A stretch of DNA of 64,000 nucleotides from Ignavibacteriales bacterium (GTDB taxonomy: Bacteria; Bacteroidota; Ignavibacteria; Ignavibacteriales; Melioribacteraceae), in the NCBI GenBank assembly GCA_020061355.1, contig JAGUYK010000025.1, forward strand, positions 47,815 through 111,814, in the 5' to 3' direction. Positions 1-64,000 of this stretch are shown one piece after another (positions within the stretch are counted from its first letter, which is position 1; each line of letters opens with the position of its first letter). The position numbers and the translations under genes are program-made. The notes beneath the pieces were generated by a model, which had not been told where the DNA came from, did not search any database, and saw only the letters and a list, made by a program, of their open reading frames with translations.

Positions 1-2
1 GG

Positions 3-293
3 GAGGGAGACGAATATTTAGATGGTGATACGAATAAAGTTAAAGTAACCGGTAAAGCCCATAATAAGGAATTTGTTATAACGAAAGCCGGAAGATTTGA
101 AGCAATTAGAATAGAATCTCTTGTTGAAGGTACTGCAAATTCCAAAAATAATGTGACCGAGTGGTTTGTAGAAGACGTCGGGCTTATAAAAGCAAAAATA
201 ATTATTGAAGGCGGCGGATTGATGGGATTTTTAAGGGATTTGCTTGGATATGGAACGATCGAATTCGAATTAGTAGAAATAAAAAAGCAATAA
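3..293 (+). CDS. 3' end of an upstream gene (partial, hypothetical protein)
   Basis: Frame 3 is open from the window edge to TAA at 291-293 (...GYGTIEFELVEIKKQ*). No family recognised. Absent from the ORF track because it has no in-window start. Confidence 0.4.
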   Translation, partial: EGDEYLDGDTNKVKVTGKAHNKEFVITKAGRFEAIRIESLVEGTANSKNNVTEWFVEDVGLIKAKIIIEGGGLMGFLRDLLGYGTIEFELVEIKKQ

Positions 294-331
294 GCGGATA
301 ATTATTACTTTCATAAAATTCTTGAAAGAAA

Positions 332-1540
332 ATGCTTGCATTCAGGTTAATATTTTTTGTGGCTCTCTATATTTTAAGCACAGTGAGTGTACAAGCTCAG
401 CAGAAATTCCATACACTCATCCGATCCTCACTCGAAGATGAAATTATAATACTCTCTGTTGATAAACCTGTTTATTTTCCCGGGGATACAGTCCATCTAA
501 CTTTTCAACGAAATGACAGTTCGGAAACTGTTGATGTAACTCCTTTCTTAATAATTGAAGGGACAATATTAAAATCTATAGACCACAACACATACACTGC
601 TAAGATTCCTCAAGGTTGCACACCGGGTCAATATCGGGTTCGTCTCAGAGTCCTGGATGCTCAAGGACGGCACTTTGTTTATGAAACTGATTGTAACGTA
701 ATTGTCGAAGAACACCAAATTATAGAGCAGATAAACAAATTTGTGAACATTGAACCCGAAGCCGGCAGTGAGGATTTACAATCAGCTCTTACATTAAACC
801 GTAATCAGTTACGAAACCTTCGAGTGGTATTCCATCGCGATAGTATCCGTTTGGGAATGGGACCGCAGTTTGTCACAATTAGGACGTCAGTACATTTACG
901 AGATGGTACAACGGCATTTACTTCTGAACGGCGAGTCCTGACTTTTCGAAGTGACAAAAATCCTAATCGCGATCGTGCAATGTTTTTACAATATCGTACA
1001 GCTTACGGTGCTTATGCAGCAATTCGGGCGGAGGAATTTACACAAGTACAGATTCAGCTGGACTCACTTCCTGATTGGGCTATTATCAAAATAAGCATCG
1101 AACCTGATTACACAATAAAAATTGGGGGTTACGATCCATCCAACTCTTACACTCGCTATTTCCGTGTAAAAGGTCCGAAGATTGAAATCGGTTTTTCTCT
1201 TGGTATTCCTAAAGTTTTATTCGATACGAAATCAAAAGACACCTTAAACTATGGTCACTTTAGTGCTATGATGCGATTTTATTATGTAAATGAAATATCA
1301 GGAAATCGATTCCCGGTTAATTTAGGGGTTGGAACGTTCGGTGTGAACTCACCAGTTGATGTTAATGTAGGTCGTGGCGGATTTGCTTTATCAATACTTC
1401 TTGATGTGGCAGAAATGATGAGGATAATTGGAATCGACTTTATTAAAAAAATTACTGCAGGTCTGGAATTTGTTCGATTCTTTCCGATAGAAAGGAAATC
1501 ACGCTTTTTAATTGTGGCACAGATAGGACTTGTACTCTAA
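332..1540 (+). CDS. hypothetical secreted protein
   Basis: 402-aa ORF with a signal-peptide-like N-terminus MLAFRLIFFVALYILSTVSVQAQ. No domain recognised. Confidence 0.6.
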   Translation: MLAFRLIFFVALYILSTVSVQAQQKFHTLIRSSLEDEIIILSVDKPVYFPGDTVHLTFQRNDSSETVDVTPFLIIEGTILKSIDHNTYTAKIPQGCTPGQYRVRLRVLDAQGRHFVYETDCNVIVEEHQIIEQINKFVNIEPEAGSEDLQSALTLNRNQLRNLRVVFHRDSIRLGMGPQFVTIRTSVHLRDGTTAFTSERRVLTFRSDKNPNRDRAMFLQYRTAYGAYAAIRAEEFTQVQIQLDSLPDWAIIKISIEPDYTIKIGGYDPSNSYTRYFRVKGPKIEIGFSLGIPKVLFDTKSKDTLNYGHFSAMMRFYYVNEISGNRFPVNLGVGTFGVNSPVDVNVGRGGFALSILLDVAEMMRIIGIDFIKKITAGLEFVRFFPIERKSRFLIVAQIGLVL

Positions 1541-1664
1541 ATTTATTTAAAACTTTTTCATTGGCGGAGTCAACAACTACTTATTTTCGGATTCTTAAAA
1601 GATGTTTAAGGAATGATGTTTTTGAAGTGAATAATTCTCATCCTGAATAAGTGTTGAATAAAAT

Positions 1665-1709
1665 CACCTAAAGGATGTAGTCCCTTTTTCATCCCTTTGA
1701 CCGATTGAA
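1665..1709 (+). promoter_or_regulatory. conserved upstream element, copy 1
   Basis: CACCTAAAGGATGTAGTCCCTTTTTCATCCCTTTGACCGATTGAA, 65 nt upstream of ATG 1774. Perfect direct repeat TCCCTTT-TTCA-TCCCTTT. Ends in the -35-like TTGAAT. Confidence 0.8.
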
Positions 1710-1773
1710 TTACACCATACCTTCTTCATATCTTCTTTCAGATTTAAGAAACAAATATCTAGAAGGGATTCTT

Positions 1774-3039
1774 ATGAATATTGATACAATTAATTCAACA
1801 AGTGTATTGAGAAGATGTCTGCGCTTCATAGTATTGATGTTGGTAGTTATTTTGATGTTGTCTTCCGTCGCGTATTCTCAACCATATACTAACCCTACAA
1901 CGGTTGACTTAAAAACTGCTGCCAATTTTAGAATTCTGGCTGGAAGCGCGGTTACAATTAACGCCGGCTGTACAGTTACCGGGGATGTTGGGGTGAGCCC
2001 GGGTACTGGGATGACCGTAGCCGGAATAGTGAATGGAAATATTCATACAACGGATGATGTCGCAAGTACAGCCCAAAGCGATTTAACTGCAGCTTATACC
2101 GACGCCGCTCAACGAACAGCTGATGCCACGTTGGACGTAGAACTTGGTGGAAAAACCTTAGGATGTGGAGTTTATAATTCTGGAACTTTTACGATAAACG
2201 GAGTGCTCACACTAAGTGGTACGGCTAGTGATATTTTCATCTTCCAGTCAGCTGCCACACTTATCACGGGAACGACATGCATTGTGACCCTACTTGGCGG
2301 TGCCGTGTGGTCCAACGTCTTTTGGCAAGTCGGCAGTTCAGCAACTATTGAAGGAGACTTCAAGGGAACTATCCTCGCTTTAACAGCTATTACGCAAAAT
2401 GCCGGTGCATCATCTGTTTTAACCGGTAGAGCATTGGCGCGGAATGGTGCTGTCACAGTAAGTGGCGCTGAGGTATTGCCGGTGGAACTGACCTCTTTTA
2501 CAGCAGAGTTAAAAAACAATTCGGTAGAATTATATTGGACCACAGCCACAGAAATAAACAACTATGGATTCAATGTAGAATTGAAAATTGAGAATGGAGA
2601 ATGGAACAAGATTGGATTTGTTCAAGGACATGGTAACAGCAATTCACCAAAAGAATATTCATTTACAGATTCACCTTTTGGTGGTACGAAATTCAAATAT
2701 CGTCTAAAACAAATAGATTTTGATGGAGCTTATGAGTATTCTGATGAAATTGAAGTCAACCTAAATCCGCCATCAAAACTTACTCTTGTTCAAAATTATC
2801 CAAATCCATTCAATCCAACAACAATCATTTCATTTGAAATTCCTGTGAAATCAAATGTTGTAATTAAAGTTTATAATGTGATTGGAAGCGAGATTGCAGA
2901 TTTACTGAACGAAGAAAAACTTCCGGGTAGACATCAAGTTGAATTTAATGCGTCGTATTTGCCATCGGGAATTTATTTCTACTCTATCAATGCGGGTGAA
3001 CTCAAACCAATTATGAAAAAGATGATTCTTTTGAAATAA
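1774..3039 (+). CDS. DUF3494 (ice-binding-like fold) secreted protein with T9SS C-terminal sorting domain
   Basis: Start moved to ATG 1774 (MNIDT..., signal peptide ending SSVAYSQ) because TTG 1705 lies inside the conserved element. DUF3494 hallmarks: LKTAANFRILAGSAVT, GDVGVSPGT, TAAYTDAA, DIFIFQ, NVFWQVGSSATI, TGRALARNGAVTV. C-terminal NYPNPFNPTT...GIYFY...KKMILLK is a type-A T9SS CTD. Confidence 0.85.
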   Translation: MNIDTINSTSVLRRCLRFIVLMLVVILMLSSVAYSQPYTNPTTVDLKTAANFRILAGSAVTINAGCTVTGDVGVSPGTGMTVAGIVNGNIHTTDDVASTAQSDLTAAYTDAAQRTADATLDVELGGKTLGCGVYNSGTFTINGVLTLSGTASDIFIFQSAATLITGTTCIVTLLGGAVWSNVFWQVGSSATIEGDFKGTILALTAITQNAGASSVLTGRALARNGAVTVSGAEVLPVELTSFTAELKNNSVELYWTTATEINNYGFNVELKIENGEWNKIGFVQGHGNSNSPKEYSFTDSPFGGTKFKYRLKQIDFDGAYEYSDEIEVNLNPPSKLTLVQNYPNPFNPTTIISFEIPVKSNVVIKVYNVIGSEIADLLNEEKLPGRHQVEFNASYLPSGIYFYSINAGELKPIMKKMILLK

Positions 3040-3181
3040 TATTAAATAAGCATAGTGCGTCTCTGTCATTATTTAGTTTTAACGAACTGTCAGCAAATAA
3101 TAAATCTAAATTAATGTAGTGTCTTATCATATAAAGCCTGGCACTGCGATTTTTACTTCCGAGAGATTAAATTATCACGCA

Positions 3182-3895
3182 ATGACTGACAAAGAAAATA
3201 TATCCCGAAGGGACAGATTTCTGGAAGCAAAAAACAGAATCGATTTTATCTTAAGCGCTGCTATCTTAATAGTCGCCTTTCCCTTTATGTTGTTGATATC
3301 TATTCTATTAATGGTAATCTTGAAATCATTTCCGCTGATAATCCAAAAGCGGGGTATAACTGTAGAGAACCAGGTCTTTAACATTTACAAGTTTAAAACC
3401 ATCGGGAATCCATCCCTTCGGAACAGGATTAATCCCTATAACCAGTTAAGCAGTGAAAACATTCTTTTCAAACCGGGCTTATCTCAATACGTACCGGCTT
3501 TCTGCAAATGGCTTAGAAAGACCGGATTAGATGAGTTACCTCAGATCTTTAACGTGCTGAAAGGTGAAATGAGTTTAGTCGGTCCCCGCCCTTTAACTAT
3601 TAGCGACCTTGAAGTGCTGAAGAATAAACATCCTCATTATTATCATGATCGCAACTTAATTACATTGAAACCGGGAATTACAGGTATGTGGCAAGTCTTC
3701 GGCAACAGAAACGAAGGAATAGAAAATTTGATTGCTCTTGATCTTTACTACTGTCAGCAGACATCACTTCAGCTTGATTTACAGATTTTACTAAGTACAA
3801 TTCTATTAGTCTCCAGTGGAAAGCACTCCGATGCTATTTTCCCGTGTATCTCTTATAATAAAGAATGGAACGCCTTAAGCGATACAAATTCATAA
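3182..3895 (+). CDS. sugar transferase (polyprenyl-phosphate glycosyl-1-phosphate transferase, WbaP/EpsL-type domain)
   Basis: One TM helix, then LDELPQIFNVLKGEMSLVGPRPL, typical of the bacterial sugar transferase family. ATG 3182 preferred over GTG 3119. Confidence 0.8.
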   Translation: MTDKENISRRDRFLEAKNRIDFILSAAILIVAFPFMLLISILLMVILKSFPLIIQKRGITVENQVFNIYKFKTIGNPSLRNRINPYNQLSSENILFKPGLSQYVPAFCKWLRKTGLDELPQIFNVLKGEMSLVGPRPLTISDLEVLKNKHPHYYHDRNLITLKPGITGMWQVFGNRNEGIENLIALDLYYCQQTSLQLDLQILLSTILLVSSGKHSDAIFPCISYNKEWNALSDTNS

Positions 3896-4010
3896 TTAAT
3901 TAATGTGTTAAGAAAAACTTTGACCAGCAGACATTTCCTTCAAATAGAGGCGATAAACAAATTTTTCTTGACAGACACATGGATCCCAATCAGAATACCG
4001 CGGTTAAATT

Positions 4011-4055
4011 CACCTAAAGGATGTAGTCCGTTTTTCATCCCTTTGACCGATTGAA
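4011..4055 (+). promoter_or_regulatory. conserved upstream element, copy 2
   Basis: CACCTAAAGGATGTAGTCCGTTTTTCATCCCTTTGACCGATTGAA. TTGAAC 4051-4056, 17-nt spacer, TATCAT 4074-4079. 114 nt upstream of ATG 4169. Confidence 0.8.
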
Positions 4056-4168
4056 CAATCCTGAATTCCTTCATATCATATTATGGCAATCATATAGCCG
4101 GATCGTGAAATATTTTAAAGTTACTTTGGAAATATGAAATAATTCATTTAAAACAAAGTATAAATAAA

Positions 4169-5734
4169 ATGAAAATTGCATATGCCTTAATTTTTTTGAT
4201 TTTATACTCAACATTTCATGTGGCACAATTTAAACCTACAGTTGAGATAAAAATCTTTCTGGATCAGAATAGATGGCTAAGCAGGCAATTGTCAGTAAAG
4301 GAAATTAATCGTTACTCCGATTTAATTCCTAATAAAATTAAAACATCTTCCTCCTACAATTTTGAAACCTCATCACCGGACACAATGAAATACAACATGT
4401 ATGGTGATTTACGGAACGACAACCCATTTTACAATCCAAAATCTCCGTGGTGGATGGTTGTTTTTAAAGTAACTACGTCCAATCTCTCAACCTTTTTGAT
4501 TGACAGGTATATCTTTAATTATGATTTCTCCACAGTTGGATTTAATTCATGGAAACATAACTTACAAACGGGATGGGAATGGGATGTAGACAGGTTTGGT
4601 ATGAATTATTTTTTTCATCCTTTTTCAGGATCAATGTATTACAACGGAGCGCGTACAAACGGATATAATTTCTTTGAATCTATTCCTTTCACATTTTTGG
4701 GTAGTTTAGAGTGGGAGTATTTCGGAGAAAATACACTCCCATCGTATAATGATATAATCAATACTCCGGTCAACGGCATTTTCCTTGGAGAGATATTTTA
4801 CCGGTTGGGCTCAAATATTCTTGATGATCGCACGACCGGTGCGGATAGATTATTCCGTGAACTGGCTGTTGCAATTCTTTCGCCTACAAGGTTTCTTAGC
4901 AGACTTTTAAGCGGGGATATCTCGAGATCAGTCCCTGAGGAAGTATATCAGAAAGAACCGCTTAATGTAACTTTATCTGCCGGGTATCATAAGGTTAATG
5001 AAGGAACAAAAATTGAGAAAGGAACGCATAGTGCTAATTTCAACATTCATCTCGATTACGGCAATCCGTTTGAAAAAAGGTCTCGCAAACCTTATGACTA
5101 TTTTAAAATTAGGACAGATTTTGATTTCGGAGTGGGAAGGAAAATTATTAATACTGTAACCGGCTACGGAATGATATTTGGCAGTAACATTCAAACCGGT
5201 GATCTGGAAATGTTAGCCGGATTTTTTCAACACATGAATTTTTTTGATAATAAAACTTTCGAATTGGGTACCATTGCATTTGGTCCCGGAATTATTTCCA
5301 AGCTGCCGATGAGCAAAGGTTCAAGTCTATATACTAATCTTCATATTAGTTTAGTGCCATTCGCCGGACTCAGTGGTCGATTCGGTCCAGACAATTCTCA
5401 GGTAAGAGATTATAATTACGGGGGCGGTGCGGAAGCGAAGCTTCAGAGTACTTTAAATCTTGGAAAATGGGTAAGCCTTACATTTATTGGTTACTACTGG
5501 TGGTTTCATACCTTTGTTGGAGATGCCGGGAATAATTACGTTGCTTTGATCAGACCGAGAATTGCATTTAATCTTTTTAATAATGTAAGCATCGGTTTTG
5601 AGCATATGGTTTATTACAGCGATAGATATCCTCGTGATTTTCCAAGTGTTCATTCTGTAAGAACCGAACAGAAAATTTTTCTTCAATTATTTATTGAACA
5701 ATTCAAATTCAAGAGATTATATGATGACTTTTAA
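4169..5734 (+). CDS. DUF3943-like secreted/outer-membrane protein
   Basis: Signal-like N-terminus. WEWDVDRFGMNYFFHPFSGSMYYNGARTNGY resembles the DUF3943 core W.D.D.F..N...HP..G..Y...AR. Assigned from memory of the family, not from a search. Confidence 0.5.
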   Translation: MKIAYALIFLILYSTFHVAQFKPTVEIKIFLDQNRWLSRQLSVKEINRYSDLIPNKIKTSSSYNFETSSPDTMKYNMYGDLRNDNPFYNPKSPWWMVVFKVTTSNLSTFLIDRYIFNYDFSTVGFNSWKHNLQTGWEWDVDRFGMNYFFHPFSGSMYYNGARTNGYNFFESIPFTFLGSLEWEYFGENTLPSYNDIINTPVNGIFLGEIFYRLGSNILDDRTTGADRLFRELAVAILSPTRFLSRLLSGDISRSVPEEVYQKEPLNVTLSAGYHKVNEGTKIEKGTHSANFNIHLDYGNPFEKRSRKPYDYFKIRTDFDFGVGRKIINTVTGYGMIFGSNIQTGDLEMLAGFFQHMNFFDNKTFELGTIAFGPGIISKLPMSKGSSLYTNLHISLVPFAGLSGRFGPDNSQVRDYNYGGGAEAKLQSTLNLGKWVSLTFIGYYWWFHTFVGDAGNNYVALIRPRIAFNLFNNVSIGFEHMVYYSDRYPRDFPSVHSVRTEQKIFLQLFIEQFKFKRLYDDF

Positions 5735-5775
5735 TTCCTTTATACTTTATATAAAATTATAGAATGCGTGCAGAC

Positions 5776-6582
5776 ATGAAAAAAACTTTTTTATTACTAC
5801 TCCTTACTATAGTATGCGGTTCTTCGGTCATTGCACAAAATCCTATTATAGAGGATTCCGTACAGCTGAATAAGTATAATTTTACTCAATTTGCATCTGA
5901 GTCATGGAGCTTCATAAAGCGACCGGTTGAATGGGAGGGAAGTGATTGGTTAAAATTAGGCATCATAAGTGCCGGAACATTTTTAATAATGGAAACCGCC
6001 GATCAACCGATTCGAAATGCAGTTTTAAAAGATCAAATACATTCTAAAAGTTTTCCACTTGAATTTGGCAGAATGTGGGGAGAACTATATTCACCAATTC
6101 TGCTCTTTAGCAGTTTTGCTATCCATTCATTGTTAACAGATGACACTGGAACCAGAAAAATTGCCTATGAGATTGCTCAGGCCTCTCTCTATACCGGGGC
6201 AGTTACATATTTATTAAAGGTAGCGATTGGGAGAGCGCGTCCTTATATGAATGAAGGCTCTAACTCTTTTCACCCATTCTCTTCATTCATTACCCAGGAT
6301 TATCACTCACTTCCGGGTGGGCATAGTGTTGCCGCATTTGCTTTATCTACTGTTCTTTCAAGGAACGCTAAACCGGTTTGGTTAAAAATAATAGCTTATA
6401 TACCTGCTGCACTTACCTTTGTTTCCCGGGTTTATCAAGAGAAACACTGGACCTCTGATGATTTCTTAGGTGCCGGACTCGGATATCTTATCGCGACCTG
6501 GGTTGTAGATCAACATGAGAATAATAAATCAATATTAGAAATTTCTTCGGCATTTCCGTTTTCTATGAGGATTGCACTCTAA
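5776..6582 (+). CDS. PAP2-family phosphatase (membrane-associated)
   Basis: Three PAP2 motifs: KVAIGRARPY, LPGGHS, SRVYQEKHWTSDD. ATG 5776 (MKKTFLLLLL...) preferred over ATG 5764. Confidence 0.8.
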   Translation: MKKTFLLLLLTIVCGSSVIAQNPIIEDSVQLNKYNFTQFASESWSFIKRPVEWEGSDWLKLGIISAGTFLIMETADQPIRNAVLKDQIHSKSFPLEFGRMWGELYSPILLFSSFAIHSLLTDDTGTRKIAYEIAQASLYTGAVTYLLKVAIGRARPYMNEGSNSFHPFSSFITQDYHSLPGGHSVAAFALSTVLSRNAKPVWLKIIAYIPAALTFVSRVYQEKHWTSDDFLGAGLGYLIATWVVDQHENNKSILEISSAFPFSMRIAL

Positions 6583-7161
6583 ACTATCTCAATGGGAGAT
6601 TCATAATAAATAATTTTAATTATTGTAAAAGAGATTAATCACATGAGAATAACTATAAACACACTGCTATGGTTAGTGTTAACCCGAATACTATTGGTTT
6701 TTATGTACTTCTATGGCTGGTCGTTTGTTGATAACATATTAAAAGAAAATGTCAGTTGAAATGAATTGTGGGTATTGAAATTTCCGGATGGATTCTCGCA
6801 TTGTTTACTTTTTGTTTCGGTCTCTTTTTTGGTCGGCTTCTTTTTAGAAGGAGAATGTAATCAGTTAAGAGCTACTTTAACAATATTCTGTTTTTATTAA
6901 AATGGAGTTAAATAATTCTTGACCAAGGAATTTTCAATATCGAATGTATTAGTTGGTTTTGGTGTAGGGGTATTATGCGGCGTATTAATCCCGGAACTTA
7001 ATCGTGTAGAGGAGAAAGGCATTTTATTGGGAATCTATTCTTCCTCCGAGGCAACTGGAATATCTGTAAAATGGCAACCAGGTTTTTTAAAATAGAAATG
7101 TGTGAATCATGTAATTTTTTTCCAGGATCATATATCATAAATAAAATTGGATAATAATAAT

Positions 7162-7773
7162 ATGGAACTTACTATTTTTCTTAAAGGTATAGCAATTGGT
7201 TTTGCCATGGCAGTCCCGGTTGGACCTATTGGAATTATATGTATCCGCAAAACTCTTACCGAGGGTCGACTACACGGACTAGTAATAGGTCTGGGGGCAG
7301 CAACTGCAGATATGCTTTACGGTTGTATTGCTGCATTCGGGCTTACAATTATTTCAGATACACTTAATGATCAAAAAATTTGGATAAGACTGGTTGGAGG
7401 AGCCCTTCTTTTTTTCCTGGGTATAAGAACATTTCGCGCCCACCCTGCTGATCCTAAAATTCCTATTAAAAGCAAAGGAATGTTCAGATCATATCTCACA
7501 ACTATTTTTTTAACGCTTACTAATCCTATGACTATCTTTGCATTCATAGCGATATTTGCTGCACTTGGTTTAGGAAACGGGCTCAGTTATTTTTCTGCAG
7601 CAGCTCTTGTTGTAGGTGTTTTTATCGGTTCATGTTTATGGTTTCTGTTACTTAGTTCCGGCGTTACTCTTTTTCGAAATAAACTGGACCTGAAAGGATT
7701 GCGGTGGGTAAACAAAATTGCCGGTGTTCTGATAATTATTTCGGGTGTAATTGCCATTGCAAGTTTGCTATAA
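7162..7773 (+). CDS. LysE/RhtB-family amino-acid exporter
   Basis: Six hydrophobic segments. N-terminal GIAIGFAMAVPVGPIG and central LTNPMTIFAF are typical of LysE translocators. ATG 7162 preferred over TTG 7147. Confidence 0.75.
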   Translation: MELTIFLKGIAIGFAMAVPVGPIGIICIRKTLTEGRLHGLVIGLGAATADMLYGCIAAFGLTIISDTLNDQKIWIRLVGGALLFFLGIRTFRAHPADPKIPIKSKGMFRSYLTTIFLTLTNPMTIFAFIAIFAALGLGNGLSYFSAAALVVGVFIGSCLWFLLLSSGVTLFRNKLDLKGLRWVNKIAGVLIIISGVIAIASLL

Positions 7774-7867
7774 TTTTTTTTCGAAAAAGTTTCATTTTGC
7801 TCATCAATAGCGAATGCGAATTAAACGATTTCTCATTGTTTATCATTCAATACCAAAAGGAATTTTC

Positions 7868-8539
7868 ATGAAAGATTTAACTGGTTTTTTTTCATCGGTT
7901 TTAGTTACGTTAATAACACTTCTTCCAATTGTCAATCCGGTTAGTACTGCAATTCTTCTTCTGGGTATTAGTGAGCATCTTAGTAAAGAAGATCGTAATC
8001 GTCAAATTACTTTAGCCTGCTTTTATATGACAGGAATCTTAGTTGTTTTTCTATTAGGCGGTCATTTAATAATGATTTTCTTCGGCATCTCGGTACCCGG
8101 AATTAGAATAGCCGGCGGAATGGTAATCGGATTTCTCGGATTTCGTATGTTGTTTCCCAGTGAAGAACATATTACTCAAAAAGGGAAAGAGGAGGCACTT
8201 CAAAAACCCGATATATCGTTTAGTCCGCTTGCAATGCCCAGCTTAGCAGGTCCGGGTGCTATTGCAACTGTAATAACAATTTCTTCAGCAATTGATAGCC
8301 GGCATGGTTATGACAAGGTATTTGCTTTCGCCGGTGTGGTTATTGCCATTCTTATAACGGCAATAATTTCCTGGTTGGTTCTTCGCAGTGCCGGTTTTAT
8401 TCGCCGGATTCTTGGAGTAAATGGGGTCGATAGTCTTTCGAGAATAATGGGTTTTATTCTTGTCTGTATAGGGATTCAATTTGTAATTAATGGAATAAAG
8501 GATCTTGCACTGGATGCCGGGTTCTGGCAGAAATTATAA
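7868..8539 (+). CDS. MarC-family (UPF0056) integral membrane protein
   Basis: Polytopic membrane protein with the N-terminal LLPIVNPVSTA motif typical of the MarC family. ATG 7868 (MKDLTGFF) preferred over 7814. Confidence 0.7.
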   Translation: MKDLTGFFSSVLVTLITLLPIVNPVSTAILLLGISEHLSKEDRNRQITLACFYMTGILVVFLLGGHLIMIFFGISVPGIRIAGGMVIGFLGFRMLFPSEEHITQKGKEEALQKPDISFSPLAMPSLAGPGAIATVITISSAIDSRHGYDKVFAFAGVVIAILITAIISWLVLRSAGFIRRILGVNGVDSLSRIMGFILVCIGIQFVINGIKDLALDAGFWQKL

Positions 8540-8899
8540 TGATATCCTTATTTGGGATTCCCAATCCAATACTTATATAATTATTCCGTGAAACAATAAA
8601 ACAAATGATCTTTCAGTATCTGCATTCAAAAACACCTCGTAAATATCTTTTTTATCGGGAAATCATCTCTTTTTATTAACTTTCTCCGGGTGATATCTAA
8701 TCCATCTTCATCAATTTTCCGGTATGATTGTTGATTTTTTTTTTTTGCATTAAACATTACATTTTAATAATTTTTAGCGGTTTTAATGACAAATAAGATT
8801 TTTTTAGTCCATTCTATTTTTTGTGACATTTGCAAGCGGATCAAGAGAAGTAAGATTTGGCAGTTATTTTGATTTTTATTTAGAACAATTGGAAACGTA

Positions 8900-9577
8900 A
8901 TGAAGAAAATACTGATACTGCTTATTGAAGATAATAGACTTCTTCGTGATGGTATAGCGACGATGCTCAAGAAAGAGTCTGATATGCATGTTGTTGCTAC
9001 GGTTGGTAATGGCGAAAACATTCTTCTGATGATTGATAAAAACAAGCCGGATATATTACTTCTCGATCTCGGTTTAAGAAGTCAAAACAGTCTACAAATA
9101 GTAAAATTAACAAAGCAGAATTTTCCGGAAACTAAAATAATAGTAATGGATCTTGTACCGCTCCAGGCAGATGTTCTTGAATTTGTGCAGGCGGGAGTTT
9201 CAGGATTCATACTTAAAGATGCAAACGTTGCGGAATTTTATAAAACTATCCGATCAGTTTACAATGGCGAACAGATTTTACCTCCGCATTTAACCGGTTC
9301 GCTTTTTTCTCAAATTGTTGATTATGCAGTCAATGGATTTAAACCGTCTATAGTCGCAGAATCGGTTCGCATGACAAAACGCGAAAGACAGGTAATTGAA
9401 TTAATAGCAGATGGTTCTACAAATAAAGAAATTGCACAAAAACTTCACCTTTCGACCTACACCGTTAAAAGCCACGTTCATAACATACTCGAAAAATTAA
9501 CGTTAAATACACGAGTGCAAATTGCTAAACATGCTCACCTCTCAGATTCTTATAAAACTGATTTAGACACTACCTAA
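8900..9577 (+). CDS. NarL/FixJ-type response regulator (REC + LuxR HTH), paralog 1
   Basis: REC domain (E10-D11, phospho-acceptor D56 in LLLDLGL, K106 in GFILKD). C-terminal LuxR HTH: LTKRERQVIELIADGSTNKEIAQKLHLSTYTVKSHVHNILEKL. Confidence 0.9.
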   Translation: MKKILILLIEDNRLLRDGIATMLKKESDMHVVATVGNGENILLMIDKNKPDILLLDLGLRSQNSLQIVKLTKQNFPETKIIVMDLVPLQADVLEFVQAGVSGFILKDANVAEFYKTIRSVYNGEQILPPHLTGSLFSQIVDYAVNGFKPSIVAESVRMTKRERQVIELIADGSTNKEIAQKLHLSTYTVKSHVHNILEKLTLNTRVQIAKHAHLSDSYKTDLDTT

Positions 9578-9608
9578 TTAATTAACCAACAATAGACTGT
9601 CGTTTACC

Positions 9609-9653
9609 CGTCCAAAAGATGTAGTTCCTTTTTCATCCCTTTGACCGATTGAA
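9609..9653 (+). promoter_or_regulatory. conserved upstream element, copy 3
   Basis: CGTCCAAAAGATGTAGTTCCTTTTTCATCCCTTTGACCGATTGAA, starting 32 nt after the paralog 1 regulator stop codon. TTGAAT 9649-9654, 17-nt spacer, GATAAT 9672-9677. 99 nt upstream of ATG 9752. Confidence 0.85.
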
Positions 9654-9751
9654 TATCTCTTCATAACTGGCGATAATGGAGCCGTAATAAAAAATCTCTT
9701 ATCAAATAAGGGACGGATTTTTTATAAAGTAATAACCGATGGAGGTTCAAG

Positions 9752-10138
9752 ATGACGAATGAAGCAAAAGGAATGGGAAAAGGTCTGTTGATTGGAATTT
9801 TTACCGGCGCTGCTGTCGGATCAATCATTGCACTTCTCTATGCTCCTAAATCCGGTAAAAAGTTGCGCGAGGAAATAAAAACCAAATCACAGGATTTTAC
9901 CGAGGATGCCGAAAAGTATATTTCGAATGCTAAAAGGAAAGCGTCACATTTGATCGAAGATGTAAAAAAAAAGTTCGAATCTTTGGTTACTGAAGCTGAG
10001 GATAATGTAGATGCTATTCTGGATGAATCCGAAAAGGTTCTTAAAAACGCAAAAGACAAAGTTGAAGATTATGTCGAATCCGGTAAAGTAAGTTTAAGAA
10101 AAAAAGCAACCTCGTTAAATTCGCATAGGCGTGAATAA
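9752..10138 (+). CDS. YtxH-domain (general-stress-type) protein
   Basis: N-terminal GLLIGIFTGAAVGSIIALLYAPKSGKKLREEIK is the YtxH signature, followed by a charged helical region. SD GGAGG lies 8 nt upstream. Confidence 0.85.
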   Translation: MTNEAKGMGKGLLIGIFTGAAVGSIIALLYAPKSGKKLREEIKTKSQDFTEDAEKYISNAKRKASHLIEDVKKKFESLVTEAEDNVDAILDESEKVLKNAKDKVEDYVESGKVSLRKKATSLNSHRRE

Positions 10139-10173
10139 AATAGATATATAATTGAAAAGGAAGATTGAATAGA

Positions 10174-10554
10174 ATGACTTTAATTGATGTTTTTGTGATA
10201 GTCTTAATCCTTACGGCTTTCTCACTCTCTATTTTTGTTATTGTATTTTTAAAAAGAATTTACATGCAAGCAGTAACGGTTCAAAAAGATATTCACCGGC
10301 TTGTTGAAAATACAATCCCCGTTATGAGTAATTTAAAAGAGGTTACTGAACGTGCAAACAGGATAGTGACGGGAGTTGAGGGATACTATAATGAAGCTGA
10401 TTGCTTGATTAAAAATGTGCGTGAACGAATTTCAATCCTAACTTCTAATAGAAGATTTCGTTCTGTCGAGCGCCCCGTCAAGTACATAGTCAATAATATA
10501 AGGGCATTGGCAAGCGGCACTTCTGCTTTCTTGAATTCATATAAACATAAGTAA
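10174..10554 (+). CDS. DUF948-like membrane-anchored protein
   Basis: Single N-terminal TM helix then a helical region. This is the usual size and architecture of DUF948 proteins, which often sit next to YtxH genes. ATG 10174 preferred over TTG 10165. Confidence 0.5.
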   Translation: MTLIDVFVIVLILTAFSLSIFVIVFLKRIYMQAVTVQKDIHRLVENTIPVMSNLKEVTERANRIVTGVEGYYNEADCLIKNVRERISILTSNRRFRSVERPVKYIVNNIRALASGTSAFLNSYKHK

Positions 10555-10816
10555 TTTTTGTAATAAGACTTCTAATCACGGTGCGTATCAAAATATTGTA
10601 TCCAAATAGTATGTCTCATATTTTGGGATCGCGTTATTCTTATGCATTCAAATTCCTCATCTTTATCTCTCAAAGTAAAAGCTACTTTCATAACATCCCT
10701 GGATAATTAATATTAAATATTCGCAAGAATATTGCAAAGCACGTGCATCTTTCTAATTCTTTTAAACTGCTATCGATACTTATTTATTAATTGACGAATA
10801 ATTATTTATCGTTAAC

Positions 10817-10860
10817 CTACCCAAAAGAAGTAGTTCCTTTTTCATCCCTTCGATTCATTT
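10817..10860 (+). promoter_or_regulatory. conserved upstream element, copy 4 (3' part divergent)
   Basis: CTACCCAAAAGAAGTAGTTCCTTTTTCATCCCTTCGATTCATTT. Followed by TTTACA-N17-TACCTT, which is homologous to the region after copy 9. 141 nt upstream of ATG 11001. Confidence 0.7.
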
Positions 10861-11000
10861 ACACATTCATAATATCTACTTACCTTATTATGGAATTAAT
10901 ATCGGTCACTATTTCAATAACAAGTAGAGATTAATATGAACAAAATTGCAAGAGCAATTATTCGAACAGAAAATCTTTAATAAACTAAAAGGAGATTCAC

Positions 11001-12092
11001 ATGAAAACCTATACAAAAGATCCAACAAATGTATTAAGTAGATTTAAGCGCTTACTCGGTGCTATGCTTATTATTGCTTTGATGATGCCTGCCATAGCCA
11101 TCTCTCAATCGTCACCGTCAAGAGTGAATCTTGGAACGGCTGGGGATTTCGTAATTCTATCCAAAACAGGAATCTCAACAACGGGAGCTTCTCAAATTAC
11201 CGGAGATATTGGCGTTAGTCCTGCTGCAGCAACATACTTAACCGGATTTGGATTAATCATGGATGCCTCAGGTACGTACTCCACATCATCATTAATTACC
11301 GGTAAAGCATATGCAGCCGATTATACTTCCCCTACACCAACTAAAATGACTACAGCTGTGGGCGATATGGAAACCGCTTACACCGACGCGGCAGGACGTA
11401 CAAATCCTAATTTCACTGAACTGTATAGTGGAGATATTACAGGCAAAACCCTGACTCCCGGTCTTTACAAGTGGGGTACCGGAATACTAATTTCTGCAGC
11501 CGGTGTTACAATCTCTGGCACTTCAAGCGATATCTGGATTTTCCAGATTGCACAAAATCTGACCGTAGATAACGGTGCTATTGTAACATTAAGCGGCGGT
11601 GCTCAAGCTTCCAACATTTTCTGGCAAGTTGCCGGACAGGTTAATCTTGGAACATCTGCTGCCATGAAAGGAATTATTTTGTGTCAGACTGCGATTGCGA
11701 TGAATACCGGAGCAACACTCGACGGCAGGGCACTGGCGCAGACCGCAGTTACTTTAAACGCTAATGCTGTTTCTAAACCTGCAATTGCGACCTCCGTTAA
11801 GAATACTATTGTACCTCAAGCATTCGCACTATTCCAGAACTACCCTAATCCATTCAATCCATCAACCACGATTCAATACAATCTTAGTAAAGCTGCGAAT
11901 GTTTCTTTAAAGGTCTATAATGTACTTGGTAATGAAGTTGCCACACTCGTGAGAAGTAATCAGGAAGCAGGCAGCTATAGTGTACCTTTTGGCAATAGTA
12001 GAGAAACATTAGATCTTTCAAGCGGTGTATATTTCTATCGTCTTGAAGCCGGATCCTATGTCGCCACAAAGAAGTTCATTTTAATGAAGTAG
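11001..12092 (+). CDS. DUF3494 (ice-binding-like fold) secreted protein with T9SS C-terminal sorting domain
   Basis: LGTAGDFVILSKTGIS, GDIGVSPAA, ETAYTDAAGR, DIWIFQIAQ, NIFWQVAGQV, DGRALAQTAVTL. C-terminal NYPNPFNPSTT...GVYFYRLEAG...KKFILMK. SD AAGGAG upstream. Confidence 0.85.
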   Translation: MKTYTKDPTNVLSRFKRLLGAMLIIALMMPAIAISQSSPSRVNLGTAGDFVILSKTGISTTGASQITGDIGVSPAAATYLTGFGLIMDASGTYSTSSLITGKAYAADYTSPTPTKMTTAVGDMETAYTDAAGRTNPNFTELYSGDITGKTLTPGLYKWGTGILISAAGVTISGTSSDIWIFQIAQNLTVDNGAIVTLSGGAQASNIFWQVAGQVNLGTSAAMKGIILCQTAIAMNTGATLDGRALAQTAVTLNANAVSKPAIATSVKNTIVPQAFALFQNYPNPFNPSTTIQYNLSKAANVSLKVYNVLGNEVATLVRSNQEAGSYSVPFGNSRETLDLSSGVYFYRLEAGSYVATKKFILMK

Positions 12093-12127
12093 TTTTTTTG
12101 GATGAAGTTAAACAAATCAAAAATTTC

Positions 12128-12160
12128 AAGGCTGTCTCATTTGAGCAGCCTTTTATTTTT
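12128..12160 (+). terminator. rho-independent terminator
   Basis: AAGGCTG-loop(10)-CAGCCTT followed by TTTATTTTT, 36 nt after the stop at 12092. Confidence 0.7.
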
Positions 12161-12246
12161 CAGAAATAATCAAGTTCTATAAATAATTGTAAGCATTAAA
12201 TAAAAAGGATGATAGAGATTTAATAATTAACTAACGAATAATTGCC

Positions 12247-12290
12247 CACCCCAAAAGATGTAATCCCTTTTTCATCCTTTTGGACTATGG
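12247..12290 (+). promoter_or_regulatory. conserved upstream element, copy 5 (3' part divergent)
   Basis: CACCCCAAAAGATGTAATCCCTTTTTCATCCTTTTGGACTATGG, 188 nt upstream of ATG 12478. No clean -35/-10 found downstream. Confidence 0.65.
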
Positions 12291-12477
12291 TTTTATTATT
12301 AAGATGTTTTTACAATTCGATTGGATAAAAAAGACAAAACAGAAAAAGTTTCTCTAAGGGGTTGTGCTATTTTTTAACAGAGGAATGTTGGTATCAATCA
12401 ATATTAGGCATGACAGAACTTAATAAAAGTAGAAAAAAAATAAAGGAATATTTGTATCATCTCTGGAGAAAATACTT

Positions 12478-14199
12478 ATGAAAAAAAACATATTAAACTT
12501 TCAGCGAAAAATACTTCCTAAGGCTCCCACAAGTATTCAAGGATTGGACGAAATAACAGGCGGTGGATTACCGAAAGGGAGACCAACTCTTGTATGCGGA
12601 GGTGCAGGCTGCGGAAAAACCCTATTTGCAATGGAGTTCCTCGTTCGCGGTGCAACTCTGTACAATGAACCCGGCGTATATATTTCGTTCGAAGAAACTG
12701 AAAAAGAACTGACAGCTAACGTTGCTTCGTTGGGATTCGATTTAAATGACCTTGTAAAACGAAAAAAGATTTGGCTTGAACACGTTCATATTGAACGCGG
12801 TGAAATTGAAAAGAGCGGGGAATATGACTTGAAAGGATTGTTTGTCCGTATCCATCACGCAATTGAAAACATAAAGGCAAAGCGTTTAGTACTGGATACT
12901 ATTGAATCACTTTTTTCAGCTCTTCCGAACTCAACTATTGTTCGCACAGAACTGCGGCGGTTATTCGGCTGGCTGAAAAAGAAAGGTGTTACGGCAATAA
13001 TCACCGGAGAACGGGGGAATGAAACTTTAACACGTCAGGGTTTGGAAGAGTATGTTTCCGATTGTGTTATACTTTTGGATCATCGAGTGAGCGATCAATC
13101 ATCCATACGACGATTACGAATTGTTAAATACCGTGGGTCAATGCACGGAACAAATGAATATCCTTTCTTAATTGATGAGGATGGTTTTTCTATATTACCT
13201 GTAACCTCGCTTGGCTTGAATCATATTTCATCTAAAGAAAGAATTTCCACCGGCATTCCGCGTCTTGATACTATGCTTTCCGGAAAAGGTTACTATCGTG
13301 GCAGTACAGTGCTTGTTTCAGGTACCGCTGGTACAGGTAAAACAAGTCTTGCAGCGCAATTTGTTCAAGCTGCATGTAAACGTGGTGAACGTGTTCTTTA
13401 TTTTGCTTTCGAAGAATCCCCGAGTCAATTTATGCGCAACATGGCTTCGATCGGAATTCATCTGGAACCGTGGGTGAAAAAAGGATTACTCCACTTTCAC
13501 GCAACACGACCAACACTGCATGGATTGGAACATCATTTAACAACTTCTATTAAATTAATTAATGAAGTTAAACCGCAAATAGTTGTTCTCGATCCTATTG
13601 ATGCATTCGTGATGGGAGGGAACCAGACTGAAGTTAAAATAATGCTGCTGCGCCTTGTGGACTTTTTAAAGATGAGAAATATCACTGCATTCTTTGCAAG
13701 CTTAACTAACTCAGGAGAGAACCAGGAGCTAACGGATATGTCAATATCCTCACTAATAGATACATGGCTGCTATTGCGTGATATCGAATTTGGCGGTGAA
13801 CGAAACAGGGGATTGTATATTCTTAAATCGCGGGGTATGTCGCATTCCAATCAAATCCGTGAGTTTATACTTACCGACAGTGGAATTGATCTGCTTGATG
13901 TCTATGTTGGTCCCGAAGGCGTTCTTACCGGCTCGGCTCGATTGGCGCAAGAAGCGAAAAACTATGAAGAACAATTGCTGCATCAACAAGACATTGAACG
14001 GAAACAACTCGAATTAGAACTTAAACGTGCGGCTGTAGAAGCTCATATTGCAGTATTACAGTCTGAATTCAAATCAGAAGAATCAGATACACTCAAGATT
14101 ATCGAGATGGAAAAAGCAAAAACCGAAAGGGTTGTACAGGTTCAGAAAAAAATGGCGGAGAGTAGAAAAGCGGATAAACTCGTGAAAAAACCGGCATAA
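12478..14199 (+). CDS. kaiC: KaiC-family double RecA-like ATPase with C-terminal coiled-coil extension
   Basis: Two KaiC domains. Walker A motifs GGAGCGKT and GTAGTGKT. Catalytic EE pairs YISFEE and YFAFEE. SISSLIDTWLLL aligns with the S. elongatus KaiC phospho-site segment HISTITDTIILL. About 80 extra C-terminal residues are heptad-like and charged (EAKNYEEQLLHQQDIERKQLELELKRAAVEAHIAVLQSEF...). Confidence 0.85.
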   Translation: MKKNILNFQRKILPKAPTSIQGLDEITGGGLPKGRPTLVCGGAGCGKTLFAMEFLVRGATLYNEPGVYISFEETEKELTANVASLGFDLNDLVKRKKIWLEHVHIERGEIEKSGEYDLKGLFVRIHHAIENIKAKRLVLDTIESLFSALPNSTIVRTELRRLFGWLKKKGVTAIITGERGNETLTRQGLEEYVSDCVILLDHRVSDQSSIRRLRIVKYRGSMHGTNEYPFLIDEDGFSILPVTSLGLNHISSKERISTGIPRLDTMLSGKGYYRGSTVLVSGTAGTGKTSLAAQFVQAACKRGERVLYFAFEESPSQFMRNMASIGIHLEPWVKKGLLHFHATRPTLHGLEHHLTTSIKLINEVKPQIVVLDPIDAFVMGGNQTEVKIMLLRLVDFLKMRNITAFFASLTNSGENQELTDMSISSLIDTWLLLRDIEFGGERNRGLYILKSRGMSHSNQIREFILTDSGIDLLDVYVGPEGVLTGSARLAQEAKNYEEQLLHQQDIERKQLELELKRAAVEAHIAVLQSEFKSEESDTLKIIEMEKAKTERVVQVQKKMAESRKADKLVKKPA

Positions 14200-14233
14200 C
14201 GATTAAGGGGAGTTTTTTTAGATATAAAATGAT

Positions 14234-15085
14234 ATGGCTAAAATGGAAAAAATAATTTTTATGCAAACTAATTATGAAAAGCAGGAAGAAAAAGCCAAAC
14301 AGGATAATTCTTCAATTATTATTTCTGATTCTGTATTTAGGAAATTCTTTATTGAAGTCTATTCAATTACAATTTTTACTCTGCGATTTTTCAAAGAAGT
14401 ATTGAAACCGCCGTATGAATTCAATGAACTTATGAAGCAATCTTTTCTAATCGGTTACAAATCACTTCCTTTGATAGTTATTACCGGATTTATAATTGGA
14501 CTTGTACTTACTATTCAAACAAGACCGACTTTGGCAAAATTTGGTGCAGAATCGTGGTTGCCTGCAATGGTGGCGGTTTCAATTATAAGGGAAATAGGAC
14601 CGGTTATTACTGCGTTAATCTTTGCTGGAAAAGTCGGATCGGGAATCGGGGCAGAATTGGCATCAATGAATGTAACAGAACAAATTGATGCTATGCAGGT
14701 ATCTGATACAAATCCATTTAAATATCTTGTTGTAACCAGGGTGGTTTCTGCAACATTGATTCTTCCGCTATTAGTAATTTTTGCAGATGCTGTTGGTTTA
14801 TTAGGTTCTTATGTAGGGGTTAACATAAAAGGAAATGTCAGCGCTTACTTTTATTTTTCACAGGTATTTCAAAGCCTCGAATTTGCTGATCTGTTCCCTG
14901 CCATCATCAAAACATTTTTCTTCGGATTCGCCATCGGACTAATAGGAAGTTATAAAGGATATAATTCAAACAAAGGTACTGAAGGTGTGGGAAAAGCGGC
15001 AAACTCAGCCGTTGTATTCGCATCTTTAATGGTTTTTTTAATTGATATGATAGCAGTACAAATTACAAGTTTGCTTCAAAACTAA
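14234..15085 (+). CDS. mlaE: MlaE-family ABC transporter permease
   Basis: Polytopic permease with REIGPVITALIFAGKVGSGIGAELASMNVTEQIDAM, typical of the MlaE/YrbE family. The start could be a downstream Met. Confidence 0.8.
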   Translation: MAKMEKIIFMQTNYEKQEEKAKQDNSSIIISDSVFRKFFIEVYSITIFTLRFFKEVLKPPYEFNELMKQSFLIGYKSLPLIVITGFIIGLVLTIQTRPTLAKFGAESWLPAMVAVSIIREIGPVITALIFAGKVGSGIGAELASMNVTEQIDAMQVSDTNPFKYLVVTRVVSATLILPLLVIFADAVGLLGSYVGVNIKGNVSAYFYFSQVFQSLEFADLFPAIIKTFFFGFAIGLIGSYKGYNSNKGTEGVGKAANSAVVFASLMVFLIDMIAVQITSLLQN

Positions 15086-15102
15086 ATTGAGCAGTTGGAA
15101 GA

Positions 15103-15882
15103 ATGATAGAAAACGGAACTTCAATAAAAATTGAAAATGATAATAAACAGAACGGTACTGTTATTGTTGAGATGCAGCATCTTAAAAAATCTTTTGGGAA
15201 CAACCATGTTCTGAGGGATATTAATCTGGTTGTTCATAAAGGAGAAAACCTGGTAATACTCGGACAATCAGGAACAGGTAAATCAGTCCTTATTAAATGT
15301 ATTGTTGGATTGGTCGAAATTGACGAAGGCAAACTTATGATATTCGGGCAGGATGTTTCTGAATTGAAGAATAAAGAATTAGTTAAGATATACAAAAAGA
15401 TCGGTTTCCTTTTCCAAAGCGGGGCACTATATGATTCCATGTCGGTAAGAGAAAATCTTGAATTCCCGCTAAGGAGACAAATGCGATCAATGAAAAAAAA
15501 AGAAATGGACGTTCTTATTAAAGAAGCATTGGAAGATGTTGGACTTGAAGAAGCAATTGATCTGTCTCCCTCGGAGCTTTCAGGTGGAATGCGCAAAAGA
15601 TTAGGTCTAGCCCGAACCTTGATTTTAAAACCCGAGATTATGCTTTATGACGAACCTACAACTGGACTGGATCCTATAACATCAAAAGAAATAAGTAATC
15701 TCATAATGGAAGTACAAAAAAAATATAACACTTCTTCAATCATAATCACTCATGATATTGAATGCACCAAACTTACGGCAAATAGAATCATAGTGATTAA
15801 GGATGGTGTATGTGCAGCAGAAGGGTCGTATGAAGATCTTGAGAAATCGAGTGATCCATGGATAAGATCGTTTTTTGAATAA
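15103..15882 (+). CDS. mlaF: ABC transporter ATP-binding protein (MlaF-like)
   Basis: Walker A GQSGTGKS, signature LSGGMRKR, Walker B IMLYDEPTTGLD. Confidence 0.85.
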   Translation: MIENGTSIKIENDNKQNGTVIVEMQHLKKSFGNNHVLRDINLVVHKGENLVILGQSGTGKSVLIKCIVGLVEIDEGKLMIFGQDVSELKNKELVKIYKKIGFLFQSGALYDSMSVRENLEFPLRRQMRSMKKKEMDVLIKEALEDVGLEEAIDLSPSELSGGMRKRLGLARTLILKPEIMLYDEPTTGLDPITSKEISNLIMEVQKKYNTSSIIITHDIECTKLTANRIIVIKDGVCAAEGSYEDLEKSSDPWIRSFFE

Positions 15883-15912
15883 AACATAAGACAATAATTA
15901 AGAGTAAATAAA

Positions 15913-16779
15913 ATGAAAAAGAGTACATCTAATAAAATGAGATTGGGAATATTTATTTCCATTGGAATAGTGCTGCTAATTTTAGGCATCTATTTTATCG
16001 GTGAGAAACAGCAATTATTTAGAAGCACTTTTCGTGTAACAGGAGTATTTAAAAATGTATCCGGGCTTCAAATAGGCAATAACGTTCGGTTATCAGGAGT
16101 AAATGTAGGAACCGTTGATAATATTAGCATTGTCTCCGATACTTCAGTAAGTGTAGAAATTATGATCGATGAAAATGCCCGGCAGTTTATAAAGAAGGAT
16201 GCTATTGCAAGCATCGGCTCGGAGGGACTGATGGGAAATAAAGCATTAATTATTAATCCCGGAACGGGTGGAAAAAAGAGAATAGAAAGCGGAGATATCA
16301 TTGCTACAAGTATGCCGATTGATATTGATAGTATATTGATGAAATTAAAAACAACAGTTGAAAATACAGCCGATATTACAGGTGATTTGGCAAGTATGAC
16401 AAGGAATATTGAGTCAGGAAAAGGAACAATTGGAAGATTGATAATGGATAAATCGTGGAGGGAAAATTTCGAAACTACTTTTATTAATTTAAGAAAAGGT
16501 TCCACCGAGTTCAGAATTCTTATGGAGAAAGCGAATGATATCGACCAGGCAATATTATCCGTAAAAGAAGCTATTGAGAATACATCCAATATCACAAGTG
16601 ATTTGGCTAAGATTACCGCCAGCATAGAATCGGGAGAAGGAACTATCGGACGACTATTAATGGATAGATCAATGGCTCAAAATATCGATTCTACTTTTAT
16701 AAAATTGAAAGAAGGAGCCGCCGGACTTAAAATACTTATGGAGAAGGCAAAAAGCAGTTGGCTGCTATGGGGTTTTTAA
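15913..16779 (+). CDS. mlaD: MlaD/MCE-domain protein with duplicated C-terminal helical module
   Basis: N-terminal TM helix plus MCE domain (VTGVFKNVSGLQIGNNVRLSGVNVGTVDNI). Two 72-aa repeats follow (…ITGDLASMTRNIESGKGTIGRLIMDKS… and …ITSDLAKITASIESGEGTIGRLLMDRS…). Confidence 0.8.
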   Translation: MKKSTSNKMRLGIFISIGIVLLILGIYFIGEKQQLFRSTFRVTGVFKNVSGLQIGNNVRLSGVNVGTVDNISIVSDTSVSVEIMIDENARQFIKKDAIASIGSEGLMGNKALIINPGTGGKKRIESGDIIATSMPIDIDSILMKLKTTVENTADITGDLASMTRNIESGKGTIGRLIMDKSWRENFETTFINLRKGSTEFRILMEKANDIDQAILSVKEAIENTSNITSDLAKITASIESGEGTIGRLLMDRSMAQNIDSTFIKLKEGAAGLKILMEKAKSSWLLWGF

Positions 16780-16814
16780 ATTATGAAAATTTTTCATATC
16801 ACCTGGAAAGAGAG

Positions 16815-16857
16815 CTCCAAATGATGTAGTCCCTTTTTCATCCTTTCGGTCTATTTC
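16815..16857 (+). promoter_or_regulatory. conserved upstream element, copy 6 (3' part divergent)
   Basis: CTCCAAATGATGTAGTCCCTTTTTCATCCTTTCGGTCTATTTC, 99 nt upstream of ATG 16956. Confidence 0.65.
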
Positions 16858-16955
16858 TTAGGCGCAAGATATTAAATAACTTCTTACAGGTTAATTGCCT
16901 TAATGGTTATCAAATAATTAACCAATATATAATCAATTAAATAAAAGGAGCAGTA

Positions 16956-17384
16956 ATGAAAACACGAATAATTTTTGGATCAATCCTTATTATGTTTCTC
17001 TTTACCCTCCCTGCTATTGCAGGTGGTAAAGACCAAATTCAAAAATATTTCAGCGATGCAGCAAAGAAAGTAAACGCTGCTGAAAACGCATCGGAGAAAC
17101 GGGATATTCTAGACAAATCATTTAAGAACATGTTCAATGCACTGGAAAAAGTTCAAAACTCCGGTTTCGTCTCACAAGACGAAAGCAAGGGTATTGATCT
17201 TTTCAAAGCTACAATGAAAGAAAGGCAAGATGAGTTAATTGGCGCCAATGGCTACGAACGAGTAGCGGATTCTCAACTAAATGACTTCGCGAATTACGTA
17301 GTGCAGGATATGGAGCAGGCATCGATAACCATCAGTCTACTCGCGCTGGTTTTGATTATTATTCTACTTGTATATTTATTGTAA
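16956..17384 (+). CDS. hypothetical secreted protein with C-terminal TM anchor
   Basis: Signal peptide MKTRIIFGSILIMFLFTLPAIAG, C-terminal hydrophobic ITISLLALVLIIILLVYLL. SD AAGGAG upstream. Confidence 0.6.
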   Translation: MKTRIIFGSILIMFLFTLPAIAGGKDQIQKYFSDAAKKVNAAENASEKRDILDKSFKNMFNALEKVQNSGFVSQDESKGIDLFKATMKERQDELIGANGYERVADSQLNDFANYVVQDMEQASITISLLALVLIIILLVYLL

Positions 17385-17426
17385 AATTATAACTGTACGA
17401 GTCAACATATTCAATGTACGCGATTT

Positions 17427-18554
17427 ATGCTAAACCCGAATATTCTATTGGTTAGGAGCGCTACATACTCGAAGCTCTACGTGAGTTTTGTTTGTGCAGC
17501 GCTGCTGGCGTTTCTATCTTCATGCAGCGCAGATCTTTCCATTCAGCGTGAGTCTTATCTAACAGAGGAGAGCATAATTGCAACCCACTACTCAATCGTA
17601 TTTGTCATTCATGGTGACGGTGACTATTTATATCACGATACTAACGGTAACAAATACAAAGCAGACGAAGTGACATTGGCAAAAGCAAAAAGGGTTGCAC
17701 AGCAAAACCCTCATGCAGAAGTCTTCATCTTTTATCAAAAACCAAGGAAACATTTTTTGTTCTTTTTACCTCTTAAGGATGGGGAATTCTACTATTACCG
17801 GAATGGATATCTGATTGTAAATGAATTGTACTGGCGAGATCAGGAAGAATCAAACTTTAATATTGAAGTAGGATTTTATCATCGCTTCCGTGCAAACAAA
17901 CAGAACGAGATAGCAAATGTCTTTCTCTACTTTGGTCACGAAATCCCTGAGTTCGGAGGCGCTGGTTACGATGCATCTTATCCGGATCGGAAGTTTACTG
18001 TTCATGACCTTGCGAACGGATTGAAAAACTTAAAACAAGATTCCACAAGGTTCGATCTAATGATACTTTCTACTTGTTTTGGAGGAACACCTTACACAAT
18101 CGGAACGCTGGGACCCTTTGCGAAATATATCATCGCTTCTCCCGAAAATCTTCATTTATCCTACTTCGATCTGCAATTACTGGAGCAGTTGGATCTCAAT
18201 TTGATCGAAGGAGAGATACCGGCTTTTGCAAAAAGATTCGCTAACCTGGCATTCAATCGGTTGACAAAGGATGTTCAAACAGCGGTTAGTGTTGCTCTCT
18301 ACGATGTGGATCGCGTTCAGGAATTCATAAACTCAGTTTACAAAATTTATGATCATACTTTGACCACTTTGAGAGGAGATACAAGAACTCACCTTACAAC
18401 TGTCGAACACTGCGACTGTGCCGATATTCCTGAGTATTCTCTGCCAACGATAAGTGATGGGGTTTATGTATTATACCGTCCGGCGAACTTTGGGCGATTA
18501 AAGAATAAACAGAACCATTCAGGGTGGGAATGCTGGAGGGAAATCATTCCATAG
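17427..18554 (+). CDS. lipoprotein, possible clostripain-like (C11-type) cysteine peptidase
   Basis: Lipobox LSSC. His/Cys dyad-like segments LYFGHE and MILSTCFGGTPY...KYIIASPE resemble the C11 pattern GHG ... DAC(L/F)MG ... Y(L/I)(V/I)ASEE. Weak, memory-based call. Confidence 0.4.
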   Translation: MLNPNILLVRSATYSKLYVSFVCAALLAFLSSCSADLSIQRESYLTEESIIATHYSIVFVIHGDGDYLYHDTNGNKYKADEVTLAKAKRVAQQNPHAEVFIFYQKPRKHFLFFLPLKDGEFYYYRNGYLIVNELYWRDQEESNFNIEVGFYHRFRANKQNEIANVFLYFGHEIPEFGGAGYDASYPDRKFTVHDLANGLKNLKQDSTRFDLMILSTCFGGTPYTIGTLGPFAKYIIASPENLHLSYFDLQLLEQLDLNLIEGEIPAFAKRFANLAFNRLTKDVQTAVSVALYDVDRVQEFINSVYKIYDHTLTTLRGDTRTHLTTVEHCDCADIPEYSLPTISDGVYVLYRPANFGRLKNKQNHSGWECWREIIP

Positions 18555-18836
18555 AGTGGCATGCCGCAATAAAGGCAGCGCTATTGATTTCAGGTTCTAA
18601 ATAAAAACTAATAAAAAATGATACTTTTTATAGGAGTCCAATTAAAATTTTAAATAGTTATAACACTTTCAAAAATGTTCAATTGCTTTTATTATTTTAA
18701 TATTGTATAATCTATTGAAATAATTTCGTTTTGAATGTTATAACATTCTCCCGGAACATTATTTCGACTTCTTTGTGGTTGAATCATTCTTATTGATAGA
18801 ATTTCTTAAGAAAAGTAATTTATAATTGAAGGGGCT

Positions 18837-21779
18837 ATGAAGAAGAGAGCTATTCCAAAAAAAGATCCAATCAAAAAAAAGAAAAGTAGAGATGAATTAT
18901 CATCTTCCGGTAATTCATTTTATGTAGTCGGTATCGGCGCATCTGCAGGCGGTTTAGAAGCACTCGAAAGATTTTTCAGAAATATGCCTGAGAATACAGG
19001 CATGGCTTTTATCGTAGTGTCGCATTTAGATCCCAATCATGTAAGCATTATGCCCGAGCTGGTTCAAAAATCTACCAAGATGAAATTATTTCAAGCTCAA
19101 GACGGAATGAAGGTAGAACCGAATCATGTTTATGTAGCTCCGGCTAACCGGGATTTAGCAATTCTTCACGGAACAATTCAATTAATAGAACCTATTGAAC
19201 CGCATGGATTCCGCCTTCCGATTGATTTTTTCTTCAATTCCCTTTCTTCAGATTTAGGTGAAAAAGCTATTTGTATTATTCTTTCCGGTATGGCTTCCGA
19301 TGGTACTTCGGGATTAAAAGCAGTAAAGAGTGAATTAGGAATGGTAATGGTTCAGGATCCGAAATCGGCAAAGTTTGACGGAATGCCAAGCAGCGCAATT
19401 AAAACCGGGTTAGCAGATTACATCCTTTCACCTGAAGAGATGCCGGAACAGTTGATTAAATATACCACCCAAAAAATAAGGGGTTTTTTATTAGACAAGG
19501 CAATTGACGACGGTAAAATTCCGGATACGTTTCAAAAAATTTTCATTCTGCTTAGAACTCATACCGGACACGATTTTTCGCTTTACAAACAAAATACAAT
19601 TTACCGGCGAGTAGAAAGAAGAATGAATGTTTCTCAATTGGATAGTATTCCAAATTATATAAGGATGCTTCAGGAAAACCCCGCAGAAATTGATAACTTG
19701 TTTAGAGAACTTTTAATTGGCGTAACAAATTTTTTCAGAGATCCCGAATCCTTCGAGAAATTGAAAAAGGTGTTATTAGAGTTGGTAAAAAGTAAACCTG
19801 ATGACGGTCTGATCAGAATTTGGGTGCCCGGATGCTCTACCGGCGAAGAGGCATACTCCATTGCAATTATATTACGGGAATGTATAGATGAAACGAAGAA
19901 AAATTTAAACGTTCAAATATTTGCCACAGATATTGATAGTAGTGCTATTGAGAAAGCCCGAAATGGTTCATTCTCGGGAATTGAATCCGATGTTGGTATA
20001 GAACGTTTGAAACGTTTCTTTACTTCAGAAGGGAATATTTTTCATATTCGAAAAGAAATAAGAGAGATGCTGGTCTTTGCAACGCAAAGTATTATTAAAG
20101 ATGCTCCATTTACCAGACTCGATTTGGTCTCATGCCGCAATCTTCTTATTTATCTTAATTCTGAATTACAGAAAAAATTAATTCCTATTTTCCATTATAG
20201 TCTATTACCCTCAGGAATACTGGTTCTCGGTTCATCGGAAACTATAAGCGGGTTTGTAGATCTGTTTTCAATGGCAGATAAAAAATGGAAAATTTACAAA
20301 AGAAGAGATTCTGTTTTTTCTGTACAACCGTTAATAGAATTTCCTGTTTTACGTCCAATAGCAAAACCTAATGAGCCAATAATGAAAAAGAACGAAGTTA
20401 AAAACATTCCCCATTTAGCAGAAAAAATAATTCTGCAAAGCTACTCACCAAATTGTGTGATAATAACTCAAAGTGGAGATATATTGTATATCCATGGTAG
20501 AACCGGCAAATTCCTTGAGCTTACACACGGTGAAGCAAAGATGAACATTTTTGAAATGGCACGAGAAGGATTAAGACAGGAACTTCCTACATTGATTAGA
20601 AAAGTTTCAACAAGTAAGAAATCATTAACCGTAGAAGGAATAAAGGTAAAAAATAACGGCAGCAGCCAATCAATAAACCTTACTGTTAAATATGTTAAAG
20701 AGCCGCTTGAAATGTCGGGTTCTATGTTGATCATTTTTGAGGAAGTTGTAGAACAAAAGAAATTGCCGACTTCTAAAAAAATCCATTATGAAAAGAAATC
20801 GGAAAGAGTTATTAAAGAACTTGAACACGAGCTAAAATCTACTAAAGCGAATTTAAGATCAACTATTGAAGAATTAGAAACTTCCAATGAAGAACTTAAA
20901 TCGACTAACGAAGAGATGCAGTCGACAAATGAGGAGATGCAAAGTTCAAATGAAGAATTAGAAACTTCCAAAGAGGAATTACAGTCCCTGAATGAGGAAT
21001 TGATTACTGTAAACACCGAGCTGCAGAATAAGAACGATGAATTATCAACTATCAATAATGATATGAAAAATCTGCTTGACAGCACTGATATCCCGACCAT
21101 CTTTCTTGATAATAATTTATGTATAAAAAGATTTACGCATCATGCATCAAAGGTTATAAACCTAATTGCTTCCGACGTTGGAAGACCAATAAACCATATA
21201 GCAACAAATCTGAAATATGAAAAGTTTATTGAGGATGCCAGGGAAGTTTTAAGAACACTTGTTTATAAAGAAATCGAGCTGCAAACCAAAGAAGATCTCT
21301 GGTTTCAAATGAGAATATTGCCTTACCGGACAATAAGCAATCTTATCGACGGTGTTGTAATAACATTTTTAGATATAAACAATTTAAAAATTGCTTATGG
21401 AAAAATTCATAAGCTGAATCAAGAGGTTCAACTAGCCCGTGAGTATTCAAATAATATTGTTGATACCGTGAGAGATTCGCTTCTTATTCTTGATAAGAAT
21501 TTGAAAGTCCTTTCTGCTAACCGTTCTTTTTATAAAATGTTTAATACAGTCAGCGAAAAAACCGTCGGCAAGTTTATTTACGAGCTTGACGATAATAATT
21601 GGGATATCCCTGAACTGCGTAAACTCCTTGAGGAAATAATTCCTAAATCAACTTTTTTTGAAGATTATGAACTCGAATACAATTTTAAAAAGACCGGTAG
21701 AAAAAAATTATTATTGAATGCCCGCGAGATATTTCAGGGAGATAAAGAATCCCAACTAATACTTCTTGCAATCCAGTAG
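18837..21779 (+). CDS. CheB-methylesterase/CheR-methyltransferase fusion protein with coiled coil and PAS domains
   Basis: CheB-type domain ([14 protein letters not shown]...), CheR SAM-methyltransferase motif ([17 protein letters not shown]), and heptad coiled coil [44 protein letters not shown]. Two PAS-like modules follow. Confidence 0.85.
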
Positions 21780-21965
21780 CAAAGTATAAAATAAAGAGGT
21801 CATCACTTAAATATGTAATTTGATCTTTGAACCAGTTAAGGTATTTTAATGGAAACCCCATGCTTCAGCATGGGGGTGAAATCCAGACAATCAAAATGGG
21901 CTTTCCCCAAGGAATCCTTTGGATAGCCCGGAAAAAATAGAGATTATTATAAGAGGTGCCGAAAA

Positions 21966-23252
21966 ATGAATCGTACAAAAAAGGAATCAGGAAAAATCGT
22001 TATTAAAAAAGCGAAGAAAAAAATCGAGCCGAAACCTAAAAAGACCTCTGTTGAAAAAATTGAGGATGTTAAAAAATTAGTGCATTTACTCCAGGTGCAT
22101 CAGATTGAACTGGAACATCAAAACGAAGAACTTAGAATTGCCCAGGAAGAGTTGGAAGTATCGAGGAATAAATACGTAAACCTATTTGATTTTTCCCCGA
22201 TCCCTTATTTTACATTAGACCCGATTGGGAAAATAATGGAAGTGAATTTAAGTGCCAGTAAAATGTTCGGAATTGATCGAAAAATATTAATTGGTAAGCG
22301 TTTTAGTTCTTTTATCCCGATGGACGAAAAAGATATTTTTAATTCTTTTATTCAAACTGTTTTTACATCTCCGGTAAAACACTCTTGCGAATTAAAAGTG
22401 ATGAGCAAAGATAAACGAGTTTTCAGTGTTCTACTGGAAGGCTTAAAGTTAGACGACACACTGGAATCAGATCCTAAATGCCAGGTTGCTTTAATCGATT
22501 TGACCGAATACAAAAAGATCGAGGTTTCGTTAAAAGAGTCCAACAAAGAACTTAAAAAACTAAATAACACTAAAGACAGATTCTTCGCAATCATTGCGCA
22601 TGATTTAAGAAGCCCTTTTCAATCTTTTTTAAGCACTTCGGAATTGCTTTCTACGGAAATTGAAACTTTATCGCAGGAAGATATATTATTATTCAGCCGG
22701 GGACTGCATGATAATTTAACAAAATTCTATAGACTCCTGGAAAATTTGCTCAATTGGTCAATGATGCAAAAAGACATGCTTGAGTATAAATCGACAAGTA
22801 TTAACCTTTATGATGCAGTGAATAAAATAATTGAAATATCTAATCAATGCGCTTTGAAGAAAAATATTTCTTTGTCCAACAATGTGGTAAAAGGAACCTT
22901 CGTTATTGCAGATGTTGATATGCTTCGCTCGGTTATTCAAAACCTTATATTAAATGCAATCAAATTCACTCAAATGGAAGGACAGGTAATTGTATCCTCT
23001 GTTGAAAAGGATGGTTTTGTTGAAGTATCAGTTCAGGATACCGGGATAGGAATTGATCCGGAAAAATCTTCCAAACTTTTCAACTTTGAAACAATATTTA
23101 CAACCAACGGAACTGCCGGAGAGAAAGGGACCGGACTTGGATTACCTCTTTGCAAAGAATTTATTGAAAGAAACGATGGTACTATTCGGGTCGAAAGTGA
23201 ATTAGGAAAAGGATCAACATTTACATTCACTTTACGCAAAGCAATTTCATAA
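21966..23252 (+). CDS. PAS-domain sensor histidine kinase
   Basis: N-terminal coiled coil HQIELEHQNEELRIAQEELE plus PAS. H-box FFAIIAHDLRSP. ATPase N and G boxes (NLILNAIKFT, DTGIGI, GTGLGLPLCKEF). Confidence 0.9.
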   Translation: MNRTKKESGKIVIKKAKKKIEPKPKKTSVEKIEDVKKLVHLLQVHQIELEHQNEELRIAQEELEVSRNKYVNLFDFSPIPYFTLDPIGKIMEVNLSASKMFGIDRKILIGKRFSSFIPMDEKDIFNSFIQTVFTSPVKHSCELKVMSKDKRVFSVLLEGLKLDDTLESDPKCQVALIDLTEYKKIEVSLKESNKELKKLNNTKDRFFAIIAHDLRSPFQSFLSTSELLSTEIETLSQEDILLFSRGLHDNLTKFYRLLENLLNWSMMQKDMLEYKSTSINLYDAVNKIIEISNQCALKKNISLSNNVVKGTFVIADVDMLRSVIQNLILNAIKFTQMEGQVIVSSVEKDGFVEVSVQDTGIGIDPEKSSKLFNFETIFTTNGTAGEKGTGLGLPLCKEFIERNDGTIRVESELGKGSTFTFTLRKAIS

Positions 23253-23290
23253 ATAAAATTGAAATATTTTTTCTAACAATTGTAAGCACA

Positions 23291-23983
23291 ATGAAAAAAA
23301 TTAAAATACTGCTTATTGAAGATAATAGACTGTTGCGTGATGGCATTGCCTCATTATTAAAAAAGCAGCCTGATATGCGGGTCGTTGCAACAATAGGGGA
23401 TGGAAAAAATATTCGAGATATAATTGAGAAGCACAAACCGAATATAGTGCTTCTCGATCTCGGTTTAAAAAGTCAGAACAGCTTGCATGTTGTAAAATTA
23501 ATTAAGGAAATATTTCAAGAAGCCAAAATTATTGTGATGGATCTTGTTCCTGTTCAGGCAGATGTTTTCGAATTTGTTCAGGCGGGTGTATCAGGATTCA
23601 TACTTAAAGATGCAAATGTTTCAGAATTATATCAAACTATCCGGAAAGTAAATCAGGGTGCTCGAATTTTACCTCATCAATTAACCGGTTCGCTTTTTTC
23701 TCAAATCGTTAAAAACGCTGTTGTTAGATCTAAACCTTCCATAATCGATAAATCAGTACGGTTGACAAAACGTGAATTGCAGGTAATCGAATTAGTTTCA
23801 GATGGTCTGACCAATAAAGAAATTGCCCAAAAACTTCGTCTATCACAGTACACAGTAAAAAGCCACGTACATAACATACTTGAAAAATTAGCACTCACTA
23901 CGCGTGTACAGATTGCAAAGTACGCTCATATCTCCGACACTTACAAAGTTACCAAGGATAGCACTTCTTTAATAAGTAAATAA
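23291..23983 (+). CDS. NarL/FixJ-type response regulator (REC + LuxR HTH), paralog 2
   Basis: Aligns end to end with paralog 1, with most positions identical by eye (MKKIKILLIEDNRLLRDGIA..., VLLDLGL, GFILKD, LTKRELQVIELVSDGLTNKEIAQKLRLSQYTVKSHVHNILEKL). Lies directly after the histidine kinase gene. Confidence 0.9.
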   Translation: MKKIKILLIEDNRLLRDGIASLLKKQPDMRVVATIGDGKNIRDIIEKHKPNIVLLDLGLKSQNSLHVVKLIKEIFQEAKIIVMDLVPVQADVFEFVQAGVSGFILKDANVSELYQTIRKVNQGARILPHQLTGSLFSQIVKNAVVRSKPSIIDKSVRLTKRELQVIELVSDGLTNKEIAQKLRLSQYTVKSHVHNILEKLALTTRVQIAKYAHISDTYKVTKDSTSLISK

Positions 23984-23997
23984 TTTTACAAAAACTT

Positions 23998-24044
23998 CCT
24001 ACCCAAAAGATGTAGTTCCTTTTTCATCCTTTCGCCCGATTGAA
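23998..24044 (+). promoter_or_regulatory. conserved upstream element, copy 7
   Basis: CCTACCCAAAAGATGTAGTTCCTTTTTCATCCTTTCGCCCGATTGAA, starting 15 nt after the paralog 2 regulator stop codon. TTGAAC 24040-24045, 17-nt spacer, TACTAT 24063-24068. 109 nt upstream of ATG 24153. Confidence 0.85.
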
Positions 24045-24152
24045 CTTAGATGTAATCATCACTACTATTAATCGGATTCAAAAAGAGGTTTACTGTTTTT
24101 TTGAATAACGGAAATTTAATATCAAGTCACAACAAATTAATAGGAGGATTCA

Positions 24153-24515
24153 ATGAAGCAAATGCACATTGCCATGTTAGCGGGGTGTGTTCTGATCGCT
24201 ATTGCGATAGCCGGTTGCGGAAGCAGCCCGGAGGTTATCAATAAAGAAGCTTCTACTTCTGCGATCCGCGCAGCTCAGGAGGTTGGTGCGTCCGAAATTC
24301 CAAGCGCATCACTTTATTTACAGCTTGCAAAAGAAGAATTGGCTAAAGCCCAAGTACTTGCGGCAAATGGAGAAAAAAAACAAGCAGAGTCAATGCTGCT
24401 GCGTGCTCAAGCTGATGCCGAATTAGCAATCGTTCTCTCGCACGGAGATGCCGACAAGAATGAAGCAACAGAGGCATTAGAACGTGTAAAAAAACTACGA
24501 CAGGATAACAAGTAA
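24153..24515 (+). CDS. DUF4398-like lipoprotein
   Basis: Lipobox IAGCGS. Helical EAxxALxxAxxELxxA pattern (LYLQLAKEELAKAQVLAANGEKKQAESMLLRAQADAELA), as in DUF4398 proteins that precede OmpA-family genes. Confidence 0.6.
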   Translation: MKQMHIAMLAGCVLIAIAIAGCGSSPEVINKEASTSAIRAAQEVGASEIPSASLYLQLAKEELAKAQVLAANGEKKQAESMLLRAQADAELAIVLSHGDADKNEATEALERVKKLRQDNK

Positions 24516-24535
24516 CCAAAAAAAGGAATTAACAT

Positions 24536-25396
24536 ATGAAACTTCTTAAATATCTTTTCATCATTGCATTCGTTGTGTTGCTCGTCGGGTGCTCTGCAAG
24601 TATTCCACCTAAAGAGCTAATCGATGCACGTCAGGCTTACCAACAGGCAAGTATGGGACAAGCGGCACAATTAGTACCGGCAGAACTGCACAAAGCACAA
24701 GTTGCTCTTGCAGTCGCCGAGAAATCTTTTCAGGAAGATCCGGATTCTTACATGACACGAGATCTTTCTTATGTAGCAGATAGAAAAGCAAAAATGGCTG
24801 AAGGGCTCGCCAGAAGCGTTACTCAAAAAGCGGCCACTGAAAAAGCAAACAAAGATTACGAGGCAGCCCAAACTGAAATTTTAAAGAAAACAAAAGAAGA
24901 CCTTGCTGCTTCGGAGCGAAGCGAATTACTTAAAACAGAACAGCTGGCAGCAGAACAAAAAGCCAGACTTGAAGCAGAGAATAGGGAAGCAAAGGCACTG
25001 GCTGATCTTGCCAAACTTGCAGCAATTAAGGAAGAGGCTCGCGGACTTGTAATAACACTTTCGGGAAGTGTACTATTTGCTTCAAACAAATCGGAACTAT
25101 TACCGGCGGCGCAGAATCGGCTGAACCAGGTTGCCGATGCACTCCTGGAAACTAAAGAACGGAAACTTACCATTGAAGGTCATACTGATTCTCAGGGTTC
25201 CTCCGCTCACAACCAGGAATTGTCGTTGAGACGTGCAAATGCAGTGCGTTCGTATTTAATCGTACGTGGCTACCCCGGTGATTTGATTCAAGCGCAGGGA
25301 ATCGGTGAAGATAGACCTATTGCAGATAATACAAGTGCAGAAGGCAGGGCGAACAATCGTCGAGTAGAGATTGTTATCGATCGAGCAGCAAAATAG
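24536..25396 (+). CDS. OmpA-family peptidoglycan-binding lipoprotein with DUF4398-like N-terminal region
   Basis: Lipobox LVGCSA. Coiled-coil middle region. C-terminal OmpA-like domain FASNKSELLPAAQNRLNQVADAL...IEGHTDSQGSSAHNQELSLRRANAVRSYL...NRRVEIVI. Confidence 0.85.
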   Translation: MKLLKYLFIIAFVVLLVGCSASIPPKELIDARQAYQQASMGQAAQLVPAELHKAQVALAVAEKSFQEDPDSYMTRDLSYVADRKAKMAEGLARSVTQKAATEKANKDYEAAQTEILKKTKEDLAASERSELLKTEQLAAEQKARLEAENREAKALADLAKLAAIKEEARGLVITLSGSVLFASNKSELLPAAQNRLNQVADALLETKERKLTIEGHTDSQGSSAHNQELSLRRANAVRSYLIVRGYPGDLIQAQGIGEDRPIADNTSAEGRANNRRVEIVIDRAAK

Positions 25397-25430
25397 TAAA
25401 GAGGAATTAATATAGAACTAAGGAAAACGG

Positions 25431-25462
25431 GACCCGGAAATGATCCGGGTCTCTCATACTTT
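25431..25462 (+). terminator. probable rho-independent terminator
   Basis: GACCCGGA-AATGA-TCCGGGTC (25431-25451) followed by a T-containing tail TCTCATACTTTT. Confidence 0.5.
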
Positions 25463-25493
25463 TAGTAGTTACCAATTATGAAGGAGATGCCAA

Positions 25494-25679
25494 ATGAATT
25501 CGTTAACAATTAAGGGCAACTGGAATGAACTCGCTGGAAAACTTAAACAACAATTCGCAAATCTAACGGATGATGATTTACTTTTTAAAGAGGGTAAAGA
25601 AGAAGAACTGTTGGGAAGATTACAAACCAAACTTGGAAAAACCAAGGAAGAAATACACAAGATAATTTCGAAGTTATAA
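25494..25679 (+). CDS. CsbD-family stress-response protein
   Basis: 61 aa. [47 protein letters not shown] is the classical CsbD pattern. SD AAGGAG upstream. Confidence 0.85.
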
Positions 25680-25779
25680 CAAATTGTTTGGTAAGAACTC
25701 TTCCAATCTTAGGCAGAGCGGGTTTGTACAATGAATAAATTAACACATTAACATTCTCAATTAACTAAAGAGGCGGATC

Positions 25780-26214
25780 ATGAAAAACAAATATTTCATC
25801 CTTGCAGGTTTAGTGTTTATTACAGGAATAGTATTTACCGGTTGCAGCGACAATCGAGATGATGCAAAAGATAATGTTAAGCAAGCAAATCAAGAAATGA
25901 TTGATGCGCAGGTTCAATACGAAAAGGAATGGCAGCAATTCAAGAGCGATGCTGAATTAAAAATTAATGTTAATCAAAAAACAATTGATGATTTCAAGGT
26001 GGCGATGAAAAGCACGAGTACAAAATTCAAAGCTACTTATGAAAATACGGTATTAACATTAGAACAAAAAAATATCGAATTGAAGAAAAAAATAAATGAT
26101 TATCAGTATGAGGGAAAAGAAAATTGGGAAGAATTCAAAAAAGGGTTTAATACTGATTTGGAAATAGTTGAAAAAGCACTCAAAGATATCTTTGAAAAAA
26201 AGGTTAACTATTAA
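25780..26214 (+). CDS. hypothetical lipoprotein (helical)
   Basis: Lipobox FTGCSD, charged helical remainder. SD-like AAAGAGG upstream. Confidence 0.6.
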   Translation: MKNKYFILAGLVFITGIVFTGCSDNRDDAKDNVKQANQEMIDAQVQYEKEWQQFKSDAELKINVNQKTIDDFKVAMKSTSTKFKATYENTVLTLEQKNIELKKKINDYQYEGKENWEEFKKGFNTDLEIVEKALKDIFEKKVNY

Positions 26215-26410
26215 CGGGTTAATATTTTCAGACAAGAATAAAATACAAAAAATATTTTCTGTTCATTGATTTCGGTTTCGAATATTTCTTTATCGCTGTT
26301 TAAACTTTGGTTATAGAACAGAATGAAAAACACATTGTTAAAGAATAATTTTAATTGCAGAAGTAGAACAATGGTTTAACAATTTAATCAATATAAGAAC
26401 TGAGAATTAT

Positions 26411-26605
26411 ATGAATATGAAAAGAATCTTTGGGGCAATACTAACAGTACTGGGGATAGCCGCACTTATTTATGTCGCTGTATTATTTGTAAATACCTCA
26501 GGCGGTACGACGGATATAAAAGCACTCATTATCTTTGGTGTAATCGGACTTATATTTTTTGTTGCGGGCATTGGCTTGATACGCACAACTAAAGATGAAG
26601 CATAA
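26411..26605 (+). CDS. small two-TM membrane protein
   Basis: 64 aa with two hydrophobic helices (IFGAILTVLGIAALIYVAVLFV, LIIFGVIGLIFFVAGIGLI). Confidence 0.5.
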   Translation: MNMKRIFGAILTVLGIAALIYVAVLFVNTSGGTTDIKALIIFGVIGLIFFVAGIGLIRTTKDEA

Positions 26606-26636
26606 TGTGCAAGTGATAAATACAAGGATAGAAAAT

Positions 26637-27488
26637 ATGAACGAAATTCTTGACATTACTATGCCCGGAACAGCCAGGGCGGAATATATAGAAGTAGAAA
26701 AAAGTGTACGTCTTCATATTACAGATGCGGGTAAAGGTAAACCTATTGTATTAATTCATGGCTGGCCTTTGAGTGATGAAATGTATGAATACCAATACAA
26801 CGATCTGATAAAAAATAATTTCCGCACTGTCGGTATTACGCTTAGAGGTTTTGGCAAATCCGATAAACCTTACAGCGATTACACTTACGATGTTCATGCG
26901 TCGGATATCAAAAAAGTTCTTGATAAGTTAAAAATAGAAGAAGCAGTATTAGTTGGTTTTTCTATGGGCGGAGCTATTGCGATTCGGTATGTGGCGGCAT
27001 ACAATGCGGCTCATGTTTCCAAGCTGGTTTTGGTTGCAGCAGCAGCACCAATTTGGACTAAACGCGAAGACTTTCAATACAATCTTCCTAAGAATGCGGT
27101 TGATGACTTAATAGAATTGAACTATAAAGACCGGCCAAAACTCTTATCAAATTTTGCAAAGATATTTTCTGCTACAGAAACTTCATTGAATGAAGGCATA
27201 GGAAAATGGTTGAACGGGATTTGCTTAAGCGCCTCTTCTTATGCAACGGCTCAATGTTTAATAGCATTGCGCGATACTGATCTGAGAGGTGATCTATCGA
27301 AAATAAAAATCCCGACTGTGATTATGCATGGTAGAAAAGACAAAATATGTTCATTTGATCTGGCAGAACAGATGAAATCCGGAATATCAAATTCTCACAT
27401 CGTTGCTTTTGAGAATAGCGGTCATAGTTTGTTTCTTGAGGAAACTCAGAAGTTTAATACAGAGCTTATAAAATTTGCGGGAGAATGA
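26637..27488 (+). CDS. alpha/beta-fold hydrolase
   Basis: HGWPL oxyanion region, nucleophile elbow GFSMGG, C-terminal SGHSLFLE. ATG 26637 (SD-like AAGGA upstream) preferred. ATG 26595 would overlap the preceding ORF. Confidence 0.8.
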   Translation: MNEILDITMPGTARAEYIEVEKSVRLHITDAGKGKPIVLIHGWPLSDEMYEYQYNDLIKNNFRTVGITLRGFGKSDKPYSDYTYDVHASDIKKVLDKLKIEEAVLVGFSMGGAIAIRYVAAYNAAHVSKLVLVAAAAPIWTKREDFQYNLPKNAVDDLIELNYKDRPKLLSNFAKIFSATETSLNEGIGKWLNGICLSASSYATAQCLIALRDTDLRGDLSKIKIPTVIMHGRKDKICSFDLAEQMKSGISNSHIVAFENSGHSLFLEETQKFNTELIKFAGE

Positions 27489-27569
27489 TCAAGTATAAAA
27501 TTATATATGAGCAGGAAATAGTGCCGGCAGAAATCCGGTGAATAAGAAAATTATAAAAGGAGAAAGACT

Positions 27570-27761
27570 ATGTCATTAATAACATTAGTAATTGTTCTGG
27601 TTATTGTCGGGGTGATTCTCTGGCTGATTAACAGCTATATCCCGATGCAGTCTACAATTAAGAAAATCCTAAATGCAGTAGTAATTATTGTAGTAGTTCT
27701 CTGGTTATTGAGTGTTTTCGGTGTTATAGATAGTCTCGATACAATTCGTATAGGTCGGTAA
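27570..27761 (+). CDS. small two-TM membrane protein
   Basis: 63 aa, two hydrophobic helices. SD AAGGAG upstream. Confidence 0.55.
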   Translation: MSLITLVIVLVIVGVILWLINSYIPMQSTIKKILNAVVIIVVVLWLLSVFGVIDSLDTIRIGR

Positions 27762-27844
27762 TCGTTTTATGAAACGAGCGATTACATTAATAACACATAT
27801 GGTTATACAATTTTTAAAATATCACAATAAGCAAGGAGAATATT

Positions 27845-28423
27845 ATGGCAATAATTAAAATTGAGAAGAAAAAGACGGCTTGGTTATGGGTAACATTAGG
27901 ACTCATCCTAATTGCCGCGTTTATTTATTTCATGTACTTTAATGACGGCACCAAAGAAACGGAGAAAGTTCCGGAAACCACCGACCTGATAGGAGTGAAT
28001 GAAAACAATAATATTGTTAAAGCATTTGTAGATTTTATTGAAACCGACAGCATGAAGATGAGTCTGGATCATGCATTTACAAATGAAGCACTTTTGAAAT
28101 TAACCGATGCAACAAATGCTATGGCCGATGAAGTTGGCTATGAAGTTAAAGCAGATATTGACAAGGTTAAAGAATATGCAGTAGTGATAACTAAAGATCC
28201 CTTTGATACTTCGCATGCAGACGACATTAGAAGAGCGACGGATATTTTAACTAACGTATTACAAAACATTCAGAAAGCTAAATATCCGGGATTAACAAAT
28301 GAAGCAGCTGAATTAAGAAATGCATCCTCAGCAATCAATCCTGATGTGTTAACTCTTGATCAGAAAGATGCTGTTAAATCATTCTTTAGAAAAGCAGCTG
28401 ACTTACTCAAAAAAATGAATTAA
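27845..28423 (+). CDS. hypothetical membrane-anchored protein
   Basis: N-terminal TM helix (WLWVTLGLILIAAFIYFMYF), helical soluble part. SD AAGGAG upstream. Confidence 0.6.
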   Translation: MAIIKIEKKKTAWLWVTLGLILIAAFIYFMYFNDGTKETEKVPETTDLIGVNENNNIVKAFVDFIETDSMKMSLDHAFTNEALLKLTDATNAMADEVGYEVKADIDKVKEYAVVITKDPFDTSHADDIRRATDILTNVLQNIQKAKYPGLTNEAAELRNASSAINPDVLTLDQKDAVKSFFRKAADLLKKMN

Positions 28424-28447
28424 TTAATTTAAATAAGGATTACCATA

Positions 28448-28972
28448 ATGACTGACCAAACCAAAAATCTTTTTTACCTGAAAGAATTATCAGATTATAA
28501 AGTAGCATCCGATTATTGTGATGTAAGAGGTTGGGATGTTCTCGATATCAATAACCGCAACATAGGAAAAGTAACCAGTTTATTAGTTAATAAAATAGCT
28601 GAGCGCGTTGTCTATCTGGATGTTGAGGTTGATAAAACTTTGATAGAAGATGGTTATAACACTTATCAAACTCCGGCAAGCGATGGTATACATGGATTCC
28701 TTAACAAAGAAGGAGACGACCACATTATTGTACCAATAGGAATGGTGAGTTTAAATGAAGAAAATAAGCAAGTGCACACCAACCAGATTAACTATGCTAC
28801 ATTTGCTAAAGCAAGAAGGTTTAGTAAAGTTGATGTTATTGATCCTGATTACGAATTATTTTTGTTCCGTCATTATCTTGGTGATGTCCCAACTGATAAT
28901 ATTATCTTGGACGACAAATTTTATAGCCGAAAAGAGTTTGAAAATTCTTTACGCAGTAAAAAAATTAAATAG
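28448..28972 (+). CDS. PRC-barrel domain protein
   Basis: YKVASDYCDVRGWDVLDINNRNIGKVTSLLVNKIAERVVYLDVEV matches the PRC-barrel (photosystem reaction centre H-like) stress-protein pattern. Confidence 0.7.
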   Translation: MTDQTKNLFYLKELSDYKVASDYCDVRGWDVLDINNRNIGKVTSLLVNKIAERVVYLDVEVDKTLIEDGYNTYQTPASDGIHGFLNKEGDDHIIVPIGMVSLNEENKQVHTNQINYATFAKARRFSKVDVIDPDYELFLFRHYLGDVPTDNIILDDKFYSRKEFENSLRSKKIK

Positions 28973-29002
28973 TTCTAAACTATTATCATATAGAGACTAT
29001 GC

Positions 29003-38514: not shown

Positions 38515-38666
38515 TCGGAATATTTAATTATAAAAATTAATAGTCGGTTAGAATTTTATAGGGAATTGCATCTCTAAACTGATGGTCAAAGAAAGTGAGT
38601 GATCGATTCATAATATAGGAGATTCATTATTACAGGATTGGATCTTTACTGTAAAGAAGCAATTTG

Positions 38667-38710
38667 TCACCCAAAAGAAGTAGTCCCATTTTCATTCCTT
38701 TGACCGATGG
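38667..38710 (+). promoter_or_regulatory. conserved upstream element, copy 10 (most divergent)
   Basis: TCACCCAAAAGAAGTAGTCCCATTTTCATTCCTTTGACCGATGG, 139 nt upstream of ATG 38849. Confidence 0.6.
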
Positions 38711-38848
38711 TTTTGTCTTGAGACTTATTGTAGTTTGTTGTGCATTTGAAAATGTGAGTGTAAAGAATTTATTAACGCATGGACAACTGTAAATACTAAA
38801 ATATATTTAACAGATTTGAGTGATTTAATTAAAAAGGAGTGTTTTACA

Positions 38849-39664
38849 ATGAGATTCATAAAAGAAAATTTAATTCGTTTGGTTGTCTTTATAAGTTTTT
38901 CTACGGCAGTATTATTCATTCTTGGTTGCTCTGATTCAACTTCACCTGAAAACGGGCAGGGACAAATAAAGATAACAATGGTTGATTCCCCCGCTGCTTA
39001 TGATAAGGTAAATATTGTTGTTACAAGAGTTGAAGTTCATAAAGCCGGTTCTGATTCAAGTAGCGGTTGGGTGGTAATAAACAATAACACAGCAACTTAT
39101 GATTTGCTTACATTAAGAAATGGTGCAAGTGTTGTTTTAGGTGATAACTCACTTGATGTCGGGCATTATACACAGATAAGATTAATACTTGGCACGGGCA
39201 GTAATGTTGTAGTGAACGGTACAGTTTTTACTCTTGATGTATCAAGCGCAGCACAGACAGGTATAAAATTAAATCGAGAATTTGAAATCCAGGAAGGACT
39301 TATTTACGAATTACTTCTTGATTTTGATGCCCAGCGTTCAATAGTGCTTACCGGAAACGGGCAGTACAAGCTGAAACCTGTTATTAAAGTTGTACCTACG
39401 ATAATCTCCGGTACCATTTCGGGTAAGATAAATCCGTTAAACGCTGGAGCTTCTGTTTACATAATGAGCGGCACAGATACGGTGAGTAGTACATTAGCAG
39501 AAACAACAAGCGGGTCATTTAAGTTGATGGCATTATTAGCCGGGACATATTCTGTAAAAGTATCTCCAGGCAATCTAATTTATAATGATACAGCAATTGC
39601 TAATGTGGTTGTTACAGCAAAACAAAATACAGATTTAGGAACAATCAGCTTAAGTCTTAAATAA
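38849..39664 (+). CDS. DUF4382-like lipoprotein with C-terminal carboxypeptidase-regulatory-like beta domain
   Basis: Lipobox ILGCSD. ITMVDSPAAYDKVNIVVTRVEVH...GWVVIN...YDLLTLRNG...LDVGHYTQIRLILG...TGIKLN.EFEI...YELLLDFDA.RSIV..GNGQYKLKPVIKV is the DUF4382 pattern as I recall it. Confidence 0.6.
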   Translation: MRFIKENLIRLVVFISFSTAVLFILGCSDSTSPENGQGQIKITMVDSPAAYDKVNIVVTRVEVHKAGSDSSSGWVVINNNTATYDLLTLRNGASVVLGDNSLDVGHYTQIRLILGTGSNVVVNGTVFTLDVSSAAQTGIKLNREFEIQEGLIYELLLDFDAQRSIVLTGNGQYKLKPVIKVVPTIISGTISGKINPLNAGASVYIMSGTDTVSSTLAETTSGSFKLMALLAGTYSVKVSPGNLIYNDTAIANVVVTAKQNTDLGTISLSLK

Positions 39665-39695
39665 ATATAGAAATCACAAAAAAGGAGTAATTGTT

Positions 39696-40193
39696 ATGAA
39701 AAAGTATTTTCTGTTCATTATAGTTTTAGGTTTTATGATGTTCTTATCAAAACCGATTATGGCGCAGGATCACGGATTTGGTTTGGGAATTGTTTTAGGA
39801 GAGCCAACCGGATTGAGCGCAAAACTCTGGACTTCAAAAGTAAATGCTTTTGATTTTGGGCTTGGTGTTGGTCTTGGCGGTGATCGTATCAGTTACAAAG
39901 GCAACTATAATAATTCCGGGCGAATCCATTTTCATATGGATTATTTATGGCATTCATTCAACGCAATAAGTTCAAGCGAAAATTTTCCTCTTTATTACGG
40001 AATAGGCGGCAGGTACAATAGCGGCGGCGGATATGAAGGATCGCTTGGTGTTAGAGGTGTTTTAGGTATAGCATGGTTTCCTCATGCAACTCCTATTGAT
40101 GTATTCTTTGAGCTCGTACCGGTTTTTCAGGTTACCCCGCTTACAGGATTAGGTATTGATGCAGGGCTGGGCATAAGATATTTCTTTCAGTAA
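39696..40193 (+). CDS. small outer-membrane beta-barrel protein (paralog of 35975-36469)
   Basis: Signal peptide. FGLGIVLGEPTGLSAKLWTS...GGDRI...GRIHFHMDYLWH...LYYGIGGR...GIRYFFQ is co-linear with the 35975 product. SD AAGGAG upstream. Confidence 0.65.
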   Translation: MKKYFLFIIVLGFMMFLSKPIMAQDHGFGLGIVLGEPTGLSAKLWTSKVNAFDFGLGVGLGGDRISYKGNYNNSGRIHFHMDYLWHSFNAISSSENFPLYYGIGGRYNSGGGYEGSLGVRGVLGIAWFPHATPIDVFFELVPVFQVTPLTGLGIDAGLGIRYFFQ

Positions 40194-40322
40194 GAGAAAT
40201 TAATTATGATTAGTTGATCTGAAAAAGTAAAACTAATTGTCATAATAACGTAGCTGATTTTTTGAAAGCAATGGATTTGAAGAGAAATAATGAAGTGTTC
40301 TAAATTATTAAAGGAGAAACAG

Positions 40323-40994
40323 ATGAAAACAATTAAAGGCATAATTTTAATTTCAGCATTAGCCGGATCGATTTTTATTTACGGTTGCAGCGCAAGTAAT
40401 GCTGTAAAAGGAGGGGTGATAGGCGGAGTTGGCGGTGGTGTGGTTGGCGGAGTAATCGGGCATTATGCTGGCAGCACGGTACTTGGCGCAATAATAGGTG
40501 CGGCTGTTGGCGGTACCGCCGGAGTTTTAATTGGTAACTATATGGATAAGCAGGCAGAAGAAATGAATAATGATATTGCCGGCGCAAAGATAGAAAGAGT
40601 TGGTGAAGGTATAAAAATTACATTCGATTCAGGAATATTATTTGCAACCAATTCCTCAACGCTTGAATATCAAGCTAAAACAAACATCGCTAAGCTTGCT
40701 ACTATTCTAAACAAATATCCCGATACGAATATTCTGGTGACAGGTCATACGGATTGGGATGGTACCGAGGAATATAATCAAGCCTTATCCGAAAGAAGAG
40801 CTAAAGCAGTTTCGGATTATACTGAAATGCAGGGTGTTACTTCCTCAAGATTTTCAGTAATTGGACTTGGTGAAAATGAACCCGTGGCTTCAAATGATTC
40901 ACCTGAGGGAAAGCGTATGAATAGACGTGTTGAGATTGCTGTCTTCGCAAATGAAAAACTTAAAGAGGCTGCCGAGAAAGGCGGACTGAAATAG
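40323..40994 (+). CDS. OmpA-family lipoprotein with glycine-zipper N-terminal segment
   Basis: ATG 40323 with SD AAGGAG. Lipobox IYGCSA. Gly-zipper GGVIGGVGGGVVGGVIGHYAG...GAAVGGTAG. OmpA-like domain FATNSSTLEYQAKTNIAKLA...VTGHTDWDGTEEYNQALSERRAKAVSDY...NRRVEIAV. Confidence 0.85.
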   Translation: MKTIKGIILISALAGSIFIYGCSASNAVKGGVIGGVGGGVVGGVIGHYAGSTVLGAIIGAAVGGTAGVLIGNYMDKQAEEMNNDIAGAKIERVGEGIKITFDSGILFATNSSTLEYQAKTNIAKLATILNKYPDTNILVTGHTDWDGTEEYNQALSERRAKAVSDYTEMQGVTSSRFSVIGLGENEPVASNDSPEGKRMNRRVEIAVFANEKLKEAAEKGGLK

Positions 40995-41057
40995 TCACCT
41001 AATTAGAAATATGAATATATTTCTTTAAGATCGGTTATGTGAATTAAAACAGTATTA

Positions 41058-41113
41058 GCCCCGGCATTCAATCTTCGCCTTGCTAAACCTTGTCGAAGTT
41101 GAAATGCCAGGGC
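41058..41113. terminator. long imperfect hairpin between convergent genes (possible bidirectional terminator)
   Basis: GCCCCGGCATTCAATCTTCG-loop(16)-CGAAGTTGAAATGCCAGGGC, with 1-nt bulges. Lies between the + gene ending at 40994 and the - gene ending at 41177. Confidence 0.4.
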
Positions 41114-41176
41114 AATTTATTATTCTTATAACCCATTCCTTTACCGGGAAATTTGGACAAGTAATAATATTCCCGT

Positions 41177-42061
41177 TTACGGGTTTAATATTTTTTCTTT
41201 CGATGGCATTTCTTTGATATACAAATCACGCTGAGGGTATGGAATCTCCACGCCGGTTTCTTTAAATTTTTTGAATATTTCAAAATAGAGCTGACTCTTC
41301 AGCACAGCGGGTTTATCGGAATATGTGTTAGTCCAAACACTAAGATTAAACATCAACGCGCTATCTCCATATTCTTTGAATAAAACTGCCGGCTTTGGCT
41401 CACTCAATACATCGGGATTCTCTTCAGCTATTGCGAGTAAAATATTTTTAATATTCTCGGGATCTTCTTTATAAGAAACGCCGACAGGAAAGCTAAACCG
41501 TACAGTTTTATCAGTATGGCTCCAATTAATTACCGTAGAAGAAATGAATTCCGAATTTGGGACAATAATAGAGATATTATCGTTCGTTAAAACTGTCGAT
41601 GCACGCATCGAAATCTTTGTTACATCACCTGTTACTTTACCAATTTCAATTCTATCACCGACTTTTATCGGTCTTTCAAATAGAATTATTAATCCGCTGA
41701 CAAAATTATTTGTAACATTTTGCAAACCGAAACCAATACCAATACCGAGAGCACCAAGAAGAACTGTAAGACTGCTCAAATTGATACCAACGGTTTGGAT
41801 AATAATTATAAATCCAATAGTCAGAATCACATATCGGATAATTGTACTTACTGCAACACGAACACCTAAATCAATTTTACTCTTGGCTAAAACCTTGTAA
41901 ACAATAATTTTGTTTAGCTTTTTTATAATATAATAAAGCACAGCAATCAGTACTAGAAGATAGCTCAAAGTCCAGAGTGTGATAGTAGATGTGCCCACAG
42001 AGAATACGGGCACACTTAAAAATTTAATAATGCTTTGAAAAAAAGTTTCTATTCCTTTCAT
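41177..42061 (-). CDS. MscS-family mechanosensitive ion channel
   Basis: TM helices followed by LGALGIGIGFGLQNVTNNFVSGLIILFERPIKVGDRIEIG (MscS pore and beta-domain signature). ATG at 42061 is preceded by GGAGG, so it is preferred over TTG 42085. Confidence 0.85.
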   Translation of the reverse strand: MKGIETFFQSIIKFLSVPVFSVGTSTITLWTLSYLLVLIAVLYYIIKKLNKIIVYKVLAKSKIDLGVRVAVSTIIRYVILTIGFIIIIQTVGINLSSLTVLLGALGIGIGFGLQNVTNNFVSGLIILFERPIKVGDRIEIGKVTGDVTKISMRASTVLTNDNISIIVPNSEFISSTVINWSHTDKTVRFSFPVGVSYKEDPENIKNILLAIAEENPDVLSEPKPAVLFKEYGDSALMFNLSVWTNTYSDKPAVLKSQLYFEIFKKFKETGVEIPYPQRDLYIKEMPSKEKILNP

Positions 42062-42286
42062 AATTCCTCCTTCATGGAAATACAAACCAAAATTATTTTT
42101 GTTGCCAAATCATGAAAACCAATATTGTGCAAGTTGCTTTTACTATTTCCGAGCAACTCTCTACTGTTTAAACCTTTTACTTAACTATTTTTCTCTACAA
42201 TAACGGATGCTTCACTATCTTATTGGCGATCTAATGTTCAATAAATAGCTCAAGTTATAATACGGATTCTGTTCGAATTTTTACTC

Positions 42287-42330
42287 ATTCCAAAGATGTA
42301 GTTCCTTTTTCATCCCTTTGCCCGATTGAA
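42287..42330 (+). promoter_or_regulatory. conserved upstream element, copy 11
   Basis: ATTCCAAAGATGTAGTTCCTTTTTCATCCCTTTGCCCGATTGAA. TTGAAA 42326-42331, 17-nt spacer, GATAAT 42349-42354. 100 nt upstream of ATG 42430. Confidence 0.85.
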
Positions 42331-42429
42331 AACTTCCTTTTAACTGTTGATAATGGACACAGAATAAAAACCAATGATCCTTTAAGGCTGGGAACTGATT
42401 TATTAAGAAATATTCGAGAGGTCCTACTT

Positions 42430-43911
42430 ATGAATATATTAATGGTTTATCCGATGTATCCGGATACATTCTGGAGTTTTAAGCATGCTTTAAAATTTGT
42501 ATCGAAGAAAGCAAGCTTTCCCCCTTTAGGATTATTAACTGTTGCTTCACTGCTTCCGAAAGAATGGAACAAAAAATTAATTGATATGAACGCAAGTGAT
42601 CTGACCGATGAAGATATTCTTTGGGCGGATTATGTTTTCATTAGCGCTATGTCAATTCAAAGTGAATCGGCAAATCAAGTAATCGAAAGGTGTAATAAAT
42701 TAAACGCTAAAATCGTAGCCGGAGGACCATTATTTACAAGCAGTCCCGAGTACTATGATAATGTTGCCCATCTCGTTCTTAATGAAGCCGAAATTACTCT
42801 CCCGCGTTTCTTAAATGATTTGAGTGAAGGAAAAGCTCAGCATAAATATACTTCGGATGAATGGGCGGATATTGCAGTCACACCATTACCTCTTTGGGAT
42901 TTAGTCCATTCGAAAAATTATACTTCCATGAATGTGCAGTATTCACGCGGCTGTCCTTTTGACTGCGACTTCTGCGATATAACCGTGCTGTATGGTAGAA
43001 AACCCAGAACTAAAACAAAAACGCAGGTGATTGCCGAACTAGATGCACTCTACTTTACCGGTTGGCGGGGACCCGTATTTTTTGTAGATGATAATTTCAT
43101 TGGCAATAAATCAAAATTAAAAAAAGAAATTCTACCTGCAATTGTTGAGTGGAATGAGAAAAGGAAAAACCCTTTCTACTTTAACACAGAAGTATCAATC
43201 AATCTTGCTGATGATGATAATTTGATGCAGCTTATGGTTAAAGCGGGATTTGAAGCAGTGTTCATCGGAATCGAATCCCCGAACGAAGAGAGTCTGGTTG
43301 AATGTAACAAAATTCAAAACCGTAACCGGGATTTAATAGAGAGTGTTAAAAAAATTCAACTGGCAGGCTTAGAAGTCCAGGGTGGTTTTATAGTTGGATT
43401 CGATAACGATCCGCCGATTATCTTTGATAAGCTTACAAACTTTATACAGGAAAGCGGTATCGTAACAGCAATGGTGGGATTACTCAATGCACCCAGAGGA
43501 ACGAAACTGCAAAAGAGGCTGCTTAAAGAAGGCAGGCTGCTAAATGATTTTACAGGTAATAACACCGACTTTTCTATCAACTTTATCCCTCATATGGATT
43601 CCGAAGAACTTATCAATGGTTACAAAAAAATACTGCATACAATCTATTCACCTAAATATTATTATGCGCGCGTTATGCGCTTTATGAAAGATTTTGAACC
43701 TAAGAAGAAAAAAGTTTTTCATCTTAACCCGAATTATGTTTCGGCACTTTTTAAATCTATGTTCAAATTGGGTGTGATTGGTGAGGAAAGAATTTATTAC
43801 TGGAAATTATTTTTCTGGTCGTTGTTCCGTAAACCCAAGCTCTTTTCTCTTGCAATACTGTTTGCGATTTACGGATTTCATTTTAAAAAGATTTCCAACG
43901 GTTTTTATTAA
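42430..43911 (+). CDS. B12-binding-domain radical SAM protein (class B, DUF4070-type C-terminus)
   Basis: N-terminal cobalamin-binding-like domain (MNILMVYPMYPDTFWSF...PPLGLLTVASLLP). Radical SAM cluster motif SRGCPFDCDFCDI. Substrate unknown. Confidence 0.8.
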   Translation: MNILMVYPMYPDTFWSFKHALKFVSKKASFPPLGLLTVASLLPKEWNKKLIDMNASDLTDEDILWADYVFISAMSIQSESANQVIERCNKLNAKIVAGGPLFTSSPEYYDNVAHLVLNEAEITLPRFLNDLSEGKAQHKYTSDEWADIAVTPLPLWDLVHSKNYTSMNVQYSRGCPFDCDFCDITVLYGRKPRTKTKTQVIAELDALYFTGWRGPVFFVDDNFIGNKSKLKKEILPAIVEWNEKRKNPFYFNTEVSINLADDDNLMQLMVKAGFEAVFIGIESPNEESLVECNKIQNRNRDLIESVKKIQLAGLEVQGGFIVGFDNDPPIIFDKLTNFIQESGIVTAMVGLLNAPRGTKLQKRLLKEGRLLNDFTGNNTDFSINFIPHMDSEELINGYKKILHTIYSPKYYYARVMRFMKDFEPKKKKVFHLNPNYVSALFKSMFKLGVIGEERIYYWKLFFWSLFRKPKLFSLAILFAIYGFHFKKISNGFY

Positions 43912-44200
43912 GAGTCTTAACATCCCATTAATTGATAGTAAAGCAGTTGATGATACGGCAGAGTTATTTAATTGTATTCAACAAATAAAAAATGAGAGCG
44001 GGCTATGGAGTTTTCAACATTTGCGCTAATATTTTTCGGCATTCTGGCAGTAGTATGCATCATATGCACAGTAATACTATACCCGGAATTGAGAGAGTTT
44101 GTCCAGGAACTTAAGAGAGATTCTTAAAGAAAAATTTCATGTTTGATCATATCATTTATTGATATTCAACTTCGAAAATAATTAGAAGGGGATCTTCATC

Positions 44201-46483
44201 TTGAAATCAAGGATTAAAAGTTCAACTATCAACCGTATCGCATTTATCGGAAATTATTCTCCGCGCCAATGCGGTATCGCAACGTTTACTACCGATTTGT
44301 GCGAGGCGATCGCTACTCAATTTCCCGGAACTACATGTATTGCACTGCCGGTCAATGATGTCGAAACCGGTTATGCATATCCACCACGCGTTCGATTTGA
44401 ACTGATAGAAAAGGACATTAATTCTTACCACCGCGCAGCAGATTTTCTGAATATCAACGATGTTGATATGGTTTGTATGCAATTCGAGTATGGAATCTTC
44501 GGCGGAAAAGCGGGTAGTCATATCATTTCACTTTTGCGTGAACTGCGAATGCCGATAGTTACAACTTTGCATACAATACTTAAAAATCCAAATCCGGATC
44601 AGAAACGTGTATTGGAAGAAGTAGCAGCTCTTTCGGATCGGTTAGTTGTGATGAGTGAACTCGGTTCTGAATTTTTACAATCAATTTATAAAGTGACGCC
44701 AGAAAAGATTGATATAATTCCGCATGGTATTCCTGATGTACCTTTTGTTGATCCGAGTTTTAATAAAGATTTATTTGGTGTCGAAGGTAAAACAGTATTA
44801 CTAAGTTTTGGATTACTCTCTGCAAGTAAAGGAATCGAAACTGTTATTTCAGCGATGCCTGAAATAGTCGCTCGTTATCCGGACAGTGTCTATATTATAG
44901 TCGGAGCCACACATCCTCATGTCATCCAGCACGAAGGTGAAACTTATCGGCTCTCTCTTCAATGGTTAGCACAGCAGAAGGGAGTGGAAAGTAATGTTAT
45001 TTTTTACAACCGCTTTGTCAGTTTGGAAGAGCTTGTTGAATTCATTAGTGCAGCTGATATTTATATTACACCTTATCTCAATGAGGCACAGATTACATCC
45101 GGAACTTTAGCTTACACTTTAGGGGCGGGCAAAGCAGTTATCTCAACGCCATATTGGTATGCTCAGGAAATGCTTTCGGATGGACGGGGTGTTCTGGTAC
45201 CATTCCGCGATCATGAAGCTTTGGCAAAACAGGTTATTAACTTGTTGGACAATGAAGCCGAACGGCATGCAATGCGCAAACGCGCTTATATGTTTGGACG
45301 TGCAATGATTTGGTCCAAGGTTGCTCAACGTTATATGGAAAGTTTTGAACGTGCACGCTCGGAGCGCCGACATTATATTCCTCCCGGATTTACAGCTAAA
45401 GCGTTAGATAAACATAATGGCGAACTACCTCCGTTAAAACTCGATCACTTAGACCATCTTACTGACTATACAGGCATATTTCAACATGCTCTTTTTACAG
45501 TGCCTAATTATTCTCATGGCTATACAACCGATGACAATGCTCGAGCTCTTTTAGTAAGTATTCTCTTAGATAAACTGGGTAACCGCAAGAGCATAGGATT
45601 GGCTTCCCGTTATCTTGCATTTCTTGGATTTGCTTTCAACGATCAAACTAAACGTTTTCGGAATTTTATGAACTATCAACGCAATTGGTTGGAAGATAAA
45701 GGTTCGGATGATAGTCATGGCCGTTCACTTTGGGCATTAGGAACTGTATTGAATCATTCTAATGCAATGGCACTAAAAGGTATGGCCAGTTGGTTGTTTG
45801 AACAAACTTTACCGGCAATTCTCTTAACTACAAGTCCGCGCGCCTGGGCATTTGCACTTATAGGTATTTATGAATATTTACAGAAATTTGGCGGTGACCG
45901 TAGAATAAGTCAGGTGCGTGACGAATTAGCAGGACGTCTTCTTATATTATATCAAAATAATTATTCTGAAGAATGGCGCTGGTACGAAAAAGAATTAACA
46001 TACTGCAACGCTTCTCTTCCTCATGCTTTAATCATATGTGGTAAATCAATTCCAAACAAAGCTATGACTGATGCCGGTTTAGAATCGTTAAATTGGCTTG
46101 CCGATTTGCAGCGTGCTGATGCTGGTCATTTCGTCCCGATCGGATCAAACGGTTTTTATAAAAAAGGTGGGGAAAAAGCTCGTTTCGATCAGCAACCGGT
46201 TGAGGCGCAAGCAATGGTATCGGCTTGTCTCGAAGCTTTCAGAATTACAGAAGACAAACGCTGGAATAGAGAAGCTCGCAGTGCATTCGAATGGTTCCTA
46301 GGACGTAACGATTTAAATCTTTCCGTTTATGACCCAACAACAGGTGGCTGTCGTGATGGTTTGCATTCGGACCGTCTCAACGAGAATCAGGGATCAGAAT
46401 CAACTTTAGCTTATCTCCAATCGTTACTGGAGTTACGTTTGTCTGAACATTCGCAATTATTTATGGAGGCAAAATCAAAATGA
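44201..46483 (+). CDS. GT4-family glycosyltransferase fused to a C-terminal helical (possibly alpha/alpha-toroid) domain
   Basis: The TTG start gives ...RIAFIGNYSPRQCGIATFT. The GT4 region carries FISAADIYITPYLNEAQITSGTLAYTLGAGKAVISTP. The ~370-aa C-terminal extension is helix-rich (HGYTTDDNARALL, GRSLWALG, WAFALIGIYEY). Confidence 0.75.
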   Translation: MKSRIKSSTINRIAFIGNYSPRQCGIATFTTDLCEAIATQFPGTTCIALPVNDVETGYAYPPRVRFELIEKDINSYHRAADFLNINDVDMVCMQFEYGIFGGKAGSHIISLLRELRMPIVTTLHTILKNPNPDQKRVLEEVAALSDRLVVMSELGSEFLQSIYKVTPEKIDIIPHGIPDVPFVDPSFNKDLFGVEGKTVLLSFGLLSASKGIETVISAMPEIVARYPDSVYIIVGATHPHVIQHEGETYRLSLQWLAQQKGVESNVIFYNRFVSLEELVEFISAADIYITPYLNEAQITSGTLAYTLGAGKAVISTPYWYAQEMLSDGRGVLVPFRDHEALAKQVINLLDNEAERHAMRKRAYMFGRAMIWSKVAQRYMESFERARSERRHYIPPGFTAKALDKHNGELPPLKLDHLDHLTDYTGIFQHALFTVPNYSHGYTTDDNARALLVSILLDKLGNRKSIGLASRYLAFLGFAFNDQTKRFRNFMNYQRNWLEDKGSDDSHGRSLWALGTVLNHSNAMALKGMASWLFEQTLPAILLTTSPRAWAFALIGIYEYLQKFGGDRRISQVRDELAGRLLILYQNNYSEEWRWYEKELTYCNASLPHALIICGKSIPNKAMTDAGLESLNWLADLQRADAGHFVPIGSNGFYKKGGEKARFDQQPVEAQAMVSACLEAFRITEDKRWNREARSAFEWFLGRNDLNLSVYDPTTGGCRDGLHSDRLNENQGSESTLAYLQSLLELRLSEHSQLFMEAKSK

Positions 46484-47424
46484 ACAATCAGCATGCACAA
46501 CTTATTCACCGTAATAAACTTAATCCCATTCTTACAGCTGATAATTGGCCGTATCCTATTAACAGTGTATTCAATGCTGGTGCTACATTACTACCAGATG
46601 GAACAACATTACTTCTGTGTCGCGTAGAAGATCGGCGTGGACTTTCTCACTTTTGTGCTGCCCGCTCTGCAAATGGTTTTGATGGCTGGGTAATTGACCC
46701 GCAGCCAACTCTATTACCTGATCCGGTTAATCATCCGGAAGAATTATGGGGCATTGAAGATCCGCGCATAACTTTCGTTAAAGAATTAAAAAAGTACGCA
46801 GTCGTTTATACTGCTTACACACGCGATGGTCCCGGTGTTTCTTTGGCACTCACAGAAGATTTTATAAACTTTGAGCGCTATGGTATTATTATGTCGCCTG
46901 AAGATAAAGATGCAGCATTACTTCCCAATCGAATTGATGGTAAGTGGGTTTTGATTCATCGTCCGATTAGCGCACCGAGAGCCCATATGTGGATTTCTTA
47001 TTCACCCGACTTGATCCATTGGGGAAATCACAAGTTAATGATGAATGCACGTAAGGGTGCTTGGTGGGATGCAAATAAAATTGGTCTCTCACCCCCACCA
47101 ATTGAAACACCGGATGGATGGTTGGTAATTTATCATGGAGTGAAACAACCATGTGGCGGATGCATTTACAGGTTAGGAATTGCACTATTTGATTTGAACA
47201 ATCCTGAAATTTGTCTTAAGCGCGGGGACGAATGGATCTTCGCTCCGGAAGAACCTTATGAGCAGCACGGTGATGTTGGAAATGTAGTATTTCCATGCGG
47301 TTACACAATTGGCGCGGATGGAGATACTGTTAATATATATTATGGCGCAGCAGATACAAGCATTGCTTTAGCAACAAGCAGTATAAAAGAGATGTTGAAT
47401 TGGCTTACACAGCACAGTTCATAA
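46480..47424 (+). CDS. GH130-family glycoside phosphorylase/hydrolase-like protein (PH1107-related glycosidase)
   Basis: NPILTADNWPY..NSVFNAGATLLPDGTTLLLCRVEDRRG.S, WGIEDPRITFV, AVVYTAYT, EDKDAALLP, and the C-terminal GAADTSIALAT pattern are typical of GH130/DUF377. ATGA overlap with the preceding gene (46480-46483). Confidence 0.75.
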   Translation: MNNQHAQLIHRNKLNPILTADNWPYPINSVFNAGATLLPDGTTLLLCRVEDRRGLSHFCAARSANGFDGWVIDPQPTLLPDPVNHPEELWGIEDPRITFVKELKKYAVVYTAYTRDGPGVSLALTEDFINFERYGIIMSPEDKDAALLPNRIDGKWVLIHRPISAPRAHMWISYSPDLIHWGNHKLMMNARKGAWWDANKIGLSPPPIETPDGWLVIYHGVKQPCGGCIYRLGIALFDLNNPEICLKRGDEWIFAPEEPYEQHGDVGNVVFPCGYTIGADGDTVNIYYGAADTSIALATSSIKEMLNWLTQHSS

Positions 47425-47783
47425 AAGGAAGGAATATTATGAGAAAGAAACCAAATGCACCCTTAATAATATCATTTATTATTGTTGGGATAATTTTACT
47501 CATCTTTTTTACGGTATTGTGATTTCAACAATTAATATTGTGTGAATAAAAGAGAGTTATTAACTGCACAAACTTTGTGCGGACATTAAACAGCATTAAC
47601 TTTTTTTAGAGTATGAAAGCATCATTGAGAAAAGAGTATAATTGTGTCACCGGCATCTATTCTAACCAAAAGGAAAGGAAAACCTTTGAACACATTAGTA
47701 TATAGTTGGCCGGGCAAACGAAATTAACTGAAGATGTGAAATAATTTGCAAATGAACAAGCTAACATGGGCATTTAGAAAATC

Positions 47784-48002
47784 ATGAATGATAAGAAAGT
47801 AGTAATCGGAATATTTGAAAATGAGTTAAATGCAATAATTGCAAAAAGAGACCTCAGGAAAGTTGGTATCAACGCAAACATACTTAAAGAATGTAGCGGT
47901 GTAAAATTGCATTTATTACAAAAGGAAAGTGGCGTACAACTACTGGTTCCTGATACTCAAGTAGAAGAATCTCAGAAAATTCTTCAGGCAAGATTTTTCT
48001 AA
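47784..48002 (+). CDS. small hypothetical protein (possibly DUF2007-like)
   Basis: 72-aa ORF. VVIGIFENELNAIIAKRDLRKVGINANI resembles the beta-alpha start of DUF2007 proteins. Weak. Confidence 0.35.
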   Translation: MNDKKVVIGIFENELNAIIAKRDLRKVGINANILKECSGVKLHLLQKESGVQLLVPDTQVEESQKILQARFF

Positions 48003-48147
48003 CGATGCTGGCTCAATGTTACTATTATAGATTGAGGTTGAATCCGTTAGCGCTGTGCAAATTTTAAAGCTAAGTATAAACTAGTAGATTGATTAAAAAA
48101 ACATAAGCGGAATAATTAATTAATATTATAAACAAAGGAGAAAAACC

Positions 48148-48363
48148 ATGAATACAAAAACAATTGGTATCGTCATTCTCGTAATTGGTTTATTAATGAC
48201 TCTCTATACTGGATTTAATTATGTAACAAGAGAAAAAATAGTGGATCTTGGTAGCGTAGAGATAACTGCTGATAAAGAACATAGTGCTAGTTGGTCTCCA
48301 TTTATTGGGCTCGGAATTATGGTAATTGGAGGTGTCGTTTTCGTAATGGGTAAAAAGAAATAA
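48148..48363 (+). CDS. small two-TM membrane protein
   Basis: 71 aa, two hydrophobic helices. SD AAGGAG upstream. Confidence 0.5.
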   Translation: MNTKTIGIVILVIGLLMTLYTGFNYVTREKIVDLGSVEITADKEHSASWSPFIGLGIMVIGGVVFVMGKKK

Positions 48364-48460
48364 TTTTAAAGAAATACAAAACTGTTCGACAATGCTGATA
48401 GTCATAACACCGAAATTATTTATGTGTAATTGGAGAAGAATAAAAGGAAGGAAAAAATAA

Positions 48461-48742
48461 ATGAAGAACAACGATAAATTAATAACGGTATTGAATAAAA
48501 TACTTGTTGATGAACTCCTTGCCAACAATCATAATATAATTCATCCTAAAGAGTGCGATAAATTAGATTGGGAAAAACTTCAGGAAGCAATTGAAAAGGA
48601 AACAATTGAAGAGGTCAAACAAGCGGAATGGCTCATCAAACGAATTATTTTTCTTGAAATCTGGAGAACACGGCAGCACTCAATTAATGTACACCAGGAT
48701 AATTCCGATAATAATTTCGAAATGAGAAGCAATGTCGGATGA
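48461..48742 (+). pseudogene. bfr: truncated, degenerate bacterioferritin-like gene
   Basis: MKNNDKLITVLNKILVDELLANN...IEEVKQAEWLIKRIIFLE aligns with E. coli Bfr [23 protein letters not shown]...IDEMKHADRYIERILFLE. It stops at 93 aa (Bfr is about 158). In my hand alignment the positions of E51, M52 and H54 read I, E and K. Several stop codons follow in all frames. Confidence 0.55.
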
Positions 48743-49526
48743 ATATAATAGTCCTCGTTTTAAAGGAAAAATATTTTTTTCCCCGGCACGATGTGGTGCA
48801 GCATTTTAAAAAGTTTGTAAATAAACTTTTAATATGGTATCACGGGCATATAAATAAATTCCTGACTCTCCGCCAGAGGCAGACAGGTCCGCTTGAAAAA
48901 ATAAAACCTTGATCATAACAAATGAATGCTGTCTTAGAGGTTTTTATTTTATATGGGTTCTGTGAAGTCAGCAAAAAGAGGTATATTCTATGTGGTAGGC
49001 GACATAATGATTACGTTTTCTAAAATGGAAGTAAATTTAAAAAGGTGTTGTTGGTTACAACTTTTATTAGTGCGCTTTTTAATTAGTACGCTTGCAGAAT
49101 ATTAAATATTGACTTGAATCTCTAATATTCCGCAACTTCATTAAAGGACGGTAAGTGTCGATTTTATTTTTGTGTTATTTCCTCAATAGAATTGTAATAG
49201 AATTTTGCTATAAACCAAATAATAGCTGAAAATTATATCTGAGATTATTTTTCCCTTCACCCGCAATAGTCAACTTTTCATTAATGGCATTTACCATAAA
49301 ATAAGTATTATCGATTATTCTATAAATAAACCCTATACCGGGAGCAAGATTTTTGATTTCGAATTTTCCGGGAAGCGCCAATGAAGCAAAACTTGTTAAA
49401 GCAATCGATTGCAAATTTGGTTACGACATCGCCCCTTCAATGCCTCAAGAAAAAGAAAATAGGCTTTATTTTGGTACTAATATTTGATTTTCGTTCGTTT
49501 TTTAATCCTCCTGTGGTCATTTGATA

Positions 49527-52500
49527 CTATTTCATTAAAATCATTTTCTTAACAAGTTTAAATCCTTCTGTGTCCATTCTATAAAAGTAAATACCGCTTG
49601 AAACCGGCTCGCCATAATTATTTTTTCCGTTCCAAATTAATTTATATTTACCGATAGTGTGATATCGATTTTCTAAAGTTGTAACCAGTTGACCGAGCGA
49701 ATTATATACTTCTAGTTTTACATTTCCCGGTTTTGAAACATAATATTCTATAGTTGTAACAGGATTGAATGGATTTGGATAATTATTACTTAGACTAAAA
49801 TCGATAGGAATGATTCTGGCTTCATCATTATTGGAAGTATTAATTACTTTAAAGACCTCCACTTCATAAATTGAATAACCCCATTCAGTGGCTCGCTTTA
49901 TACCGTAAATCCTTAAATAACGTGCGGAAGCATTCACATCAAATTTCTCAACTCCACCGTTTCCATTCTGCTTATTTATAATCGCAGTCCAGTTACTCTG
50001 ATCGTTGGAAGTTTCAATCCTGTATTCCTTGCCGTAAGCGGTTTCCCAATAAATCCTGATCTGATTGAACTCGGTCTTTTGACCAAGATCAATTATAAGC
50101 CATTGAGGATCCGAAAACTGAGACGACCAGCGGGAACCGTAATTTCCATCAACCGCATTAGAACCGGCAAGACTGCTATTCTCGAAGGATGAAACAGTAA
50201 CATTTTTATTAAGAGCAAAGTTAATTGGAGGATGCTCAAAGACTCTGAAGGTTTTGCTTTTGCTGTTGTTGTTCTCTATCGTTTCTTTAAAAGAATTAAT
50301 ATCATCAACATTTGCTTCAACCGTAAACTCACCGGGCGAATCTGCTACCCAGTAATTTCTCCCTTCCAAATTGTAATTCCCTGATACTAATGCCATTCCT
50401 CCCTTTGGGATTGAATCTGTCAATTCAACTGAACGGGCTACCGTATTGCCATTCACTTTAAACAAAACTTCGTGAAATGCATTTGCTGGTGATGGCCCGA
50501 TTCCCCGATTAATAATGGTTGCATAGAATGAAACTTTCTGACCCGGAAGCGGATAGGGAGGAACGATTTTGATATCTGCAACCTGAAGATCGGGTGCCGG
50601 TACCTGTGCTCTTAATTCGAAATTAATCTTAACAGGAAGATTATCCGACGAGCCACCGATTTGTGCTGTGTATAATCCTGGATCAATCTCATAACTGTTG
50701 CTGCTTTGACTGAAATGATATAATTCGTTAGGCGTAATATTGAACGATACAGTTTTTACTTCGTCGGGATAAAGAAATATTTTTTTAAATCCTTTTAATT
50801 CCTTCTTCGGTTTATAAACGAACGAAGGATTTTCAGTAAGATAAAGCTGAACTACTTCTTCACCGGCTATTTGACCTGTATTTTTAACATCAACACTAAC
50901 TTCAATTATATTTCCAATGTGCGTATGATTACTATTAACCCTGATATTACTATATGTAAAAATCGTATAACTTAAACCGAATCCGAATGCAAATTGGGGT
51001 ATCAAACTTTTTTCGTCGAACCATCTATATCCGGTACCGAAGTCATTATTAAAATCGAAATCGGTTATTTCGTTGGGGAGTTGAGAATCGTTTTTGGGAA
51101 GAGTGATCGGCAGTTTTCCGGATGGATTATAATCACCAAACAAGACCTGGGCTATTGCATTGCCCCCTTCCTGACCGGGATAAAATCCATAAATCAGTGC
51201 ATCGATGTTATCAATGAATGAACTGACCCCGCAGATTCCTCCGCTAATCAGTACAACAATAACCTTCTGATTATACTGTGTTAATAAACTGATGAAATCT
51301 TTTTGCTTGCCGGGAAGTTCGATCGATCCGTTTAACCTATCAAATCCTTCTCCTTCCTGCGAAGGATCCAAACCGCCGAAATAAATTACCAGATCTGCCT
51401 TCTGAGCATGCTGGATTGCAGCGGCAAAATCGCTCGCATAATTTGTTCCTCCTATTTCACATCCTTGAGCATATAAAACTTTGTCGGCACCAATGTAATT
51501 TTCGATTCCCTGCTTTGGAGAGACTGAATAGACGGGACTTACCCAGCTGCTTCCGCTTCCATCAGTTTGCATAACCGCAGCATTAGGACCGAGTAGAGCA
51601 ATTTTGTTAATTGTATTTTTATTAAGCGGAAGAATGTTCGACCGGTTTTTAAGAAGCACTAAACTTTTTTTACCGGCTTCTAAACAGAGCGACTGGTGTG
51701 CCGGGCTATTTACGTCTGATGGATCTCCAAGAGGAAGGTAATCGAGCATTCCGGCAAATATTTTTGTACGGAGAACCCTCCTTACAGCGTCATCGATAAC
51801 ACTGATTGGAACCAAACCGCTATTTACCAGATTTAACAAGTCATTTTCATAATGGTCAGATCCCATACAAATATCCGTACCGGATTTGATCGCCTTTTCG
51901 GAGTTATGAACAGCTCCCCAATCGGATACAACGTAATATGGGAAACCCCATTTGTTTCTTAGAATAGTAGAAAGAAGATTTGAACTTTCAGAAGCCTGAT
52001 CTCCGTTCACACGGTTGTATGCACTCATAATCGACATCACTCCGGCATCCTGAACCAGAGTCCTGAAATTAAATCCGTAATGTTCAAGCAGGTTTCTCTG
52101 AGAGATTTTATAATCGTTGCTGTTTCTTCCTACCTGCTTATGCTTTCCGTTATAATGCTTGGCGGTTGCAATAACTCCGGAATTCTGCATGCCTTTAACC
52201 ATAGCAGTGTTGATCATTGCATTAAGGTATGGATCTTCTCCGCCGCTTTCGGGTGTTCTTCCATTTCTTGGATCGCGGGTTAAGTCGATTGCCGGGCCGA
52301 GCGCCTGATGTTTACCCTTACCTCTGAATTCTTTACCCAGAGCAATCCCGACTCTTTCTGCAAGTTCAACATCCCATGTTGCTGCCATACCGATACCGAC
52401 CGGAAATGAAGTTGCAAGTCCGTCTCTAACACCATGAGGTCCGTCTGCCATCGAGAATCCCGGAATATTCAGCCGGAGGTTATTTTCTGTATGCATTGCA

Positions 52501-52664
52501 CCGGCTTTATGAAGCTGCTTAATTTTTTCTTCTAATGTCATATTAGTAATCAACTGCTCAATTCTTTCGTTTACATCTTGAGCGTTAGAATATTCCGGAC
52601 AGAGAATTACTATTAATGATATTAGTATAAGTGAATTTTTTCTAATGCTATGGACTGGATTCAT
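49527..52664 (-). CDS. GH3 beta-glucosidase with CARDB-like, F5/8-type-C (CBM32-like) and T9SS C-terminal domains
   Basis: GH3 motifs: GPHGVRDG, FPVGIGMAATWD, GPAIDLTRDPRNGRTPESGGEDPYL, AKHYNG, VVSDWGAV. Fn3-like ELKGFKKIFL. Discoidin-like SNAVDGNYGSRWSS...WLIIDLG...YLRIYG. C-terminal NYPNPFNPVTT...GIYFYRM...KKMILMK. Confidence 0.9.
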   Translation of the reverse strand: MNPVHSIRKNSLILISLIVILCPEYSNAQDVNERIEQLITNMTLEEKIKQLHKAGAMHTENNLRLNIPGFSMADGPHGVRDGLATSFPVGIGMAATWDVELAERVGIALGKEFRGKGKHQALGPAIDLTRDPRNGRTPESGGEDPYLNAMINTAMVKGMQNSGVIATAKHYNGKHKQVGRNSNDYKISQRNLLEHYGFNFRTLVQDAGVMSIMSAYNRVNGDQASESSNLLSTILRNKWGFPYYVVSDWGAVHNSEKAIKSGTDICMGSDHYENDLLNLVNSGLVPISVIDDAVRRVLRTKIFAGMLDYLPLGDPSDVNSPAHQSLCLEAGKKSLVLLKNRSNILPLNKNTINKIALLGPNAAVMQTDGSGSSWVSPVYSVSPKQGIENYIGADKVLYAQGCEIGGTNYASDFAAAIQHAQKADLVIYFGGLDPSQEGEGFDRLNGSIELPGKQKDFISLLTQYNQKVIVVLISGGICGVSSFIDNIDALIYGFYPGQEGGNAIAQVLFGDYNPSGKLPITLPKNDSQLPNEITDFDFNNDFGTGYRWFDEKSLIPQFAFGFGLSYTIFTYSNIRVNSNHTHIGNIIEVSVDVKNTGQIAGEEVVQLYLTENPSFVYKPKKELKGFKKIFLYPDEVKTVSFNITPNELYHFSQSSNSYEIDPGLYTAQIGGSSDNLPVKINFELRAQVPAPDLQVADIKIVPPYPLPGQKVSFYATIINRGIGPSPANAFHEVLFKVNGNTVARSVELTDSIPKGGMALVSGNYNLEGRNYWVADSPGEFTVEANVDDINSFKETIENNNSKSKTFRVFEHPPINFALNKNVTVSSFENSSLAGSNAVDGNYGSRWSSQFSDPQWLIIDLGQKTEFNQIRIYWETAYGKEYRIETSNDQSNWTAIINKQNGNGGVEKFDVNASARYLRIYGIKRATEWGYSIYEVEVFKVINTSNNDEARIIPIDFSLSNNYPNPFNPVTTIEYYVSKPGNVKLEVYNSLGQLVTTLENRYHTIGKYKLIWNGKNNYGEPVSSGIYFYRMDTEGFKLVKKMILMK

Positions 52665-52887
52665 TAAGTCTCTCGGAATTAGTGATGAGTTTACACGGGT
52701 CTATTTCTTATTTTATCCGTTCATTGCGAATATGATGACAAACATAAAAACAAATCGGTTTTATTTCCTATTTTTTGATAAAATTTATTGATCCGTAATT
52801 AAAAGTGCTATCTGCATAAATGAATATAATTGAATAAAAAACTAAATTAACATCACTAAAAATTATGTAATTATTAACTTTACGAGC

Positions 52888-54288
52888 ATGAAGAAAATTA
52901 CCGGATTTAATTTTATTGTAATATTCGCTTTTATTGCACTAATAATTCTTGTGAATAACCGGACAGTATTAGGTCAGGATAAAATTCCGGCATATAATTT
53001 ATATAATGAAGAAAAAGATTTTTTAGATACGCTTCAATACAAATCATTTCTTTATTTCATAAATGAAATTAATCCGGAAAATGGTCTTGTAAAAGACAGA
53101 AGTACCGATACCTCCCCTTCATCTATTGCTGCAGTTGGATTCGCTTACCCGATCTGGGCGATTGGAGTTGAGAAAGGATGGATAAGCAGGGATCGTGCAG
53201 TCGATCTTACTTTGAAATCATTACAGTTTTTTTTCGATTCCGAACAGAGTAAGAATAAATTTGCTACCGGTTATAATGGATTTTATTATCACTTCCTTGA
53301 TATGCAGACGGGTCGCCGGTTCTGGAACTGCGAACTTTCATCAATTGATAGCGGATTATTGTTTTGCGGAATCATTTTTGCCCGACAGTATTACAATAAT
53401 GATGATGAACCTGAAAAAAGAATTCGCGAATTAGCAGATAAAATTCTTGGAAGAGCTGACTGGTCGTTCTGGCAGTTGCCCGATTCGGGAAGATTCGCAA
53501 ATCAAATATCCATGGGATGGAATGAGATGGGATTGCTTCCAACCGGATGGTTCGGTTACACGGAAGCTTTATTCTTATATGTCATTGCCGCTGGTTCAAA
53601 TTATAAGGATTATCGGAGTGCTTACGATTCCTGGCTTAATACTTATAAATGGCGCGAACCTTACAAAAAGGAGTACGGACATGTAGTCTTTCCGCCGATA
53701 TTCGGTCATCAGTATTCATTCCTTTTTATTGATCCTTCCGGTCTTGTTGATAAATATATGAGTAGTAAGGGGATCGATTATTTCGAGAATTCCCGCAGGG
53801 CTACTTATGTTAACAGAGAATATTCTATTATTAATCCACTAAATTGGGTTGGTTATGATTCCCTAACATGGGGTTTAAGTGCCTGCGATGGTCCCGGTTC
53901 CAAATATAATTTCGATAATAGAATATTTTACGATTATGCCGCACGAGGTACATCTGGACTCGACTCCACCGAACTTGATGATGGTACTATTACTCCAACT
54001 GCAACCGGAGGTTCTATTCCATTTGCACCGGAGATTGCTATTCCGTCATTGATGAATATGTACAAGAAATATGGTGGTCAGGGACTCTGGGGACGTTACG
54101 GGCTTTTTGATTCTTTTAATCCGACTTTAAATTGGTTTAATAAGGATTACATCGGAATTGATCAGGGACCTATAGTAATTATGATTGAAAATTTCTTAAA
54201 CGGTTTTGTCTGGAGATATTTTATGAAGGATAAAATTGTAATTGACGGTCTAATGAAGCTGGGATTTCAATATCAGGTTCACAAATAA
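52888..54288 (+). CDS. glucoamylase-family / GH144-like protein (candidate beta-1,2-glucanase)
   Basis: Signal peptide. FLDTLQYKSFLYFINEINPENGLVKDRS...SSIAAVGF..., ...YYHFLD..., WGLSACDGP..., TPTATGGSIPFAPE..., YGLFDSFN..., IGIDQGPIVIMIENF resemble the putative-glucoamylase/GH144 superfamily as I recall it. Confidence 0.6.
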   Translation: MKKITGFNFIVIFAFIALIILVNNRTVLGQDKIPAYNLYNEEKDFLDTLQYKSFLYFINEINPENGLVKDRSTDTSPSSIAAVGFAYPIWAIGVEKGWISRDRAVDLTLKSLQFFFDSEQSKNKFATGYNGFYYHFLDMQTGRRFWNCELSSIDSGLLFCGIIFARQYYNNDDEPEKRIRELADKILGRADWSFWQLPDSGRFANQISMGWNEMGLLPTGWFGYTEALFLYVIAAGSNYKDYRSAYDSWLNTYKWREPYKKEYGHVVFPPIFGHQYSFLFIDPSGLVDKYMSSKGIDYFENSRRATYVNREYSIINPLNWVGYDSLTWGLSACDGPGSKYNFDNRIFYDYAARGTSGLDSTELDDGTITPTATGGSIPFAPEIAIPSLMNMYKKYGGQGLWGRYGLFDSFNPTLNWFNKDYIGIDQGPIVIMIENFLNGFVWRYFMKDKIVIDGLMKLGFQYQVHK

Positions 54289-54289
54289 A

Positions 54290-56200
54290 ATGAAAAAGAA
54301 ATTAGTGCTTTTATTGTTTTGCGGAATTCAGATCATTTTAGCTCAATCGGATTCAACTCCTCCGGCTATACCCTCCGGATTAAAATCCTTTTCCTATGAA
54401 ATGCATATCGATCTGGTATGGCAGGCAAATTCCGAGAGCGATCTTGCCGGGTGCAAAATATATAAGTGGAACGGAATCCAGTTTAACTATTATGCAACTG
54501 TATCAAAGGAACGAAATTTTTATTGGGAGTGGCTCGGTGCCACAAATGTTTCCGGCAAGTATAAAATAAGCGCATTCGACTATTCAAATAATGAATCCGG
54601 GTTGAGTGATGAAGTATCAACTTATACCCATATAATGACCGATGAGGAATTCCTTGATATGACTCAAAGGGCAGTCTTCAGGTACTTCTGGGATTATGGT
54701 GATCCGAATTCAGGATTAGCAAGGGAAAGGTGGGACGGCGGAAAAGATTTAACGAACACAATCGGAGGTTCGGGCTTTGGAATAATGGCTCTCCTGGTTG
54801 GAATAGAGAGAGAATTTATTACAAGGGAACTGGGAATTGAAAGGATGCTAAAGATTCTGAATTTTCTCACTAACGTAGCAGAAAAATTTCACGGCGTATT
54901 TCCTCACTGGCTGAACGGAAACACCGGTAAAGTAGTAAGATTCGGAGTTCAGGACGGAGGGGACATTGTTGAAACATCCTTTTTAATTCAAGGACTTCTT
55001 ACTGCAGCACAATATTTTAATGAACAAAACCTGCATGAAATCCAGATCAGAGAACAAATAGAGAACATCTGGCACAATGTTGATTGGAATTTTTACCGGA
55101 ATGGTTCCACCGGATTATACTGGAATTGGTCTCCTACAATGGGATTCAATTTCAGCGATACATTCATTTTCCATGGGTGGAACGAAACATTGATCACTTA
55201 TATACTAGCTGTTGTATCTCCCACACATCCTATCCCTTCAATCTATTACAGAAGCGGCTGGGGCGATAATGGAAATATCAAATATACTGGTCCTCAAAGG
55301 TACGGCATTGATTTATATGTAGGAAGAAGAGAAGCTTATGGAGGACCGTTATTTTTTACTCACTATTCTTTCTTAGGATTTGATCCGAGAAATATACGTG
55401 ATCTCTATGCAAACTATTTTATTCATAATAAAAATCAATCTATAGTCAACTGGGAATATTGCAAAGCAAATCCCCAAAATTATAATGGTTATAGTTCCGA
55501 GTGCTGGGGACTTACTGCAAGCTATAGTATTCCGGGAGTCGACTACACGGCGCATGAACCTCAATTAAATGATAACGGAACTATCGCACCTACTGCTGCA
55601 CTTTCTGCAATGCCATATACTCCCGAGCAATCATTATCTGCTTTAAAGTACTTTTATCGAACGCTCGGTTCAAAACTGTGGAGCGATTTCGGCTTCAAGG
55701 ATGCTTTTAATCTCACGTACTCAAGGTCGGGTGTCACAGGTGAATGGTTCAGTAATGGATATCTAGCGATTGATCAGGGCCCAATCATTTGTATGATCGA
55801 GAATTACAGATCCGGTTTATTATGGAAATATTTTATGCAGAATCCCGATTTGAAAAACGCAATGACAAAAATTCCATTCTTCAGCGAACCAAATGATATT
55901 GAAGAAGAACCTCTTATTGAAAAGAATTTTAAGCTGATGGGTAATTATCCTAATCCCTTTAATGGAGAAACACGAATAGAGTTCTATATTTCCAATCCAT
56001 TCGATTTTAAAATCATTATAATTAATCCGGTTGGTCAGAAATTAAGGACATTAAACAGTCCAAAATTATCTGTAGGTTTGAACTCGGTTATATGGAACGG
56101 TTTGGATGACAATGGTAATCCGGTAGTCTCCGGTCCATACTTTTATATCGTTAATAACCGGAATCAGATATTTTCCGGTAAAATGATGCTATTAAAATAA
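54290..56200 (+). CDS. glucoamylase-family / GH144-like protein with N-terminal Fn3-like module and T9SS CTD
   Basis: FRYFWDYGDPNSGLARER, GGSGFGIMALLVGIEREFITR, FHGVFPHWLNGNTGKVV, GGDIVETSFLIQGLLTAAQYF, GWNETLITYILAVVSPTHPI, GGPLFFTHYSFLGFDPR, CWGLTAS, APTAALSAMPYTPE, LAIDQGPIICMIENYRSGLLW. C-terminal NYPNPFNGETR...GPYFYIV...KMMLLK. Confidence 0.75.
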   Translation: MKKKLVLLLFCGIQIILAQSDSTPPAIPSGLKSFSYEMHIDLVWQANSESDLAGCKIYKWNGIQFNYYATVSKERNFYWEWLGATNVSGKYKISAFDYSNNESGLSDEVSTYTHIMTDEEFLDMTQRAVFRYFWDYGDPNSGLARERWDGGKDLTNTIGGSGFGIMALLVGIEREFITRELGIERMLKILNFLTNVAEKFHGVFPHWLNGNTGKVVRFGVQDGGDIVETSFLIQGLLTAAQYFNEQNLHEIQIREQIENIWHNVDWNFYRNGSTGLYWNWSPTMGFNFSDTFIFHGWNETLITYILAVVSPTHPIPSIYYRSGWGDNGNIKYTGPQRYGIDLYVGRREAYGGPLFFTHYSFLGFDPRNIRDLYANYFIHNKNQSIVNWEYCKANPQNYNGYSSECWGLTASYSIPGVDYTAHEPQLNDNGTIAPTAALSAMPYTPEQSLSALKYFYRTLGSKLWSDFGFKDAFNLTYSRSGVTGEWFSNGYLAIDQGPIICMIENYRSGLLWKYFMQNPDLKNAMTKIPFFSEPNDIEEEPLIEKNFKLMGNYPNPFNGETRIEFYISNPFDFKIIIINPVGQKLRTLNSPKLSVGLNSVIWNGLDDNGNPVVSGPYFYIVNNRNQIFSGKMMLLK

Positions 56201-56213
56201 TTGAATATTTTTG

Positions 56214-58064
56214 ATGAAATTACTAAACACCCAAATAAGCTTAATTCTATTTTCTGCTTTTCTTTTTACAAATCTTTTAATTGAAGACGTATTATGTCAG
56301 GATAAAGATGATATAGTGGCTAAAGCTGGAAATTTTTCGATCACTTTGGAAGAGTTCCGGCTTAGATATGAATTTTCACCTCTTCCACAGAGATCTGGAT
56401 ATTGCCAATATGATAAGAAAAGTGAATTCCTTTATACTCTCCTAGCAGAAAAATTGCTAGCCGCCGAAGCAGTTAAGAATGAATTGAATAAAGAAAAAGA
56501 GTTTTTAGATCTAATAAACTACCTCTTTGAAATCTATATGAGAGACGCATTATATCAAATTGAAATTAAGAATAAAATTATTATTCCAGACTCCCTGATG
56601 AGAGAAGGGATGAATCGGATCGCAAAAGAACTATATATAAAATTTATTTTTTCAACTAATCCTTTAGAAATTGATTCAATTTTCTCCATGATAGTTAATG
56701 GGTCGGATTTCGATTCGTTATTAAATAATAGGCCGGAGGCCAGTGAGCAGGCTGAGATTAAAAAAATTACTTTCGGGGAAATGCATCCTTCCATTGAAAA
56801 TGAAATATTTAAACTCCTGCCCGGAATGATAACAAAGCCGGTTAAGCTGGAGGAAGGATGGTATGTCTGCAAAATTTATGACATCAAGAAAAATGAAAAC
56901 ATGGGTAAGGAGGATGAATCCAGGGTCAGAAAAATTGTTTCTAATCGGATTGAGGATAGCTTGTATCAGGTCTTCTACAAAGAATTTTTTAGAGGGGTTA
57001 ACGTAAATGCAGACAGAGAAATTTTTGATCGTCTTTTAAATATACTCCATGCTTATGTAATCAAAAATCAAAATTACTTTTCAAAAAATGCAAGATTCAG
57101 ATTTCAGCTTGGGGAAGCTGAAATTAAAGAAATTAAGAACGATCTGGACTCGGAATTAAAAAAGATTTTTATAAAGTTTGATTCTGATCCTGTGTCGCTT
57201 GATAAATTTTTAATTGACCTAATGTATGGAGGAATAAATTTCAACTCAATCGACATCAATCATATGCGGGGGGTATTTAGTTCGAGAGTTCGTGAGTATA
57301 TACAGAATCAATTATTTGTTAGAGAAGCGGTAAAAAAAGGTTATTCAAATCTCCCTGAAATTCAGAGAGATTTGAAAATATGGAGTGATTATTATTTATC
57401 ACAATTGATATTGAAACAACTCTATCTAAATGCAGAAGTTACAGAAGAAGAAGCACTCGATTTTTATATAAATGAGAATCAAGTTGTGCAATTTCTGGAT
57501 AGCATAAAGGTTGCCCGGCTTGTAACCGGAAATTTGGATATAATTGAATCGGTTCTAAAAAAAATAAGTGATGGCGAACGGTTTATCGATATTTGTAAGG
57601 AATACGATTCAAATAAAATATTGGGAACGGAAAGTTTTATTTCAGAATATTTCTCGGTAAACGAGAATAATGACTTCGGAAAGATTGCAGCCAGGTTAAA
57701 TATCAATGAAGTATACGGGCCTGTTAAATCGGGGAATGGTTTTTTAATTATACAGCTTCTAGATAAAAAACCGGGTAAAAAAGAAAAGGTCGGTTTGTTT
57801 GAAGAAGCTAAAGAGGATATTAAAAGTATTCTGCGGACAAAAAGAATGTTCGGCAGTCTCGATACACTTGCATCAACTTTGGCATTAGAGAACCCCCTGA
57901 AGATAAACCAGGATCTTTTAGATAAATTCAAAGTCTCGGATGTTAATATGATCGTGCTGAAACGATTCGGTTTTGGAGGACAGCTTCTTGCTGTACCGGA
58001 TTATCAGCCATATACAACCTGGTATGATTTATATCTTAAAAGATTGAAAAAGAATTTACCCTGA
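56214..58064 (+). CDS. SurA/PpiD-like periplasmic chaperone (degenerate parvulin-type PPIase domains)
   Basis: Signal peptide. Long helical regions interrupted by two parvulin-like segments (…MITKPVKLEEGWYVCKIYD… and …EVYGPVKSGNGFLIIQLLDKK…). ATG 56214. Weak family call. Confidence 0.45.
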   Translation: MKLLNTQISLILFSAFLFTNLLIEDVLCQDKDDIVAKAGNFSITLEEFRLRYEFSPLPQRSGYCQYDKKSEFLYTLLAEKLLAAEAVKNELNKEKEFLDLINYLFEIYMRDALYQIEIKNKIIIPDSLMREGMNRIAKELYIKFIFSTNPLEIDSIFSMIVNGSDFDSLLNNRPEASEQAEIKKITFGEMHPSIENEIFKLLPGMITKPVKLEEGWYVCKIYDIKKNENMGKEDESRVRKIVSNRIEDSLYQVFYKEFFRGVNVNADREIFDRLLNILHAYVIKNQNYFSKNARFRFQLGEAEIKEIKNDLDSELKKIFIKFDSDPVSLDKFLIDLMYGGINFNSIDINHMRGVFSSRVREYIQNQLFVREAVKKGYSNLPEIQRDLKIWSDYYLSQLILKQLYLNAEVTEEEALDFYINENQVVQFLDSIKVARLVTGNLDIIESVLKKISDGERFIDICKEYDSNKILGTESFISEYFSVNENNDFGKIAARLNINEVYGPVKSGNGFLIIQLLDKKPGKKEKVGLFEEAKEDIKSILRTKRMFGSLDTLASTLALENPLKINQDLLDKFKVSDVNMIVLKRFGFGGQLLAVPDYQPYTTWYDLYLKRLKKNLP

Positions 58065-58066
58065 TC

Positions 58067-59392
58067 ATGAAGTTTTTCAAAAAACATATTAACAATTTCT
58101 ATATTTCTCTGCTGTCGATAACAATATTTGCTCTCGTTGCTTTTGTTTTTATTTCACTGATTGGTGAACATTTTTTAATAAAGGAAGAATCAGAAACAAA
58201 AATTTATTTTGTTGATAACATCTCCCCGGGTCACAAGCTTGTAGTAGAAAAGTTTAATCAGTTATATGAAGGTAAAATAAAAGTTATGCCGATTGACCTT
58301 CCCTTCGAAAAATTCAGCACAAATGAGCGGAAGGAATTATTAATCAGGTATCTAAGGAGCAAAAGTGACCGGATAGATATCTTTTCGGTCGATCAAATCT
58401 GGACACAACGCTTTGCTAAATTTGTTGAGCCATTGGGAAACCATTTCCCGGTAAATAAAAGGGAAAAATATCTTGAAGCGGCAATTGAATCCTGCTACTT
58501 CAACGATCAACTGGTAGCCATTCCTCTCTATATTGATATAAGTATAATGTACTATAATAAGGAAGAGCTTCAAAGGCGGGGAAAATATGCCTCTATTAAA
58601 AATGAACTCGATAATTTCATTACGTGGGAGAGATTCATTGAAATAGGGAAAGAATTAAAAACAGGGGTCAATCCATACTATATATTCCCCGCAGCAGATT
58701 ATGAGGGACTTGTATGCAGTTACTTTGAATTATTGGAATCGCAGAATTATAAAATTTTTTCGGGTGATTCTATTAATATTACTTCGAGGGAATCAATAAG
58801 GTCGCTGCAGCTTTTAATCGACCTTGTTCATAAATATAAATTGTCTCCTCCGGATGTTACTGCTTATAAAGAAACTGAAGCCGACCTGAACTTTATTTCA
58901 AAGAATGGAATTTTCCTGAGGAACTGGCCCGGTTTTTACAAATGGTACAGAACCTTTATAAGCGATGATAATCCGGAAGATAAATATGGAATGGCCCCTC
59001 TTCCGCACTTTACGGATTCGAAACCTGCAAGTATAATCGGCGGATGGAACCTGATGATCTCCGCTACATCGAAAAAAAAGACTGCTGCCCTTGAGTTTGT
59101 TAAGTTCTTAAACAGCGAGGAAGCGCAGCTGATAATGTATAATAATAGCGGGTTTCTTCCGGTGATAAAAAGTTTGTATGAGAGCTTGAGTAATAATGAA
59201 GATGCAAAGATCAAATTCTTCAACGATATCTTTAAAACTTATGTTCACAGACCATACTCGGAATTTTATACACGTTATTCGGACGTTATTGCTCACTATA
59301 TGCACCTTGCTATTAAAAATAATTTAAGTGCATATGATGTATTAAAAAAAGCTGAACAGATTATCAACTCAAATCAAATTTTTATAAAGTGA
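58067..59392 (+). CDS. membrane-anchored extracellular solute-binding protein (ABC family-1 sugar-binding type) without cognate permeases
   Basis: N-terminal TM helix. IDIFSVDQIWTQRFAKF, LVAIPLYIDISIMYYN and GGWNLMISATSKKKTAALEFVKFLNSEEAQ are typical of sugar-binding SBPs. No ABC permease or ATPase gene is adjacent. Confidence 0.7.
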   Translation: MKFFKKHINNFYISLLSITIFALVAFVFISLIGEHFLIKEESETKIYFVDNISPGHKLVVEKFNQLYEGKIKVMPIDLPFEKFSTNERKELLIRYLRSKSDRIDIFSVDQIWTQRFAKFVEPLGNHFPVNKREKYLEAAIESCYFNDQLVAIPLYIDISIMYYNKEELQRRGKYASIKNELDNFITWERFIEIGKELKTGVNPYYIFPAADYEGLVCSYFELLESQNYKIFSGDSINITSRESIRSLQLLIDLVHKYKLSPPDVTAYKETEADLNFISKNGIFLRNWPGFYKWYRTFISDDNPEDKYGMAPLPHFTDSKPASIIGGWNLMISATSKKKTAALEFVKFLNSEEAQLIMYNNSGFLPVIKSLYESLSNNEDAKIKFFNDIFKTYVHRPYSEFYTRYSDVIAHYMHLAIKNNLSAYDVLKKAEQIINSNQIFIK

Positions 59393-59395
59393 AAT

Positions 59396-60871
59396 ATGCC
59401 TAAAAAGATTTTTGATAATCTTAGTAAATATCACTTTGAGTTCAAGCACCTATCGGTATTGTTTATCGGATTGATATTATTTCAGTTTATACTTTCACTT
59501 ACCCATAAATCATCTCTCAATTCATTTGTTGAAAAAAGTCAGGAATGGTATCAGAACCACTCAGCAGAAAGATTAGCCGAATTCAGTACTACTTCGCTTG
59601 AATTACTTTTTGAAACTACTATTTTAAAAGCTCCTGCATCTGAAGAAGAAAAAAGAAAGATCATCCATTTTTTTGATATTATTCTTAATCAACAGCTTCT
59701 TCAACAGAATATTGAAGAGATATGTCTTCTTGTTAATGAGGATAAAGCAATCAGGGCAATTGATAACGGCAGGGATTTGTATGAATTTATTTTCTCACAG
59801 AAGTTCGATCCTCTCAGAATCAACAAAGAACACGATGACGCAATCCGTCTTTACCAACAGATAAGTAACGAACTGTATGAAAGAGAACAGGTAATCAATA
59901 TTCTAAAAGATAAAAACGATTATCACATTTTTGTTCCTTTTGTACCGAATGGTGAGTTTGTAGGGGCATTGTATATTAAAAGCACACCCGACTTCTCTTT
60001 TATTCAAAGGGAAATAATATCGAGTTATGAGGAGACATCAATTTTGTATTCGGCTCTCTTTCTGCTTGGTTTAATAAGTATGTATTATATTTCATCTTAT
60101 ACTGTTAAAGAACGGGATGAAGCCCAGAAAATGCTTCTGGAAGAACATGAAAGAAATATAAAGCAGCAATACGATCATGAAAAAGAATCACTCTTTACAA
60201 AAAGGATTTACCACACACATCATAAAGCTGAGAAAGTGATGGGATTTATCAAGGAGGACTTACGTACTCTTTCAGCAGAAAATATTGATGAAATTAAATA
60301 CCGCGTGGGTAAATACTCTAATTTCATTTCACGGGTTATTTATGATATGAAATGGTATGACCCTCCAATTCAAACTATAAGAAATACTTCATTTAATACC
60401 GACTTAAATGAAGTTATTCGTTTTATAGTCGATAACCTTTTTAACAGGACAGCAAAAAAATCAAGTTCCTATGAAATATTATTAAATTTTGACGATAAAG
60501 TTCCCACGATCAATATAAATGAATTTGTTATCTGGGAAATCATAGAACCGCTTATACAAAATAGTCTTGATCATGGTGGGGAAATACCGTTGAAAGTCAA
60601 CATCACTACATCGTATCATCCTGAAAGGAGTATAATAATCTGCGAGATATCTGATAATGGTAAGGGTATTAGTCCGGAAATGCTTAAGATTGACAGCAGA
60701 GGTATAAAAAAGTTATTTCTTGAAAACGTATCAACCAAGAACCAGAAGCATTCAAGCGGTTATGGGTGTTATATTGCATATCAGATTGCTAAAGGAAGGT
60801 GCGGATGGGATATCGATGTTGAAAATAAACCGGAGGGCGGCTGTATTTATAGAATTACAATTCCAAATTAA
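59396..60871 (+). CDS. sensor histidine kinase (two TM segments, atypical H-box)
   Basis: TM helices near residues 20-40 and 210-230. HATPase_c-like C-terminus: EPLIQNSLDHG, SDNGKGI, GYGCYIAYQIAKGRCGWDIDVENKPEGGCIYRITIP. Candidate phospho-His in IYHTHHKAEKVMGF. Confidence 0.7.
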   Translation: MPKKIFDNLSKYHFEFKHLSVLFIGLILFQFILSLTHKSSLNSFVEKSQEWYQNHSAERLAEFSTTSLELLFETTILKAPASEEEKRKIIHFFDIILNQQLLQQNIEEICLLVNEDKAIRAIDNGRDLYEFIFSQKFDPLRINKEHDDAIRLYQQISNELYEREQVINILKDKNDYHIFVPFVPNGEFVGALYIKSTPDFSFIQREIISSYEETSILYSALFLLGLISMYYISSYTVKERDEAQKMLLEEHERNIKQQYDHEKESLFTKRIYHTHHKAEKVMGFIKEDLRTLSAENIDEIKYRVGKYSNFISRVIYDMKWYDPPIQTIRNTSFNTDLNEVIRFIVDNLFNRTAKKSSSYEILLNFDDKVPTININEFVIWEIIEPLIQNSLDHGGEIPLKVNITTSYHPERSIIICEISDNGKGISPEMLKIDSRGIKKLFLENVSTKNQKHSSGYGCYIAYQIAKGRCGWDIDVENKPEGGCIYRITIPN

Positions 60872-62344
60872 ATGAGTGTAACAATGTTAAAAGTAAATCC
60901 AATCAAAGTATTGCTGATAGAAGATGAAGAGTTTGATGTAAGAAGAATTCGAAACACAATAAAACCATTCGAGGATAATATCGAAATAGTTGATATTGCT
61001 TCGGAAGGAAGATATGCGATTGAATTATTGCAGACCAAGAAGAACCGTTATGATCTTGTTATCATGGACTTTCAGATAGCAGGCGGATTAAGAGGCGAAG
61101 CTTTAATAAAAAGAATTAAGGATATTGATCCGTCGATTCAAATTATTGTTATTACAAAAATGACTATTAACATAACTGACTATGATTTTGCCCATAATCT
61201 GCTGGATGCCGGAGCATTCTGGTATTGCACAAAATATCCGGGTGATATTGAAGATTATATTTATCAGCCTACAGACTTTATCATTAGTATTTTTAATGCA
61301 TATGAAAGGGGTCAATTAATAAGAGAAAAACAGAAATCGAACCAGAAGTTCGATATTAATGTAAAAAGCATTCTGGAATCCAGAAAGATTTTAGGAGTTT
61401 CCGAAGTAATAGTAAAGTTGAGAGAACAAATTGGAAATTTTTCAAAAAGTAAGGCACCTGTATTAATAACCGGCCATTCAGGAACAGGGAAAGAACTTGT
61501 TGCATACAACATTCACTATTCAGGTCCGCGTAAATTTGAGAATTTTATTCCGATCAATTGCGGGGGAATTCCGGATCAATTAATAGAAAGCGAACTCTTC
61601 GGCTATGAAAAGGGTGCTTTTACAGGTGCAGATAAAAGTAAGCTGGGTCTCTTTGAGCTGGCAAATAATGGTACAATATTTCTCGATGAAATTTCTGAAT
61701 TACCTTTAACAGCTCAAGTAAAACTATTAAGAATACTTCAAGATGGCGAGGTCGAAAAACTCGGTAGAACCGATAAAACTAAAGTTGATGTTCGGATTGT
61801 TTCGGCAACAAATAAAAATCTGGAGGAGGAGGTTAAAAAGAAAAATTTTAGAGAAGATCTCTACTACCGGCTTAATGTACTCCCGATTAATATGCCTCCT
61901 TTAAGAGAAAGAAAAGGAGATATTTTATTACTGGCCGATTATTTTCTTAACGAGTATTCGATAGATATGGGTAAAGAACCACCTGTGCTTGAAGAGGCGG
62001 CAATTAAAGTCCTTACCGAATATGATTGGCCTGGTAATATCAGAGAATTAAAAAACCTTGTACAAAGATTACTTTTCTATGATGATAAAATCATCACTGT
62101 CCAATTACTTGAAAATGCACTTGGTAAAAAAATATCCGATCTTGAAAATTATTTCGGTAATGAGGGAGTAAGTTTCAGATCACTGCATGGAATCGTTCCT
62201 CTTAAACAGATGGAGAAGACCTTCAGAGAGAAATATTTTAGATTTATCCGGAGTCAGTGCGGTTCCGATTCTGAAGCTGCAAAAAAACTTGGTCTGGCGC
62301 ATCCTAATTATTTAAGAATGTGCAAGGAGCTCGGACTCAAATAA
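60872..62344 (+). CDS. sigma-54-dependent response regulator (REC + AAA+ + Fis-type HTH)
   Basis: REC (VLLIEDEE..., VIMDFQI). AAA+ Walker A GHSGTGKE. GAFTGA loop in ESELFGYEKGAFTGA. Walker B FLDEI. R-finger region RLNVLPINMPPLRERKGDI. C-terminal HTH AAKKLGLAHPNYLRMCKELGL. Confidence 0.9.
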   Translation: MSVTMLKVNPIKVLLIEDEEFDVRRIRNTIKPFEDNIEIVDIASEGRYAIELLQTKKNRYDLVIMDFQIAGGLRGEALIKRIKDIDPSIQIIVITKMTINITDYDFAHNLLDAGAFWYCTKYPGDIEDYIYQPTDFIISIFNAYERGQLIREKQKSNQKFDINVKSILESRKILGVSEVIVKLREQIGNFSKSKAPVLITGHSGTGKELVAYNIHYSGPRKFENFIPINCGGIPDQLIESELFGYEKGAFTGADKSKLGLFELANNGTIFLDEISELPLTAQVKLLRILQDGEVEKLGRTDKTKVDVRIVSATNKNLEEEVKKKNFREDLYYRLNVLPINMPPLRERKGDILLLADYFLNEYSIDMGKEPPVLEEAAIKVLTEYDWPGNIRELKNLVQRLLFYDDKIITVQLLENALGKKISDLENYFGNEGVSFRSLHGIVPLKQMEKTFREKYFRFIRSQCGSDSEAAKKLGLAHPNYLRMCKELGLK

Positions 62345-62449
62345 TTATTAAAGTAATAAGCCCGCTTATTGATTTAATAACTGAATTTGAGAGACCCTGT
62401 CAAATTGTAAATAAATCTTCCGATAGTTACAGAATTAGTAAACTTTTTC

Positions 62450-62465
62450 TGGTATCTATTTTGTA
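62450..62465 (+). promoter_or_regulatory. candidate sigma-54 (-24/-12) promoter
   Basis: TGGTAT-CTATT-TTGTA against consensus TGGCAC-N5-TTGCW. GG and the TTG are at the correct spacing, and the -12 C is replaced by T. About 35 nt upstream of ATG 62500 and directly downstream of the sigma-54 activator gene. Confidence 0.45.
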
Positions 62466-62499
62466 ATCTTTCAGTTTCTCCGAATAAAGGTATCTTAAA

Positions 62500-64000
62500 A
62501 TGAAATCCCTATTCAAAATTATAATTATCAGTTTGTTGTTTTTAATTTCTTACAGTAGATTAATTGCTCAGGTAGGTTCCTTGGAAGCAACACTGAGTTT
62601 GAAAAATGTTAGTGGTATTGTAATTCCGTATCAAAATGGAATTCCACTCCCAACATTTGAGAAACAGAAATCGAGAACTATTATTGATCTATCCGGGGAA
62701 TGGAAGAAACAGCGCTTCAGTGCAAATGATAATTTTTCATTACTAAAAAGAAACAATGATGGAATATCAATAGTTGAAAATGAGGCGGCTGGAAGGCACA
62801 TTAGTAATTATGATGATTCCTCTTGGGAGAAAAAAAATCTTCCTGCAGTAGAAAATGCTCTCACTGAATCAGATGCCCCGGGGGGACTATTCCCCGAAAG
62901 TTATACAGACGGTATCTGGTACAGGCGCAGTTTTAATGTTGATGCCTCAAATTCAGGAAAGTTTGTCAAGCTGATTTTTTATGCCGTTAATTATGTATGC
63001 GATGTGTGGATAAATAATCATTATGTTGGATATCATGAAGGGGGTTACTCATCTTTTGCATTCGATGTAACTCAATATCTCAACTATGGCACACCAAACT
63101 CGATTTCGGTCAGGATTGATAATATCGCGTGGAGTACAAGAAGAGATATTATTCCTTTCAATCAGGTTGACTGGTTTAATTATGCCGGTCTTATCCATGA
63201 TGTTTATCTGGAGATTTCCAATCCGGTATCAGTCATAAGAGCGAATATCATCCCTAAAGATATTCAGGGGAATTTGGAAACAACGGTTGTATTAAATAAT
63301 AATTACAGCGTAAGCTCCAACGTTAAAATAAACATTAACGTTTTTGAAGCAGATGTTAATCAAAATAATATTGAATCGGAATTCGCGAACGACCTTTCCG
63401 GAAGTGAAGTTCAAATTGCCGGTGAATCCGAAAGTGTGTTTAGTATTAATCCAAATGATGCGGCTGTTTGGAAAACAAATATCCAGATTCAGAATCCGAA
63501 TCTATGGTCGATGAAATCACCGAATCTTTATATTCTGAAAGTTACTCTAACATCCGGTTCAAATAAAATTGACGAATACTCTACTCAGTTCGGTATCCGA
63601 ACTGTTGAGGCTCGAGACGGAAAATTTTTGTTGAATAACCGAATTATGTTCTTACCAGGAGTTGCACGGCATGAGGATCACCCCGATTTTGGAAGGAGTC
63701 TTCCTAAAAGAATAATTTATTCTGATCTAGTTACTGTTAAGTCTGTAAATGCAACATATCTTCGTACGGCACATTACCCTAATCATCCATATACTTATCT
63801 TATTGCCGACCGCCTGGGATTAGCAATAATGGAGGAGATCCCTTTGTGGCAATGGGATACGCAGGATGTCTGGGATATTCAGAACAATGCACGAAAAATC
63901 CATCAGCAAATGTTCCGCGAAATGGTCTTCAGGGATTTTAACCGACCATCAATTATAATGTGGAGCACTTCTAATGAATGCCATCTCGACGGTGGGGGAA
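62500..64000 (+). CDS. GH2-family glycoside hydrolase (5' part, runs off the window)
   Basis: I translated this frame by eye from ATG 62500 to the window end and found no stop. Signal peptide MKSLFKIIIISLLFLISYSRLIAQ. GH2 sugar-binding domain WYRRSFNV...VWINNHYVGYHEGGYSSFAFDVT. TIM-barrel start FGIRTVE...FLLNNR..FLPGVARHEDHP, NATYLRTAHYPNHPY, NRPSIIMWSTSNE. Confidence 0.85.
   Translation, partial: MKSLFKIIIISLLFLISYSRLIAQVGSLEATLSLKNVSGIVIPYQNGIPLPTFEKQKSRTIIDLSGEWKKQRFSANDNFSLLKRNNDGISIVENEAAGRHISNYDDSSWEKKNLPAVENALTESDAPGGLFPESYTDGIWYRRSFNVDASNSGKFVKLIFYAVNYVCDVWINNHYVGYHEGGYSSFAFDVTQYLNYGTPNSISVRIDNIAWSTRRDIIPFNQVDWFNYAGLIHDVYLEISNPVSVIRANIIPKDIQGNLETTVVLNNNYSVSSNVKININVFEADVNQNNIESEFANDLSGSEVQIAGESESVFSINPNDAAVWKTNIQIQNPNLWSMKSPNLYILKVTLTSGSNKIDEYSTQFGIRTVEARDGKFLLNNRIMFLPGVARHEDHPDFGRSLPKRIIYSDLVTVKSVNATYLRTAHYPNHPYTYLIADRLGLAIMEEIPLWQWDTQDVWDIQNNARKIHQQMFREMVFRDFNRPSIIMWSTSNECHLDGGG

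Follow-up and report, generated by a model that had tools for sequence, protein, structure and literature searches.

A long, nearly invariant promoter element upstream of candidate envelope and stress genes in Ignavibacteriota, with NarL-family response regulators as likely binders

The 64,000-nt stretch of Ignavibacteriales DNA analyzed here (hereafter "the window") carries an array of envelope- and stress-related genes, among which a conserved element recurs eleven times; almost every gene between 1 and 48 kb is on the + strand. A pattern search with GATGTAGTYCCTTTTTCATCC (≤3 mismatches) returned exactly 11 matches, all on the + strand, with core matches starting at 1674, 4020, 9618, 10827, 12257, 16823, 24009, 29314, 29960, 38677, and 42295, while the chance expectation for this pattern in shuffled sequence was 0.01 matches. 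A search with an nhmmer profile of 159 copies recovered the identical 11 copies at E ≤ 10 and nothing further, i.e., the region right of 42.4 kb is without a copy. Both the number and places of the copies given in the initial annotation, and its statement that none lies beyond 42.4 kb, were thus confirmed. As also described there, every copy is intergenic and lies 5′ of a + strand open reading frame (ORF), in each case one with a Shine-Dalgarno sequence, with ~64–188 nt between the end of the element and the start codon across the 11 copies. Since nearly all genes in this region are on the + strand, co-orientation within the window is weak evidence by itself; for this reason, the rule on orientation was checked in other genomes, and it held there.

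Each copy can be read as part of a composite promoter on the + strand, in which a conserved block is followed by putative −35 and −10 hexamers. Promoter 1 (1663–1734; block 1663–1704, −35 TTGAAT 1705–1710, −10 TATCTT 1729–1734, 18-nt spacer) precedes a putative DUF3494 target (1774–3039) and, on the same strand, a sugar transferase gene (3119–3895), and promoter 2 (4009–4079; block 4009–4050, −35 TTGAAC 4051–4056, −10 TATCAT 4074–4079) a putative DUF3943 target (4169–5734) followed by PAP2 (5764–6582). Promoter 3 (9607–9677; block 9607–9648, −35 TTGAAT, −10 GATAAT 9672–9677) would serve YtxH (9752–10138) and then DUF948 (10165–10554), promoter 4 (10816–10886; −35 TTTACA 10858–10863, −10 TACCTT 10881–10886) a second DUF3494 gene (11001–12092), and promoter 5 (12246–12316; weak −35 TGGTTT, −10 TACAAT 12311–12316) KaiC (12478–14199) and then MlaE/F/D (14234–16779). 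The putative target of promoter 6 (16812–16882; −10 TAACTT 16877–16882) is a lipoprotein-like ORF of 142 aa (16956–17384), with a C11-like peptidase gene behind it (17427–18554). Promoter 7 (23998–24068; −35 TTGAAC, −10 TACTAT 24063–24068) faces a putative DUF4398 target (24153–24515), after which DUF4398-OmpA, CsbD (25494–25679), sll1863-family, and PRC genes follow on the same strand. Promoter 8 (29303–29373; −35 TTGAAA, weak −10 CAAATT) is placed before a putative lipoprotein target of 108 aa (29442–29768), and promoter 9 (29949–30019; −35 TTTACT, −10 TACCTT 30014–30019) before one encoding a Big_5/DUF3494 protein of 1507 aa (30067–34590), then OmpA (34743–35852). Promoter 10 (38666–38736; −10 TAGTTT 38731–38736), which has the most diverged core (3 mismatches), precedes a putative DUF4382 target (38816–39664), a 165-aa ORF, and a Gly-zipper OmpA gene (40290–40994), and promoter 11 (42284–42354; −35 TTGAAA, −10 GATAAT 42349–42354) a putative B12/radical-SAM/DUF4070 target (42430–43911) followed by GT4 (44201–46483) and GH130 (46480–47424). 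The gene assignments proposed earlier hold on Pfam, namely DUF3494/Ice_binding (three genes), DUF3943, YtxH, DUF948, KaiC, MlaE/F/D, DUF4398, OmpA, CsbD, PRC, DUF4382, radical SAM/DUF4070, GT4, and GH130.

Aligned over about 157–245 copies, drawn from the window and from 121 loci, the conserved block was ~42 bp long and asymmetric (CTCACCCAAAAGATGTAGTYCCTTTTTCATCCYTTTGnnCGA), and it adjoined a sigma-70-type core promoter consisting of a −35 TTGaat, a 17-bp unconserved spacer, and a −10 TAnnnT. Among 157 anchored copies (window and 117 loci), the TTG at +31 to +33 was found in 157, 143, and 129 copies, and T+54, A+55, and T+59 in 120, 141, and 154, while the 17 nt between the two hexamers showed no conservation and purines were enriched at +66 (115/157). 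TAnnnT at +54 was present in 169 of 225 copies, compared to a background of 7.8 per offset, and these flanking −35 and −10 positions lay outside the search pattern. The block occupies −11 to +30 from the anchor without indels between block and −10, and conservation ends abruptly at about −14 and +60. Within the window, spacers are 17 nt in 10 copies and 18 nt in one, and the −10 hexamer is TAnnnT in 8 copies, GATAAT in two, and CAAATT in one. With TTGACA-like and TATAAT-like hexamers 17 ± 1 bp apart, the element has the form of a sigma-70-type promoter, and the block sits upstream of or overlapping the −35 in fixed phase with this core promoter. Because TTG, 17-nt spacer, and TAnnnT follow at a fixed register, the block would span approximately −77 to −36 if transcription starts ~7 nt past the −10, a position for which the purine enrichment at +66 is the one indication. 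The region from about −77 to −36 is where activators bind. Conservation is strongest at ~−54 to −33 and continues to −77 on this numbering. Judging from these alignments, the element acts at the DNA level, as part of the promoter. Self-comparison of the position weight matrix revealed no overall dyad, direct-repeat symmetry, or NarL-type 7-2-7 heptamers in the block, only short partial dyads (GATG/CATC, and TTCATC/GATTGAA centered at ~−41.5). UP elements, the A/T-rich and degenerate binding sites of the RNA polymerase alpha C-terminal domain at −60 to −40, overlap the block in position, including its T5 tract at ~−55 to −51; however, the block includes G and C positions that do not vary, and it reaches −77. 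Overall, this promoter design appears undescribed, and is unusual in its length and invariance.

The same architecture could in principle reflect a repressor operator, in which a regulator seated on −77 to −36 silences competent promoters and leaves under stress. The block adjoins the −35 hexamer, TTGaat and TAnnnT are reasonable hexamers by themselves, and repressor-run stress regulons built on a conserved motif exist, e.g., RDRM/DdrO in Deinococcus. Like the element described here, the RDRM (DdrO/IrrE) is a clade-wide, strongly conserved DNA motif marking a stress regulon and first recognized through comparative genomics, but it is a repressor-bound 17-bp palindrome overlapping the core promoter, whereas the present element is ~42 bp, asymmetric, and upstream of the −35. 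More generally, repressor sites usually overlap −35 to +20, and the block lies almost entirely 5′ of the −35. Weak −10 hexamers (TACCTT, TAACTT, CAAATT) are also common, as in activator-dependent promoters, and recruitment typically goes with a fixed helical phasing to the core promoter. We consider repression improbable.

Copies outside the window came from about 117 contig blocks with labels nearly all from Ignavibacteriota, and we read the element as conserved across the whole phylum. Near-identical copies that are this numerous, and that cluster in islands in a common orientation, could also stem from selfish or structural repeats (REP, MITE, or mobile promoter) or from a site of recombination, e.g., an integron attC. 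Yet the copies stand at orthologous promoters in many genera, and their sharp conservation limits come without terminal inverted repeats or target duplications. The initial annotation had itself named copies inside genes or in both orientations as signs of a repeat: only 3 of 229 strong copies from other genomes fell within long ORFs, and orientation followed the downstream gene, with a same-strand ORF of ≥100 aa starting 62–400 nt downstream of 155/206 copies, compared to 36/206 in a mirrored control. The copies thus do not show the pattern of a dispersed repeat (both orientations, copies in genes, terminal repeats), and none turned up in viral contigs. Purifying selection is implied by the near-invariance across the phylum, and a mobile or recombining repeat seems highly improbable. 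Equally remote is a structured RNA (5′ leader, riboswitch, or small RNA) formed by the GATG...CATC repeat. An imperfect inverted repeat, CAAAAGATG-N12-CATCCYTTTG, is indeed present, and standard pairs occupy 76.7% of the cells of this hairpin; however, shuffled partners pair in 77.0%, there are no compensatory changes, two-sided changes occur at 2 hairpin pairs versus 2.5 expected, and RNAalifold predicted 0 pairs from 86 diverse copies. Rfam 15 gave no match in the window at the gathering threshold, and at E ≤ 1 just two weak, unrelated ones in other parts of the window. With no Rfam hit, consensus fold, or covariation, the structured-RNA reading fails; moreover, since the −10 follows the block at a fixed position, the block would be absent from the transcript it controls.

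The gene families found downstream of the element recur across genomes, and include Ice_binding (21), OmpA porin (14), NarL-type regulator (13), YtxH (11), CsbD (9), AI-2E (9), and ferritin-like (6) proteins, as well as MlaE, KaiC, PAS kinase, BON, SPFH, and M48. These recurring genes resemble a general-stress and envelope regulon in their annotated content, and the presence of the same families downstream in many genomes supports the original reading of a conserved upstream element marking a candidate envelope/stress regulon. The KaiC homolog is itself a member of this candidate regulon.

Three genes of the window encode NarL/FixJ-family response regulators with REC and GerE HTH domains, all on the + strand. 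RR1 (8900–9577) has its stop codon ~30 nt before the block of promoter 3, RR2 (23291–23983) is an RR1 paralog (73% identity) with its stop 15 nt before the block of promoter 7, and RR3 (36781–37470) belongs to a second response-regulator orthogroup, with 57% identity to RR1/2. Directly upstream of RR2 lies a putative sensory module (18837–23252, + strand) made of a CheB-CheR-PAS fusion (18837–21779) and a PAS histidine kinase (21966–23252), orthologs of which carry the element upstream in other genomes (e.g., loci L114, L074, and L053). RR1, RR2, and RR3 are ordinary NarL/VraR/DevR-like proteins with a receiver aspartate, and none of them reached an NCBIfam equivalog cut-off. Across loci, the element is found 40–60 nt past the aligned end of RR1/2-type genes (stop ~30 nt before the copy) in 26 of 33 cases, regardless of which gene comes next, and ≤600 nt upstream of RR3-type genes in 16 of 23. 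When loci were picked via RR3 rather than via the motif, a copy preceded RR3 or the operon containing it in three out of four, and this in the same gene islands. The regulators linked to the sites, three in the window, thus include some that carry a site themselves; the RR3 of the window has no copy upstream, however, so that autoregulation is not universal. RR3 orthologs are 82–91% identical across families, and the recognition helix YTVKSH(V/I)HNI(L/M)EKL is conserved in both the RR1/2 and RR3 groups. These paired paralogous groups of NarL-family response regulators are the likeliest candidates for the binder of the block. Because the block is without NarL-type site symmetry, this assignment is drawn from genomic linkage alone. 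Regulon membership by itself would enrich regulator genes near the element.

Similar gene content is found in the regulons of SigB (Bacillus), RpoS (E. coli), and EcfG/PhyR (alphaproteobacteria), where the overlap covers CsbD, YtxH, BON/OsmY-like, ferritin-like, and Usp proteins, a ribosome hibernation factor, and proteins of the envelope, and in which one common promoter signature also precedes dozens of scattered operons. The whole element might then be the promoter of a dedicated general-stress sigma factor analogous to these, with no separate activator, and an RpoD-like sigma gene (285–286 aa) does lie beside regulator genes in loci L118, L005, and L063. However, the signature here lies upstream of an ordinary −35/−10 pair and not in the hexamers (the −10 being a generic TAnnnT), its conservation, strongest at about −54 to −33, extends to −77 and thereby farther upstream than sigma region 4 can reach, the hexamers and 17-bp spacer are of the group 1/2 sigma type, and the regulators linked to the element belong to a two-component system, unlike in SigB, RpoS, and EcfG regulons. 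The L118 sigma is also 85% identical to a large group named primary sigma or RpoD/SigA by their sources, and its neighbors had no Pfam match. No ECF, SigB, or anti-sigma gene, and accordingly no dedicated sigma accompanied by an anti-sigma or partner-switching module, was detected in the window's annotated genes, the representatives of element-driven clusters, or the four RR3-anchored loci; for the other ORFs of the 117 pattern-matched loci, the search covered the L118 sigma only. A dedicated alternative sigma is thus an unlikely explanation.

Overall, we favor, with a probability of roughly 0.6, a reading in which each copy forms a full promoter of the activator type whose block is bound by a regulator, likely from the RR1/2 and RR3 groups. 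A sequence-specific regulator would bind the block and recruit RNA polymerase carrying a short primary-type sigma, which would switch on dispersed operons whose products serve the envelope, dormancy, and stress. Phosphorylation of the RR1/RR2-type and RR3-type regulators may come from the neighboring PAS histidine kinase and CheB-CheR-PAS module, and since a copy of the element often precedes RR3 and the sensor genes, the circuit may include positive feedback. We infer here the transcription start site, activation over repression, the identity of the binder, and the inducing signal. With a fairly good −35 hexamer, some of the promoters could fire without an activator. More tentatively, the general stress and dormancy response of Ignavibacteriota might run without an alternative sigma, through a NarL-type regulator cascade (RR1/2, RR3) acting as an oriented multi-subunit complex on an unusually long, asymmetric, nearly invariant site joined to the core promoter, with input from the CheB-CheR-PAS/PAS kinase module and perhaps the KaiC homolog. 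If true, such a NarL-type cascade would give the stress response of a whole phylum an architecture not known before.

The closest parallels to the proposed activator-type promoters are two NarL/FixJ-family systems, i.e., UhpA at uhpT, with a site at about −80 to −32, and DosR/DevR at the dormancy-regulon promoters of Mycobacterium tuberculosis. In both, as for the candidate regulators here, the gene of a GerE-HTH response regulator lies close to the targets, the site is upstream of and abuts the −35 of a sigma-70-type promoter, and there is autoregulation, for which the element upstream of RR3-type genes would be the counterpart. The DosR regulon is in addition one of dormancy and stress, matched here by Usp, ferritin-like, and hibernation factor genes. 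Unlike in these NarL/FixJ systems, the element is one asymmetric, contiguous block of ~42 bp instead of a palindrome or a 7-2-7 heptamer pair, and it is nearly invariant across a phylum, in a single fixed register to the −10. Within the block, the sub-site TAGTCCC resembles AGTCCC, which we take to be the DosR half-site.

The core of the element, GATGTAGTYCCTTTTTCATCC, was matched 11 times in the window when up to three mismatches (≤3) were allowed, on the + strand only, compared to 0.01 matches in shuffled sequence, and a profile HMM trained on 159 copies returned the same 11 copies and no more at E ≤ 10. Both searches bear out the number and location of the copies in the initial annotation and, because the profile recovers exactly these 11, its claim that none lies right of 42.4 kb was also correct. 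Every window copy is intergenic, as had been proposed, and precedes a + strand ORF with a Shine-Dalgarno sequence, while the functions assigned to the genes agree with Pfam. Since almost all genes between 1 and 48 kb of the window are on the + strand, co-orientation inside the window is by itself weak evidence. The sole clear minus-strand gene within the island, encoding an MscS-type mechanosensitive channel (41177-42085, − strand), has no element copy. A generic promoter scan of the window was uninformative by itself (80 sites vs 69 in shuffles), and its sites included promoters 2 and 3, i.e., the copies driving the DUF3943 and YtxH genes.

We then examined the anatomy of the element by aligning 157 copies on the G of GATG, from which positions are counted. 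Conservation extends from −11 to +36 (CTCACCCAAAAGATGTAGTYCCTTTTTCATCCYTTTGnnCGATTGaat), gives way to 17 nt at background level, and resumes at T+54 (120/157), A+55 (141/157), and T+59 (154/157), none of these flanking positions having been part of the search pattern. TAnnnT was found at +54 in 169 of 225 copies, against a mean of 7.8 and a maximum of 16 at background offsets. Judged by sequence, TTGaat at +31 to +36, the 17-nt spacer, and TAnnnT at +54 to +59 form a canonical sigma-70-type promoter, and the element thus joins an upstream block to this core promoter in fixed register. A transcription start predicted near the purine-rich +66 would place the hexamers at −35 to −30 and −12 to −7, and the block at about −77 to −36. 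Within the window, the spacer is 17 nt in 10 copies and 18 nt in one, the −10 is a full TAnnnT in eight, GATAAT in two, and CAAATT in one, and predicted leaders span 33–155 nt. Around the predicted start (+59 to +74, e.g., window 4079-4094), T+64, G+66, A+68, and AAA at +72-74 are weakly conserved, and a second, overlapping TAnnnT occurs at +59 in 61/225 copies; this signal could mark an alternative −10, or else a preference in the discriminator or the initial transcribed region. When a housekeeping promoter consensus was sought in 114 motif-free upstream regions, no sense-strand pattern was enriched.

In diverged copies, TTTTCATCCYTTTGnnCGATTG is the most invariant stretch and the upstream half is more variable; T+4/A+5, C+9, T+13, A+17/T+18, C+20, and A+30/T+31 were identical in all 86 of the 86 sequences compared. 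The block contains short partial dyads (GATG...CATC, and TTCATC-N9-GATTGAA centered near −41.5), and a PWM self-comparison revealed no global direct or inverted repeat. One plausible hairpin can be drawn; its cells were paired at 76.7% compared to 77.0% in shuffles and compensatory changes were not in excess. In addition, RNAalifold predicted no pairs across 86 diverse copies, Rfam searches at both thresholds left the copies without a hit, and the block sits upstream of its own −10 and is therefore absent from the transcript it controls, so that an RNA element is highly improbable. Elsewhere in the window, a sub-threshold Rfam match to sraA (34543-34640; 30.9 bits vs a gathering score of 56, E = 0.6), directly 3′ of the gene for a 1507-aa protein, probably arose by chance from a hairpin resembling a terminator. 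Other promoter classes were rejected on sequence: GGAAC of the ECF type (GGAAC...CGT) is present solely on the opposite strand and would face away from the genes, and the positions required for sigma-54 (GG-N10-GC) or Bacteroidetes-type (TTTG/TAnnTTTG) promoters are not conserved.

An exact-pattern scan with one genome per species returned at least 117 contig blocks, and the labels among the matches listed were almost all Ignavibacteriaceae, Melioribacteraceae, or Ignavibacteriales; by profile, the listed loci contain at least 229–245 strong copies. Among these matches, 138 copies are on the + and 96 on the − strand, yet orientation tracks the gene: a same-strand ORF of ≥100 aa starts 62–400 nt downstream of 155 of 206 copies, compared to 36 of 206 in a mirror-image control. 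The same-orientation rule of the initial annotation is thus upheld by other genomes, with the window on its own lending it little. The distribution also differs from the REP- or MITE-like pattern that had been set against the regulon proposal, since only 3 of 229 strong copies in the matches listed fall within long ORFs and orientation follows the gene, and the proposal survives this check. A mobile repeat might likewise account for many near-identical copies, but conservation stops abruptly without terminal repeats and copies occupy orthologous promoters in many genera, which points to functional selection instead of mobility and leaves this reading with very little probability. Integron attC sites, invertible promoters, and MITEs were rejected given the single orientation, retained synteny, and lack of flanking repeats. 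Overall, the element is neither an RNA family nor a repeat family. No copies were found in viral contigs. Four element-bearing contigs (L011, L092, L024, and L016) are labeled Zixibacteria, Aminicenantes, Chlorobiaceae, or Bacteroidales. Because L024 also encodes an orthologue of the window response regulator RR1 at 80% identity, these labels seem more likely to reflect mis-binning or outdated naming than a broader range of the element.

To characterize the genes driven by the element, the first downstream ORFs of 213 copies among the matches listed were clustered. DUF3494/Ice_binding proteins were the most frequent (21 copies), along with OmpA-type porins (14), NarL-type response regulators (13), YtxH (11), CsbD (9), AI-2E transporters (9), and ferritin-like proteins (6); MlaE, KaiC, PAS histidine kinases, BON-domain and SPFH proteins, M48 peptidases, and several small lipoproteins and membrane proteins also recur in these matches. 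Loci anchored on the regulators, and hence chosen without the motif, contained the same islands plus Usp, a ribosome hibernation factor, and the radical-SAM/GT4/GH130 group. Such a gene set is similar to general stress regulons known from other phyla. The element-driven 1507-aa protein (30067-34590) combines nine Big_5 Ig-like domains, four InlB-type B-repeats, and a C-terminal DUF3494 ice-binding-like domain, and the two smaller DUF3494 proteins of the window carry type IX secretion sorting domains instead. A double-domain KaiC homologue of 573 aa is also element-driven and directly followed by MlaE, MlaF, and MlaD (12478-16779); element-driven KaiC was found in at least six other loci (including L088, L096, L036, L118, and L120), and neither KaiA nor KaiB was seen. 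Genes for CsbD (25494-25679) and a 63-aa membrane protein (27570-27761) lie without their own copy inside the array behind promoter 7, which drives the DUF4398 gene, and have their own copies in 9 and 3 loci of other genomes, respectively, indicating that the operon boundaries of these islands differ between genomes.

Candidate regulators are encoded within the same islands. The window contains three paralogous REC+GerE (NarL/FixJ-family) response regulators, RR1 (8900-9577), RR2 (23291-23983), and RR3 (36781-37470), all on the + strand, together with a CheB-CheR-PAS fusion and a PAS histidine kinase. None of the three reaches an NCBIfam equivalog cut-off, and their nearest solved structures are VraR, NarL, and DevR. 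They form two orthogroups, an RR1/2 type and an RR3 type, with a common recognition helix, YTVKSH(V/I)HNI(L/M)EKL, and the receiver aspartate. RR3-type proteins are 82–91% identical across families, and 16 of 23 loci have a same-strand element ≤600 nt upstream of the RR3-type gene, among them three of four loci selected independently of the motif. RR3 of the window is an exception in having no upstream element, which was probably lost or bypassed locally; it lies 312 nt behind a small outer-membrane beta-barrel gene (35975-36469), and the same pair is 30 nt apart in L121. In 26 of 33 loci of the RR1/2 type, a copy is found 40–60 nt past the aligned gene end; the distance from the stop codon to GATG is usually about 28–32 nt (41 nt for RR1 and 26 nt for RR2 in the window), and this spacing is independent of the next gene (YtxH, DUF4398, RR3, or others). 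Since the gap is too small for a terminator, RR1/2-type transcripts probably read into the next promoter. Sensor genes are element-driven in several genomes. In the window, the 980-aa CheB methylesterase-CheR methyltransferase-PAS fusion, the PAS histidine kinase, and RR2 are consecutive on the + strand (18837-23983), with no chemotaxis receptor or CheA near the fusion; an element precedes its orthologue in L114 and is missing from the window copy. This linkage is as expected of an autoregulated two-component activator; it is circumstantial, as every member of the regulon shows such enrichment.

Orientation and position relative to genes, phylum-wide conservation, a recurring gene set, and response-regulator linkage are established, and on this basis we propose that phosphorylated NarL-type regulators would bind at about −77 to −36 and recruit the RNA polymerase holoenzyme, possibly much as UhpA does at uhpT or DosR at dormancy promoters, with RR3 and the sensor genes potentially providing positive feedback. 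As the inducing condition, the downstream genes suggest stationary phase, dormancy, or osmotic, cold, or envelope stress. The opposite sign of control, in which the element would be a repressor operator, appears unlikely. Position, linkage, and autoregulation agree with NarL-type activator sites, regulator binding being a prediction; as to site architecture, the block shows short partial dyads and no overall symmetry. Functionally, the element is similar to activator-dependent NarL-family promoters and to the SigB, RpoS, EcfG, or DosR stress regulons.

We found no description of the motif in searchable literature, nor, in full-text literature, of a global stress regulator or promoter signature for Ignavibacteriota; the sole regulon paper found that mentions Ignavibacteria deals with CRP/FNR-MalR sites. 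Nor is a defined general stress response known for the wider Bacteroidota-Chlorobiota group. The element stands out by its length, asymmetry, and near-invariance and defines a putative stress regulon for a whole, little-studied phylum; such length and near-invariance are unusual for a transcription-factor site and merit structural study. As a very information-rich sequence handle of ~70 bp, it allows this regulon to be listed in any Ignavibacteriota genome or metagenome bin, with regulator and sensor candidates now named, and use as an inducible promoter in the cultured species is conceivable. It also suggests a possible stress-related role for DUF3494, DUF3943, DUF4382, DUF4398, and the 142-aa and 108-aa lipoproteins, whose functions are otherwise unassigned.

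Finally, we considered whether a dedicated sigma factor might recognize the element. In three loci, the RR1/RR3 pair has a gene for an RpoD-like sigma of 285–286 aa (regions 1.2–4) no more than a few kb away: L118 (7356-8213, 285 aa), L005 (4972-5832, − strand), and L063 (6841-7638, − strand), the latter two being 62–63% identical to the L118 protein. The L118 sigma shares 85% identity with a large group of proteins designated primary sigma or RpoD/SigA by their sources. This makes a dedicated stress sigma less likely, and we rejected an alternative sigma beside the regulator genes, as the one encoded there seems to be the primary sigma. We do not assign the element to the alternative-sigma promoter class, a reading that we regard as improbable, because its signature is located upstream of the −35 and no dedicated sigma module was found among the annotated genes. 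No Pfam domains were found in the neighbors of the RpoD-like sigma. The L005 and L063 sigmas could be paralogues of the L118 protein, and the L005 gene sits downstream of an element-driven rubrerythrin gene.

Follow-up and report, generated by a model that had tools for sequence, protein, structure and literature searches.

A long and rigid promoter module before envelope and stress genes of Ignavibacteriota, with NarL-type response regulators as its candidate readers

Head-to-tail direct repeats with 7-4-7 spacing are classic for regulators of the OmpR/PhoB type and not for those of the NarL type. In the pho-box read by PhoB, two 7-bp direct repeats with a 4-bp gap, and hence 11-bp phasing, stand next to or at the -35 of a sigma-70-type promoter, and the resulting multi-operon regulon includes the gene of the regulator itself. 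The cyanobacterial HLR1 site of RpaB is also a direct-repeat response-regulator site, its place with respect to the core promoter is fixed, and it serves a large stress regulon across its phylum. Regulators of the NarL/FixJ family, for their part, form multi-dimer regulons whose sites reach the -35, examples being the DevR/DosR dormancy promoters, DesR at Pdes, ComA (RE1-RE2-RE3) and BvgA. UP elements are an A/T-rich tract at -59 to -38 without specific G/C positions, and the sigma-A(B) promoters of Bacteroidota carry TTTG at -33 and TAnnTTTG at -7. Ignavibacteriota are abundant in sediments, aquifers and wastewater and are nearly all uncultured; to our knowledge, nothing is known about the control of their transcription.

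The element described here recurs in a window of 64 kb (the whole stretch of DNA that was analysed) and resembles each of these systems in part. With the pho-box it shares the 7-bp repeats, their 11-bp phasing, the position at a sigma-70-type -35 and an apparent regulon that extends to a regulator's own gene. It differs in keeping a separate -35-like hexamer 6 bp downstream of the repeat, in a sequence unrelated to CTGTCAT, in a far longer conserved block (48 bp) and in that the linked regulators carry a helix–turn–helix of the NarL/LuxR type instead of a winged helix. Membership of the pho-box class is ruled out by the type of regulator, as only the GerE/LuxR type recurs, and by the retained -35. 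The direct repeat, the fixed position and the breadth of the gene set also recall HLR1, which differs in having an OmpR-type regulator, an 8-2-8 geometry, an unrelated sequence and an action that is activating or repressing according to position. The sigma-A(B) promoters belong to a related superphylum and their overall geometry is matched by TTG-N20-TAnnTT; unlike them, the element has an upstream hexamer ATTGa and no TG at the two positions after the -10.

By analogy, the closest parallel may be with the NarL/FixJ multi-dimer promoters. The regulator family appears to be the same, inverted and direct half-sites seem to be combined over 40-50 bp that end at the -35, one paralogue appears to be autoregulated, and the putative targets cluster in stress and dormancy functions that include a hibernation factor. 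The element departs from those promoters in having no evident classical 7-2-7 site or 20-bp palindrome, in its near base-by-base conservation over 30 bp, in its invariant spacing to the -10, and in being linked to three or more response-regulator paralogues that carry Asp at the Thr/Ser switch position and whose binding here is putative. No description of the core sequence or of an Ignavibacteria promoter motif was found in the literature searched, and the element-linked genes are not covered in the Melioribacter multi-omics paper. The promoter module is undescribed and is unusually long and rigid, while there is nothing unusual in the type of mechanism that it suggests, in which an activator site is coupled to a sigma-70-type promoter.

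Copies in the window and across the phylum

The original prediction had singled out the copy at 9609-9677 of the window and had described a direct repeat of 11-bp phasing that abuts a -35/-10-like promoter. On re-reading this segment, we found all strings and coordinates to be correct, including the hexamer pairs at 42326/42349, 4051/4074 and 24040/24063. Copies 1 and 9 carry the perfect TCCCTTT-TTCA-TCCCTTT, and TTTACN-N17-TACCTT is common to copies 4 and 9. With at most two mismatches, the 18-bp repeat pattern TYCCTTTTTCATCCYTTY matches the window 11 times where 0.11 matches are expected; every match is on the + strand, and none of 100 shuffles reached 11. A profile search of the window returned these 11 copies, at E-values between 5e-18 and 6e-12, and no further credible hit, and every copy stands before + strand genes (Table 1). 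The observation is real, and stronger than it had first been put.

Table 1. Copies of the element, parts of the flagged copy and linked regulatory genes in the 64-kb window (positions are those of the window)
Feature	Position	Strand	Core promoter or sequence	Target or remark
Copy 1 (repeat start 1681)	1663..1733	+	TTGAAT-N17-ATATCT, or TATCTT with N18	ice-binding-like protein with T9SS tail, ATG 1774
Copy 2 (repeat start 4027)	4009..4079	+	TTGAAC-N17-TATCAT	DUF3943 protein, 4169-5734
RR1	8900..9577	+		NarL/LuxR-type response regulator; stop 48 nt before offset 0 of the flagged copy
Copy 3 (flagged), upstream block	9607..9654	+		offsets -18 to +29, 48 bp
Copy 3, left arm	9614..9621	+	AAAAGATG	
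Copy 3, whole repeat	9625..9642	+	TTCCTTT-TTCA-TCCCTTT	
Copy 3, direct repeat 1	9625..9631	+	TTCCTTT	followed by spacer TTCA
Copy 3, direct repeat 2	9636..9642	+	TCCCTTT	followed by invariant G at 9643
Copy 3, CGATTGAAT with -35-like hexamer	9649..9654 (hexamer)	+	TTGAAT	
Copy 3, -10-like hexamer	9672..9677	+	GATAAT	17 nt past the -35-like hexamer
Copy 3, predicted start site	~9684			
Copy 3, target	from 9752			YtxH-like gene behind a GGAGG ribosome-binding site, then DUF948
Copy 4 (repeat start 10834)	10816..10886	+	TTTACA-N17-TACCTT	ice-binding-like T9SS protein, 11001-12092
Copy 5 (repeat start 12264)	12246..12316	+	TGGTTT-N17-TACAAT	KaiC homologue, 12478-14199, then MlaE/F/D genes
Copy 6 (repeat start 16830)	16812..16882	+	TTTCTT-N17-TAACTT	142-aa envelope (secreted or membrane) protein, 16956-17384
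CheB-CheR-PAS fusion	18837..21779			
PAS histidine kinase	21966..23252			
RR2	23291..23983	+		paralogue, 73% identical to RR1; last gene after the fusion and the kinase; directly upstream of copy 7
Copy 7 (repeat start 24016)	23998..24068	+	TTGAAC-N17-TACTAT	DUF4398 (24153) and DUF4398-OmpA (24536) genes; offset 0 is 33 nt past the RR2 stop
Copy 8 (repeat start 29321)	29303..29373	+	TTGAAA-N17-CAAATT	108-aa DUF4397-like protein, 29442-29768
Copy 9 (repeat start 29967)	29949..30019	+	TTTACT-N17-TACCTT	1507-aa Big_5 / InlB-repeat / ice-binding-like protein, 30067-34590
RR3	36781..37470	+		paralogue, 57% identical to RR1
Copy 10 (repeat start 38684), most divergent core	38666..38736	+	TGGTTT-N17-TAGTTT	DUF4382 protein, ATG 38849
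Copy 11 (repeat start 42302)	42284..42354	+	TTGAAA-N17-GATAAT	B12-binding radical SAM protein, 42430-43911

Beyond the window, one genome per species was scanned for the exact 21-mer core GTAGTYCCTTTTTCATCCYTT, and loci were taken as 8-kb blocks. At least 117 stretches contain the core. They come from about 81 species-level assemblies, of which nearly all are labelled Ignavibacteriota, with Ignavibacteriaceae and Melioribacteraceae both represented; the few stretches labelled as other phyla are assumed to be misfiled bins. A profile search of the listed loci (826 kb) gave 237 copies, 99 of which have no exact seed match, and 182 of 235 are co-directional with a downstream ORF within 450 nt; since the loci were selected by the presence of the element and often represent orthologous islands, the counts taken from them are not independent. 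The remaining copies have no qualifying ORF, partly because the loci end.

In the window, the element heads 11 stress and envelope operons, and the final 21 kb, which hold glycoside hydrolases and glucoamylase-like genes, contain no copy. Across the listed loci, the families behind the element are led by ice-binding/T9SS proteins (23), OmpA-like proteins (19) and response regulators (16), followed by sll1863-like stress proteins (12), YtxH (9), AI-2E transporters (8), the p142 family of 142-aa envelope proteins (8), small outer-membrane proteins (6), MlaE (5), HK/CheBR (5), KaiC (5) and radical SAM enzymes (4). M48 and ferritin genes likewise stand behind it. The ribosome hibernation factor HPF recurs within the listed loci, an association at the level of the locus. 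No association of the element with tRNA or tmRNA was found. The families behind the element are the same from genome to genome, and it appears to mark a conserved regulon that leans towards envelope, stress and dormancy functions.

Anatomy of the block and register of the core promoter

Copies were aligned ungapped, with offset 0 set at the first T of the repeat. Conservation extends from about -18 to +29; the block reads CTCAnCCAAAAGATGTAGTYCCTTTTTCATCCYTTTGnnCGATTGAa and contains about 58 bits of information (58.6 over -20 to +29). When the position matrix is compared with itself, the strongest internal direct repeat is the 7-mer at offset 0 repeated at offset 11; lag 11 is best and lag 10 nearly as strong. 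The geometry is pho-box-like, with 7-bp direct repeats and a 4-bp spacer, TYCCTTT-TTCA-TCCYTTY. The strongest inverted repeat in the matrix pairs GATGTA (-7 to -2) with TTCATC (7 to 12), an arm of 4-8 bp built on GATG (-7 to -4) and CATC (9 to 12) across a 12-bp gap, and it lies alongside the direct repeats. The original interpretation is supported in part. Its putative tandem dimer, placed on two half-sites and touching the -35, is too simple a picture: the two half-sites are real, but they make up only a portion of 48 near-contiguous base pairs with this information content, which also hold the inverted arm (GATG...CATC) and extend into the -35.

Conservation ends at offset -18 on one side and at the -10 on the other, and terminal repeats are absent. 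In the region equivalent to a UP element, C2, C9, C12, C13 and G18 are invariant, and these C and G positions rule out a UP element of the kind contacted by the C-terminal domain of alpha. The core was also read on the minus strand, as an ATG-led mini-ORF or an ECF-like GGAAC; these readings were set aside, since nothing beyond -18 is conserved and the genes upstream point in the same direction.

It had also been held that copies 5, 6, 8 and 10 are without a clean -10 and that the model is not universal. Neither statement is correct. In register these copies read TACAAT, TAACTT, CAAATT and TAGTTT, and all 11 copies fit, with T at offset +52 in 11 of 11 and A at +48 in 10 of 11; the exception at +48 is copy 1, which has ATATCT in register and TATCTT one base on. 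The -35 hexamers of the window are TTGAAT/C/A in six of the 11 copies, TTTAC in two and weak in three, the weak ones being TGGTTT (copies 5 and 10) and TTTCTT (copy 6).

The same register is seen among 234 unique copies from the listed loci. In the -35 the counts are 233 for A23, 232 for T24, 217 for T25, 191 for G26 and 147 for A27; in the -10 they are 188 for T47, 209 for A48, 149 for T51 and 226 for T52. Each spacer column from 30 to 46 holds less than 0.65 bits, and the distance from -35 to -10 is an invariant 17 nt; the 136 exact-seed copies were read in the same register. A variable spacer between conserved hexamers at an invariant distance argues for selection on a sigma-70-type promoter, and not for shared ancestry alone. 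The suggestion of promoters of the housekeeping-sigma type is well supported by ATTG(A) and TAnnTT, which stay at their fixed distance in these copies while the spacer drifts, and the element has both a TTGACA-like -35 and a TAnnnT -10, at a distance that falls within the 16-18 nt expected of such promoters. By comparison, a generic scan of the window for sigma-70 consensus sites and terminators gave counts that match those of shuffles (80 sigma-70 sites against 69 expected), and is uninformative because the DNA is AT-rich. The evidence for a promoter is the fixed register, not the match to a consensus. The -7 motif TAnnTTTG of a Bacteroidota sigma-A(B) promoter is not found in the element: offsets 53-54 are mostly A/T, with G54 in 31 of the 234 copies.

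With the start site set at offset +59, the hexamers fall at -35 to -30 and at -12 to -7, and purines are enriched at offsets +59 to +61. The positions of start codons were read against this register. Where a copy is followed by a long ORF, no such ORF is opened by a start codon between +30 and +52; six ATG starts lie at +58 to +60, which is 5-7 nt past the -10, and the next start is at +68. Five of the six belong to orthologues of RR3, a response regulator discussed below, whose N-terminus MKKIRLLLIEDN is fixed by alignment, and the sixth is at locus L010. From the predicted start site, these six genes would have leaderless mRNAs. The target genes of the window have leaders of 34-155 nt with GGAG-type ribosome-binding sites.

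Candidate regulators and a proposed mechanism

Three paralogous NarL/LuxR-type response regulators, RR1, RR2 and RR3, are encoded in the window (Table 1), and among essentially all of its ORFs no other DNA-binding protein and no sigma factor was found with Pfam and NCBIfam. The flagged copy, whose block begins shortly after the end of RR1, follows a pattern that recurs in other genomes. Of 24 RR1-like genes in the listed loci, 19 are followed by the element 47-77 nt past the stop codon and 20 by one within 250 nt, and none has it upstream. RR2 closes an operon with the CheB-CheR-PAS fusion and the PAS kinase, and it too is followed by a copy (copy 7). Of 20 RR3 orthologues from other genomes in the listed loci, 16 have the element in their own promoter; it is absent upstream of the RR3 of the window and of its closest relatives, at loci L017 and L065. 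The upstream regions of RR1 were footprinted for a housekeeping promoter consensus, and proved too heterogeneous to give one.

Among 784 ORFs around the element, NarL-type response regulators are the largest family, with 55 members in 37 of the 117 listed loci, and no other family of transcription factors or sigma factors recurs near the element by Pfam, NCBIfam or recurrent locus families. As in NarL/FixJ regulons, regulators that join a receiver to a GerE/LuxR helix–turn–helix are genetically linked to the sites. A site before the regulator's own gene, as expected of autoregulation, is found for the RR3 orthologues and neither for RR1-type genes nor for the RR3 of the window. The closest solved relatives of these regulators are VraR, NarL, DesR and DevR, and their receivers have Asp at the position of the conserved Thr/Ser, given which their signalling may be atypical. 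Because response-regulator genes are so tightly linked to the element, a regulator site in its upstream part is plausible.

On this footing, we think it reasonably probable that the element is a promoter module of about 70 bp belonging to a conserved regulon, in which the block would be a docking site of NarL-type response regulators joined to a sigma-70-type promoter. The downstream part would be the core, with ATTGa at -36 to -32, the rigid 17-nt spacer and TAnnTT at -12 to -7, and transcription is predicted to start about 7 nt past TAnnTT. The upstream part would be the near-contiguous block from about -77 to -30, made up of the direct repeat TYCCTTT-TTCA-TCCYTTY and the inverted arm AAARGATG. 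One or more dimers of RR1, RR2 and RR3 would dock on -77 to -36, on a face of the helix set by the 10-11-bp phasing, and would make contact with RNA polymerase, drawing it to the often weak -35 hexamers or stabilising it there; the weak hexamers in several copies would fit with dependence on an activator. We infer activation rather than repression here, together with the start site and the identity and stoichiometry of the bound protein.

Within such a scheme, the element-free RR1-type genes would provide the primary input, and the element-bearing RR3-type genes would in turn be induced as targets, so that a positive feedback or a cascade would arise. The genes put out by this scheme would comprise the ice-binding-like T9SS cargo together with OmpA-like, YtxH, sll1863-like, Mla, AI-2E, KaiC, HPF and M48 proteins.

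Several considerations speak against docking by these response regulators. The head-to-tail repeats are a hallmark of OmpR/PhoB-type regulators, none of which was seen near the element. The information in the block is far above what one dimer needs, and the block may be read by several proteins or by RNA polymerase itself. Co-regulation and synteny, in place of binding, could account for the linkage to response-regulator genes, the counts for which come from loci that are not independent. The missing element before the RR3 of the window and of its nearest relatives also tells against this reading, as does the Asp in the receivers, with the possibly atypical signalling that it brings.

A more ambitious version of the docking model is offered tentatively, as a joint reading that we hold to be rather unlikely as a whole. 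The block would be a composite, enhanceosome-like platform, cooperatively read by several atypical NarL-type paralogues, of which one would be constitutive and one under the element's own control, and it would act as the master switch for a programme of dormancy and envelope stress that spans the class in Ignavibacteriota. Members of the regulon itself, namely the KaiC homologue, the PAS histidine kinase and the CheB-CheR methylation module, could then gate the switch.

Competing explanations and significance

The alternative that survives best needs no separate activator. The whole block would be read by an RNA polymerase whose sigma or alpha subunit is alternative or lineage-specific, and the element would be an extended class of stress-sigma promoter, made up of a region like a UP element and an extended -35. 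Such a reading is in keeping with conservation that continues unbroken through the block (about -77 to -30) into the -35 and takes in the invariant A23 ahead of TTG, with the fully rigid spacing to the -10 and with a gene set like those of general-stress sigma regulons. However, TTGa and TAnnTT are housekeeping-like and unlike the promoters of ECF, sigma-54, sigma-28 or sigma-32 factors, no sigma-factor gene occurs in the window or among the recurrent families near the element, and known UP elements are A/T-rich, whereas the block has invariant C and G positions. We consider this explanation unlikely.

Quite unlikely, too, is that the block serves as an operator. A repressor or a regulator of dual action, for which the response regulators themselves are possible candidates, would use it to keep an intrinsically active promoter shut until stress. 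The core hexamers of several copies are good (TTGAAT/GATAAT, TTGAAC/TATCAT) and might be active without help, and the stress operator of CtsR is likewise a tandem heptad direct repeat. The position of the block, entirely upstream of the -35, is nevertheless the usual one for an activator, and copies with a poor -35 (TGGTTT, TTTCTT) retain the block equally well.

The element might instead be transcribed from a promoter farther upstream and act in a 5' leader RNA, for example as the hairpin AAAGGAUG...CAUCCYUUU or as a binding site for a protein or small RNA. This would make use of the 8-nt imperfect inverted repeat and of the orientation of all copies with the downstream gene, but we regard it as very improbable. 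Rfam gave no hit, either across the window at gathering thresholds or at E<=1 over 9500-11100, and the folding z-scores (+0.48, +1.04 and -1.17) are no better than those of shuffles. Of 234 copies, 80 have a left arm other than GATG, whereas 226 keep CATC in the right arm, so compensatory changes are lacking, and position -8 (A/G) is statistically independent of position 14 (C/T). The conserved -10 lies downstream of the element, six genes begin within a few bases of it, and no conserved promoter is found upstream. We rejected the transcribed leader as unlikely on the missing Rfam match, the ordinary folding and the absence of compensatory variation.

That the element is mobile or recently propagated, as a miniature transposable element or "mobile promoter" without a dedicated regulator, is suggested by many near-identical copies before unrelated genes and is scarcely credible in view of the lack of terminal inverted repeats and target duplications, an orientation strictly co-directional with the downstream gene, the presence of the element at orthologous genes of about 80 species, between which protein identity is no more than 55-90%, and flanks and spacer that have diverged while the core was kept, which points to purifying selection.

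The docking of NarL-type regulators at a sigma-70-type promoter is the reading that we prefer, and the element is of use in its own right. As a cis-element of about 58 bits that is near-identical over some 80 species, it would provide a handle, from sequence only, on one complete regulon in this phylum; start sites can be predicted from it with an error of a few bases, and it points to candidate regulators. Through it, ice-binding-like T9SS cargo, DUF3943, DUF4382, DUF4397/4398 and small outer-membrane proteins are grouped with KaiC, HPF and YtxH. Many of the proteins grouped in this way are of unknown function, and if the preferred reading is right, they would belong to one co-regulated programme of stress and dormancy.

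Regulatory and envelope genes around the element

The genes found with the element, a roughly 70-bp predicted promoter module, include a KaiC homologue that is full-length and double-domain (737 bits for NCBIfam PRK09302, cut-off 408); it lies directly downstream of copy 5 and upstream of the MlaE/F/D genes, and KaiC is found behind five copies of the element across genomes. No KaiB was noted.

Elsewhere in the window, the genes for a 980-aa CheB-CheR-PAS fusion, for a PAS histidine kinase and for the NarL/LuxR-type response regulator RR2 apparently constitute one operon, upstream of which the element was not found. The histidine kinase/CheB-CheR family ranks fourth by frequency around the element, with 33 members at 23 loci.

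Among surface proteins, three ice-binding-like (DUF3494) proteins are each encoded downstream of an element copy; two of the three carry T9SS sorting tails, and the third, of 1507 aa, contains nine Big_5 and four InlB-type repeats. A paralogous pair of small putative outer-membrane proteins (~165 aa) had no matches in Pfam or NCBIfam, and their family has 17 members at 14 loci around the element.

Positions of genes, element copies and start codons
Feature	Sequence	Position
Ice-binding-like protein	window	1705-3039
Ice-binding-like protein	window	11001-12092
Ice-binding-like protein	window	30067-34590
KaiC homologue	window	12478-14199
CheB-CheR-PAS, kinase, RR2	window	18837-23983
Outer-membrane pair	window	35975-36469; 39696-40193
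RR3 upstream region	window	36469-36780
Copy 3, extended similarity	window	9643-9705
Copy 11, extended similarity	window	42320-42382
ATG just after -10	L005	3310-3372
ATG just after -10	L021	2539-2603
ATG just after -10	L037	7237-7299
ATG just after -10	L069	5254-5316
ATG just after -10	L087	2850-2912
ATG just after -10	L010	4623-4686

Response regulators and their promoters

In an alignment of 13 response regulators (RR1 at 8900-9577, RR2 at 23291-23983 and RR3 at 36781-37470 of the window, with L001, L005, L021 and others), the Asp of 'VMDLAP' is invariant and occupies the column of the conserved Thr/Ser switch residue of the VraR, NarL and DesR receivers. The phospho-acceptor Asp56 and Lys106 are retained. 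Receivers of this type may be atypical.

The 310-nt region upstream of RR3 bears no trace of the element, and the same holds in L017 and L065, which are closest to it; of the latter two assemblies, CAYVBQ contains a second RR3-like gene with the element (L077). At six loci, the ATG falls 5-7 nt downstream of the -10 hexamer, a spacing that implies leaderless mRNAs for the RR3 orthologues of one subclade. For other RR3 orthologues, the distance from the first T of the repeat to the ATG is 121-196 nt, and leaders of ~60-140 nt are therefore predicted.

Extent and distribution of the element

Copies 3 and 11 share additional similarity across the spacer, the -10 hexamer and the first ~20 predicted transcribed nucleotides (AACTGnnGATAATGGAnnnnGnAATAAAAA), and the genes behind them are unrelated to each other. 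This variant also occurs in four other genomes (L011, L017, L074 and L110). The shared extension may mark an additional regulatory site, or one promoter may be a duplicate of another.

The 3' third of the window (42400-64000), with genes for a glycosyltransferase, GH130, GH3 with a T9SS tail and a glucoamylase-like protein, contains no copies of the element. Rather than being a general feature of promoters, the element is thus specific to the island of stress and envelope genes.

Follow-up and report, generated by a model that had tools for sequence, protein, structure and literature searches.

The stretch of DNA analysed here, hereafter the window, comprises 64,000 nt of an Ignavibacteriales bacterium (GCA_020061355.1, contig JAGUYK010000025.1, positions 47,815-111,814 of the forward strand). 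It carries a kaiC gene that is preceded by an operator-like element joined to a predicted promoter and followed by three genes resembling mlaE, mlaF and mlaD. The features of kaiC and its product, in window positions, are listed below.

12478-14199, + strand: kaiC, KaiC2 or R. sphaeroides type, 573 aa (open reading frame, Pfam, NCBIfam, structure alignment)
12598-12621, + strand: CI Walker A, GGAGCGKT, residues 41-48, intact
12691-12696, + strand: CI EE pair, residues 72-73, intact
13321-13344, + strand: CII Walker A, GTAGTGKT, residues 282-289, intact
13411-13416, + strand: CII EE pair, residues 312-313, intact
13747-13752, + strand: serine pair S424/S425, in SISSLIDT, which starts at residue 422
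13936-14196, + strand: C-terminal extension, residues 487-573, predicted helical coiled-coil tail (alignment, conservation, AF2 model)

Judged from its sequence, the 12478-14199 product is a KaiA-independent KaiC of the R. sphaeroides type (KaiC2). The PF06745 profile matches it in two stretches, the two KaiC domains (E 8.7e-109), and NF006799 covers residues 10-514 with 737.7 bits against a cut-off of 408, which places the protein in that family. The best solved structure is Rhodobacter sphaeroides KaiC (KaiC_RS; PDB 8DBA, E 2.5e-196); the alignment spans residues 14-564 and takes in the tail, and identity is 53.7% overall, 63% in CI and 53% in CII. S424/S425 align with the SS pair of KaiC_RS, which is EE in the phosphomimetic structure 8FWI, so the protein has the two serines typical of KaiC2. 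An SS pair and a C-terminal extension of ~50 aa are the hallmarks of kaiC2 (PMC10076222; clade definition also in PMC5520375), and the extension beyond cyanobacterial KaiC is present as well. Alignments to cyanobacterial KaiCs end at about residue 494, whereas the tail (~487-573) runs without gaps along the KaiC_RS coiled-coil tail in 8DBA to residue 564, at 28% identity. Among relatives the tail is 77% conserved, with conserved hydrophobic positions at a heptad-like spacing of ~7 residues, and a low-confidence AF2 model (mean pLDDT 51) places helices at 485-531 and 538-567; coiled-coil assembly is predicted. These results bear out the earlier note, which had described a double-domain KaiC with intact Walker A motifs and EE pairs, two serines at the phosphosite and a tail like that of KaiA-independent proteobacterial KaiC. 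A cyanobacterial circadian KaiC of the KaiABC oscillator was also considered and rejected: the TIGR02655 equivalog gives 360 bits against a cut-off of 546, the phosphosite is SS rather than ST, and neither KaiA nor KaiB is found in the window.

KaiC_RS forms a coiled-coil dodecamer and autophosphorylates on S413/S414 independently of KaiA (PMC10076222). By homology, two hexamers of the window KaiC would be joined by their C-terminal coiled coils into a dodecamer, an oligomeric state read from homology because the structure model is poor. Since the coiled coil would keep the A-loop exposed, the protein may phosphorylate itself on S424/S425 without KaiA, and its phosphorylation state would then follow nucleotide status (ATP/ADP). 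The two systems (8DBA, 8FWI, 8FWJ; the R. sphaeroides KaiBC hourglass, kaiC2 clade) share the double-domain layout, Walker A, EE and SS motifs, a C-terminal extension of equal length and the lack of KaiA. However, R. sphaeroides has kaiB after kaiC and the window does not, the tails differ at most positions, and only the window kaiC, from the phylum Ignavibacteriota, has a lineage-specific operator-promoter and mlaEFD joined downstream.

The region downstream of kaiC contains the MlaE/F/D-like genes expected from the first reading, all on the + strand.

14200-14245, + strand: kaiC-mlaE spacer, AT-rich, without terminator or promoter element (terminator scan, fold test, alignment)
14234-15085, + strand: mlaE-like permease, likely true start 14246 (PF02405, E 3e-72)
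15103-15882, + strand: mlaF-like ABC ATPase (PF00005, E 6.7e-32)
15913-16779, + strand: mlaD-like MCE-domain protein with a C-terminal region of ~50 aa internally duplicated (PF02470, E 3.8e-15)

The three genes follow one another with gaps of 17 nt (mlaE-mlaF) and 30 nt (mlaF-mlaD), and bring an MlaE permease, an ABC ATPase and an MCE protein together in one operon, as in MCE-type lipid ABC transporters; the products would form such a transporter in the inner membrane. None of the three proteins reaches the NCBIfam cut-offs for orthology to proteobacterial Mla. MlaE scores 206 bits with TIGR00056, just below the cut-off of 212, NF033619 gives 187 against 315, and MlaD scores 72 bits with TIGR04430 against 135. 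The MlaF equivalog, at 172 bits against 441, is so far below its cut-off that the match indicates a generic ABC ATPase, encoded within an Mla-type operon. Pfam found no STAS, MlaC or MlaA domain in neighbouring ORFs, and no MlaB, MlaC or MlaA lies in the unit. Compared with E. coli MlaFEDB, the gene trio and order type are the same (MlaE permease, ABC ATPase, single-MCE-domain MlaD), but the Mla-specific scores, the missing MlaB, MlaC and MlaA, and the duplicated C-terminal helical region of MlaD set the window trio apart. For its predicted proteins, Mla-class ABC lipid transporter of the MCE type is a better name than Mla orthologue.

Co-transcription of kaiC and mlaEFD, as first proposed, is plausible from the sequence of this genome. 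The spacer, given earlier as 35 nt, is indeed short, but it measures 34 nt if mlaE starts at 14234, the first ATG in frame, and 46 nt if it starts at the ATG at 14246, which is the likely mlaE start because it is conserved in the relatives compared (loci L081, L082, L003 and L034). No terminator-like site or stable hairpin was found in the spacer (fold energy against shuffles, z = -0.17), and copies of the upstream element lie only before kaiC (12255) and after mlaD (16821), with none between. The unit combines a single strand, short gaps, a predicted upstream promoter and no recognised internal terminator, and its kaiC transcript would read through the spacer into mlaE-mlaF-mlaD and end before the 16821 element. 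A consensus scan also gave weak sigma70-like matches at 14217-14256, and a promoter inside the 3' end of kaiC or the spacer may exist.

The element in front of kaiC recurs throughout the window.

12255-12287, + strand: operator-like element, copy 5 of 11, imperfect inverted repeat AAAGATG..N12..CATCCTTT (recurrence, conservation)
12288-12316, + strand: predicted sigma70-like core promoter, -35-like TGGTTT at 12288-12293, 17-nt spacer, -10 TACAAT at 12311-12316
16821-16882, + strand: operator and promoter, copy 6, the downstream boundary of the kaiC-mlaEFD unit, predicted to drive orf142 and a C11-like gene

The window contains eleven copies where chance would give 0.02, and the unit does sit behind the fifth, as had been noted. 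Together with 82 related loci the total is 228 copies, with ~2 bits per position across ~35 positions. The element is a ~40-nt operator joined to a sigma70-like promoter, and across the 228 copies TTGaat, 17 nt and TAnnnT follow at a fixed distance. In alignments upstream of kaiC the -10 is conserved and the 5' UTR is not; transcription probably starts near 12323. At the sequence level, kaiC is driven by a predicted composite promoter (12255-12316) in which the operator abuts sigma70-like -35 and -10 boxes. The element precedes kaiC in 39 of 75 loci, and the genes standing first behind it are KaiC (39), Ig/ice-binding T9SS proteins (13), DUF5670 (13), LuxR-type response regulators (11), YtxH (11), DUF4398 (10), MlaE (10) and orf142 (8 loci). 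In this phylum, promoters of this type stand in front of many envelope and stress genes.

Signalling genes are well represented in the window, contrary to the earlier note, which had found no partner kinase.

8900-9577, + strand: LuxR/NarL-type response regulator, candidate regulator of the element (Pfam Response_reg and GerE)
18837-21779, + strand: CheB-CheR-PAS protein (Pfam)
21966-23252, + strand: PAS-HisKA-HATPase kinase (Pfam)
23291-23983, + strand: LuxR-type response regulator (Pfam)
36781-37470: LuxR-type response regulator (Pfam)

The trio at 18837-23983 is a candidate signalling partner module, and six other loci (L013, L014, L020, L031, L053 and L082) have this trio beside kaiC or kaiC-mlaEFD. 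The stop codon of the 8900-9577 regulator lies 39 nt ahead of element copy 3; across all loci a same-strand element follows 33 of 62 LuxR-type regulator genes, mostly 32-49 nt past the stop, and in 16 loci such a gene is the immediate upstream neighbour of kaiC. Regulator and element occur together in 43 loci, the element only in 22, the regulator only in 3 and neither in 95, a distribution confounded by shared ancestry. This gene layout makes the 8900-9577 product a candidate regulator of the element. LuxR-type regulators of the same island may bind the operator, and signals would probably reach them from the PAS kinase and the CheBR-PAS sensor.

Pseudomonas offers the best functional analogy, likened by gene content and not by sequence relatedness. 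Its group III KaiC-like proteins (P. putida KT2440 type) are orphans of the SS type for which a role in stress resistance, together with a kinase and a regulator, is documented, with KaiC binding the kinase at its PAS domain (bioRxiv 10.1101/2022.01.26.477890). They have an SS pair, genomes without KaiB, and histidine kinase and response-regulator genes nearby. However, the Pseudomonas regulators are single-domain proteins that do not bind DNA and lie in the kaiC operon, whereas those found here are DNA-binding proteins of the LuxR type, usually encoded ahead of kaiC. Also unlike Pseudomonas, for which no Mla association is reported, the window PAS kinase lies 7.8 kb from kaiC. By this analogy, any output of the window KaiC might run through the PAS kinase and a response regulator, which is speculative.

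Neither KaiB nor KaiA was found in the 64-kb window by tblastn (queries S. elongatus KaiB and KaiA and an Ignavibacteria KaiB), in agreement with the first reading. The cognate kaiB of a KaiBC hourglass normally lies immediately downstream of kaiC2, as it does in 71 of 73 loci of a broad KaiC2 sample, and the window has no such gene. None of the 62 loci whose KaiC is 79.5% identical or more has an adjacent kaiB, against 10 of 13 more distant loci that do; the absence refers to the 64-kb window for the source genome and to ~10 kb around kaiC for relatives. Remnants persist in two relatives: in L008 the kaiB directly 3' of kaiC is disrupted by insertions and a stop codon, and in L029 a kaiB fragment comes right after kaiC, which points to loss, not relocation. 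Comparison of the loci shows adjacent kaiB to be lost from the locus in the window's Ignavibacteria sub-lineage. With respect to kaiB, the label of orphan KaiC holds at this locus and at those of the lineage, but not as a lack of partner genes, given the candidate kinase and regulators in the window. Schmelling et al. 2017 (PMC5520375) noted KaiB2/KaiC2 pairs in Bacteroidetes, which belong to the same KaiC2 subgroup within the Bacteroidota-Ignavibacteriota-Chlorobiota lineage; more distant relatives (L063-L080) have the same kaiC-kaiB(-kaiB) layout, in contrast to the window's sub-lineage. The putative KaiB-binding "B-loop" region of CI is identical in KaiB-linked and KaiB-less KaiCs, and therefore the surface for KaiB or SasA binding is still under constraint. 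Only 11 group-specific substitutions, mostly conservative, separate the two groups.

The kaiC-mlaEFD adjacency recurs in relatives, where the earlier note had proposed to look for it. Of 67 Ignavibacteria loci, 22 have MlaEFD on the kaiC strand no more than 2 kb downstream, and the 94%-identical relatives L081 and L082 share the synteny. At least five different local gene orders, kaiC-kaiB-mlaEFD in L067 and L128 among them, keep kaiC and mlaEFD close, which could mean a functional tie closer than co-regulation. The link between KaiC and lipid transport raised by the earlier note does not look like a dedicated one. A conserved small Lys-rich ORF (41-44 aa) usually lies between kaiC and mlaE in relatives, mlaE has its own element copy in ~10 of them, Mla is absent within 10 kb of kaiC in 39 of the 67 loci, and only 1 of 80 loci in the broad sample has MlaE near KaiC2. 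For these reasons kaiC and mla are most likely independent members of one element-driven regulon, linked by co-regulation and not as a dedicated functional pair. In the library searched, no paper linked KaiC with MlaE, and KaiC with MlaD gave chance name matches only.

The reading we favour, with somewhat better than an even chance of being right, is that a KaiB-less KaiC2 was recruited into a response-regulator-driven envelope and stress regulon and that its link to Mla is co-regulation. The position of kaiC ahead of the Mla operon most likely reflects the membership of both in one lineage-specific, co-regulated envelope/stress gene set, not direct control of lipid transport by KaiC. With kaiB gone from the locus and decayed in relatives, we infer a KaiB-independent sensor of energy, stress or time rather than a KaiBC hourglass. 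A conventional hourglass, with kaiB elsewhere in the genome, KaiC cycling with it and Mla merely a regulon neighbour, is unlikely. In its favour, the B-loop is unchanged, KaiB2/KaiC2 pairing is the rule in the broad sample, and the two co-occur significantly in cyanobacteria (PMC5520375). Element-driven kaiC-kaiB loci are also known (L069, L099), so regulon and KaiB are compatible. Against these points stand the lack of adjacent kaiB in every close-relative locus and the pseudogene remnants, and, more weakly, the fact that among the best 120 of 8000 KaiB2-type matches none could be assigned to the KaiB-less kaiC contigs of 0.48-3.0 Mb.

The two remaining explanations concern the Mla genes. It is quite improbable that the neighbourhood is incidental, that is, that kaiC and mlaEFD are separately transcribed and share no regulation, their order being inherited synteny in a gene-dense, same-strand island. 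The heavy shuffling of island gene order among relatives, the weak sigma70-like matches near the spacer and the transcription of mlaE from its own element in many relatives would fit this explanation, but the short spacer of the window holds neither element nor terminator, and in relatives both genes lie behind the same operator type, so regulation would be shared even with separate transcripts. Least probable of all, in our judgement, is direct coupling, in which the phosphorylation or ATPase state of KaiC physically regulates MlaFE, for example in place of the missing MlaB; if true, lipid transport would be gated by energy state or time. The single predicted transcript, the absence of MlaB, MlaC and MlaA homologues and a proximity that outlasts several rearrangements speak for it, as does a Bacteroidales-labelled MAG (L072) with mlaDFE divergent from kaiC-kaiB-kaiB. 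However, the close relatives of L072 (L083-L087, L149) lack Mla, as do most Ignavibacteria loci and 79 of the 80 broad-sample loci, mlaE often has its own promoter element with other genes between it and kaiC, the library searched offers no match, and a coarse look revealed no KaiC feature separating Mla-linked from Mla-less loci. Under the favoured co-regulation, the small ORF and mlaE's own promoter would have been lost in the window's sub-lineage, tightening co-regulation to a shared promoter; kaiC and mlaE abut directly in the window and in four relatives only.

The primordial form of this clock protein is considered to be the KaiC2 type, and the gene at 12478–14199 (forward strand) encodes a 573-aa product of this type, with two KaiC domains (PF06745, E 8.7e-109). 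The product passes the NCBIfam KaiC model NF006799 (737.7 bits against a cut-off of 408) and falls short on the cyanobacterial equivalog TIGR02655 (360 bits against 546). The closest solved structure is that of the Rhodobacter sphaeroides KaiC (KaiC_RS, 8DBA; E 2.5e-196), aligned over residues 14–564 with the C-terminal tail included; identity is 53.7% overall, 63% in CI, 53% in CII and 28% in the gap-free tail. These matches confirm the architecture proposed in the earlier note, namely a two-domain KaiC with intact Walker A motifs and EE pairs, an SS pair and a C-terminal extension:

residues 41–48 and 282–289, Walker A motifs
residues 72–73 and 312–313, EE pairs
S424/S425, serine pair inside SISSLIDT

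The two serines align with the phosphosites of KaiC_RS, replaced by EE in the phosphomimetic entry 8FWI. Across 69 Ignavibacteria homologues the tail shows 77% conservation, with hydrophobic positions kept at roughly heptad spacing. Only the helical tail was taken from the AF2 model (two long helices, 485–531 and 538–567), as its alignment was shallow, with every sequence at least 85% identical, and its overall pLDDT of 51 is poor. An extension of this kind, typical of the SS-paired kaiC2 clade, was shown to form a coiled coil that links two hexamers and permits KaiA-independent autophosphorylation (Pitsawong et al., PMC10076222). The window itself is AT-rich (GC about 0.37), and its best protein matches are from Melioribacteraceae and Ignavibacteria MAGs.

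KaiB and KaiA were both undetected in the 64-kb window by tblastn with three queries (S. elongatus KaiB and KaiA and an Ignavibacteria KaiB), which agrees with what had been claimed. The accompanying claim that a partner kinase gene is missing was wrong, as the window encodes a PAS-HisKA-HATPase kinase; no further kinases were found among its remaining large ORFs. The signalling genes, of which the three regulators are paralogous, are:

8900–9577, LuxR/NarL-type response regulator
18837–21779, forward strand, CheB-CheR-PAS protein (Pfam)
21966–23252, forward strand, PAS-HisKA-HATPase kinase (Pfam)
23291–23983, LuxR/NarL-type response regulator
36781–37470, LuxR/NarL-type response regulator

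The 980-aa product of 18837–21779 carries CheB-methylesterase, CheR-methyltransferase, coiled-coil and PAS regions and is missing a kinase domain. Its gene, the separate kinase gene and a LuxR-type regulator follow one another, and this trio recurs beside kaiC in several relatives.

Upstream of kaiC lies a repeated operator-like element of roughly 40 nt, fused to a promoter. Eleven copies of its core GATGTAGTNCCTTTTTCATCC are present in the window, always on the forward strand, against 0.02 expected. As the earlier note had it, kaiC sits behind copy 5, the copy at 12257 being the fifth of 11. Among the 228 copies collected from the window and 82 related Ignavibacteria loci, the conserved block reads TcAcCcAAAAGATGTAGTcCCTTTTTCATCCCTTTGc.CGA, and TTGaat, 17 nt and TAnnnT, a sigma70-like −35/−10 pattern, come at a constant distance 3′ of it. 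The copies in the window and the parts of the kaiC promoter are:

1672, 4018, 9616, 10825, 12255, 16821, 24007, 29312, 29958, 38675 and 42293, forward strand, starts of the 11 element copies
12255–12287, forward strand, kaiC operator
12288–12293, forward strand, predicted kaiC −35-like TGGTTT
12311–12316, forward strand, predicted kaiC −10 TACAAT, with the kaiC ATG 162 nt downstream

Alignment of the kaiC upstream regions of 23 loci revealed conservation of the operator and the −10 motif and none of the leader. The copy after that of kaiC begins at 16821, 42 nt past the mlaD stop, and none lies between 12255 and 16821, so the kaiC-mlaEFD block is bracketed by two such promoters. Searching the entire window against Rfam at the gathering threshold returned no RNA family; thus, the element and the kaiC leader are not RNAs of a known kind. 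The element is an imperfect inverted repeat, but an RNA hairpin was rejected: left-arm variants (AAAGGATG, AAAAGATG, AAAAGAAG and AAATGATG) have no compensating changes in the right arm, and conservation of the "loop" is as strong as that of the arms. A protein-binding DNA site is the better reading. A MITE or other mobile repeat was also rejected, because orientation and distance to the −10 motif and downstream gene are fixed and the kaiC copy keeps its own variant (TTTGGACTAT) across loci.

Directly 3′ of kaiC on the same strand are genes for an MlaE-like protein (PF02405), an ABC ATPase and an MlaD-like protein (PF02470). None of the three products reaches its Mla-specific NCBIfam cut-off, and domain searches of the neighbouring ORFs found no MlaB, MlaC or MlaA; the safe name is therefore "MCE-type lipid ABC transporter of the Mla class". 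The spacer after kaiC measures 34 nt to the first mlaE ATG (14234) and 46 nt to the ATG at 14246 (MEKII…), which is kept in relatives. The former is not conserved in L082, one of the two closest relatives, or in the related locus L003, and the real start is probably 14246. In the MlaD-like protein (15913–16779), a stretch of about 50 aa is duplicated within the C-terminal half (…ITGDLASMTRNIESGKGTIGRLIMDKS… and …ITSDLAKITASIESGEGTIGRLLMDRS…).

The kaiC-mlaEFD neighbourhood recurs and has outlasted several rearrangements. It was followed in 80 genome loci plus two look-ups of 94%-identical proteins; in these last two (L081 and L082) the whole gene order is kept, including the direct abutment of kaiC and mlaE. 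Besides the 67 loci tabulated below, L003 and L081, with shorter flanks, also have kaiC directly abutting mlaE. Conservation of the adjacency, on which the earlier note's proposal depended, is partial: mlaE lies at most 1845 nt 3′ of kaiC in 22 of 67 loci and is absent within 10 kb in 39.

Position of mlaE relative to kaiC in the 67 loci that extend 3 kb or more past kaiC
same strand, within 100 nt: 3 loci
same strand, 184–1845 nt: 19 loci
same strand, 2–6.3 kb: 3 loci
opposite strand, different mlaE paralogue (about 60% identical): 3 loci
no mlaE within 10 kb: 39 loci

Gaps of 230–900 nt between kaiC and mlaE usually hold a conserved Lys-rich ORF of 41–44 aa (MSKGQNSKSGSKKEPAKTMKEKKAAKREKKNEK...), present in 24 of the 80 loci (L002:11831–11962, L025:11830–11958, L046:8610–8732 and about 20 others), absent from the window and without a Pfam match. 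In many relatives this ORF has a good Shine-Dalgarno sequence and lies 65–120 nt past the kaiC stop. Four MAGs have two kaiC loci each (L021/L022, L043/L056, L044/L071 and L055/L073; 82–89% identity to the window KaiC), which may reflect either a second KaiC2 paralogue in some Ignavibacteria or mixed bins.

Loss of kaiB can be followed through the same lineage. An adjacent kaiB is missing from all 62 loci with a KaiC that shares 79.5% identity or more with the window protein, and is present in 10 of the 13 more distant loci. A Melioribacter sp. MAG (L008; 11701–12400) retains a kaiB pseudogene right after kaiC, broken by an in-frame stop and by MITE-like palindromic insertions such as TTAACACCTCGATTAATCGAGGTGTTAA and AACCGTTTCAACGGTT; similar palindromes also occur in the spacers of L016 and L028. 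Another locus (L029; 3275–3391) has a kaiB fragment directly 3′ of kaiC. The layout element-kaiC-kaiB is found in L069 and L099, and kaiC-kaiB-mlaEFD in L067 and L128. The likely order of events would be recruitment of kaiCB under the element, entry of mlaEFD and the small Lys-rich ORF into the kaiCB neighbourhood, loss of kaiB and, in the window sub-lineage, loss of the small ORF and the mlaE promoter, leaving a single promoter for kaiC-mlaEFD. The lineage thus offers a natural series of KaiB loss, from element-kaiC-kaiB through a kaiB pseudogene and kaiC with the small ORF and mlaEFD to one-promoter kaiC-mlaEFD.

For a broader view of KaiC2, metagenomes were scanned with KaiB-linked KaiC2 sequences as seeds, which yielded 80 loci with KaiC 62–87% identical to that of L072, a Bacteroidales-labelled MAG, and GC of 0.36–0.73. 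Among the 73 with sufficient downstream sequence, 71 have kaiB 3′ of kaiC, often doubled in tandem, and a kinase often lies 1–1.8 kb further on. The element was found in three of the 80 only: L091 and L098, the two KaiB-less loci, and L099, which has both element and KaiB. A general association of KaiC2 with Mla across phyla was rejected, as MlaE is nearby in one locus alone (L128, with an Ignavibacteria-type kaiC-kaiB...mlaE layout), and the divergent mlaD-mlaF-mlaE and kaiC-kaiB-kaiB genes of L072 (5926–11585; 434-nt intergenic region) are not kept in its 85–87%-identical relatives.

The genes behind the element form a candidate envelope/stress regulon that would comprise KaiC, MlaEFD, YtxH/DUF948, DUF5670, DUF4398-OmpA, ice-binding-like T9SS proteins and a B12-radical SAM enzyme. 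A "CsbD-like" label for its small ORFs was a weak match (E 0.084) and is not claimed.

First ORF behind the element, number of copies (sample biased to kaiC neighbourhoods)
KaiC: 39
Ig-like/ice-binding-like T9SS proteins: 13
DUF5670 small membrane proteins: 13
LuxR-type response regulators: 11
YtxH: 11
DUF4398 (5′ of OmpA-family genes): 10
MlaE: 10
orf142: 8
B12-radical SAM: 7

Because of the gene layout, the LuxR-type regulators are prime candidates to bind the operator: 33 of 62 regulator genes in all loci have a same-strand element 3′, mostly 32–49 nt past the stop, and a regulator lies directly 5′ of kaiC in 16 loci. Element and regulator occur together in 43 loci, the element alone in 22, the regulator alone in three and neither in 95, a co-occurrence confounded by shared ancestry. 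The placement of the regulator itself behind the element in 11 loci suggests autoregulation. A conserved operator with adjacent regulators provides a clear regulatory handle.

On balance, the sequences somewhat favour a KaiC2 that works without KaiB as an autokinase/ATPase, dodecameric through its tail by homology, and that would be co-expressed with the MCE-type transporter from a response-regulator-controlled promoter, its link to Mla being co-regulation within a lineage-specific envelope/stress regulon. The genome may carry a kaiB at another site, or the B-loop may serve a different partner. A conventional hourglass with such a distant kaiB gains from the CI B-loop region, which is the same in KaiB-linked and KaiB-less KaiCs, and we consider it unlikely. 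As a weak point against it, none of the best 120 of 8000 matches to a KaiB profile in a 5.8-billion-protein database was on a contig equal in length to one with a KaiB-less kaiC.

Co-transcription of kaiC with mlaEFD, as the earlier note suggested, is plausible for the window in that no internal element and no terminator-like site or stable structure was found in the kaiC-mlaE spacer (fold energy no better than shuffled sequence, z = −0.17); it fits less well in about 10 relatives, where mlaE has its own element copy 80–160 nt upstream. The two are frequently, judging from such copies, separate transcription units under one operator type. That they are incidental neighbours with separate transcripts is nonetheless rather improbable, and a direct coupling of KaiC to Mla slightly more so. 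Under the co-regulation reading, KaiC output, if there is any, might be relayed by the island's PAS kinase and LuxR regulator. The analogy is with the orphan KaiCs of Pseudomonas, which interact with their kinase by binding its PAS domain and which favour resistance to stress (bioRxiv 10.1101/2022.01.26.477890).

It is conceivable, and on present judgement doubtful, that the KaiB-less KaiC2 of Ignavibacteriota is a timing or energy-sensing feedback part of this operator-defined, phylum-specific regulon, its ATP/ADP-set phosphorylation modulating the PAS kinase and LuxR-type regulator. MlaEFD lipid transport, OmpA-like proteins, YtxH/DUF948/DUF5670 stress proteins and T9SS surface proteins would then be expressed on an energy- or time-dependent schedule, by a KaiC pathway that has no relation to SasA/RpaA. 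Such feedback would add a new route to the outputs of KaiC and define a stress/envelope regulon in Ignavibacteriota for the first time. If KaiC does not feed back, shared regulation explains the KaiC-Mla adjacency and a new mechanism is unneeded. The clade of this KaiC is known already, as are orphan SS-type KaiCs that neighbour kinase and regulator genes; what is new is the phylum, the documented series of kaiB decay, expression driven by the operator and a promoter shared with MlaEFD. In the literature searched, no paper joins KaiC with Ignavibacteria or MlaE, and KaiC with MlaD gave chance name matches only.

Several other genes of the window also stand behind element copies. Ice-binding-like (PF11999) T9SS-tailed proteins are encoded at 1705–3039 and 11001–12092, each behind a copy. 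So is the gene at 30067–34590, which is followed by an OmpA-family gene; its 1507-aa product has 8–9 tandem repeats of 321 nt (107 aa) at about 30180–33050 and four further repeats of about 220 nt at 33059–33944. Nearly all ORFs of at least 120 aa in window positions 1–47424 are on the forward strand, the exceptions being a 302-aa ORF at 41177–42085 and three nested minus-strand ORFs.
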